In this document: positions 1-32,000 of the stretch, in pieces
Numbering within the stretch: the stretch's first letter is position 1
How the letters are laid out: each line of letters begins with the position of its first letter
DNA from: a cyanobacterium endosymbiont of Epithemia turgida isolate EtSB Lake Yunoko
Lineage (GTDB): Bacteria; Cyanobacteriota; Cyanobacteriia; Cyanobacteriales; Microcystaceae
Length of the DNA stretch: 32,000 bases
Assembly (NCBI RefSeq): GCF_000829235.1
Contig: NZ_AP012549.1
Location: 1,830,001-1,862,000 of the forward strand
Direction: 5' to 3'
Notes under the pieces: generated by a model
The model's input: only the letters and a program-made list of their open reading frames with translations
The model's database searches: none
Told to the model about the DNA's origin: nothing
Position numbers and translations under genes: made by a program

Positions 1-1
1 T

Positions 2-1435
2 GTGCAAGCAAGCCGAACAGTTCGACGGCAATTGGGACAAACTGTTGAAGAAATTTGCTTATCTTCTGAGGAAATTTCTTCTTTTCCCTTGAATAGTGAT
101 CGTCCCCTAAATAAAGTTTTACAAAAAATTGAACCTTGGTTGGACTCTTCCGAATTTCTATTGGGGAAAGAAGTTACACAGACAGAAACTGACAGCGGTA
201 ATTTGGCTCGAAAGTTCACAATTAAAGGAATTGCTAGTGTTTTAGATAGCAGTTGTCTAGTGTTAGTTAAGTCAAACAATCAAACGGTTGATCTTCTTTC
301 CCCTAGTCAACAAAAAATTCTTCAAAAGCTTATTCAAGTAGAAACTGCTAACTATTGCTACGATCGTCGTTTCAAACTAGCTCAATCTCGCAAAACTCCT
401 GGCTTAATCTCTAACTTTTCTACTAACTCCCAAAATGTATTACCTCCAGTACGCTGGTTTTGGCAAAGAATGCGATGGATGCAAACAAGTCCAATAGCAA
501 CAAGACTTAATCTATTTGGGGAATCTTTTTTAAGAGTTAGAATTGAGCATCAGCTAGTCAGCAGTGTAGTGAAACAATCATCTAATTTTAATGTTGAACA
601 CCTAAAAAACTTTACTCAAACAGGAACAGACTATTTTCACAGAAAATCTCAATCAAAAAAATTATTCTCTGAAACTAATCAATTAATTAATATCTGTTCA
701 ATAGGTAAGTTAAAAAGATCGTCTTCTCTACAAAAGAGACCTGAATTATTTGAATATAATATCATTAGTTCTAGTGTAAAAATAATTAAAAAGATTAGAA
801 AAAAGCTACAGCAATCAATCAAATCATCTTTGATAGAAGAAAAAAACAACCCGTTTCAACTTAAAATATTTATTTTTGCTGCTATTGATTACCTTCTTGG
901 CAAGAAAACTTCTAATCTTCGATTAAAACCAAAGCAATCTATTAAAACTATTAAATCTAATTTTTTATTTCCCAACTTTGGCCCACATAAATATGAATTA
1001 ATTAATGAAGATCTCGATGATCTCTGGTTATCTTGGGATGATCTTTATGCAGAAGAAAAAACTTCTAACTCATTGAAAAATTTAACTGATCCACCCATGG
1101 CTTTATCACGAGCTTATAAAGAAGAAACTAACTTAGATAAATCTTTAAAAGAAGATATAAAAGTACTTCTTAAACACCAGAATAAGCGGAGAGAGAACAA
1201 AAAAAATAAGAAGCTTAAACCTGTTGCTATATCTGTCTCTGACGTGAAACCAAAACAGGATTTTATTGGTATAATTCAATCTACTTATCCCGCCGTCATT
1301 GAAACCGAAGCTAAGTCTACGGGGTATGTTAAACATCCCTTAGAGAATATATTAGGATGGCTTGACATGATTATTTCTTGGCTAGAAAGATTAGGAAGTA
1401 AACTATGGGAAGCATTACGAAAGTTAACTAAATAG
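2..1435 (+). CDS. hypothetical protein, 5' end outside window; central Lys/Ser/Asn/Ile-rich low-complexity region
   Basis: A 477-codon stop-free frame enters from the window edge and runs through very AT-rich DNA, where random frames close quickly. I recognise no family by eye. Confidence 0.5.
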   Translation: MQASRTVRRQLGQTVEEICLSSEEISSFPLNSDRPLNKVLQKIEPWLDSSEFLLGKEVTQTETDSGNLARKFTIKGIASVLDSSCLVLVKSNNQTVDLLSPSQQKILQKLIQVETANYCYDRRFKLAQSRKTPGLISNFSTNSQNVLPPVRWFWQRMRWMQTSPIATRLNLFGESFLRVRIEHQLVSSVVKQSSNFNVEHLKNFTQTGTDYFHRKSQSKKLFSETNQLINICSIGKLKRSSSLQKRPELFEYNIISSSVKIIKKIRKKLQQSIKSSLIEEKNNPFQLKIFIFAAIDYLLGKKTSNLRLKPKQSIKTIKSNFLFPNFGPHKYELINEDLDDLWLSWDDLYAEEKTSNSLKNLTDPPMALSRAYKEETNLDKSLKEDIKVLLKHQNKRRENKKNKKLKPVAISVSDVKPKQDFIGIIQSTYPAVIETEAKSTGYVKHPLENILGWLDMIISWLERLGSKLWEALRKLTK

Positions 1436-1463
1436 TATTAGTGTTTCCTATAATGTTAGGACA

Positions 1464-1492
1464 CTCTAACTTCACCTTCAATGAAGTTAGAG
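1464..1492 (+). terminator. possible weak intrinsic terminator after the hypothetical CDS
   Basis: 11-bp perfect stem ctctaacttca / tgaagttagag with a 7-nt loop, 29 nt after the stop. It is followed only by a weak T tract (taaaattt). Confidence 0.3.
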
Positions 1493-1699
1493 TAAAATTT
1501 GACTAGGAGTTGGTTGCAAATATCTTTATTGAAACTCAGCAGTATATTCATGAGCTAATTGTGTTCAGCTTCTTTCTACAAAAAAGGTTACACTCAATAT
1601 CTTATGAGAAAAAAAGATAAGCTTTAGGGGTAAAAAAACGCTACTATACTCATAGATAATATATGAACGATAGTATCTTCTAGATATGAGTATATCTAC

Positions 1700-3106
1700 A
1701 TGAGTCAAAGAACCCTATTCGACAAGGTTTGGGATGCCCATACCGTCAAAATTTTACCCTCAGGACAAACCCAACTCTTTATTGGACTCCATCTAATTCA
1801 CGAAGTCACCAGTCCTCAGGCATTCGCTATGTTGCGTGAAAGAGAACTGGAAGTATTGTATCGTAACCGCACTATCGCCACCGTCGATCACATTGTCCCG
1901 ACAGAAAATCAATCTCGTCCATTCGCTGACTATCTGGCCGAAGAGATGATTCAAGCGTTAGAAAGCAACTCTAAAGAGAACGGCATCACTTTCTATGGTA
2001 TTGGCTCAGGAAATCAAGGAATTGTCCATGTTATCGCACCGGAACAAGGGTTAACCCAACCAGGTATGACCATTGCCTGTGGGGACTCTCATACCTCCAC
2101 CCACGGGGCTTTTGGAGCGATTGCCTTTGGGGTGGGAACCTCTCAAGTTAGGGATATCTTAGCTTCTCAGACTCTAGCTCTGTCTAAGCTAAAAGTCCGC
2201 AAAATTGAAGTTAACGGGACTTTAGGCTCTGGAGTATATGCTAAAGATGTGATACTCCATGTTATACGTAAATTGGGAGTCAAAGGAGGGGTGGGTTATG
2301 CCTATGAATACGCCGGAACTACCTTTGAGGACATGTCCATGGAAGAAAGAATGACGGTGTGTAATATGTCTATTGAAGGAGGGGCTAGATGCGGCTATGT
2401 CAACCCTGACCAAGTGACTTTTGACTACCTTGACGGGAGAGATTTTTCTCCCAGAGGAAACAATTGGAATAGGGCAGTGCAATGGTGGAAAAGTATCCGC
2501 TCTGATGAGAATGCAATCTATGATGATATTGTTACATTTGACGCTGCAGAGATTGAGCCGACGATTACTTGGGGAATTACCCCAGGTCAAGGAATTGGAA
2601 TTAATGAAAAGATTCCTGCCCCTAGAAGTTTGCCCGATAGTGAGCGCGCGATTGCCCAAGAGGCTTATCAGTATATGCAACTGTCCCCAGGAACCTCCAT
2701 CAAAGGCACTAAGGTGGATGTTTGCTTTATCGGGAGTTGCACTAATGGTCGTATTAGCGACTTAAGAGAAGCAGCTAAATTTGCCCAAGGATACCGGGTT
2801 TCTCCAGGGGTCAAAGCTTTTGTAGTTCCAGGTTCAGAACGGGTAAAACTCCAGGCCGAAGCCGAAGGTCTTGACAAAATCTTTGTTGAAGCTGGATTTG
2901 AATGGCGCGAAGCTGGATGTTCGATGTGTTTGGCTATGAACCCTGATAAGTTAAAAGGAGATCAAATCAGTGCCTCCTCCTCTAACCGTAATTTCAAAGG
3001 CCGTCAGGGCTCATCTACTGGACGAACTTTGTTAATGAGTCCAGCAATGGTAGTAGTCGCAGCTATTAAGGGAAAAGTAGTTGATATCCGGGAATTTTTA
3101 TCCTAA
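1700..3106 (+). CDS. leuC: 3-isopropylmalate dehydratase large subunit
   Basis: 468-aa ORF with N-terminus [16 protein letters not shown]. Aconitase-family Fe-S regions [20 protein letters not shown] and CSMCLAMN are present. ATG at 1700. Confidence 0.95.
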
Positions 3107-3533
3107 TGCCAGGGCGGGGTGGCAATACCAATATTATGTCAGATAAACAATGAGACCTATGTATGTATCTTAAACTCTAGTAGCCGAAAATTATTTGTAT
3201 TGGTCTATAAAAATTGTCTTTTTTAGAGTTTACTACAAAATATTATACTTTTTCTTTTCTATAAACGACCATTTGAAAGCATTATCTGAACTTCTTTTGG
3301 CCAAGGTGAAACTTCTATTCATACTAAAATTCCCTAAACTAAGTTAGATCAACAAAAGTTCTTTCCATATTCAGGACTGTAGTTTCTGTGCTTAATGAAC
3401 TAAAAAATATTAATTGTATATCCTTTGCCGATTATATTTAGTCTAGAAACTTGCTTACTTATTGTAATTGCTCTTTAACTCGCGCAAAGTCGCTTTAAAG
3501 CTTTCTAAACAAGCCATTTACTTAACATAGAAT

Positions 3534-3647
3534 ATGTTAAGTACTACTCCCCCTTAGAGTTTTCAGTTTGTGATCGCTGGAGCAGTTATTTTAGTAACTG
3601 TAGGCTACTTACTCAAAAAGCTGAGCCGATTTTATTTATGTTTATAA
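3534..3647 (+). pseudogene. possible psaJ (photosystem I subunit IX) relic with an in-frame TAG
   Basis: The frame reads M L S T T P P * S F Q F V I A G A V I L V T V G Y L L K K L S R F Y L C L *. From memory, PsaJ is ..FLSTAPV..(TM)..[16 protein letters not shown]... The ends LSTxP and TxGxLxxxxxRFYxxL match, but the middle is 6-7 residues longer. Tentative. Confidence 0.3.
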
Positions 3648-3777
3648 ATTTGAACATAGTTACAACAACTAAAGAAGGAAACAAATTTTCACTGTGATTT
3701 AAGTGTAAAATTGCTTAACAATTATTTTGTGTCGTCATAAACGTCACTTAAATGTATTACGCTCTGAGTGGTTTATA

Positions 3778-3825
3778 GCCAGCCTCCTGCGCTGGCTTTA
3801 AGGGAAAAACCGATTTTCCCTTAAA
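3778..3825 (+). promoter_or_regulatory. two adjacent hairpins in the leader of the EF-G paralog
   Basis: gccagc-ctcctgc-gctggc (3778-3796) is followed directly by tttaagggaaaa-accga-ttttcccttaaa (3797-3825). The pair ends 36 nt before ATG 3861. Function unknown: leader structure or terminator of a lost upstream gene. Confidence 0.3.
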
Positions 3826-3860
3826 TACCATTTGTAAGACCTAAACCCTGTAGACCTAGT

Positions 3861-5948
3861 ATGAAAAAAGACCTAACTCGTTATCGTAATATTGGCATCT
3901 TCGCTCACGTCGATGCGGGAAAAACTACCACTACCGAAAGAATTCTCAAACTAACCGGAAAAATTCACAAAATCGGTGAAGTTCATGAAGGCGCGGCTAC
4001 CACCGACTTCATGGAACAGGAGCAGGAGCGTGGAATCACTATTCAATCTGCCGCTACCAGTTGTTTTTGGAAAGATCACCAACTCAATATCATTGATACT
4101 CCAGGTCACGTTGACTTTACTATCGAAGTTTATCGCTCTCTCAAGGTACTTGATGGGGGAATTGGAGTATTCTGTGGCTCAGGTGGAGTAGAACCACAGT
4201 CAGAGACCAATTGGCGTTATGCTAACGACTCCAAAGTCGCTCGAATTATTTACGTTAATAAACTTGATCGTACGGGGGCTGATTTTTTTTCAGTTATCAA
4301 GCAAGTTGAAGATGTTCTGGCAGCTAAACCCTTAATCATGGTGTTACCCATTGGGATAGAAAGTGAATTCTGTGGAGTTGTTGATTTAATAACTGAAAAA
4401 GCTTGGATTTGGGATAATTCAGGGGATCCCCTGAATTATGAAATTAAAGAAGTTCCTACCGATATGGTTGATCAAGTCACTTTCTACCGTGAACAGTTAA
4501 TCGAAATAGTGGTTGAACAGGATGACGATATCATGGAAAAATATCTTGAGGGGGAAGAATTGACTATAGATGAAATTAAGTCCTGTATCCGTAAAGGAAC
4601 CCGTGATCTTGTCTTTTTTCCCAGCTACTGTGGTTCCTCCTTCAAAAACAAAGGGGTACAGTTAGTTCTTGATGCTGTAGTCGACTATCTTCCTAACCCA
4701 ACCGAACTTGACCCTCAACCTGAGGTTGATCTCGAAGGTAACGAAACAGGGAAGTTTGCTATTGTCGACCCAGAGAAACCTCTACGGGCCTTAGCCTTCA
4801 AGATCATGGATGATCGTTTTGGCGCACTCACCTTCACTCGTTTATATTCTGGAACCCTTTCCAAAGGAGATATAGTACTCAACACCGCCACGGGAAAAAG
4901 CGAAAGGGTTAGCCGTTTGGTGGAAATGCACGCTAATTTTCGTGAAGAAATTGAAACTGCACAGGCCGGAGATATTGTGGCAATTGTAGGGATGAAAAAC
5001 GTCCAAACAGGTCATACACTCTGTGATCCTCAATTTCCAGCTACTTTGGAACCTATGGTCTTTCCTGACCCTGTAATTTCTGTTTCTGTCTCTCCCAAAA
5101 AAAAAGGAGAAAACGAAAAAATGGGTATGGCACTCAGCAAGATGGTTCAAGAAGACCCATCATTCTATGTAGAAACAGATAAAGACAGCGGCGAAGTTAT
5201 TATGAAAGGGATGGGAGAACTTCACCTCGACATCAAGGTGGACATCCTTAAACGAACCCATGGAGTTGAAGTCGAGGTGGGTAAACCCCAAGTTGCTTAC
5301 CGCGAGTCTATTACCAAAACCATCAATGATACCTATATCCACAAGAAACAATCTGGGGGTTCTGGTCAATTCGGGAAAATTGACTATATTATTGAACCCG
5401 GGGAACCTGGTAGCGGATTTTCTTTCGAGTCTAAAGTGACTGGAGGTAACGTTCCCAGAGAATTTTGGCCGGCAGTTCAGAAAGGATTTGAAAATAGTAT
5501 TAATAAAGGGGTTTTAGCTGGTTTCCCCTGTGTGGATCTTAAGGTAACGTTAACCGATGGTGGATACCACCCTGTTGACTCCTCTGCGATTGCTTTCGAA
5601 ATTGCTGCACGGGCCGGTTATCGTCAATCCATTCCTAAAGCAGGTCCTCAACTTCTCGAACCTATTATGAATGTGGATGTGTTTACCCCCGAAGATTATA
5701 TGGGAGATGTAATTGGTGATCTTAACCGTCGTCGAGGAATGATTAAGTCTCAAAATTCAACTACTATGGGAGCTAGAATCAAGTCCGATGTCCCCTTAAG
5801 TGAGATGTTTGGTTATATTGGAGACTTACGTACCATGACTTCGGGCCGGGGACAATTCTCTATGGAGTTTTCTCACTATGCACCTTGTCCTAATAATGTG
5901 GCCGAAGAGGTAATCGCTGAAGTCAAAGAACGTCAGGCCACTTCTTAA
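3861..5948 (+). CDS. fusA: elongation factor G family GTPase (paralog type, not in a str-operon context)
   Basis: 695 aa with G motifs [18 protein letters not shown] and NKLDR and full-length domains II-V. No rpsL, rpsG or tufA neighbours. Confidence 0.9.
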
Positions 5949-5961
5949 ATTTTTCATTGTT

Positions 5962-6003
5962 AAAAAATTCCTGATCGCTATTATTTTCGATCAGGAATTT
6001 TTT
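5962..6003 (+). terminator. rho-independent terminator of the EF-G gene
   Basis: aaaaaattcctgatcg / cgatcaggaatttttt forms a 16-bp stem (GC core cctgatcg) with a 10-nt loop. The T run lies in and after the 3' arm, and the hairpin starts 14 nt after the stop. Confidence 0.8.
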
Positions 6004-6101
6004 ATACTAGAAGCAGATATCCTCGAAAATATTTCTAAGGTACAATCTGATTAGTGCTAGATAAAATTAATTCATAAAGTTAACCAGCAAACGAGTAAAA
6101 T

Positions 6102-6884
6102 TATGCCTTATACATTAATAGTAAAATTGCAGGCTTAACGACAGGAACAGTCCTACAACGCCAGGGAATTAAAATTTTTAAAAAAAGCAAGGTAGGGCAC
6201 AATTACTCACTGTTATGGACCCATAATTTTAACTTTAGGTTAATCAATCAATGGTTACAACACCATGTTATTACGGAATGCTTAGAACAATTAACTGGTA
6301 CTCAACAACCTTGTTATCGGGGTCGTGAAATTAGTCCTAATATTGCTCTATTAAGCATTTAGCCTGAGACTTAGAAATCTATACCTAAACACGGGGAATT
6401 AAAATTGCTTGAGATGCTTACTAACAAAAAATAAGACTAATTTTCACAGAAGTAGTTTAATTTTGACCACTCCTATACTCTAATCCTTAATTCTGCTCGA
6501 GAATTCAGCTATCGCTTTTTCTTCCCCTTGAAGTATAGTATGAACCAGATTAGTTACTAACTTACCATAACTTTGTTCGCGTCACTTGACCACAGAAGTT
6601 CAATCCATGAAGCAGAAGAATTACATTTCAACGATCCTTCCTTAGCGTGGATAGCTTGCAATCACAAAAAAGTAATTTTTACCAAAAAGTTGGACAATAC
6701 ACTACATACTGTGCTCGAGTTAAGTCAAACTTATTGAGGAACATATAACGCCACAATGGTCAAAAAAATATTTAAAATATCTTCTCTATGATTAAATTAG
6801 TCAATCATAGACTATCAAGTTCATCGATGCGATTATAGTCATCCGAACAATATTTATCGAGAACCTTATATACTATTAAGATAG
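6102..6884 (+). pseudogene. FAD-dependent monooxygenase relic (multiple stops and frameshifts)
   Basis: Three fragments follow the order expected for this family. (1) YALYINSKIAGLTTGTVLQRQGIKIFKKSK resembles xDVxIIGAGIAGLTTAxALQRQGIxVxIFEK, with the GxGxxG motif destroyed. (2) HLTTEVQSMKQ...PKSWTIHYIL resembles VHLxxxVxS...GADGIHSxVR, in another frame. (3) CDYSHPNN resembles the GDAAHPMxP motif. All are interrupted by stops. Confidence 0.45.
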
Positions 6885-7071
6885 TAAATCTACCAGGTTT
6901 GTTTATAATGGGAGGAGATAGATTTTCCATAAATAAAACCCAAGATATATCTCTAAATTTTGGAAAAGTAATCTTCTCAGCCTAAGCAAAAACTAATTAC
7001 TTTCTGACTTTAAGAGCAGATCACTTTCAGAAAAATTATTAGATTATCTATTTTTTACTAAAAAATTGTAC

Positions 7072-7129
7072 TTATTTAAATTTTACTAGTTATTTAAATT
7101 AATTTAAATAACTAGTAAAATTTAAATAA
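7072..7129. repeat. 58-bp perfect palindrome (29+29, no spacer)
   Basis: ttatttaaattttactagttatttaaatt | aatttaaataactagtaaaatttaaataa, checked base by base and centred between 7100 and 7101. It contains four ATTTAAAT and two ACTAGT sub-palindromes placed symmetrically. Confidence 0.95.
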
Positions 7130-7492
7130 TAATTTAGATGAATAAAGTCAACCAATTTGACTAGATAAAAATTATTACTTCTCAAAATCTTCATAAAAAA
7201 TCTTAATTATTTTTAGAAAAATCCTAGAAACTATTACGATAAATCACGTTAGCTTAAAGAAAAATTCATAAAGTACCTCTTAAAATAGACTAGATTCTGA
7301 AATAACAGAAAAATTGTCTATAAAAATTTTGGCTTAAGGTTATTTTTATTTATAGAGAGTCCTCTATTAGGTTAGAACTAAAAGTGATACAAATAACCAA
7401 CAACTAAATTCCGAGTGAGGTTAAACATAACGGTAAGAAAAATGTGTCAATAGAATAGGTAAATGCTGTTTATTTTTATAATGTAAGTTTAA

Positions 7493-9094
7493 ATGATCAC
7501 AGACGAGACAAAGCCACAAATATTTTCCTTGACAACTCCTTTGTATTATGTTAACGACGTGCCTCACATGGGGAGCGCCTATACAACTATGGTGGCTGAT
7601 GTCATAGCACGCTTTAAACGACTTAAAGGAGCCTCAGTTCTGTTTATCACAGGAACTGACGAACATGGGCAGAAAATCCAGCGCACTGCAGTAGAAAAAG
7701 ATCTTGATCCGCAACAACATTGCGATCAGGTTGTGACAAGTTTTAAAGATCTATGGCAAAAGTTGAATATTCAATATGATCGCTTTAGCCGCACTACCAG
7801 TCAACATCATGAAACGATCGTCAAGGAATTTTTCCAACGAGTCTACGACAATAACGACATTTACCTAGCTCAACAACAGGGATGGTATTGTGTTCCTTGC
7901 GAGGAATTCAAAGAAAAACGGGAATTACGAGAAGATGCGTGTTGTCCTCTTCATCCCAATAAAAAAGCTGAATGGCGTGACGAAGAAAACTATTTCTTTC
8001 GTCTGTCCAAATATCAAGAAGCTCTCGAAACCTTGTATGAAGAACATTATGATTTTATTGAACCAGAAACCCGCCGAAATGAAATCTTGAAGTTTGTTAA
8101 GCAAGGGTTACAAGATTTCTCAATTTCCCGTGTTAATGTTAGTTGGGGTTTTCCTGTTCCAGTCGATGTCAATCATACCATTTATGTTTGGTTTGATGCC
8201 CTTCTAGGATATATAAGTGCTTTACTTGATTCTAATCAGAAACCGACCCTAGAAAATGCCTTATCTAAATGGTGGCCTATTAATCTTCACTTAATTGGGA
8301 AGGATATTTTGCGCTTCCATGCAGTATATTGGCCAGCCATGTTGATGTCAGCTAAATTACCTTTACCTAAAAAAATTTTTAGCCATGGATTTCTGACTAA
8401 AAATGGTCAAAAAATGAGTAAAACTTTAGGTAATACACTTAATCCTTTTTATTTAGTAGACCGTTATGGCTCCGATGCTGTGCGTTACTATTTTCTCAAA
8501 GAAATTGAATGTGGACGCGATGGAGACTTCAATGAAACCCGTTTTGTTAATGTTCTCAATGCTGATTTAGCTAATGATTTAGGAAATTTGCTCAACCGAA
8601 CTCTTGGGATGACCAGAAAATACTGTAAAGGGATAATTCCTCGAGTAGTTAATTTTCCTTTAGACTATCCCTTAAAAAATACTGGTCAAGATTTGGGGAC
8701 GAGAGTAACTCAAGCCTATGAAACAATCAAGTTTGATCAGGTTTGTAAAGAAATTTTCAGTCTAATTCGGGCAAGTAATAAATTCATTGATGAACAAGCT
8801 CCCTGGAGTTTATTCAAACAAGGAAAACAAGCGGAAGTCGAAACTATTCTGGCTGCTGTGTTAGAATCAGTCCGCCTGAGTGCTTACTTATTGTCCCCAA
8901 TAATTCCCAATTTAAGTAATAACATCTACCAACAATTGGGTTTATCTGTTGATTTTAATGACGGCGATTACGTCCATCAAAATGCTCCCTTCACTCAACA
9001 TAGTCAGTGGGGAAAAATTGAAGTTAGTCAAACTTTAACTAAAACCCAACCTATTTTTGTTAGGCTTAACCTTCCTGAGGAAGAATCTACCTAA
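7493..9094 (+). CDS. metG: methionine--tRNA ligase
   Basis: 533 aa with class I synthetase motifs: PHMGSAY (a HIGH variant) and KMSKTLGN (KMSKS). WYCVPCEEF knuckle region and helical anticodon-binding C-terminus are present. Confidence 0.95.
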   Translation: MITDETKPQIFSLTTPLYYVNDVPHMGSAYTTMVADVIARFKRLKGASVLFITGTDEHGQKIQRTAVEKDLDPQQHCDQVVTSFKDLWQKLNIQYDRFSRTTSQHHETIVKEFFQRVYDNNDIYLAQQQGWYCVPCEEFKEKRELREDACCPLHPNKKAEWRDEENYFFRLSKYQEALETLYEEHYDFIEPETRRNEILKFVKQGLQDFSISRVNVSWGFPVPVDVNHTIYVWFDALLGYISALLDSNQKPTLENALSKWWPINLHLIGKDILRFHAVYWPAMLMSAKLPLPKKIFSHGFLTKNGQKMSKTLGNTLNPFYLVDRYGSDAVRYYFLKEIECGRDGDFNETRFVNVLNADLANDLGNLLNRTLGMTRKYCKGIIPRVVNFPLDYPLKNTGQDLGTRVTQAYETIKFDQVCKEIFSLIRASNKFIDEQAPWSLFKQGKQAEVETILAAVLESVRLSAYLLSPIIPNLSNNIYQQLGLSVDFNDGDYVHQNAPFTQHSQWGKIEVSQTLTKTQPIFVRLNLPEEEST

Positions 9095-9099
9095 ACAGG

Positions 9100-9831
9100 G
9101 TGCTAGAAAAACAATGTTTCTATTACACCTTTTCCCAATTTACAAATACTATGAAATATAAGCCAGAAATAACAAACCCATTTCACAAACCATACCTTCT
9201 CCATAATCAACCAGGAATAAGACAAATGTTTGAAGAATTTGAAGATGATTCTATATTTACGCCAGAACAGGTATTAGAAAATAGAGGACGTGTTGCGATT
9301 TTTATTGATGGCTCTAATTTATTTTATGCTGCTCTTCAATTAGGAATTGAAATTGACTATACAAAGTTGCTGTGTCGACTGACAGGAGGATCTCGGTTAT
9401 TAAGAGCTTTCTTTTATACTGGAGTTGATCGCACCAACGAAAAACAACAGGGTTTTTTATTGTGGATGCGTCGTAATGGTTATCGAGTAATCGCTAAAGA
9501 CTTGGTTCAATTACCCGACGGCTCAAAAAAAGCTAACTTAGACGTAGAAATTGCCGTTGATCTCATGGCTTTAGTCGGAGCTTATGATACCTCCGTAATC
9601 GTCAGTGGCGATGGAGACTTAGCCTATGCAGCTGATTCCGTTAGCTATCGAGGAGCGCGCATCGAAGTTGTTAGCTTGCGTTCGATGACTAGTGATAGTT
9701 TAATCAATGTCGCTGATCGTTATATTGATCTCGACCAAATAAAAGAAGATATTCAAAAAACTCCCAAACCGAACATGTCTTATGGTAGTCTTTCGGGGGT
9801 CGGGATGTTAGATAGCAATAAACCAAGATAA
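9100..9831 (+). CDS. NYN-domain (LabA-like/DUF88) predicted RNase
   Basis: The core RVAIFIDGSNLFYAA ... DVEIAVD ... VIVSGDGDLAYA is the NYN/LabA-like signature. The start is uncertain: GTG 9100, ATG 9151 or ATG 9226 (MFEEFEDD...). Confidence 0.8.
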   Translation: MLEKQCFYYTFSQFTNTMKYKPEITNPFHKPYLLHNQPGIRQMFEEFEDDSIFTPEQVLENRGRVAIFIDGSNLFYAALQLGIEIDYTKLLCRLTGGSRLLRAFFYTGVDRTNEKQQGFLLWMRRNGYRVIAKDLVQLPDGSKKANLDVEIAVDLMALVGAYDTSVIVSGDGDLAYAADSVSYRGARIEVVSLRSMTSDSLINVADRYIDLDQIKEDIQKTPKPNMSYGSLSGVGMLDSNKPR

Positions 9832-9865
9832 GGTAGGTAAGTCAGACTCAAATAACTTCAACCAA

Positions 9866-11035
9866 ATGGATGGCTTAAATTTTATTCAGAAGCGGCATCT
9901 CCAACCCAATTGGATTTTAACAGTCGGAGTGCTGTTTCTCCTCTCAGCTATCACTTCCTGCAAAGGAAACAATCAACCTCAGAGCAATCCTGACAACTCA
10001 CAGCAGGAAGCTGCTAATGCAGAAAGTCAATTAATTCTCAACAACGCAACCTTAGAGCAATCTAATGCAAAAGGAGAAATGCTTTGGAAAATTCAAGTAG
10101 ATGAGGCCGCCTACAGTCCTGATCGTAAAAAAGCTCAATTAACTGCCGTAAAAGGCAATATTTTTCAAGATGGTAAAATTGTACTTCGTATTAAAGCTGA
10201 CCAGGGAGAAATTGCTCAAGATGGACAAAAAATTTATCTTAAAGAGAACATTGTTGCTGTCGATCCTCGTAACAACGCGGTAATGCAGAGTGACGAAGTG
10301 GAGTGGAGACCCCAAGAATCTGTCCTCATGATACGAAAAAATCTGCGGGGCTCCCATCCTCAACTTACGGCTTCTGCCAAGGAGGGTAAGTATTATGCTA
10401 CTAAGCAGAAACTTGAATTTATAGGCAATATTATTGCTATTTCAAAAAAGCCTCGGATGCAACTGAAAACAGAACATCTACTATGGAAGATTCCTGAACA
10501 AAAGGTAATTGGTGATCGTTTACTTAACATAGTTCATTTCCAAGATAAAATCATCACCGACAAACTAGTTGCTAACTATGCTGAAATTCACCTCAACATC
10601 AAACAGGTCATTGTTAAAAACAATATTGAATTCAAATCAATTAAACCTCCGATACAAGTAGCAACCAACGAATTTATTTGGAAATACGAAGCACGCCAAC
10701 TCACCTCAAGCAAACCTGTCAAATTAATTCACTATCAACAGGGAGTTATCATCACTGGCAACCAAGCTGAGGTCGATCTAACTAATAGTATCGCTTATCT
10801 TCGGGGTGGCGTTCAAGGTAATAGTATGGCTAATGCTGCCAAACTATATTCAAACAATCTTACCTGGAATGTTAACACTCAGATTATTGAAGCCTTGGGA
10901 AATGTCATTTACGAACAAACCGCTCCCGACTTTAATTTAACTGGGGAAAAAGCCGTAGGCACTATACATGATAACAAAATCGTTGTCAGTGGCAATGCTC
11001 GAGATCGAGTCGTAACGGAAATTTTCACTAAATAA
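9866..11035 (+). CDS. lptC: LptC-like periplasmic LPS-transport lipoprotein (long cyanobacterial form)
   Basis: 389 aa. The N-terminal signal has a lipobox-like LSAITSC. Repeated OstA/LptC-like beta-jellyroll segments are present (LILNNATLEQSNAKGEMLWKIQVDEAAY...AQLTAVKGNIFQDGKIVLRIKADQGEI). The family call is by eye. Confidence 0.6.
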   Translation: MDGLNFIQKRHLQPNWILTVGVLFLLSAITSCKGNNQPQSNPDNSQQEAANAESQLILNNATLEQSNAKGEMLWKIQVDEAAYSPDRKKAQLTAVKGNIFQDGKIVLRIKADQGEIAQDGQKIYLKENIVAVDPRNNAVMQSDEVEWRPQESVLMIRKNLRGSHPQLTASAKEGKYYATKQKLEFIGNIIAISKKPRMQLKTEHLLWKIPEQKVIGDRLLNIVHFQDKIITDKLVANYAEIHLNIKQVIVKNNIEFKSIKPPIQVATNEFIWKYEARQLTSSKPVKLIHYQQGVIITGNQAEVDLTNSIAYLRGGVQGNSMANAAKLYSNNLTWNVNTQIIEALGNVIYEQTAPDFNLTGEKAVGTIHDNKIVVSGNARDRVVTEIFTK

Positions 11036-11054
11036 CTTAAACTAACTTTCTTTT

Positions 11055-11771
11055 ATGAGAATGGTATTACCTATGAGTGTAATTACCTCTACCATTATGA
11101 ATCCTTGCATTTTACTAGTACAACTTGACAAATACTTTAATCAACGCGCGAAAGCTGATCTGATAGAAATTGGTTACACTCCAGTGATTGTATCTGATGC
11201 TCATCAAGCTCTACTCGAAGCCGAAAAGCAACAACCGGCTATGATAGTTATTGATCATCACCGCTCAAAAAAAGCTGGGTTGACTTTGTGCCGTCAGTTG
11301 AGAAAGGTTCAAAACCGAGTGTTGATTATTATGGTGCTTGATAAAGAAAGCGTTGAAGAAAGAGTGGCTTGTTTAGAAGTAGGAGCCGATGACTATATAT
11401 TGAAAACTTATCATACTGAAAACCTATTTAGATTAGTCCATTTTTATTTGAATACTACTGAAACAGTTACTGAAAGACTTCAATTTGATCATTTAATGTT
11501 GGATTTGAACAGCCGCCAACTTTTTATAGATGAAACAGCCATTGATTTGACTATGAAGGAATTTGAATTACTTAAATACCTCATGTCTTACCCTAAAGAA
11601 ATATTAACACGAGATAAAATTTTAGAAAATGTTTGGGGATATGATTTTCAAGGCGAATCTAATGTAATCGAAGTTTATATTCGTTATTTACGCTTAAAAA
11701 TAGAGAGTAAAAATCAAAAACGATTAATCCACACTGTTCGTGGTATTGGCTATGTTCTACGAGAAGGATAG
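11055..11771 (+). CDS. OmpR/PhoB-family response regulator with degenerate receiver domain (NblR-like, tentative)
   Basis: The winged-helix C-terminus is intact (LTMKEFELLKYLMSYPKEILTRDKILENVWGYDF...TVRGIGYVL). In the receiver, the acidic pair is replaced (LLVQLDKY), the Asp is kept (IVID), the beta4 Thr/Ser is absent (IIMVLDKE) and the Lys is kept (DDYILKTY). The start is uncertain, with several Met within the first 16 codons. Confidence 0.85.
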   Translation: MRMVLPMSVITSTIMNPCILLVQLDKYFNQRAKADLIEIGYTPVIVSDAHQALLEAEKQQPAMIVIDHHRSKKAGLTLCRQLRKVQNRVLIIMVLDKESVEERVACLEVGADDYILKTYHTENLFRLVHFYLNTTETVTERLQFDHLMLDLNSRQLFIDETAIDLTMKEFELLKYLMSYPKEILTRDKILENVWGYDFQGESNVIEVYIRYLRLKIESKNQKRLIHTVRGIGYVLREG

Positions 11772-11816
11772 TCAAAAAAAAGCGAAAAAAGGGGAAAAAT
11801 TCGACTTTGGACTTTT

Positions 11817-12104
11817 TTGTTATCTTTAACTGTAATTTTTTCTAAACACTCATGTAAGATGGGACTTGCAATGAAATTATCGATTTTCTTAACCTCAACT
11901 GTTATGATTGCTATTTTATCTTTTGAATATTCTTTTCCAGAGCAGACTGAATCCCAGTTTAGTAAGGTTGAGAGTAAACTAAAAATAATTGCCCAAACCC
12001 AAGGTTAAAGCATCCCCCTGGAAGCCAAGGCAATGTTCAATGAACAAGTGAATGTTGCTGTCTTTCTACTTTCGTCGAGATATCTCCATAGTCATCACTA
12101 CTGA
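11817..12104 (+). pseudogene. signal-anchored ORF interrupted by an in-frame TAA (identity unknown)
   Basis: The track ORF 11817-12008 has a hydrophobic segment (MKLSIFLTSTVMIAILSF) and ends at a TAA. The same frame continues for 31 more codons (SIPLEAKAMFNEQVNVAVFLL...) to TGA at 12102. The TTG-type start is poor. Confidence 0.25.
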
Positions 12105-13005
12105 CTAGCTATGGGCTCTAAATGTGTAGGTTTTTAAACATCAGAAAAACCTTTTTTCTATTTCGAATTCCTCAGCATTGTTGATTGCCCAACATAGTAT
12201 GTGGACACGTATACCCACCAGCTAGAGTAATAAGGTTCACCCTTTAATTTCTTGGCGTATCCTCAAGTGTCTATTAAACTAATTCTAGTCTAGCTTAGTC
12301 GTTAAGTACTGAGCAGCTTTAATTCTGAGACGGCAATGTTACGATTATTCCCCTTCGGTTCGATACATCCCGCTTGTTTATAGCGCGGGGCTTACCGCAC
12401 GGAAGCTAAATAGAAAAGTCCCAATCTTGTTCAACAAAGTTAAAAATTAGTGTTAAATTTATGCTAATTAGTGTCTCTGTTAGTTTTGAGCTTCTCATTC
12501 TAGAAAATTTTCTAAGTCTTTCAGTATTAGTTGATAGTTAAACCACTACCTAAATAACTCCTAATATAATGTTGTTCATTTATGTCTTACGACTAATTTC
12601 TTCTACATCGAAGAATAAATCTTTAAGTTGACGATTCTTAGATGTAAAGTATCTTTAAATAAAGGACAAAGTTAACTGAAATACTAGTCTACCTTAAGTG
12701 AAATTCTGTCCAATCTCGTAATGGAAAGTTCAGTGGATAGATAGTGTGAGAATAATACGAAGAAACTTAGAGAAGCCTTGAGGATTTGTCTCCATTGAGA
12801 TTTGATGAACAAGGAATAAGTAAACGTAGTCACGTATACATTTTTCAATAGTATTTAGTTATCTTCATTAGCTTCCTAACATAGTAGATAGACGGTTGGT
12901 TAACTTGTTTAATTTAAAATCAAGAGAGCGCGCAAGGAATAAAACCAAAAGTGGATAGGCTCAGAAAACTAGGATAAAATGCTCTAATAACTTCTGGCTT
13001 AAACT

Positions 13006-13797
13006 ATGTTTAAAACTCAAGAATTACGGATTGGTTGGCTCTATCCTACCTTAATGAGTACCTATGGTGATCGCGGTAACGTCATCTGTCTTCAACGTCG
13101 TTGTCAATGGCGTGGACTCAATGTTACTATTGTTCCTGTCACTCAGCAAACAGAAGCCTCGATATTCAAAGAAATCGATGTCATTGTCGGGGGTGGCGCG
13201 CAAGATCGTCAACAAGAAATTGTGATGCGAGATTTACGAGGGGCTAAAGCTGAGGCTTTTAAGGAGAAAGTTGAAGAAGGAACCCCTGGAGTGTTTACCT
13301 GCGGTTCTCCTCAGCTTTTGGGTCATTACTATGAACCTGCTTTAGGACGACGCATTGAAGGCTTAGGATTACTGGATTTAGTTAGTAAACATCCCGGGGC
13401 GAATGTATCTCGTTGTATTGGTGATGTTGTCTTTGAAATCACTTCTAGTCCCCTAGCAGAAACTTTAAGAAAACAATTAGGGAAACCTCCGATTATTATC
13501 GGATTTGAGAATCATGGAGGGCGAACTTATTTAGGAAAAGTTGAACCTTTAGGAAAAATGATTAAAGGGTATGGGAATAACGGTGAAGATGGTTATGAAG
13601 GAGCTTTTTATCGTCATGTGATCGCTACTTATTGCCACGGACCTTTGTTACCTAAAAATCCTTTTATTGCTGACTGGTTAATTCAAACAGCTTTACAAGA
13701 AAAATATCAAGCCGAAATTTCCTTAGACCCTCTTGATGATTCTCTCGTAGAACAAGCTAGGAAAGCAATGTTAAAACGCCTTGAAGTTAATTGTTAA
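13006..13797 (+). CDS. gatD: CobQ/CobB-type (GATase_3) glutamine amidotransferase, GatD-like
   Basis: 263 aa. It shows LRIGWLYPTLMSTYGDRGNV, the nucleophile context VFTCGSPQLLGHYY and the His context GFENHGGRTYLG, typical of the MurT-associated GatD family. Called by eye. Confidence 0.6.
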   Translation: MFKTQELRIGWLYPTLMSTYGDRGNVICLQRRCQWRGLNVTIVPVTQQTEASIFKEIDVIVGGGAQDRQQEIVMRDLRGAKAEAFKEKVEEGTPGVFTCGSPQLLGHYYEPALGRRIEGLGLLDLVSKHPGANVSRCIGDVVFEITSSPLAETLRKQLGKPPIIIGFENHGGRTYLGKVEPLGKMIKGYGNNGEDGYEGAFYRHVIATYCHGPLLPKNPFIADWLIQTALQEKYQAEISLDPLDDSLVEQARKAMLKRLEVNC

Positions 13798-14206
13798 CTC
13801 AGTCCTATAATTTATTTTTTAAAAATATATTTTCCCGCTTAAACTGATATTAATTATTAAAATTTTTTAGTTTATTTACTTTTATATACCTAAATAAAAC
13901 TACTATGATATCAAGAACAAATATGGGTGAATCGACGATTGAAATATATTTAAGATTTGACAAAATAGGTAATTCATATTATATTAGTTAACCTATTTTA
14001 ATACCACTAAATATTATGATAAACTATTTATAACTATAGCATAACAAAATTTTAAGTTTATAATATTTCGCCCAAGCAGCTTATTGAGTTAAGTCAGAAA
14101 TACTTGCTTAAGTAGAAATGTTTATGCATACCTAATGACGTTCATTTCAAACGCTAAAACAGTTTAGATAACTGTTTGACTTCTAAGGATTTAAATGGAT
14201 TTAACT

Positions 14207-14308
14207 TTATATTTTGTTACAAGTCTGTATATAGAGAATTAGTAAAAATATAGTAGGAACTAAAACAAATAGAATAGTAACCATAACGCCAAGATTATTA
14301 ACTTACAT
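14207..14308 (-). pseudogene. psbM: psbM (photosystem II reaction centre protein M) with a stop at codon 2
   Basis: The minus-strand frame, checked codon by codon, reads M * V N N L G V M V T I L F V L V P T I F L L I L Y I Q T C N K I *. Cyanobacterial PsbM begins MQVNNLGF...LFVLVPTVFLLILYIQT (from memory). The TAA at 14303-14305 replaces the Gln codon. Confidence 0.85.
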
Positions 14309-14502
14309 GGATTCTCTTCTTTTGTTTCTTTGAAATAAAAAATAACTACTTTTGGCAAATCATTTTCTTCTGTTATGGAGACTGATATAGTCTCACAATC
14401 TCGTTTAGCAGTGGAAAAATTTTAATAGTTCATAGAACTATCGTCAAAGACGATACACTTTATTCGTTAGTCTCACCCGAACTGAATGACCTACAACATC
14501 TC

Positions 14503-14850
14503 CTATACCCTATAACAACAAACATCGCTCAAAGATACACCTAAAGGAGATGAGCAGGGTTTAGTTTTGATCTTAACTGGTTCATTAACCAATGTTTGAC
14601 AGGATAAGCGATAATTATTGGGCTTTTTCTTAAGTGTACGCTGTTCAGGATCTGTTCTTGGCGATAAATTTTCTATCCCTTCAACAATTTCTCCGATACA
14701 AGTCCTACATTGACCATGACCCCCACTATTAATGAGTTTTCTCTTTAAGGTATAGAGATAAATCTGATTTTACAGAGCTTTTTCTCTTAGGTTAGCTCCT
14801 TGAGCTGCTACAACATCTTTATTTTCCTTAAACAAAAAAATAGTCGTCTA
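14503..14850 (-). pseudogene. [2Fe-2S] ferredoxin-domain protein relic (start lost, in-frame TAA, first Cys ligand lost)
   Basis: The minus frame reads [96 protein letters not shown]. This matches the cyanobacterial family ..KFxKENKEI..GANLRxKALENGIDLY..NCGGxGQCGTCIVEIxEGxENLSPRT..YRLACQT..TKP. The TAA lies at 14770-14772 and NCGG has become NSGG. Confidence 0.8.
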
Positions 14851-14953
14851 CTCTTATTATCCAAATTGAAGTCTTTAATATTCTTTCATATTTTTAATAA
14901 GTTTTAACACTCTGCTAATCTTAACTAACAATTTTGTTTGAGTTAAGTAGTAT

Positions 14954-15718
14954 CTATATGTCTCTAACGGGAACTTGGCGATCACGTAAGTATCCTTTTA
15001 CTTCACCGATGGTCAACTTACCGCAATGGAGCAAAGAAGCTAATAAAGCAGCTTGAGCACGACCTTTAGAGAAGGATTCATAGATATGTTGACAATTTCC
15101 CGCTCCTCCAGAAGCAATTACTGGAATTTCTACACGTTCAGCGATAGTGTGAGTTAATTCTAGATCATATCCAGTCTGAGTTCCATCCGCATCCATACTG
15201 GTTACCAACAACTCCCCTGCACCCCGTTTTTCTACGTCTTGTGCCCACTCGATAGCATCTATCCCCGTACTTTCCCGTCCTCCCCGCACATAGACCTCCC
15301 AGCCGTCATTATATTTACGCCGTCTAGCATCAATAGCCACTACGATACACTGTTGACCAAAACGATCACTAGCACGGTTGATAAAATCGGGCTTACGAAC
15401 AGCAGCGGAATTGATGCTAATTTTGTCAGCTCCGGCCCTTAACAGGTTTTTGATATTTTCTAGGGTTTGAATGCCACCCCCAACGGTTAAAGGGATAAAA
15501 ATGGCTTCGGCAGTACGATAAACGACATCAATAATGGTGTTTCGTCCCTCATGAGTGGCAGTAATATCGAGAAAGATTAATTCATCAGCCCCCGCATCAT
15601 TGTAAACTTTGGCTAATTCCACAGGATCTCCAGCATCTTGGAGATTAATAAAATTAACACCTTTGACCACGCGACCGGCACTAACATCGAGACAAGGTAA
15701 AATTCGTTTAGCTAACAT
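14954..15718 (-). CDS. hisF: imidazole glycerol phosphate synthase cyclase subunit
   Basis: 254 aa starting [12 protein letters not shown]...[25 protein letters not shown]-like TVGGGI and the C-terminal SGGAG signature are present. Confidence 0.95.
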
Positions 15719-15805
15719 TTCGACGAGGTTTTTAGGGTAAATATGTAGTTTATTCCTAATTTTAGACTTAAAAAGTAATCACTTAAATAAGAGTTGATTT
15801 TCAGT

Positions 15806-17029
15806 TTAATTGTTCAGAGCTTCAATGTTTACTTCTCCTTTTTCGGTTATCCAAGCGAGAGTTTTAACGTGATTTTTTAGCGCATAATTACGAATTTCTT
15901 CGGTAGAACGTCCCCCCAATTCTAGGGCTACCCTTAACTTTTCTGAAGACTGTCTAAGTTGTTGAGCATAACTTAAGGCCATTGATTGGGCCTGGGAAGT
16001 TTGAGCAATCACGAGAAAATCAATTAGAGGAGGAGTTTGTGGCAAAATAGCAGTAGTTAATAAATAAGTGTATAGGTCTTCAAGATTGAAAGAAAATCCA
16101 ATACCTGGAGTTGATGTTTGCTGAGGATGGTAAACCCCAAGAAGTTTGTCATAGCGTCCACCCTGGCCTAAAATTTGTAATTGATTGTTACTTTTACCAA
16201 CAGCTTTAAACACAATTCCTGTATAGTAATCAAAGGTTTGAATTAAACTTAAATCCAAGGTAAATGGAAAAGGCTTTGACCAGCTTGTTTCAATTAGTTC
16301 GACCAATGATTTTAAATCATTTACACTTTTTTGTCCAGCTTTATCCAACTCTAATTGGAAAATTTTTTGGAGTACCTGAGCAGGAGTTCCCCGTAAATCA
16401 AACAATAGTTTTCCTCGTTGTTGTAAGTCAACAGAAGGGTAGTCAAGATTTTCCAAGGTTACATAGTCAAGTTGAGCCAAACATTGACGCACCTGACTTT
16501 TAAGGGAACCTGGAAAAGGTTCAAGAAGCGATCGCGTCAGACTGGCTTCTCCTAGAATAAGATGCCAATAGGGAGTTCCTAACTGTTCAAGACAATTAGC
16601 GACTAATAATAAAATTTCCGCATCCGCTAAAACTCCTCCCGAAAAAAGTAATTCTACCCCGGCTTGATAAAACTCTAATTGTTTTCCGTGATGACCCACC
16701 GGAGGCTCTCGAAAAACATTAGCACGATAACAGAGGCGTTGGGGATAGGTAGTATCAGCCATGCGAGTAACAGCAGTCCGGGCAATCGAGGCAGTTAGTT
16801 CTGGCCGTAATCCTAATTGCCCGGCAGAACTATCCTGTAGTTGAATCACCGTTGAAAGATCAATAGCTCCTCCAGCCATCAATGTTTCTAACCGTTCAAT
16901 GGTGGAAGTGACAACACGTTGATATCCCCATTGTCCAAATACTTGTTGAAGAAGATCATTAATCCAAGCCTTTTGTACAACTTCGAGGGGAAGTAAGTCT
17001 CTTGCTCCTGCGGGTGGTTGATGAATCAT
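15806..17029 (-). CDS. hisZ: ATP phosphoribosyltransferase regulatory subunit (HisRS paralog)
   Basis: 407 aa starting MIHQPPAGARDLLPLEV. It has a class II HisRS-like core (YRANVFR, EFYQAGVELL) and the HisZ length, and it sits next to hisF. Confidence 0.85.
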   Translation of the reverse strand: MIHQPPAGARDLLPLEVVQKAWINDLLQQVFGQWGYQRVVTSTIERLETLMAGGAIDLSTVIQLQDSSAGQLGLRPELTASIARTAVTRMADTTYPQRLCYRANVFREPPVGHHGKQLEFYQAGVELLFSGGVLADAEILLLVANCLEQLGTPYWHLILGEASLTRSLLEPFPGSLKSQVRQCLAQLDYVTLENLDYPSVDLQQRGKLLFDLRGTPAQVLQKIFQLELDKAGQKSVNDLKSLVELIETSWSKPFPFTLDLSLIQTFDYYTGIVFKAVGKSNNQLQILGQGGRYDKLLGVYHPQQTSTPGIGFSFNLEDLYTYLLTTAILPQTPPLIDFLVIAQTSQAQSMALSYAQQLRQSSEKLRVALELGGRSTEEIRNYALKNHVKTLAWITEKGEVNIEALNN

Positions 17030-18099
17030 GGTTTTCTTTGGCTTATTGCTTTGTATTGTTTTGCCCCAAAAAGGGGAGGGTTAAAGCTTTGTCTTTTAGA
17101 CTAGCGTAGTGTAATATTGCCTTTTGCTAGTGGAGTAGAAATTACTTCTTTGTCCAAAATAAAAAGTAAAAAAGTTCTCCCTCAATTGATTTGTCAAAAG
17201 ATTTATTTTTGTCATTGCTCATCAGTTGATCAGTCTATTTTTTAGCTTGAATACCTACTAAGTGTTTAGAGTTTCCTTGCGAAACTTTATTGATATAAAC
17301 CTTGTTCATGGTGAGTTATTTTTCTGCAAAAGAAGCTAATCATAATGATCCATGACATACTGAATTACTTGGTTCAGTTTTTAGGTCCTCTCGTAATTCT
17401 ATAATGGCTTAGAACATTATATTCTTGACGATCAAAATGTTAACGTGCTCGTCGAATGACAGAATAAACAACAGAAACAAGAGTTTTTAAAATCTCTAGC
17501 GGTTGCTTTGGTTTTTCTAGCTCAGATTCATGTTTAGGCAGTTCAGGAGGAGGTTTAATCCTAGTTTTTACCAATGTTTGACCCAAAGCCTGATATTGTT
17601 CATAAGCTAAGGACTTAATTGACTTTTAGATAAAATTAATGGGTGTTTTGAGTCAATGTAACTTGAAATAATTTGTAGGCAGTTTCAGTTCCTAAGGTAA
17701 TAGCGTTCAATATATCTAGCTAAATCGAGATCATTTAAGCTGGCTTTTCAAGAATGCTTTATAGGCATAATTTACTGATTTTTATGATAATTGATTAGTT
17801 TATTCCTGTTTTCTGTTTTACCTTTATATGTATTAGTTAGAATGAAGACAACAACAAAAAGTAACTTTTAGGTAACGTTAGCGAATTTACTTGATACTCA
17901 CATTTATTGGAAGTCCAAGAATTGTATAATATGGTCGATGAGATTGTATTTAAATAGTCGTTGTTAAATAGGAAAACTCATGCAAAATTCTAAGCTCATC
18001 CTTTCAGGGACTGAAACTTCTATTTTTTCTTATATTGTTTCTACTGTGTCTTCAAATACCAAATTTTTAGCTGTATAACTAGAATCACTTAGCGCTCAG

Positions 18100-18942
18100 C
18101 TATAGCGATTTTGCTTTATAAAAATTCTGTAGCCAGGGTAATGCTCCATCTAAAGCTTGACTTAAAACATGATGAATATGCCCGTTAGTAGCTAATAATC
18201 TCCCTGACTTAAGAATTAAAGTACTCTCATCATAAGCAGATATTTTTCCTCCTGCTTCTTCTAAAATGATAATCCCTGCGCTAATATCCCAAGGGCTTAA
18301 TCCTCTTTCCCAATACCCATCAAGGCGTCCACAAGCTACATTGGCCAAGTCAAGAGCGGCTGATCCTGTACGGCGAACCCCTTGAGTGATATGAGTTAAG
18401 TAACAAAATTCAGTATAGTTAGTATCTTGAGTCTCTTGGCGATCATAAGGAAATCCTGTGACTAGTAAACTATTACTTAATTCTGTGGTTTTAGAAACTT
18501 GAATAGAACGATAATTAAGGGTAGCTCCTAATCCTTTCGCCGCTCTAAACAACTCCTTTTTAAAGGGATCATAAATGGCTCCCACTTGGGGTATTCCCTC
18601 TATCAATAACCCGACAGATACGGCGTAAATAGGATAGCCATGGGCATAATTAGTGGTTCCATCAAGAGGATCAATTACCCAAAGATAATCACTCTCAGCT
18701 ACTCCTAAGAGACCAGATTCTTCAGCTAAAATTTGATGTTGAGGAACTCGACGGCGTAGAATATTTAAGATGGCTGCTTCCGCTGTTTTATCAGCTTCGG
18801 TGACTAAATCTCCAGGACGACCTTTTTCCTCAATTTTTTCTAACTTACCCCAAAGATCTTGTAAAATCACTCCAGCAGTCATCACCGCTTCTGTGGCAAC
18901 CTCTAAGAGTATTTCTAGTTTGTTTTGACTTGGTTTGTACAT
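18100..18942 (-). CDS. inositol monophosphatase family phosphatase (SuhB/HisN-like)
   Basis: 280 aa with IMPase motifs LVTEADKTAE, WVIDPLDGTTNYAHG and WDISAGIIILEEAGG. Confidence 0.85.
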   Translation of the reverse strand: MYKPSQNKLEILLEVATEAVMTAGVILQDLWGKLEKIEEKGRPGDLVTEADKTAEAAILNILRRRVPQHQILAEESGLLGVAESDYLWVIDPLDGTTNYAHGYPIYAVSVGLLIEGIPQVGAIYDPFKKELFRAAKGLGATLNYRSIQVSKTTELSNSLLVTGFPYDRQETQDTNYTEFCYLTHITQGVRRTGSAALDLANVACGRLDGYWERGLSPWDISAGIIILEEAGGKISAYDESTLILKSGRLLATNGHIHHVLSQALDGALPWLQNFYKAKSL

Positions 18943-19083
18943 GACTAATAGTTCACTGTTAACTATTTTTAATTAAATAAAGGAAACCTTAAAGTAGTTT
19001 TTAAAATCTCTATTTCTCTCCCTCCAGTAATTGAGGATATAATTGCCTATCATTTATTAATTTAATTATTATCCATATAAAAT

Positions 19084-19436
19084 TTAATTTTTTTTCCCCT
19101 TCCCAAAATGAAGATCAAATTTAATCTCATAAACTTGATCTTCATTTTCAGTTTCTACTTCTAAGCTAGATCGAGTAGATCGAGCATAACTAACACACAA
19201 TAAAGCATTACCTTTGTCTTTTAATTCCAAAGATAATCCTACAGCTTCAGGTTGATAGACTTTTCCTCAAAAAATACTTGTAGTAGAGACACTGCAAGCT
19301 CTATTTCTACACAAAAAAGCTAATTATCACTATATTCTTCATAGTGTGGAAGAATATAGTGATTATCGAGGACTTCTAAAATGTATTCTTTTCCTTCTTG
19401 ACGATGGTTAATACGAACTGTATGATAACAGGCTAT
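19084..19436 (-). pseudogene. plant-type (PetF-like) [2Fe-2S] ferredoxin relic: start ATG to ATA, frameshift, TAG and TGA stops, third Cys ligand lost
   Basis: Frame A reads (I)ACYHTVRINHRQEGKEYILEVLDNHYILPHYEEYSDN* with TAG at 19320-19322. Frame B reads AFLCRNRACSVSTTSIF*GKVYQPEAVGLSLELKDKGNALLCVSYARSTRSSLEVETENEDQVYEIKFDLHFGKGKKN* with TGA at 19267-19269. The family pattern is YxVxIxH..GxxYxLEVxxDxYIL..AEE.G..LP.SCRAGxCTTCA..I.EGxVDQP.AMGL.PEL..KGYALLCVSYPRSDLxVETxxEDEVY..QFG.YFGKG. Confidence 0.8.
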
Positions 19437-19550
19437 AGTTAAACAAGACAGAGTGCTAGTGACAGTAGGAACAAGCCTAGACCTGATTACAACTCCGCTC
19501 TTTTTCTATGGTAAACTTTTTTACTTTTTTCGTAAATAGTTAAGTTATTA

Positions 19551-19595
19551 AAACATTAATATAAATCAAGTATCTGATTATTTATATTAATGTTT
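19551..19595 (-). terminator. probable intrinsic terminator of lpxC
   Basis: 16-bp perfect stem aaacattaatataaat / atttatattaatgttt with a 13-nt loop, starting 5 nt after the lpxC stop on the minus strand. It runs into a U-rich tail (ttttaataa). The stem is all-AT apart from one G:C pair. Confidence 0.5.
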
Positions 19596-19599
19596 ACTC

Positions 19600-20424
19600 T
19601 TAAGAATTCAACTCTTCTTGGATTGCCATAGCTAATTGAACATGAAGCTTATGACTTGCTTTGTAGGCCAAAAAATGCCCTTGAGGAATGGATCCTAATA
19701 AACTTAAATCCCCAATAAAATCTAATAATTTATGACGGGCAGGTTCATTTTCAAATCTCAAAGGAAGATTTAACCATTTTTCGTGATCACACACCAAGGC
19801 ATTTTCTAGACTCCCTCCCTGAATTAAACCTGCCTTTTGTAGGTTTTTAATTTGATCAGCAAACCCGAAAGTTCTAGCAGGGGCGATTGCCTCTTCAAAA
19901 GATTCTATCCTAGGATTCCAACTGTACCACTGATTGCCAATAGCAGAGTAAGGAAAATCAATTCCATAGGTGAAACGAGTCTCAGACGCAGGTAGCGCAG
20001 CCACAAAAGCATCTCCATCCCTAATCCAAATCGGGGTTAATAAGGGAGAACCGGCGGACAGTGAAGAAGGACTAACACCCCCTTGAATCATCGCTTTAAA
20101 CCATTCTTGAGCAGATCCATCTAACAACGGTACTTCTGGCCCATTAATTTCAATACGAGCATCTTCGACCCCAATAGCGATTAACGTGGATAGAAGATGT
20201 TCAACCGTACGAATGACTACCTTTCCTTGACCTAATTCTGTTGATAAAGTCGTTTGACTAACTGAAGCTACCTCAGCACGAATTATAGGATTTCCTGGTA
20301 AATCTACTCTAACAAAATAGCGACCTTCTCCTGATTTTGCAGGTAGAATACTTACCTGCGTTTTTACCCCAGAATGTAACCCAACCCCCGATACTGTAAT
20401 AACTTCTTTAACCGTAGAACTCAT
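19600..20424 (-). CDS. lpxC: UDP-3-O-acyl-N-acetylglucosamine deacetylase
   Basis: [19 protein letters not shown]...TVEHLLS...[10 protein letters not shown]...ASHKLH are LpxC signatures. I prefer ATG 20424, preceded by gtgaggataatt (an SD-like GAGGA), over the track's TTG at 20445. Confidence 0.9.
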
Positions 20425-20867
20425 AATTATCCTCACTATTATCAAGGTATAAAAAATAGGACATAATCAATTATTGTTTGTTCAAATCTAATCTCTATTA
20501 CTTAACTTCATATATCATTCTAATACTTCAGCTACTTTTGAGAGTTTTAATTCTTATTCAAGTAAATACAGAGAATAAAAGCTGTATTAGCTGCTAATTG
20601 TCTTTCTCATAGTTCTTTTTCATGGATATCTTGAAAGCATGGAGTTTACTTCAATACATCTAAACTAGAGATGACATTCCCTCTACCTCCTGACAAGTAA
20701 AACGGGATAATTTCTAAAAAATAATCTTTCCATTAATTGAAAAAACTTGAGTTTATTTAAGGTTTTCGTCAACTATTTGAATAAATGAGCCTAAGTTCCT
20801 TATTAATTGCATTTTTTGGCTTATAATTAATCGTACCGTAGCTAACCCAATATAAAATAGATTTATC

Positions 20868-20897
20868 TACTCTAATTTATTTAAATAAATTAGAGTA
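20868..20897. repeat. 30-bp perfect palindrome in the bamA-lpxC spacer
   Basis: tactctaatttattt | aaataaattagagta, centred between 20882 and 20883 on an ATTTAAAT core. Confidence 0.9.
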
Positions 20898-21248
20898 ATT
20901 CTTCCAGATTTTAATCAGTCCCTATATCGTTAAATCTTGGTTGTATCTCCGACGATCAGGATAAATTATATTCTATTGCTAATTATTATCTATAGTGCTT
21001 TTACTCATGGTAAAAAAATAAGCGAGGTAGCAACTGTCTATCAAATAAATTGTTAGTTTTAAATCGAACTTTATAGAAATAAATTGGAATAGTTTTATTT
21101 GACATTTTTAGACAGAAAAACTCCATCAATCCGAAAAGTAAGTTGTTTAACTTTCACCGAATAAAGGTGATAATATTGTCCTCTAATTAAATTAATTTGA
21201 AGTAATTTTAAAAAAATCAAGGGGAAAATAATAAAATCTAGTTTTTCA

Positions 21249-23675
21249 TCAAAACCTTTCCCCAATACCAAAGTGGAGGCGGGAATCTCCCTCATTATTA
21301 ACTCCATAGTCAACCCGAATCGGTCCAACTGGTGATTGAATGCGAACACCAAGGCCGTAACCATAACCATCACTAGGCAATCCTCGAATTGTGCCTGGAA
21401 AGCCTTTTACTGAGCGTTGAGACTTAATTGTTGTCCCATAGTCAATAAAGAGAGCTGCTCCAACTGCTGGAATGATAGGAAAGCGGTATTCTGCTGTTGC
21501 TTGAAAATAACTACGTCCATTTCCTAATTCTCCTTCATCGTAACCTCGCACTGAGTTACTTCCCCCAATGACAAAGGCTTCATAAGGAGGTAAATCTTCG
21601 AAAACTGTCCCTGCTTGAAAATTAAAGGCTAATGCTTGAGGTTTTGGCTGATCCTCAGCAATAAAGCCTAAATCAATAAAATCTACAGGGATATAGTGAC
21701 TATAGCTTCCTCGTAATCGGGTAAAGAAAATACTGCCTGAACCTACGGGTATAGTTTGTTCGACTCCCAAACGTAACAGATGACCACTCGTAGGACGTAA
21801 GGGATTGTTACGAAAGTCCTGAGAAGCTCCAAAACTGATAGTAAACAGGTCATCTTTTCCATTATCACTAAAGGCTAAGGGTTGAGAGGGAAAACCATTA
21901 AGAGGGGCTGACAAAGCCGCAATATCACCCTCCGCATTTTCCACTTGAACCCGTTGATAGTTGAAACCTAGGGAAGTTCGCCAATCGGGTACACTAAAGG
22001 CATCATCTGCCAAAGGACGTACAAAAGTTACTCCACCCCCAGTCCGAACTACCCGTGGACTATCAAAGTCGTTGAGGGTTCTAATCGAAGAATGATCTCC
22101 ATCAAAGACTAGAGAAATAGTCCGTCTACGAAATCCATTAACCGTATAAGCAGTACGAAAAGGATCACCGGCAATCCAAGGATCGGTGAAATTGACATCG
22201 AAGAGTAATTCACGTTCTCCAACTTGAACCTCACCCCCAATAGTTTGGTTATTTCCTCCTAGGTTTTGCTCTTGATAACTGAATGTTCCAAACAGTCCGC
22301 TAGTGGAACTAATACCAGCTCCCGCAGCCAGAGATCCTGTATTTCCTTCTACTACATCTACATTAACAATAACTTCTCGCGGATCTTCCCCAGGGCTAAA
22401 AGAAATTCTGACATCTTCGAACAACCCTAAACTAAAAACTCTTTGCAAATCAGTTTGAGCGATTCTGCGGTTAAAAACATTCCCTGGTTCGAGTTGCATC
22501 TCACGAGTCACAATAAAAGAGCGTGTTCGACCATTAATGGGTTCATCCTCTGCGTCGAAAAATCTCACTTGTACGTCTTGAATTACCCCTTCAGATACCA
22601 CTAAGGTTACAATTCCATCATCCCCAACTTTAGGAGAACCAATAACTTGAGCTAGATCATAGCCTTGTTCAGAATACCATTCATTAAGTTTTTGGATACC
22701 GTTTTGTAATTCCCTTAGGTTAAGAATTGTTCTATACTGATCCCCAAAAATATCCTTAACAACTTCAGGAGGTAATGCTCTAGCTTCCTTATCTGTGCCT
22801 GTTTCTACGACAACTTCACTCAGAGTTGGGTTAGCTTGCACATCGAAGGTAATGCGTACCCCTAAAGGTGTATCGGTAGGGGTAACTTTAACATTAGAAA
22901 AGAATCCAGTGGCATAAATTGCATTGACATCCTCTTGCAGCAGAGAGCGAGTAGCTGTTCGTCCTGGCCTAGTTTGAACAGTGTTATAGACTAGATTTCC
23001 TAGGTCCTCGTCAACGCCACTGACTAAAACTTCTACTACTAAAACCCTGGGTTCTTCCCCTGATATTTCTTCAATTAAAGGACTATCTGACGAGGATGGT
23101 TCAATAGGAGTCGGTATTTCTTCTGGGGTTGGTAATTCCTCCGTTTCGGGTAATTCCACCTCAGATACTTCAATTCGTTTTTGAGTATCCGTTGAAGAAG
23201 TTAAATCTACCGCAGTCATCTTTTTTAACTTGGAAACCAAGGGGGTTCTCTGCTCTAAGACTGGTGAACTCTGAAAGTCTAAATCTTCTGAGGTTACAGG
23301 CATTATTAATGCCGGAGTTTCTTGAGAAACAGCTGAATAATTAGCCTTTAAATCTGTCCTAGAAGTTACATCGTCTGTCCTAGAAGTTACATCGTCTGTC
23401 CTAGAAGTTACATCGGTTGCCGTCACGTTTTCCAATATAGAAACCGACTTAGGTGCTAGTACAGCCCCCTCCAGCATGATGGACTTAGAGCCCATCATGC
23501 TCACTATAGTCTCTGAATTCTCCTCTTTGATAGTTGTTTCAATTAGAGGAACTATAGTTTCTCCCCTAATAGACTGGGCCAGGTTTAACATAGTGGCAGT
23601 CACAAAAGGAACTACCACCATAGGAGATAACCGTAATTTTTTAATCTCGTTTGACACTTCCACACACCCAATCAA
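21249..23675 (-). CDS. bamA: outer membrane protein assembly factor BamA / cyanobacterial Omp85
   Basis: 808 aa. It has an N-terminal Pro/Glu-rich linker (ELPETEELPTPEEIPTPIEP), POTRA repeats and a C-terminal 16-strand beta-barrel ending ...RLHFGIGERF with a terminal aromatic residue. The start is uncertain (alternative Met at MVVVPFVTATMLNLAQS). Confidence 0.9.
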   Translation of the reverse strand: MIGCVEVSNEIKKLRLSPMVVVPFVTATMLNLAQSIRGETIVPLIETTIKEENSETIVSMMGSKSIMLEGAVLAPKSVSILENVTATDVTSRTDDVTSRTDDVTSRTDLKANYSAVSQETPALIMPVTSEDLDFQSSPVLEQRTPLVSKLKKMTAVDLTSSTDTQKRIEVSEVELPETEELPTPEEIPTPIEPSSSDSPLIEEISGEEPRVLVVEVLVSGVDEDLGNLVYNTVQTRPGRTATRSLLQEDVNAIYATGFFSNVKVTPTDTPLGVRITFDVQANPTLSEVVVETGTDKEARALPPEVVKDIFGDQYRTILNLRELQNGIQKLNEWYSEQGYDLAQVIGSPKVGDDGIVTLVVSEGVIQDVQVRFFDAEDEPINGRTRSFIVTREMQLEPGNVFNRRIAQTDLQRVFSLGLFEDVRISFSPGEDPREVIVNVDVVEGNTGSLAAGAGISSTSGLFGTFSYQEQNLGGNNQTIGGEVQVGERELLFDVNFTDPWIAGDPFRTAYTVNGFRRRTISLVFDGDHSSIRTLNDFDSPRVVRTGGGVTFVRPLADDAFSVPDWRTSLGFNYQRVQVENAEGDIAALSAPLNGFPSQPLAFSDNGKDDLFTISFGASQDFRNNPLRPTSGHLLRLGVEQTIPVGSGSIFFTRLRGSYSHYIPVDFIDLGFIAEDQPKPQALAFNFQAGTVFEDLPPYEAFVIGGSNSVRGYDEGELGNGRSYFQATAEYRFPIIPAVGAALFIDYGTTIKSQRSVKGFPGTIRGLPSDGYGYGLGVRIQSPVGPIRVDYGVNNEGDSRLHFGIGERF
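23353..23415 (-). repeat. 3 x 21-bp perfect tandem repeat inside bamA (encodes TDDVTSR x3)
   Basis: The unit tctgtcctagaagttacatcg repeats three times without mismatch (23353-23373, 23374-23394, 23395-23415). It is in frame, in the N-terminal linker region VTATDVTSRTDDVTSRTDDVTSRTDL. Confidence 0.95.
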
Positions 23676-23807
23676 GCTACAGCGTTGTTTATTGTATTTA
23701 TATTTTTGTTATTGACTCAATATAGCTGACAGAGTGCCTAAGCAACCGAGCTAAATTATCGAATCTAGTGACCAGAGCTACTCGCAAAGGTTCCAATACC
23801 AGGGACT

Positions 23808-24533
23808 TTATCTGATACCTAATTTTTCTAAAACCCTTTGTCTAACCTGCTGGTAGGCTGCTTCTACTTTTCCTAAGTCGTGCCGAAATCGATCTTTATC
23901 CAAAACTCTATCTCGGAGACTTTTTGTTTGTTGATCCCACAAACGACAGGTATCAGGGCTAATTTCATCAGCTAGAAGGAGGTTTTCTTGAGGATCTAAA
24001 CCAAATTCTAATTTAAAATCTACTAAGGTAATCTGGCAACTAGCAAAAAACTCTGTCAAATATTGATTGATTTTCAAGGCTATAGACTGAAGTTGTTCAA
24101 CTTGTTTTTGAGAAGCTAATTCCAAGAGAAGTAGACGATCACTGGTTAATAATGGATCTCCAAGTTCATCGTTTTTTAAATAAAATTCCACTAGAGGAAA
24201 GGGTAATATTTTACCTTCGATTAAGCCTGTTTGTCGGCACAGACTACCTGCAGCAATATTTCTAACAACTACTTCAATTGGGACAATTTTGACGGCACGG
24301 ATGCGCATTTGAGAATGAGCAGGTTGATCAATAAAATGAGTAGCAATATCCTTAGATTCTAGCCACTTGAATAAAGCTGAAGAAATTTGACAGTTTATTT
24401 CTCCTTTTCCCGGTATTATGCCTCTTTTTAAGGAATTAAAGGCTGTTACATCATCTTTAAATTGAGTAAGAAGAATTTCGGGATGATCGGTAGTATAAAT
24501 AATTTTGGCTTTTCCTTCATAGAGCTTTTTCAT
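23808..24533 (-). CDS. purC: phosphoribosylaminoimidazole-succinocarboxamide synthase
   Basis: 241 aa starting MKKLYEGKAKIIYTT. VVRNIAAGSL and LADEISPDTCRLWD are typical SAICAR synthetase motifs. Confidence 0.95.
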   Translation of the reverse strand: MKKLYEGKAKIIYTTDHPEILLTQFKDDVTAFNSLKRGIIPGKGEINCQISSALFKWLESKDIATHFIDQPAHSQMRIRAVKIVPIEVVVRNIAAGSLCRQTGLIEGKILPFPLVEFYLKNDELGDPLLTSDRLLLLELASQKQVEQLQSIALKINQYLTEFFASCQITLVDFKLEFGLDPQENLLLADEISPDTCRLWDQQTKSLRDRVLDKDRFRHDLGKVEAAYQQVRQRVLEKLGIR

Positions 24534-24698
24534 TTGTTGTTTATCCTTATTAGTAGTCGGCGAGTCGTTTTTGGCTATAGTATTTCGCTGTAAAGATTTT
24601 TCTTAATTTTGACTCAATACAGTTTATTTAAGTTTTAATTGACGGGAGTTTTTTTTGCTTATCATCTGTTGCCAACTTCAATAATAGTTACCCTATGG

Positions 24699-24803
24699 AT
24701 GAAAGACTATGACTCTCTATTTTTAGGAAATGGGCATGGAGAAACACATTAGAGTCTACCTCACAAAAGTGATAAATGCTACACTTTAGTTCAGAAACGT
24801 TAA
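24699..24803 (+). pseudogene. N-terminal relic of an FAD/NAD(P)-binding oxidoreductase (CrtI/phytoene-desaturase-like Rossmann start)
   Basis: M K D Y D S L F L G N G H G E T H * S L P H K S D K C Y T L V Q K R * resembles MxxYDVVVIGAGHNGLxxAxYLAKAGYKVLVLEKR. It has an in-frame TAG and then a TAA. The rest of the gene is not recognisable. Confidence 0.35.
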
Positions 24804-25354
24804 AGATGAATTTGATCATCGAGTCAACTATGGAAAGAAAAGCAACTAGTATTTTTGAATTAATTTAAGTTTATTAATGGCTTTCAACTTGGATAGTCGT
24901 AGAAGCTATGTTCTATAAACTCGTTGTAGTGTTTAAAAAATTAAATATTTATCAATCAAAATAAATATCGTTACATATTTTTAGTTTAAAAAATTAACAA
25001 ACCTCATGTTAACAAGGGATTCAAAATTACGCCTTAATACTAACAGATATTCATTCAAACTTTACTCATTGATTATCTATGTTCTAACTCACACAACATA
25101 GATAGTTTCTCGTTATCTCGAAGTTCTTATCGAGAAAAATTTATTCCAGAAAACTTAGTTATTAATACTAATCTGTAATAATCTGCCCAACAGGTTAGCT
25201 ATAGTCTTAGAATTGAAAAATACTTGTAAAATTTCTCCACATAAAAAGCTTTTTATCGAATAAAAATTTTTAGAAATAACTTGAATATAGTAAAAAAAAT
25301 AAAATTGTGGACTATTGTTCACAATAGGAGTATTTTAGACACTCATAATGATAA

Positions 25355-25371
25355 GGTGGGCATTGCCCACC
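25355..25371 (-). terminator. probable terminator hairpin of ndhB
   Basis: ggtgggc-att-gcccacc is a GC-rich 7-bp stem lying 18 nt beyond the ndhB stop. On the minus strand it is followed by ttatcattat, a weak U tract. Confidence 0.5.
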
Positions 25372-25388
25372 CCAGCTACTACCGACAA

Positions 25389-26954
25389 TTATTGGTGAGT
25401 TAAATTTGATCTAGTCTCAGGTTTAAAGATTTGGTGATGAATAGTGAAGGATTGTAAAATCGGGGTACTAGTTACCGAATTATCAACCAAAGTCAACAAA
25501 GGATTTGCTAAAATTCCAGCCAAAGAAGTCGCAATCATACTCAAGACTAACCCGACTTGTAGGGGACGCATTCCCGATAGATTCCAGCCAATTTTGGGAT
25601 AATTTTTTACGGCATCGGACATTTCTTGAGGTTCTTTGACCACCATCATTTTCACCACGCGAATGTAGTAATAGATGGAAATTACACTAGCGACTAAAGC
25701 GAGGATAACTAACCCATAAAGTTCCGCTTGCCAACCTGCCCAGAAAATGTAAATTTTTCCAAAAAAGCCAGCTAACGGAGGAATTCCACCTAAGGAAAGT
25801 AAACACATACTTAACCCTAAAGTGAGGAAGGGATCTTTTTGATAAAGCCCGGCATATTCACTGATTTTATCAGTTCCAGTTCGTAGGGAAAAGAGAATAA
25901 CTCCCGTAAATGCTCCCAAGTTCATGAATAGATAGACTAGCAAATAAAACAGCATGCTAGAGTATCCTTTATCCGTACCTGACACTAAGCCAATTATGAT
26001 AAAACCTGCTTGGCCAATAGAAGAATAGGCTAACATCCGCTTCATGCTGGTTTGGGTTAAAGCTACCATATTTCCTAGTAACATACTGAGGATAGCTAAA
26101 GCGGTAAAAATAAGATGCCATTGTTCTTCAACCACAGCAAAAGTAGTCACTAACAGACGAATTGCAAGGGCAAACCCGGCAGCCTTAGAAGCCACAGAAA
26201 GAAAGGCGACAACGGGAGTGGGAGAACCTTCGTAAACATCAGGAGTCCATTGATGAAAAGGAACTGCAGAAATTTTAAAGGCAATTCCGGCAATGACGAA
26301 GACTAAGGCAATGATTATCCCTAAAGACTGTTCTCCGCCGAGATTGGCAATGTTAGTAGCAATCGCATTGAGGTTAGTTTCTCCCCCTGATAAACCATAG
26401 AGAAGAGAAAGCCCATACAGAAAAATAGCTGAACTAGAAGCCCCAATTAAAAGGTATTTTAAAGCTGCTTCATTGGAACGAGGGTCCCTTTTCATATACC
26501 CTGTCATTAGATAAGAGGAGATACTTAACATTTCTAGGGAAATAAAAATCATCACCAATTCATTAGCCCCAGATAAGAACATTCCTCCTAGGGTAGACGT
26601 TAACATGATGGCGATAAATTCAGCTAAAGATGTCCTTGTTTGTTCTACGTAACGAACTGACATCAGAACAGTCATTAAAGTAGACAGAGCAATAATAGCC
26701 CGAAAAACAATACTAAGGTTATCTCCGTTAAATGACCCTAAAAAACTTATGGGAGTAGCAGTGTCCCAAGAGAAACAAAGGGCAATAAGCGAAGTAAATA
26801 ACCCAAGTATGGCAGCATATGGTAGCCAGGTTCTCGAACTACGACCAAAAATGAGATCCACTACTAAAATAAAGAGAAGAGTAATGATAACAATTCCTTC
26901 TGGCAGAATTGTTTCGGCATTAAGTTGACTGGCAATGTTACTAGAAAAATCCAT
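25389..26954 (-). CDS. ndhB: NAD(P)H-quinone oxidoreductase (NDH-1) subunit 2
   Basis: Polytopic membrane protein starting [23 protein letters not shown]..., as in cyanobacterial and plastid NdhB. I prefer ATG 26954 over the track's GTG 26978, which adds MFFFHHNS encoded by a T run. Confidence 0.95.
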
Positions 26955-27141
26955 AGAGTTATGGTGAAAAAAAAACACCTAATAGTTAGGTCTAAGAAAT
27001 TATCCGGCTATTTACTCCGGCTTCATCCCTTTGGATCATAATGGACAGAGGGAATTTCGGGCTAGTCTTTAAGGTTGCGTTCACCTTCAGTGCGCCTTTA
27101 GAGATCGTACTTTTGAGGCAATCTTGAACTGATGCGTTATT

Positions 27142-27200
27142 TCTTCAGTAAATCATCTAAAATAATGGTGTTACCATTATTTTAGATGATTTACTGAAGA
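27142..27200. repeat. 59-nt perfect hairpin (28-bp stem, 3-nt loop) upstream of ndhB
   Basis: tcttcagtaaatcatctaaaataatggt - gtt - accattattttagatgatttactgaaga, with arms verified as exact reverse complements. It is followed on the plus strand by tttt. Confidence 0.95.
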
Positions 27201-28536
27201 TTTTAAACTCAGTCGTTTTATAATTTTACTCTCCTAGATTGAGGGTAATATAGTTAATGGTGAAAATACTAGATTAATAGAACTCTTCTTCTAAGATTAT
27301 CAAAGTTAGTTTAGCTATAAACTTGTCTTCTAATTAACTTAATCTTCTGATTTATCTTTTCTAGTATTCATTAGGAGAGTAAATATTAAAAATAAGCTAC
27401 AACTTTTAAAATTAATCTACTTAATTGTCTGAATAACTATTAAGTAAACATCTACAATAAGTTTCTGTTTATTTTGAAGAATTATTGAAAATATTGTGGC
27501 TCAATATCCTAGTATAGTAATATATATTTTGTTCTATTTTATTTTTTTAAAAATTTAAAATAGATATTTTTTATGATACTTTCAATAGTTTTATTTAGCT
27601 ATATGACATTTTATTAGTCCATACTATAGCAAAATATAAAAATTGTTACTATAGTACTATTTATAAAACTATTGATGTTATTAAATATTTTTGATAATAT
27701 CAATAGGCTTATAAAAATTCTATCTAACTTAATAATTTTTAGCTCGGGTTTTATAAATAAATCTAAATCGCATATTTTTTATTAAAAAAGATAAGTAAGT
27801 TAATCAAACTATAACTGTTTTATTCTTTGAGGTTTTAAATAAATTCGATACTATCCCTTCAAACGGCGTTTTTCAAATTAGTCGCCAAAACTATCTAAAT
27901 TACTTTTTATGCTAGTTATTCTATATAGAATATTCTTCTCTTTCCGAAACCCCTGATTATTTACTGAACACTTTATGGTGTTTAGCCAATCTAAACTGAC
28001 AGCGAGCGATTTGTCTGAAAAAATATTTGGTAATCACTTAATAAAATAACTCTCACTCTATACGGGTAATTTAAATTAACTTCATTGTCGCATATTAAAT
28101 ATTATTTTTTTATCATATTTTTACTATTTTATACATTAATATTATAACAAAAAATCTAGGCTTATATTAATTTTTTTTACTGATCTACTACCCTAATCTA
28201 GAAAACCCATAAATTTTTTCCTAAAAAACTAGATTTTTATATATTAAGATAGTTTTCAATTAAGTTTACTTAAGTCGTCAGAGTTATAGAACACAGTTGG
28301 AACAGGGACTTAGGAGTTTATTTTTTATACTTAGTCTAGAATAACTATGATCATTATCATTAATATTTTTATCATAAAGACTTCATCTCTAGTTTTTGAA
28401 GTATTTGATGTTAAACATTCACTCTTAAGCTAGCTAGATTTACTGGATAACAATCAAAAGTTATAAGCCAAAAGTTATAGGTAATGAGTTATCCTGAATA
28501 AAGTAAGGTTACAAAAAAGTTACGAACAACGAAAGT

Positions 28537-29589
28537 GTGATGGACAGAGTTCTGGTCGGTTTGTCAGGGGGTGTTGATAGTTCTGTTGCGGCTGCTAGTC
28601 TTCAGCATCAAGGTTATGAAGTTATTGGGCTAACCCTATGGTTAATCAAAGGAAAAGGACAATGTTGTTCAGAGGGAATGGTAGATGCAGCTTTGATTTG
28701 CGAACAGTTGAGTATTCCCCACCATATTGTTGATAGTCGTGACTTATTTCAAGCTAATATTGTCGATTATTTAGTATCAGGTTATGAGTCGGGGATAACG
28801 CCTCTTCCCTGTTCCCAATGTAATAAGTTGGTCAAATTTGGACCCATGTTAGAGTATGCTAAACAGAAATTGGAGTGCAATCTCATCGCCACGGGTCATT
28901 ATGCACGTGTTCGCTACGATGAAATTAATCAACGCTATCAATTATTACGAGCAGTTGATTGTAATAAAGATCAGTCTTATTTCCTCTATGATCTTTCCCA
29001 AGAAATGTTAGCGGGAACTCTTTTTCCTTTGGGAAATAAAACCAAGGAAGAAACCAGAAAGATTGCTGATGAATTCAAGTTAAAAACCGCAAATAAACCT
29101 GAAAGTCAAGATTTATGTTTAATTGAGGCTTATGGATCCATGAAAAACTTTCTGGATCAACGTATTACTCAAAAAGAGGGAGATATTGTTAGTCTAGACG
29201 GCAAAGTATTAGGAAAACATCAAGGAGTTCATCACTATACTGTTGGGCAACGTAAGGGTTTAGGAATTTCGGCAACTGAGCCATTATATGTAATAAAACT
29301 CGATCCGGTAATGAACCAGGTTATTGTTGCTAATCGTGGCAATGCAGGATCTTCTGGTTGTACTGTAAATAGAATGAATTGGATTTCAATTACTGAACCC
29401 TCTTCTCCTATTCAGGTAGAAGCTCAAATTCGCTATCGTTCTCCTGCAGTTCCAGTTGATGTTATTCCTTTAAATAATCATTGTATCAAATTAGTATTTC
29501 ATGACCCTCAATTTTGGATTACTCCAGGTCAAGCAGCAGTTTTATATGATAAAGAAATTGTATTAGGAGGCGGTATTATTGAAAAATAA
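28537..29589 (+). CDS. mnmA: tRNA-specific 2-thiouridylase
   Basis: 350 aa with PP-loop [10 protein letters not shown], the catalytic Cys region [27 protein letters not shown] and a C-terminal beta-barrel ending GGGII. The start is GTG 28537 or the adjacent ATG 28540. Confidence 0.95.
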
Positions 29590-30997
29590 AAGCCTATTTT
29601 TCTATCAAAAAAAGGTTAAATGTCATCTGTTGAAGAGGGTTAAAACTAATTTGTAGTATTCTCTAAACATGAGGATGTGTAGTGTTATTCGTTACGAACG
29701 AATCAGTATTAATATTTAAGTCGTACCTTAAATCAAGCTAAACATTTTTTTTATATCTTTTTTGAAAACAAATGTTTAGCCTGTGATAATTTATCACTAT
29801 ACAGAGTGATTCTACTGAATATCCCTAGAAAAGAAAGATGGCAAGATCTAGATTAATAGGTGCGAAAAGGTACTATGAATCAACCTTCTTAAGAGCTTTA
29901 CATAGTAATTAACTTCGATTATTCTAGCTTTTCTAGACTGGCTGTCACAATATCATAATAAACAAAAGTTTAAAGTGTTGCTTTGTAAGGTTTCCAAGAT
30001 GACGAAACCCTAATCTTGATAAGAATCTAGTTTATGGAGTTTATAGAATTTAGTTAAAGTAAAAGTTCTGAAAATTATTAGCTACTAATGTATACTCTTT
30101 TATACTAAAATAGTCATTATTTTCGTGTTAAATTTATTTAAAAAATACCTCACTGATGATTATTTGAGTAAGAATAAACTCTCTATGGTTAGTAATTTTG
30201 ACAAAAAAAGTTACGGACAATTGCATAATACTAACAAAAAATACTATCTTTTCCATCAGATTTAATGTTGCTTTCAGCATTATTGGGCTTATTAATTTTT
30301 AAATTTTATTAGCTTAAGCTAGTGCGGTCAGTTTAGTCAGTGCTAGTATAGTAGTTTTGACGACTAATAAGTGCAAAAAGTCTTTGTTATTAGTTTAACA
30401 GTAATCAGATAAACAGAAAATACACTCAACAATCAGCAAGTTACTTGTGAACAATCAATCGTAGGAAATATCTTTGATATAAGTCCTTGTCGAAATCAAT
30501 CAGAATATATTGGTAAAGAATTAAGTAGATAAACTTAAATAAGTGTAAAATATAAAAGTAGTTAAAACAGAGTAATTACTAGATGTTAGTTTACTTAAAA
30601 AATAAGCATATTTATTAATATAAAAAACAAGTAGATTACTAATCTTCTCATTCTCCTGGCTGTTGTTCATTAACAAAGCCACTTTCTTATATTTTTTGGG
30701 AAATCTTTATGTCTTTTTAAGATAATCTCTTTGAGAGACTATAAACTCAATATTTAAAAAATATATTGACTGTTCCTTTTAATATAGTAGTCTTAAGAAA
30801 GATTAAGATATTCCCCGAAACTAGGTAATGTTTACCCTGTAAGGCTTTGATAAGCCTATCCATGTTGTTAGCATCATAATACACATAGTGCATTATGATG
30901 CTACATTTTATCTGTGCTAGACAAAAAACATTAATGACCTTCTGGTTATATTCTTAACTAGAATGCACCTAACAATAAATTTTAGCCCATCTCTTAT

Positions 30998-31318
30998 TTA
31001 TTCTGGAGTTGCTGATTCAAGAAGAAAATACTCACCATTTTTTTGGAAAACAAAAATGCGATCACCTTGATCAATTGATGTTCCTGGATGATGAAATCTC
31101 AATTTTGTATTATCCTCAAGCTTCACAAATAAAACACTACCATAAGGACCTGAAATAATTCCAACAATGGTTCCTGATTGAGAAGGACTGCTGTCCCCTA
31201 AATTTGGGCTAGCAGCTCTTTCTTCTAAATTCGGTTGCCGAACAGTTTGAGCGTTAGCTATGGTAGTCACGCAAACCAGAGCCATTATGCTCATTAATAT
31301 ATTTAAAATTCTCTTCAT
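30998..31318 (-). CDS. small secreted hypothetical protein
   Basis: 106 aa with a clear Sec signal peptide MKRILNILMSIMALVCVTTIANA/QT and then a small beta-rich domain. No family recognised. Confidence 0.45.
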   Translation of the reverse strand: MKRILNILMSIMALVCVTTIANAQTVRQPNLEERAASPNLGDSSPSQSGTIVGIISGPYGSVLFVKLEDNTKLRFHHPGTSIDQGDRIFVFQKNGEYFLLESATPE

Positions 31319-31483
31319 GGTAATTCCCTCTAAGGAGGAGAAATTCCCCTTTGCTTCTCTTTCTTAAACTTTAGAAGGATTTTTAAAATCATACCATAAA
31401 GATAAAATTATAACTACAAAATATGACAACAAACAACAACTGTAAAAGAATAGTTATTAAGATAATTTAAATTAAAAAGATAA

Positions 31484-31502
31484 GTTTGAATCTCAATCAA
31501 AC
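31484..31502 (-). terminator. possible terminator of the PfkB kinase gene
   Basis: gtttga-atctcaa-tcaaac lies 6 nt after the stop. On the minus strand it is followed by ttatcttttt. Confidence 0.4.
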
Positions 31503-31507
31503 AACCA

Positions 31508-32000
31508 TTAATCATTAACTATTTTAGACATCCATTGACGAGGTCCAAAATACTGACAAGCAATGGAGGCAACTTGAGAAGCTTTTGCTATAGAATCTTT
31601 GAAATTGTGTTTTAAAATAAAATGACAGAAAGCTCCATGAAAAATATCTCCAGCTCCTAATGTATCAACTGCTTTTATGTTTGAAACTTCGACATTTCCT
31701 GATTCTTCTTTAGTCCAATATTGAACTGGATTTGCTCCTTTAGTTATAGCAATATAAGGAATTTTAATCTCTTTTAAATAATGAAATACATCTAGAGAAT
31801 TAAGACAATTAGGAGGATAAAAATTTTCAGAGCAAATGGCATAATTTACGTAAGGAAGCACTTTTGGTAATTCAGGTTTCCAGCTTCCTCCATCCAAAAC
31901 AACGGGTATCTTTAAGCGTTGTGCTTCTTTAGCAATTATGATACTCGTAGATATTTGATGCCCATCTACTAAAATAACATCAATATCCTGTAATTTTTTT
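31508..32000 (-). CDS. PfkB-family carbohydrate kinase (ribokinase-like), N-terminus outside window
   Basis: The C-terminal motif VDTLGAGDIFHGAF (the GAGD anion hole) is present. The frame stays open upstream of the track's Met to the window edge (...IDVILVDGHQISTSIIIAKEAQRLKIPVVLDGGSW...). Confidence 0.75.
   Translation of the reverse strand, partial: KKLQDIDVILVDGHQISTSIIIAKEAQRLKIPVVLDGGSWKPELPKVLPYVNYAICSENFYPPNCLNSLDVFHYLKEIKIPYIAITKGANPVQYWTKEESGNVEVSNIKAVDTLGAGDIFHGAFCHFILKHNFKDSIAKASQVASIACQYFGPRQWMSKIVND

Follow-up and report, generated by a model that had tools for sequence, protein, structure and literature searches.

Gene relics and neutrally evolving spacers in a 32-kb window of the genome of the Epithemia turgida spheroid body

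Genes, spacers and relatives of the window

The window, i.e. the whole 32,000-nt stretch of DNA analysed here, belongs to the spheroid body of a rhopalodiacean diatom, specifically Epithemia turgida (EtSB). It carries intact genes for aminoacyl-tRNA synthetases, histidine, leucine and purine biosynthesis, tRNA modification and the cell envelope (lpxC, bamA and lptC), together with ndhB, all correctly listed as intact in an original prediction made from the raw sequence. Two genes extend past the window edges and are intact, namely the left-end open reading frame (ORF) at 2-1435, which is 100% identical to a 578-aa EtSB protein, and pfkB at the right end; no nif gene is present in the window. 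ORFs cover 20,127 of the 32,000 nt (62.9%), where about 63% had been predicted, and ten spacers make up 10,802 nt (33.8%). A spacer is defined as a gap between ORFs of at least 80 aa, and the ten predicted intervals match these gaps to the base. Nine of them stand as they were, while spacer 3, predicted to start at 12009, really begins at 11772, the 49-codon ORF at 11859-12008, apparently taken as coding, being what is left of a truncated DUF192 gene. The spacers and their contents are as follows.

Spacer 1 (leuC-fusA), 3107-3860, no strand: 32.6% GC
Relic in spacer 1, 3477-3669, forward strand: frameshifted C-terminal part of a 193-aa conserved hypothetical protein
Spacer 2 (fusA-metG), 5949-7492, no strand: 28.8% GC, no relic recognised
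Spacer 3 (nblR-gatD), 11772-13005, forward strand: DUF192 stump at 11871-12050 with an in-frame stop
Spacer 4, 13798-14953: a 2Fe-2S ferredoxin-like relic and a psbM relic
psbM pseudogene in spacer 4, 14222-14308, reverse strand: PF05151 (E 1.7e-13, 50.5 bits), stop at codon 2
Dead 2Fe-2S ferredoxin-like gene in spacer 4, 14557-14847, reverse strand: start codon lost, one in-frame stop
Spacer 5 (hisZ-IMPase), 17030-18099, reverse strand: frameshifted wreck at ~17145-17981 of a ~310-aa protein with a DnaJ domain and TPR
Spacer 6 (IMPase-lpxC), 18943-19599, reverse strand: plant-type 2Fe-2S ferredoxin pseudogene at 19087-19436
Spacer 7 (lpxC-bamA), 20446-21248, reverse strand: DUF2887 pseudogene at 20674-21235, nearly full-length, in a single frame with stops
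Spacer 8 (purC-ndhB), 24534-25388, no strand: 29.1% GC, no relic recognised
Spacer 9 (ndhB-mnmA), 26979-28536, no strand: 25.5% GC
Spacer 10 (mnmA-orf106), 29590-30997, no strand: 27.8% GC, no relic recognised

The spacers are lower in GC and richer in stops than the genes: the pooled GC content is 29.2% for the ten spacers and 39.7% for the ORFs, the six-frame stop density per codon is 0.076-0.099 and 0.051-0.075, respectively, and the longest open stretch within any spacer is 88 aa. The spacer GC content is close to that at third codon positions of the window's own genes (GC3, 29.9%). For comparison among loci, the cover by open stretches of at least 100 aa was counted mechanically in the same way in all of them. 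By this measure the window is 65% covered and has 10 gaps of at least 600 nt, and eight spheroid-body loci are 53-71% covered, whereas in 11 loci of ~21 kb each from free-living relatives the cover is 74-89% and each locus has 0-3 gaps of that length. The spacers are longer than the gaps in relatives, as had been predicted, but they are not much AT-richer than the intergenic DNA of free-living relatives, the uncovered DNA in the Crocosphaera/Rippkaea-type loci having a GC content of 29-36%.

HisZ of the window is 93-94% identical to its counterparts in three other spheroid bodies, 67-77% to those in Crocosphaera/Cyanothece relatives, and down to 57% to those in more distant cyanobacterial MAGs, while MnmA is 76-81% identical to the proteins of free-living relatives. 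Gene and spacer order is collinear with five other spheroid-body genomes, i.e. those of Rhopalodia gibberula (RgSB), R. gibba, R. musculus and E. clementina (EcSB), and uoEpiScrs1, in which the spacers occupy the same places and the nucleotide identity to EtSB is 81-93% across long collinear blocks. Judged by these sequence comparisons, EtSB is nested in the Crocosphaera/Rippkaea clade, close to the other spheroid bodies; the HisZ placement and the collinearity bear out the predicted source, a non-photosynthetic N2-fixing endosymbiont of the diatom spheroid-body type. The free-living Rippkaea orientalis PCC 8801, Crocosphaera spp. and Cyanothece sp. UBA12306 have orthologues of the housekeeping genes of the window, and such relatives keep the ferredoxin-IMPase-DnaJ/TPR-hisZ cluster and the divergent ndhB/mnmA pair. 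Unlike EtSB, they have short intergenic gaps, and where they are syntenic with spacers 1, 5 and 6 their genes are intact. As they are syntenic with the window at few sites only, they do not directly reveal what most of the spacers contained ancestrally.

Nakayama et al. reportedly described, in PNAS in 2014, an EtSB genome of low coding density with pseudogenes and loss of photosynthesis. The decay of this genome is already known (Nakayama 2014), and has been re-analysed in 2017 (Nakayama and Inagaki) and in 2025. The genome consists of 2,794,318 bp with 33.4% GC, 1,720 genes, 225 pseudogenes and 18 dead insertion sequence (IS) elements, lacks most photosynthesis genes and keeps the nif genes (PMC5638926). 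As far as the comparison reached, the window is identical in sequence to the published genome; it agrees with it in GC content, pseudogene load and loss of photosynthesis genes, and shows no substantive difference from it.

Relics of dead genes

Six of the ten spacers contain what sequence comparison identifies as demonstrable gene wrecks. The seven relics, all of which have intact homologues in relatives, are psbM, two 2Fe-2S ferredoxins, a DnaJ-TPR gene, a DUF192 gene, a DUF2887 gene and a conserved hypothetical gene, and their disabling lesions comprise start loss, stops, frameshifts, truncation and loss of essential residues. The psbM relic, the sole photosystem gene in the window, and the two ferredoxin relics had all been predicted, and the PF05151 match and the lesions found in both ferredoxins substantiate them. 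The FAD oxidoreductases and the possible psaJ that had also been read in the spacers could not be confirmed; for the former, there was no Pfam match, no GxGxxG motif, and no homologue in a word search or a phmmer search against 1.84 billion proteins. Both should be removed from the relic list.

The intact 193-aa homologue of the spacer 1 relic lies upstream of fusA in Cyanothece sp. UBA12306, and no Pfam family was found for it. Likewise, free-living Crocosphaera and Cyanothece have an intact counterpart of the DnaJ-TPR wreck, flanked by hisZ and the IMPase gene. The DUF2887 pseudogene of spacer 7 matches PF11103 with an E of 2.8e-17 over model positions 9-199 of 200. In the ferredoxin-like relic of spacer 4, a cluster Cys is lost, the motif CGGYGQCGTC having changed to another ten protein letters (not shown). 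The lesions of the spacer 6 ferredoxin include a start codon changed from ATG to ATA, a 1-nt deletion common to EtSB and the R. gibba spheroid body, in-frame stops, loss of cluster Cys residues and a 9-nt insertion.

Different stages of decay are found among the spheroid bodies. The ferredoxin-like gene of spacer 4 is open only in RgSB, and the ferredoxin of spacer 6 is intact in RgSB and uoEpiScrs1, open with a Cys-to-Tyr change in one genome and dead in two. Three spheroid bodies have an intact DUF192 gene and that of R. gibba a point-mutated one, and in EtSB a ~455-nt deletion at ~12051-12054, just after the stump, has truncated the gene; the ~950 nt of spacer 3 beyond the stump have no assigned ancestry. 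Decay is lineage-specific, both ferredoxins and DUF192 being open in RgSB and all three lost in EtSB. This agrees with the part of the published account in which pseudogenisation is described as less advanced in RgSB (PMC5638926).

Spacers without recognisable ancestry

About 77% of the total spacer DNA has no detectable homology to any gene, and no ancestry was recognised for 5949-7492, 24534-25388, most of 26979-28536 and 29590-30997. The original prediction had likewise found nothing recognisable in the last two intervals, which holds except for a sub-threshold match in 26979-28536 (see below). Since the six-frame Pfam scan does recover relics where they are present, these four spacers are either much older or were never genes; by extrapolation from the recognisable wrecks, they may be older relics of the same decay. 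Spacer 2 contains an 87-aa open stretch at 6099-6359 on the forward strand, which only the R. gibba spheroid body has as well, a perfect 58-nt palindrome specific to EtSB at 7072-7129 and 40 conserved nt next to metG at 7453-7492. Spacer 8 can be aligned with other spheroid bodies and its divergence is neutral, while the counterpart of spacer 10 is 1094-1424 nt long in three other spheroid bodies.

Spacer 9 probably has a different origin. Between ndhB and mnmA there are 1558 nt in the window but 199 nt in Rippkaea orientalis PCC 8801, and this excess of ~1.36 kb means that spacer 9 did not replace a gene resident there in Rippkaea; it probably originated as an old insertion and not by decay of a resident gene. 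In addition to the conserved ndhB leader at 27010-27092 and an EtSB-specific perfect palindrome at 27142-27200, it shows a weak match to the C-terminus of an ISL3 transposase at ~27281-27436 on the reverse strand (16.7-18.5 bits against a gathering threshold of 23), which is confined to the final 30-50 residues of the DDE_Tnp_ISL3 model. Spacer 9 may be a dead IS element.

These features raise the alternative that spacers 2, 8, 9 and 10, and perhaps 7, do not stem from resident genes but are dead mobile or multi-copy selfish DNA that had multiplied early in the symbiosis, such as IS elements and genes of the DUF2887 type. The excess in spacer 9 is IS-sized, 18 dead IS relics have been reported in EtSB (PMC5638926), and the only homologue of the spacer 7 DUF2887 gene that the retrieved loci contain is in Cyanothece BG0011, where its position is unrelated. 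However, the ISL3 match is under the Pfam threshold, no inverted or direct repeats that could represent terminal inverted repeats or a target-site duplication flank spacer 9, and none of ten IS relics published for spheroid bodies (three from RgSB and seven of the 18 from EtSB) showed similarity to it. Furthermore, no repeat family is common to the spacers, and the ancestral arrangement around spacer 9 is uncertain, as ndhB and mnmA are not adjacent in Crocosphaera UHCC 0190. We consider this origin unlikely for the group as a whole. A bolder version would assign ~5.4 kb (spacers 2, 8 and 10 and most of 9) to mobile or foreign DNA left by an early burst far larger than the 18 catalogued IS relics, and would take the EtSB-specific palindromes of 58, 30 and 59 nt, the 30-nt one being a perfect palindrome at 20868-20897 in spacer 7, as marks of template switching in an unusually active hairpin-templated mutation process; this is less likely still.

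Neutral drift and reduction of the endosymbiont genome

The identity of the spacers to four relatives is 0.80, 0.86, 0.80 and 0.725, and that of four-fold sites is 0.84, 0.87, 0.85 and 0.72, with codon positions 1 and 2 at 0.93-0.97. The spacers hence evolve at about the four-fold-site rate, i.e. neutrally, and they lack the codon-position pattern of divergence seen in the genes. On the EtSB branch, GC-to-AT changes amount to 0.110 per site and AT-to-GC changes to 0.028 (~4:1), and 586 nt were deleted versus 152 nt inserted.

It is very improbable that the spacers are functional non-coding DNA, i.e. regulatory DNA, non-coding RNAs or small-protein genes kept by selection, although they persist in every spheroid body examined and contain two short conserved islands, at 7453-7492 and 27010-27092. 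The closest relatives do have the long spacers too, but as members of the same reduced lineage. The islands, the only ones found in the spacers, each adjoin a gene start and resemble ordinary promoters or leaders. Purifying selection is absent, the overall divergence of the spacers being at least that of four-fold sites; columns invariant among the compared genomes make up 65-90% of the genes and 3-53% of the spacers (the 3% reflecting missing relative sequence for spacer 2), and spacer lengths differ by hundreds of nt among lineages. No tRNA was found in the spacers, no Rfam match was obtained in them at the gathering score or at E <=0.1, and consensus reconstruction revealed no conserved small ORFs except for the known dead genes. 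A functional reading is thus largely refuted, and the spacer DNA is probably neither expressed nor functional. There is a negligible chance that the genes are intact and their frames look broken through errors in sequencing or assembly: AT homopolymer-rich DNA is prone to indel errors, but an independent assembly from another run (Logan assembly SRR29904087) is 100% identical over 14.7 kb (window 7100-21771), five spacers and their lesions included, a frameshift is common to the separately sequenced R. gibba spheroid body, every relic carries several independent lesions of differing kinds, and the codon-position pattern of genes is missing.

It is therefore highly probable that the long AT-rich gaps are mostly neutrally drifting wrecks of dispensable genes in a N2-fixing, non-photosynthetic obligate diatom endosymbiont related to Crocosphaera/Rippkaea. 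Under intracellular life, dispensable genes such as psbM, the two ferredoxins, DnaJ-TPR, DUF192, DUF2887 and the hypothetical gene would lose constraint and become disabled by loss of start codons, nonsense mutations, frameshifts or loss of ligand residues. The wrecks would then drift under the GC-to-AT bias and the net excess of deletion over insertion, and the outcome would be gene-sized, AT-rich, stop-filled spacers that slowly shrink while their ancestry fades, most of their DNA having passed beyond recognition. Spacer 9 would be an exception as a probable old insertion, possibly a dead IS element.

Similar states are known from other lineages and hosts. Mycobacterium leprae, Sodalis glossinidius, 'Nostoc azollae' and Richelia intracellularis HH01 have pseudogene-rich genomes in early reductive evolution, with coding densities of ~50-60%, gene wrecks, AT drift and a deletion bias that has not yet led to compaction. 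Diazoplast genomes contain more than 150 pseudogenes and their reduction is active; 57 pseudogenes are reported for UCYN-A (PMC12377750), a sister-type N2-fixing endosymbiont in which reduction is further along. A useful outcome of this analysis is that an inference drawn from raw sequence proved correct. The window reveals no new principle; it is a textbook case that combines stages of decay across sister lineages with a neutral rate, an AT bias and a deletion bias. Spheroid bodies, which are ~12 million years old (PMC5638926), are a young model of the change from bacterium to organelle, and their pseudogene-laden genomes record this change in mid-course.

Coverage, composition and intact genes

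When spacers were defined as the gaps between non-nested open reading frames (ORFs) of at least 80 aa, the window was found to contain 18 such ORFs (62.9% of its length), and the ten intervening gaps (33.8%) were exactly the ten intervals that the original prediction had described as long, AT-rich and decayed-looking. The pooled GC content is 39.7% in the ORFs vs 29.2% in the spacers, the GC profile along the window alternates likewise between the two, and the six-frame stop density is raised in every spacer relative to the ORFs, the longest open stretch in any of them being 88 aa. The predicted positions and coverage stand, as does the lower GC relative to the genes, but the spacers are not far below the intergenic DNA of free-living Crocosphaera/Rippkaea-type loci (29-36% GC), lying only at its low end; in GC they equal the third codon positions of the window's own genes (GC3 29.9%). 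Spacer 3, between nblR and gatD, was corrected to start at 11772, as the short ORF at 11859-12008 is the stump of a gene. By a common mechanical measure applied to the window and the fetched loci, cover is low and long gaps are many in comparison with the free-living loci; the observation is therefore real, and unusual for a cyanobacterium.

Cover by open stretches of at least 100 aa, and gaps of at least 600 nt
Window (32 kb): cover 65%; 10 gaps
Eight spheroid-body loci: cover 53-71%; 4-6 gaps each
Eleven ~21-kb loci of free-living relatives: cover 74-89%; 0-3 gaps each

The genes predicted to be intact were confirmed by NCBIfam, which identified leuC, fusA, metG, lptC, nblR, a GatD-like amidotransferase, hisF, hisZ, an inositol-monophosphatase/HisN-type phosphatase, lpxC, an Omp85/BamA (IAP75-type) protein, purC, ndhB, mnmA and a PfkB kinase; Pfam annotation of an independent contig added a NYN-domain protein. 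The PfkB gene and the left-end ORF are both open, each running off an end of the window. The latter (1-1435, + strand) encodes part of a conserved hypothetical protein whose full length is 578 aa and which belongs to no Pfam or NCBIfam family; its frame is kept open in all spheroid bodies, and homologues 33-36% identical to it occur in free-living Crocosphaera and Aphanothece. Its identity to the Rhopalodia gibba spheroid body is 0.866/0.878/0.849 by codon position (leuC, 0.95/0.98/0.88), i.e. it diverges at the speed of neutral DNA, and by this pattern the constraint on it would be either very relaxed or diversifying. At the other end, a 106-aa ORF without a family match (30998-31318, - strand) is conserved in all spheroid bodies examined, and its identity of 0.90/0.925/0.66 to the spheroid-body genome uoEpiScrs1 is the pattern of a real gene.

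HisZ of the Epithemia turgida spheroid body (EtSB) is 93-94% identical to that of the endosymbionts of Epithemia clementina (EcSB), R. gibba and R. gibberula (RgSB), 88% to that of 'Cyanobacterium sp. uoEpiScrs1', and 67-77% to that of Crocosphaera/Cyanothece relatives. In the metagenome-assembled genome (MAG) of Cyanothece sp. UBA12306, fusA is seemingly split into two overlapping ORFs (L006 15299-17502), and the C-terminus encoded by the hisZ ORF is extended and divergent. Both oddities are probably MAG assembly errors, so care is needed with this 'closest free-living relative'.

Gene relics in the spacers

The content of the spacers was compared with the ORFs of 25 free-living-relative loci, with five other spheroid-body genomes and with Pfam, the last by scanning X-joined six-frame translations. 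Relics could be assigned in spacers 1, 3, 4, 5, 6 and 7, and the recognisable ones account for ~2.5 kb out of 10.8 kb of spacer DNA.

Gene relics by spacer
Spacer 1, 3477-3669: C-terminal relic of a 193-aa hypothetical protein; intact homologue upstream of fusA in Cyanothece UBA12306
Spacer 3, 11871-12050: DUF192 gene; first 60 codons left, a stop among them; ~455 nt deleted beyond
Spacer 4, 14222-14308: psbM (PF05151, E 1.7e-13); stop at codon 2
Spacer 4, 14557-14847: 2Fe-2S ferredoxin-like gene; start lost, one stop, cluster Cys lost; open only in RgSB
Spacer 5, about 17145-17981: frameshifted remains of a ~310-aa DnaJ+TPR protein
Spacer 6, 19087-19436: plant-type ferredoxin; ATG to ATA, stops, cysteines lost, 9-nt insertion
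Spacer 7, 20674-21235: DUF2887 gene (E 2.8e-17), nearly full-length, with stops
Spacers 2, 8 and 10: nothing recognisable by any method

The psbM and the two ferredoxins of the original prediction are among these relics. Three spheroid bodies have an intact DUF192 gene and that of R. gibba a point-mutated one, and in Crocosphaera the DnaJ/TPR gene belongs to a conserved ferredoxin-IMPase-DnaJ/TPR-hisZ cluster. The spacer 6 ferredoxin shares a 1-nt deletion with the R. gibba spheroid body, is intact in RgSB and uoEpiScrs1, and is open with a Cys-to-Tyr change in EcSB. In this EcSB orthologue (L002 7462-7893) the residue replaced is the second Cys of the 2Fe-2S motif (CRNGAYTTC), and the gene, which would pass as intact in an annotation, may be a cryptic pseudogene.

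Two other predicted relics were not recovered. As for FAD oxidoreductases, the GxGxxG motif occurs in none of the spacers' frames and there is no Pfam match; the likeness of the most protein-like stretch (87 aa, 6099-6359) to an FAD-binding N-terminus is one for the eye only, a search for homologues sharing words with it found none, and phmmer matched it, among 1.84 billion representatives, to nothing but its counterpart in the R. gibba spheroid body and a repeat protein. For the possible psaJ, tblastn with query sequences of PsaJ and 14 other small photosynthesis proteins matched only PsbM, and the six-frame scan gave no Pfam match in eight of the ten spacers. That scan found nothing in spacers 1, 2, 3b, 8, 9 and 10 except a sub-threshold ISL3 match, and these negatives are meaningful, since in spacers 4 and 7 it picked up PsbM, Fer2 and DUF2887. 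Nor did the best open stretches of the no-match spacers match anything when scanned singly at E <= 10. An apparent match of a Crocosphaera ORF to spacer 3 proved to be an antisense artefact. Free-living ORFs from loci around mnmA and the left-end hypothetical gene yielded no relic in spacers 1, 2, 9 and 10, because there is no synteny. No paralogous relics of the window's own genes and no tRNA genes were found in the window, and Rfam gave no match at gathering score or at E <= 0.1.

Spacer 9, its leader and the palindromes

Spacer 9 opens with the ndhB leader, an 83-nt non-coding island (27010-27092, upstream of ndhB on the - strand) in which 98% of positions are invariant across four spheroid bodies. 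Free-living Rippkaea PCC 8801 and Crocosphaera UHCC 0190 share its core, GCAACCTTAAAGACTAGCC.GAAA...TGTCCATTATGATCCAAG, so that the island is more conserved than the adjoining coding sequence. Folding gave no consensus structure (-3 kcal/mol) and Rfam no match; the island is probably a promoter or 5' leader of ndhB, or else the binding site of a regulator.

Beyond the leader lie a perfect palindrome and then ~1.3 kb in which a sub-threshold ISL3 transposase C-terminus is the sole signal. In Rippkaea PCC 8801, ndhB and mnmA are divergent neighbours only 199 nt apart, hence, in comparison with that genome, most of spacer 9 is additional DNA. A mobile-DNA origin is a plausible reading of spacer 9 and may extend to further spacers without recognisable content; against it, no repeat family connects the spacers, the transposase match is sub-threshold, and ten published insertion sequence (IS) relics (seven of the 18 in EtSB, three from RgSB; Table S4 of PMC5638926), compared by blastn and tblastx, gave no real match to the window.

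Perfect palindromes occur in the neutrally drifting spacers at 7072-7129 (58 nt), 20868-20897 (30 nt) and 27142-27200 (59 nt). The left arm of the first is conserved in three other spheroid bodies, whose right-hand sequence is unrelated, and the R. gibberula copy of the last is only an imperfect palindrome; by these comparisons, both look like EtSB-specific template-switch events perfecting a quasi-palindrome.

Neutral evolution of the spacers

Spacer evolution was followed in MAFFT alignments of five genomes (window 5900-27070) and four genomes (25389-32000). In the former, identity to the relatives is 65-91% in spacers vs 86-97% in genes, and gaps are far commoner in spacers. The pooled spacer identities to the four relatives (0.80, 0.86, 0.80 and 0.725) lie beside those of four-fold degenerate sites (0.84, 0.87, 0.85 and 0.72), codon positions 1+2 being at 0.93-0.97. 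The sole conserved islands (windows of 40 nt in which 85-88% or more of the columns are invariant) adjoin the starts of metG (7453-7492) and ndhB (27010-27092). Retention of functional non-coding DNA in the spacers is contradicted by this neutral rate and by the absence of islands elsewhere. Sequencing error as the source of the broken frames is likewise contradicted, as an independent Logan assembly (SRR29904087) matches window 7100-21771 at 100% identity and a frameshift is common to separately sequenced genomes.

Polarised substitutions on the EtSB branch run at 0.110 per GC site from GC to AT and 0.028 per AT site from AT to GC, which implies an equilibrium GC of ~20%, and 586 nt were deleted vs 152 nt inserted. 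Such values are what relaxed selection, combined with AT-biased mutation and a bias towards deletion, ordinarily produces.

According to PMC5638926, the genome described in the 2014 paper is reductive, with most photosynthesis genes missing and nitrogen fixation retained; PMC5638926 itself reports 18 IS relics with fragmented transposases. Diazoplast genomes carry >150 pseudogenes, and their reduction is active (PMC12377750). RgSB keeps genes lost in EtSB, in agreement with the statement in PMC5638926 that pseudogenisation is less advanced in RgSB. Long AT-rich gaps that look like decayed genes are the headline property of the EtSB genome as published; the original prediction was right and soundly inferred, and its content was known before.

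Follow-up and report, generated by a model that had tools for sequence, protein, structure and literature searches.

A psbM pseudogene of the Epithemia turgida diazoplast: a nonsense codon shared with related diatom endosymbionts and probable neutral decay

The spheroid body (SB), or diazoplast, of the diatom Epithemia turgida (EtSB), an obligate N2-fixing endosymbiont, was the first non-photosynthetic cyanobacterium to be described and is the classic case of such an organism. That EtSB has lost photosynthesis completely has been on record from the publication of its genome onward (PMC5638926; PMC12377750). Most of the genes for photosystems I and II (PSI and PSII) are missing from it, and no functional PSI or PSII gene is found in RgSB (PMC5638926). 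The tempo of pseudogenization differs among the spheroid-body lineages (PMC5638926), and the non-coding regions of their genomes probably contain the remnants of degraded genes (PMC11131595). Estimates of the age of the symbiosis in the sources used here run from ~12 to 35 million years (PMC5638926, PMC12903740, PMC11070190). PSII is likewise absent from UCYN-A, the nitroplast of Braarudosphaera bigelowii and a related N2-fixing endosymbiont of the Crocosphaera group (PMC11070190; PMC12377750). Unlike the diazoplasts, UCYN-A has kept PSI, and it has 57 pseudogenes as against more than 150 (PMC12377750); its psbM gene is plainly absent in Table S2 of PMC12903740.

For psbM, the same table (BMC Genomics 2026), in which marks denote pseudogenes with internal stops or frameshifts that are often unannotated, has the entry '(broken)' under EtSB, pseudogene KPI85-01055 under the E. 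adnata SB and '--' (no ortholog found) under the SBs of E. pelagica, E. clementina, R. gibberula and R. gibba. Each PSI or PSII row for EtSB is either '--' or a pseudogene, and none is intact. The genome-wide survey of both photosystems that a sequence-only reading of this DNA had called for is therefore published in that table, and it leaves no surviving photosystem in EtSB. Since it is tabulated there, the psbM pseudogene of EtSB is already on record, and it is an ordinary one. Other spheroid-body pseudogenes (psbA ETSB-0445, psbB ETSB-1343 and psbD ETSB-0755, and bciB in RgSB) reflect the same lineage-specific decay after photosynthesis was lost (PMC5638926). In comparison with these, psbM still looks almost intact and has taken fewer hits, because it is much smaller. 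We describe here the lesion, its occurrence in sister lineages and the pace at which the relic has changed. Based on these sequence comparisons, the feature is very probably a vertically inherited, non-functional psbM relic that would have been inactivated on the diazoplast stem and would have drifted neutrally ever since.

The psbM relic and its locus

The window, i.e. the whole stretch of 32,000 nucleotides that was analysed, comes from the EtSB chromosome of 2,794,318 bp. It has ~35% G+C, and ~63% of it lies in ORFs of at least 90 aa. Its housekeeping genes are leuC, fusA, metG, lptC, a response regulator gene, GATase_3, hisF, hisZ, lpxC, bamA, purC, ndhB and mnmA. Loci of other N2-fixing endosymbionts of rhopalodiacean diatoms are collinear with the window over ~20 kb. 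Among the matches listed for GATase_3, identity to the window is 94% for the E. clementina SB, 93% for the R. gibberula SB and 87% for the E. pelagica SB, and free-living Crocosphaera and Cyanothece come next at ~80%. The features discussed below are collected in Table 1.

Table 1. Features of the psbM locus, orthologous relics in other diazoplasts and further decayed genes (coordinates are those of the window unless another locus is named)
Feature	Coordinates	Strand	Description or basis
psbM pseudogene	14207..14308	minus	34 codons including terminal TAA; Pfam, PDB PsbM chains, syntenic orthologous relics
Nonsense codon TAA = codon 2	14303..14305	minus	CAA (Gln) in free-living psbM
25-aa residual ORF (MVTILFVLVPTIFLLILYIQTCNKI) from derived ATG, codon 9	14207..14284	minus	ORF list; probably meaningless
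E. adnata SB psbM relic	L109 4374-4475		Met-stop-VNNLGVMATILFVLVPTIFLLILYIQTCNKI-stop; 1 nt from window; TAA at codon 2
JGI contig L098 psbM relic	L098 5374-5475		Met-stop-VNNLGVMAIILFVLVPTVF-stop-LILYIQTCNNI-stop; TAA at codon 2 and new TGA at codon 22
R. gibba SB psbM relic	L103 5324-5436		ATT TTA GTT at codons 1-3; 5-bp insertion; terminal stop lost
E. pelagica SB psbM relic	L004 10831-10932		Ile-stop-VNNYNFIFAIISVLIFAVFLLITHTQTILSI-stop; ATA TAA at codons 1-2; same length and terminal stop
GATase_3 / lipid II isoglutaminyl synthase subunit, intact, = BAP18021.1 of EtSB	13006..13797	plus	Synteny anchor
hisF, intact, = BAP18022.1 of EtSB	14954..15718	minus	Sequence identity
98-aa 2Fe-2S ferredoxin-like (Fer2) pseudogene, just upstream of psbM	14557..14841	minus	tblastn
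Fer2-psbM spacer	14381..14524	minus	83% identical to RgSB, partly conserved with E. pelagica SB
DUF192 gene remnant, first ~70 codons	11835-12050	plus	Truncated
FAD/NAD-binding amine-oxidase-like relic	6108-7021	plus	Frameshifted, 31% identity; 368-aa intact in SU2 (L005 2917-4020)
Second Fer2-domain gene	19090-19585	minus	Frameshifted (three HSPs in different frames); between inositol monophosphatase gene and lpxC
92-aa ORF, DUF2887 N-terminal fragment (profile positions 9-52 of 200)	21095-21373	minus	Overlaps bamA start

On the minus strand, the relic begins ATG TAA GTT AAT AAT CTT GGC GTT ATG GTT ACT and ends AAA ATA TAA; its translation is Met-stop-VNNLGVMVTILFVLVPTIFLLILYIQTCNKI-stop. If codon 2 is taken as Gln, its match to PF05151 (PsbM) reaches 55 bits (E = 7e-15, cutoff 24), which passes the gathering score, and spans profile positions 1-29 of 31. 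Residues 3-33 alone reach 48.5 bits, and the 25-aa ORF that starts at an internal ATG reaches 37.7 bits. The top match among solved structures is the PsbM chain of Synechocystis, 6wj6_M (E = 1.7e-10). Functional PsbM (PF05151; Synechocystis PCC 6803, PSII structures 6wj6 and 7n8o) is a single-helix protein of ~35 aa, and the relic likewise matches MQVNNLGFIASILFVLVPTVFLLILFIQTG, residues 1-30. Its core departs from canonical PsbM at 5 of 29 positions, and every replacement is conservative, from one hydrophobic residue to another. Unlike the Synechocystis PCC 6803 protein, the EtSB relic has a stop at codon 2, appears to evolve neutrally and has no PSII to join.

A functional psbM would be an uninterrupted ORF of ~31-38 codons from ATG to stop; no such ORF is present, codon 2 being TAA. 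Free-living psbM begins ATG CAA GTT AAY AAT, where the codon-2 state, like the Fer2-psbM gene order described below, is taken from four PsbM proteins of distant cyanobacteria with differing neighbours, the sole matches to the 33-aa PsbM query padded to 41 aa, none of which is a close outgroup. The difference between CAA there and TAA here indicates that the lesion is one C-to-T change. The sequence-only reading had proposed as much, namely a near-canonical PsbM frame broken by TAA at a codon that specifies Gln elsewhere, through a single point mutation, and passed over by the ORF track. Each of these points is borne out: the sequence reads that way and is recognized by PF05151, free-living genes have CAA, the change to TAA is the sole visible lesion in EtSB, and at this place the 20-aa ORF list contains only the 25-aa piece. 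The alignment to PsbM is far beyond chance.

BAP18021.1 and BAP18022.1 carry consecutive numbers, and thus no annotated protein lies between GATase_3 and hisF. The interval does contain a second relic, that of a Fer2 gene. In a tblastn search with the Fer2 protein of locus L084, from a free-living Microcystaceae MAG, this relic was recovered at E = 1e-39 and 66% identity. Thr stands in place of its start Met, the frame is interrupted by one stop, and Ser has taken the place of a cluster Cys in the motif CGGxGQCGTC. Fer2, an 87-bp spacer and psbM follow one another in this order in the free-living loci L082-L089, which belong to Microcystaceae MAGs and not to the closest relatives of EtSB. The psbM relic therefore sits where the functional gene sits in relatives, with the Fer2 ortholog directly upstream, and we infer that it occupies its ancestral position in a decaying two-gene block. 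The psbM relics of four other diazoplasts are also located within the GATase_3-hisF interval. The state of the Fer2 ortholog varies: in RgSB its ORF looks intact (L003 12212-12562) and has a Pfam Fer2 match, in EcSB it is frameshifted, and in the E. pelagica SB it is full of stops. In the E. adnata SB, KPI85-01055 is ~11 genes away from KPI85-01115 (pfkB), which is consistent with the distance of 17 kb between the relic and pfkB in the window. The psbM pseudogene entries of PMC12903740 Table S2 concern the same locus, and the verdict, a pseudogene with an internal stop, is the same as ours.

The region between the two relics was also inspected. The spacer is kept at 83% identity in RgSB, although psbM itself is gone from that genome. 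It contains a hairpin, TATCGTC-AAA-GACGATA, at 14439-14455, whose closing C:G pair is T:A in the E. pelagica SB, a compensatory change. A promoter-like TTGACG-17-TAAAAT at 14447-14419 overlaps the hairpin and lies ~110 nt upstream of the relic ATG. By their sequence, these elements are possibly a fossil Fer2 terminator and psbM promoter. An Rfam scan of the window, including 14381-14524, and a tRNA scan found nothing.

The nonsense codon in related diazoplasts

Relics orthologous to that of EtSB were found in the E. adnata SB, in a JGI metagenome contig (L098) and in the SBs of R. gibba and E. pelagica (Table 1). In the R. gibba SB, the gene caller had flagged a 24-aa ORF of the region as 'PsbM (weak)'. 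The E. pelagica SB relic has lost its start codon, and 14 of its 29 core residues are changed. For the SBs of E. clementina, R. musculus and R. gibberula, the spacer is unalignable and no psbM relic is detectable. The disabling lesions differ among the sister lineages represented by L098, R. gibba and E. pelagica, which is the independent accumulation seen in a unitary pseudogene. The relics of the R. gibba and E. pelagica SBs are additional to those in the table of PMC12903740, where both genomes are given as '--'; in the portions of that paper on which we draw, the nature, sharing and age of the psbM lesion are not discussed. A metagenome scan with the relic-specific pattern returned four further matches, which were rejected as chance occurrences in AT-rich DNA, as they have neither a PsbM-like translation nor similarity to the window.

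Five flanking genes supplied 536 four-fold degenerate sites for a neighbour-joining tree. Its topology is (SU2,(E. pelagica,(R. gibberula, E. clementina = R. musculus,(R. gibba,(JGI L098, window))))), with the E. pelagica SB as outgroup to all other sampled diazoplasts. The sequences of the E. clementina SB (L002) and of the 'Rhopalodia musculus' SB (L104/L105) are identical at 536/536 of these sites; the two are the same or nearly the same lineage despite their different host names.

The deepest split within the sampled set of diazoplasts thus has TAA at codon 2 on either side, which indicates that the nonsense mutation most likely predates their radiation; the timing is inferred from the distribution of the codon over the tree. 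By parsimony, a single origin on the stem takes two steps and convergence takes three. The gap is narrow, since the region is gone from two lineages, E. clementina and R. gibberula, which therefore say nothing on the codon. A recent inactivation within separate lineages, in which psbM would have stayed under selection until lately and TAA would have arisen independently in E. pelagica and in the E. turgida group, costs only that one extra step, and a C-to-T change is favoured in an AT-rich genome. Against it stand the identical nonsense codon in E. pelagica and the TTA of R. gibba, which is one step from TAA and two from CAA. In addition, none of the sampled diazoplasts has functional photosystems (PMC5638926; PMC12377750; Table S2 of PMC12903740), which leaves no reason for selection on psbM to have outlasted their common ancestor. 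Together with the rates of change reported in the next section, these observations make recent inactivation improbable. The sequence-only reading had spoken of a recent or ongoing loss of oxygenic photosynthesis, or at least of PSII-M. That the lineage has lost oxygenic photosynthesis holds true; 'recent or ongoing' is not supported, given that TAA is shared across the deepest split.

If the stop is indeed older than the radiation, the relics also inform on the interval that preceded it. The inferred ancestor of the sampled relics is Met-stop-VNNLGFIATILFVLVPTVFLLILYIQTCNKI-stop, i.e. a canonical core with the stop codon only; the ancestral core is also given as Met-stop-VNNLGFIATILFVLVPTVFLLILYIQT, continuing. 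At ~60 non-synonymous sites, no amino-acid replacement is common to all relics, which suggests that psbM had been free of selection only briefly when the lineages split. On these sequences, we would give about even chances to psbM having been released from selection a little earlier than the sampled diazoplasts radiated. The comparison suggests that prior neutral time stayed below ~0.05 substitutions per site, the path from the node to EtSB being 0.08-0.10; this is a lead that depends on distant outgroups and 29 codons.

Pace of decay

In 6/6 pairs, the Jukes-Cantor distance between relics amounts to 1.15-1.66 times that at four-fold sites of the flanking genes, and the overall ratio is 1.45 by least-squares branch lengths. 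Differences are spread evenly over the codon positions (e.g. 15/9/14 for the window and the E. pelagica SB), with no excess at third positions. The signature of purifying selection that a functional psbM would carry was thus not found. A rate at least equal to the synonymous one and the even use of codon positions point to a relic that is drifting neutrally. Both observations argue against recent inactivation, as divergence reaches at least the synonymous rate in every pair. So does the comparison of the window with L098, in which 4/5 differences alter the protein, a new stop being among them.

What speaks for recent inactivation is the appearance of the EtSB relic, with its few and conservative replacements, and the number of changes on its own lineage, ~5 substitutions observed as against ~8 expected. 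This deficit is not significant, as there are only 102 nt, and weak constraint on the relic in the EtSB lineage remains formally conceivable. In the 87-nt core, 4 changes are derived in the window and 20 in E. pelagica when polarised by free-living psbM from cyanobacteria more distant than the closest free-living relatives (Rippkaea PCC 8801/8802, SU2 and Crocosphaera), with the C-terminal tail left unpolarised. These counts match the four-fold branch lengths of ~0.10 (window) and ~0.255 (E. pelagica), which rest on the SU2 outgroup, near saturation at four-fold sites (d ~0.6-0.8). When AT-biased neutral decay of the ancestor was simulated, the probability of at most 5 amino-acid differences was 0.33 at d = 0.10 and 0.14 at d = 0.13; the preservation of the EtSB relic is unremarkable by this measure. 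Its near-canonical look is explained by its length of 102 nt and by the short EtSB branch (~0.08-0.10 substitutions per site). Judging from these sequence comparisons, good preservation would be a sign of neither youth nor selection.

At four-fold sites, the branch of the E. pelagica SB is ~2.5 times as long as that of E. turgida (0.255 vs 0.10, SU2 outgroup), in keeping with the smaller size and stronger reduction of the E. pelagica SB genome. Of the PSII genes in Table S2 of PMC12903740, only psbI is free of pseudogene marks in EcSB (P3F56-09970), RgSB (RGRSB-1056) and the R. gibba SB (JJP05-04535), and it is a pseudogene in EtSB, EaSB and EpSB. As a small PSII subunit that seems intact in the absence of PSII, it may merit the same rate test.

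The locus might still be useful, through a truncated, 25-aa PsbM-like membrane peptide or through a full-length product made by read-through of the stop. In EtSB and EaSB, the ATG at codon 9 opens a frame that encodes an unbroken hydrophobic helix, a promoter-like site lies ~110 nt upstream of the relic, and diazoplasts keep thylakoid membranes (PMC11070190). That ATG is derived in the group of E. turgida, E. adnata and L098, however; codon 9 is ATC in R. gibba, where a frameshift is also present, and ATA in E. pelagica, whose relic has no in-frame ATG. The 25-aa ORF is moreover cut by the TGA at codon 22 in the close relative L098, the relic changes at the neutral rate, and the SBs of E. clementina, R. 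musculus and R. gibberula lack the whole region. In EtSB, the partner subunits of PSII are all absent or broken (PMC12903740 Table S2). There is no sign of read-through or reassignment of TAA, and the neighbouring genes end normally. A useful product of either kind is therefore very unlikely. It would be surprising if the relic had been re-used in the endosymbionts of E. turgida and E. adnata, with a 25-aa PsbM-derived membrane micropeptide, started at the ATG of codon 9, serving some role other than PSII in the thylakoids of a non-photosynthetic endosymbiont.

Lastly, the idea that TAA is a sequencing or assembly artefact and psbM really intact, which has in its favour only that TAA and CAA are one base apart, is refuted: the Logan assembly of SRR29904087, which was made independently from a 2024 run, is 100% identical to the window over 7100-23382 (16,283 bp), TAA included, and four other genomes or assemblies from different laboratories have the same base, i.e. 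the E. adnata SB (GenBank CP076462 and the Logan assembly of SRR25945676), the JGI contig L098 and the E. pelagica SB. The base-call error at 14303-14305 that the sequence-only reading had wished to see excluded is thereby practically impossible.

Vertical inheritance of a dead psbM thus accounts best for the feature. The ancestral gene would have stood downstream of a small ferredoxin-like gene, itself now a pseudogene in EtSB. A single CAA-to-TAA change at codon 2 would have occurred on the stem lineage, before the split of the E. pelagica SB, the timing being deduced from the tree. Neutral drift would then have followed, at a pace set lineage by lineage. It would have left the relics of E. 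turgida and E. adnata nearly untouched and given the JGI relative its second stop. In R. gibba, it would account for the lost start, the 5-bp insertion and the lost terminal stop; in E. pelagica, for the heavily substituted sequence; and in E. clementina/R. musculus and R. gibberula, for a relic beyond detection. No product of the relic is predicted to act in photosystem II.

Other decayed genes and significance of the relic

Other genes of the window have decayed as well (Table 1). DUF192, of which a truncated remnant is left in EtSB, is intact (175-187 aa) in RgSB, in EcSB/R. musculus SB and in the free-living SU2, and it is split into two 61-aa ORFs in the R. gibba SB (L102 2529-2900). The second Fer2-domain gene is still an open ORF in RgSB (175 aa), EcSB (162 aa) and the E. 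pelagica SB (142 aa). The 92-aa ORF with a partial DUF2887 match is probably another gene fragment. A six-frame Pfam scan of the two largest uncovered gaps, with stops masked, gave a sole match, to the C-terminal end of an ISL3-family transposase; it is sub-threshold (17.4 bits, cutoff 23) and is located in a minus-strand frame of a 1.5-kb ORF-free gap at 26979-28536. The match may be what is left of a mobile element, of which the genome is reported to be free, or a chance resemblance. No Pfam match at E <= 1e-5 was obtained for the 477-aa ORF at 2-1435 (plus strand) or for the 106-aa ORF at 30998-31318 (minus strand). The pfkB ORF at 31508-31897, which seems truncated in the ORF list, was considered as a pseudogene and rejected, since it runs off the end of the window and has no in-frame stop.

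In itself, the psbM pseudogene matters little, as the loss of photosynthesis in the endosymbionts of Epithemia and Rhopalodia is established and the pseudogene is tabulated. What is added here are two further relics, those of the R. gibba and E. pelagica SBs. The shared nonsense codon may serve as a small, synapomorphy-like timing marker, by which psbM would have died before the earliest of the sampled branchings. The locus also provides a clean, small case in which the decay of one pseudogene appears to track the synonymous rate lineage by lineage. Thus, a near-perfect-looking pseudogene need not be young.
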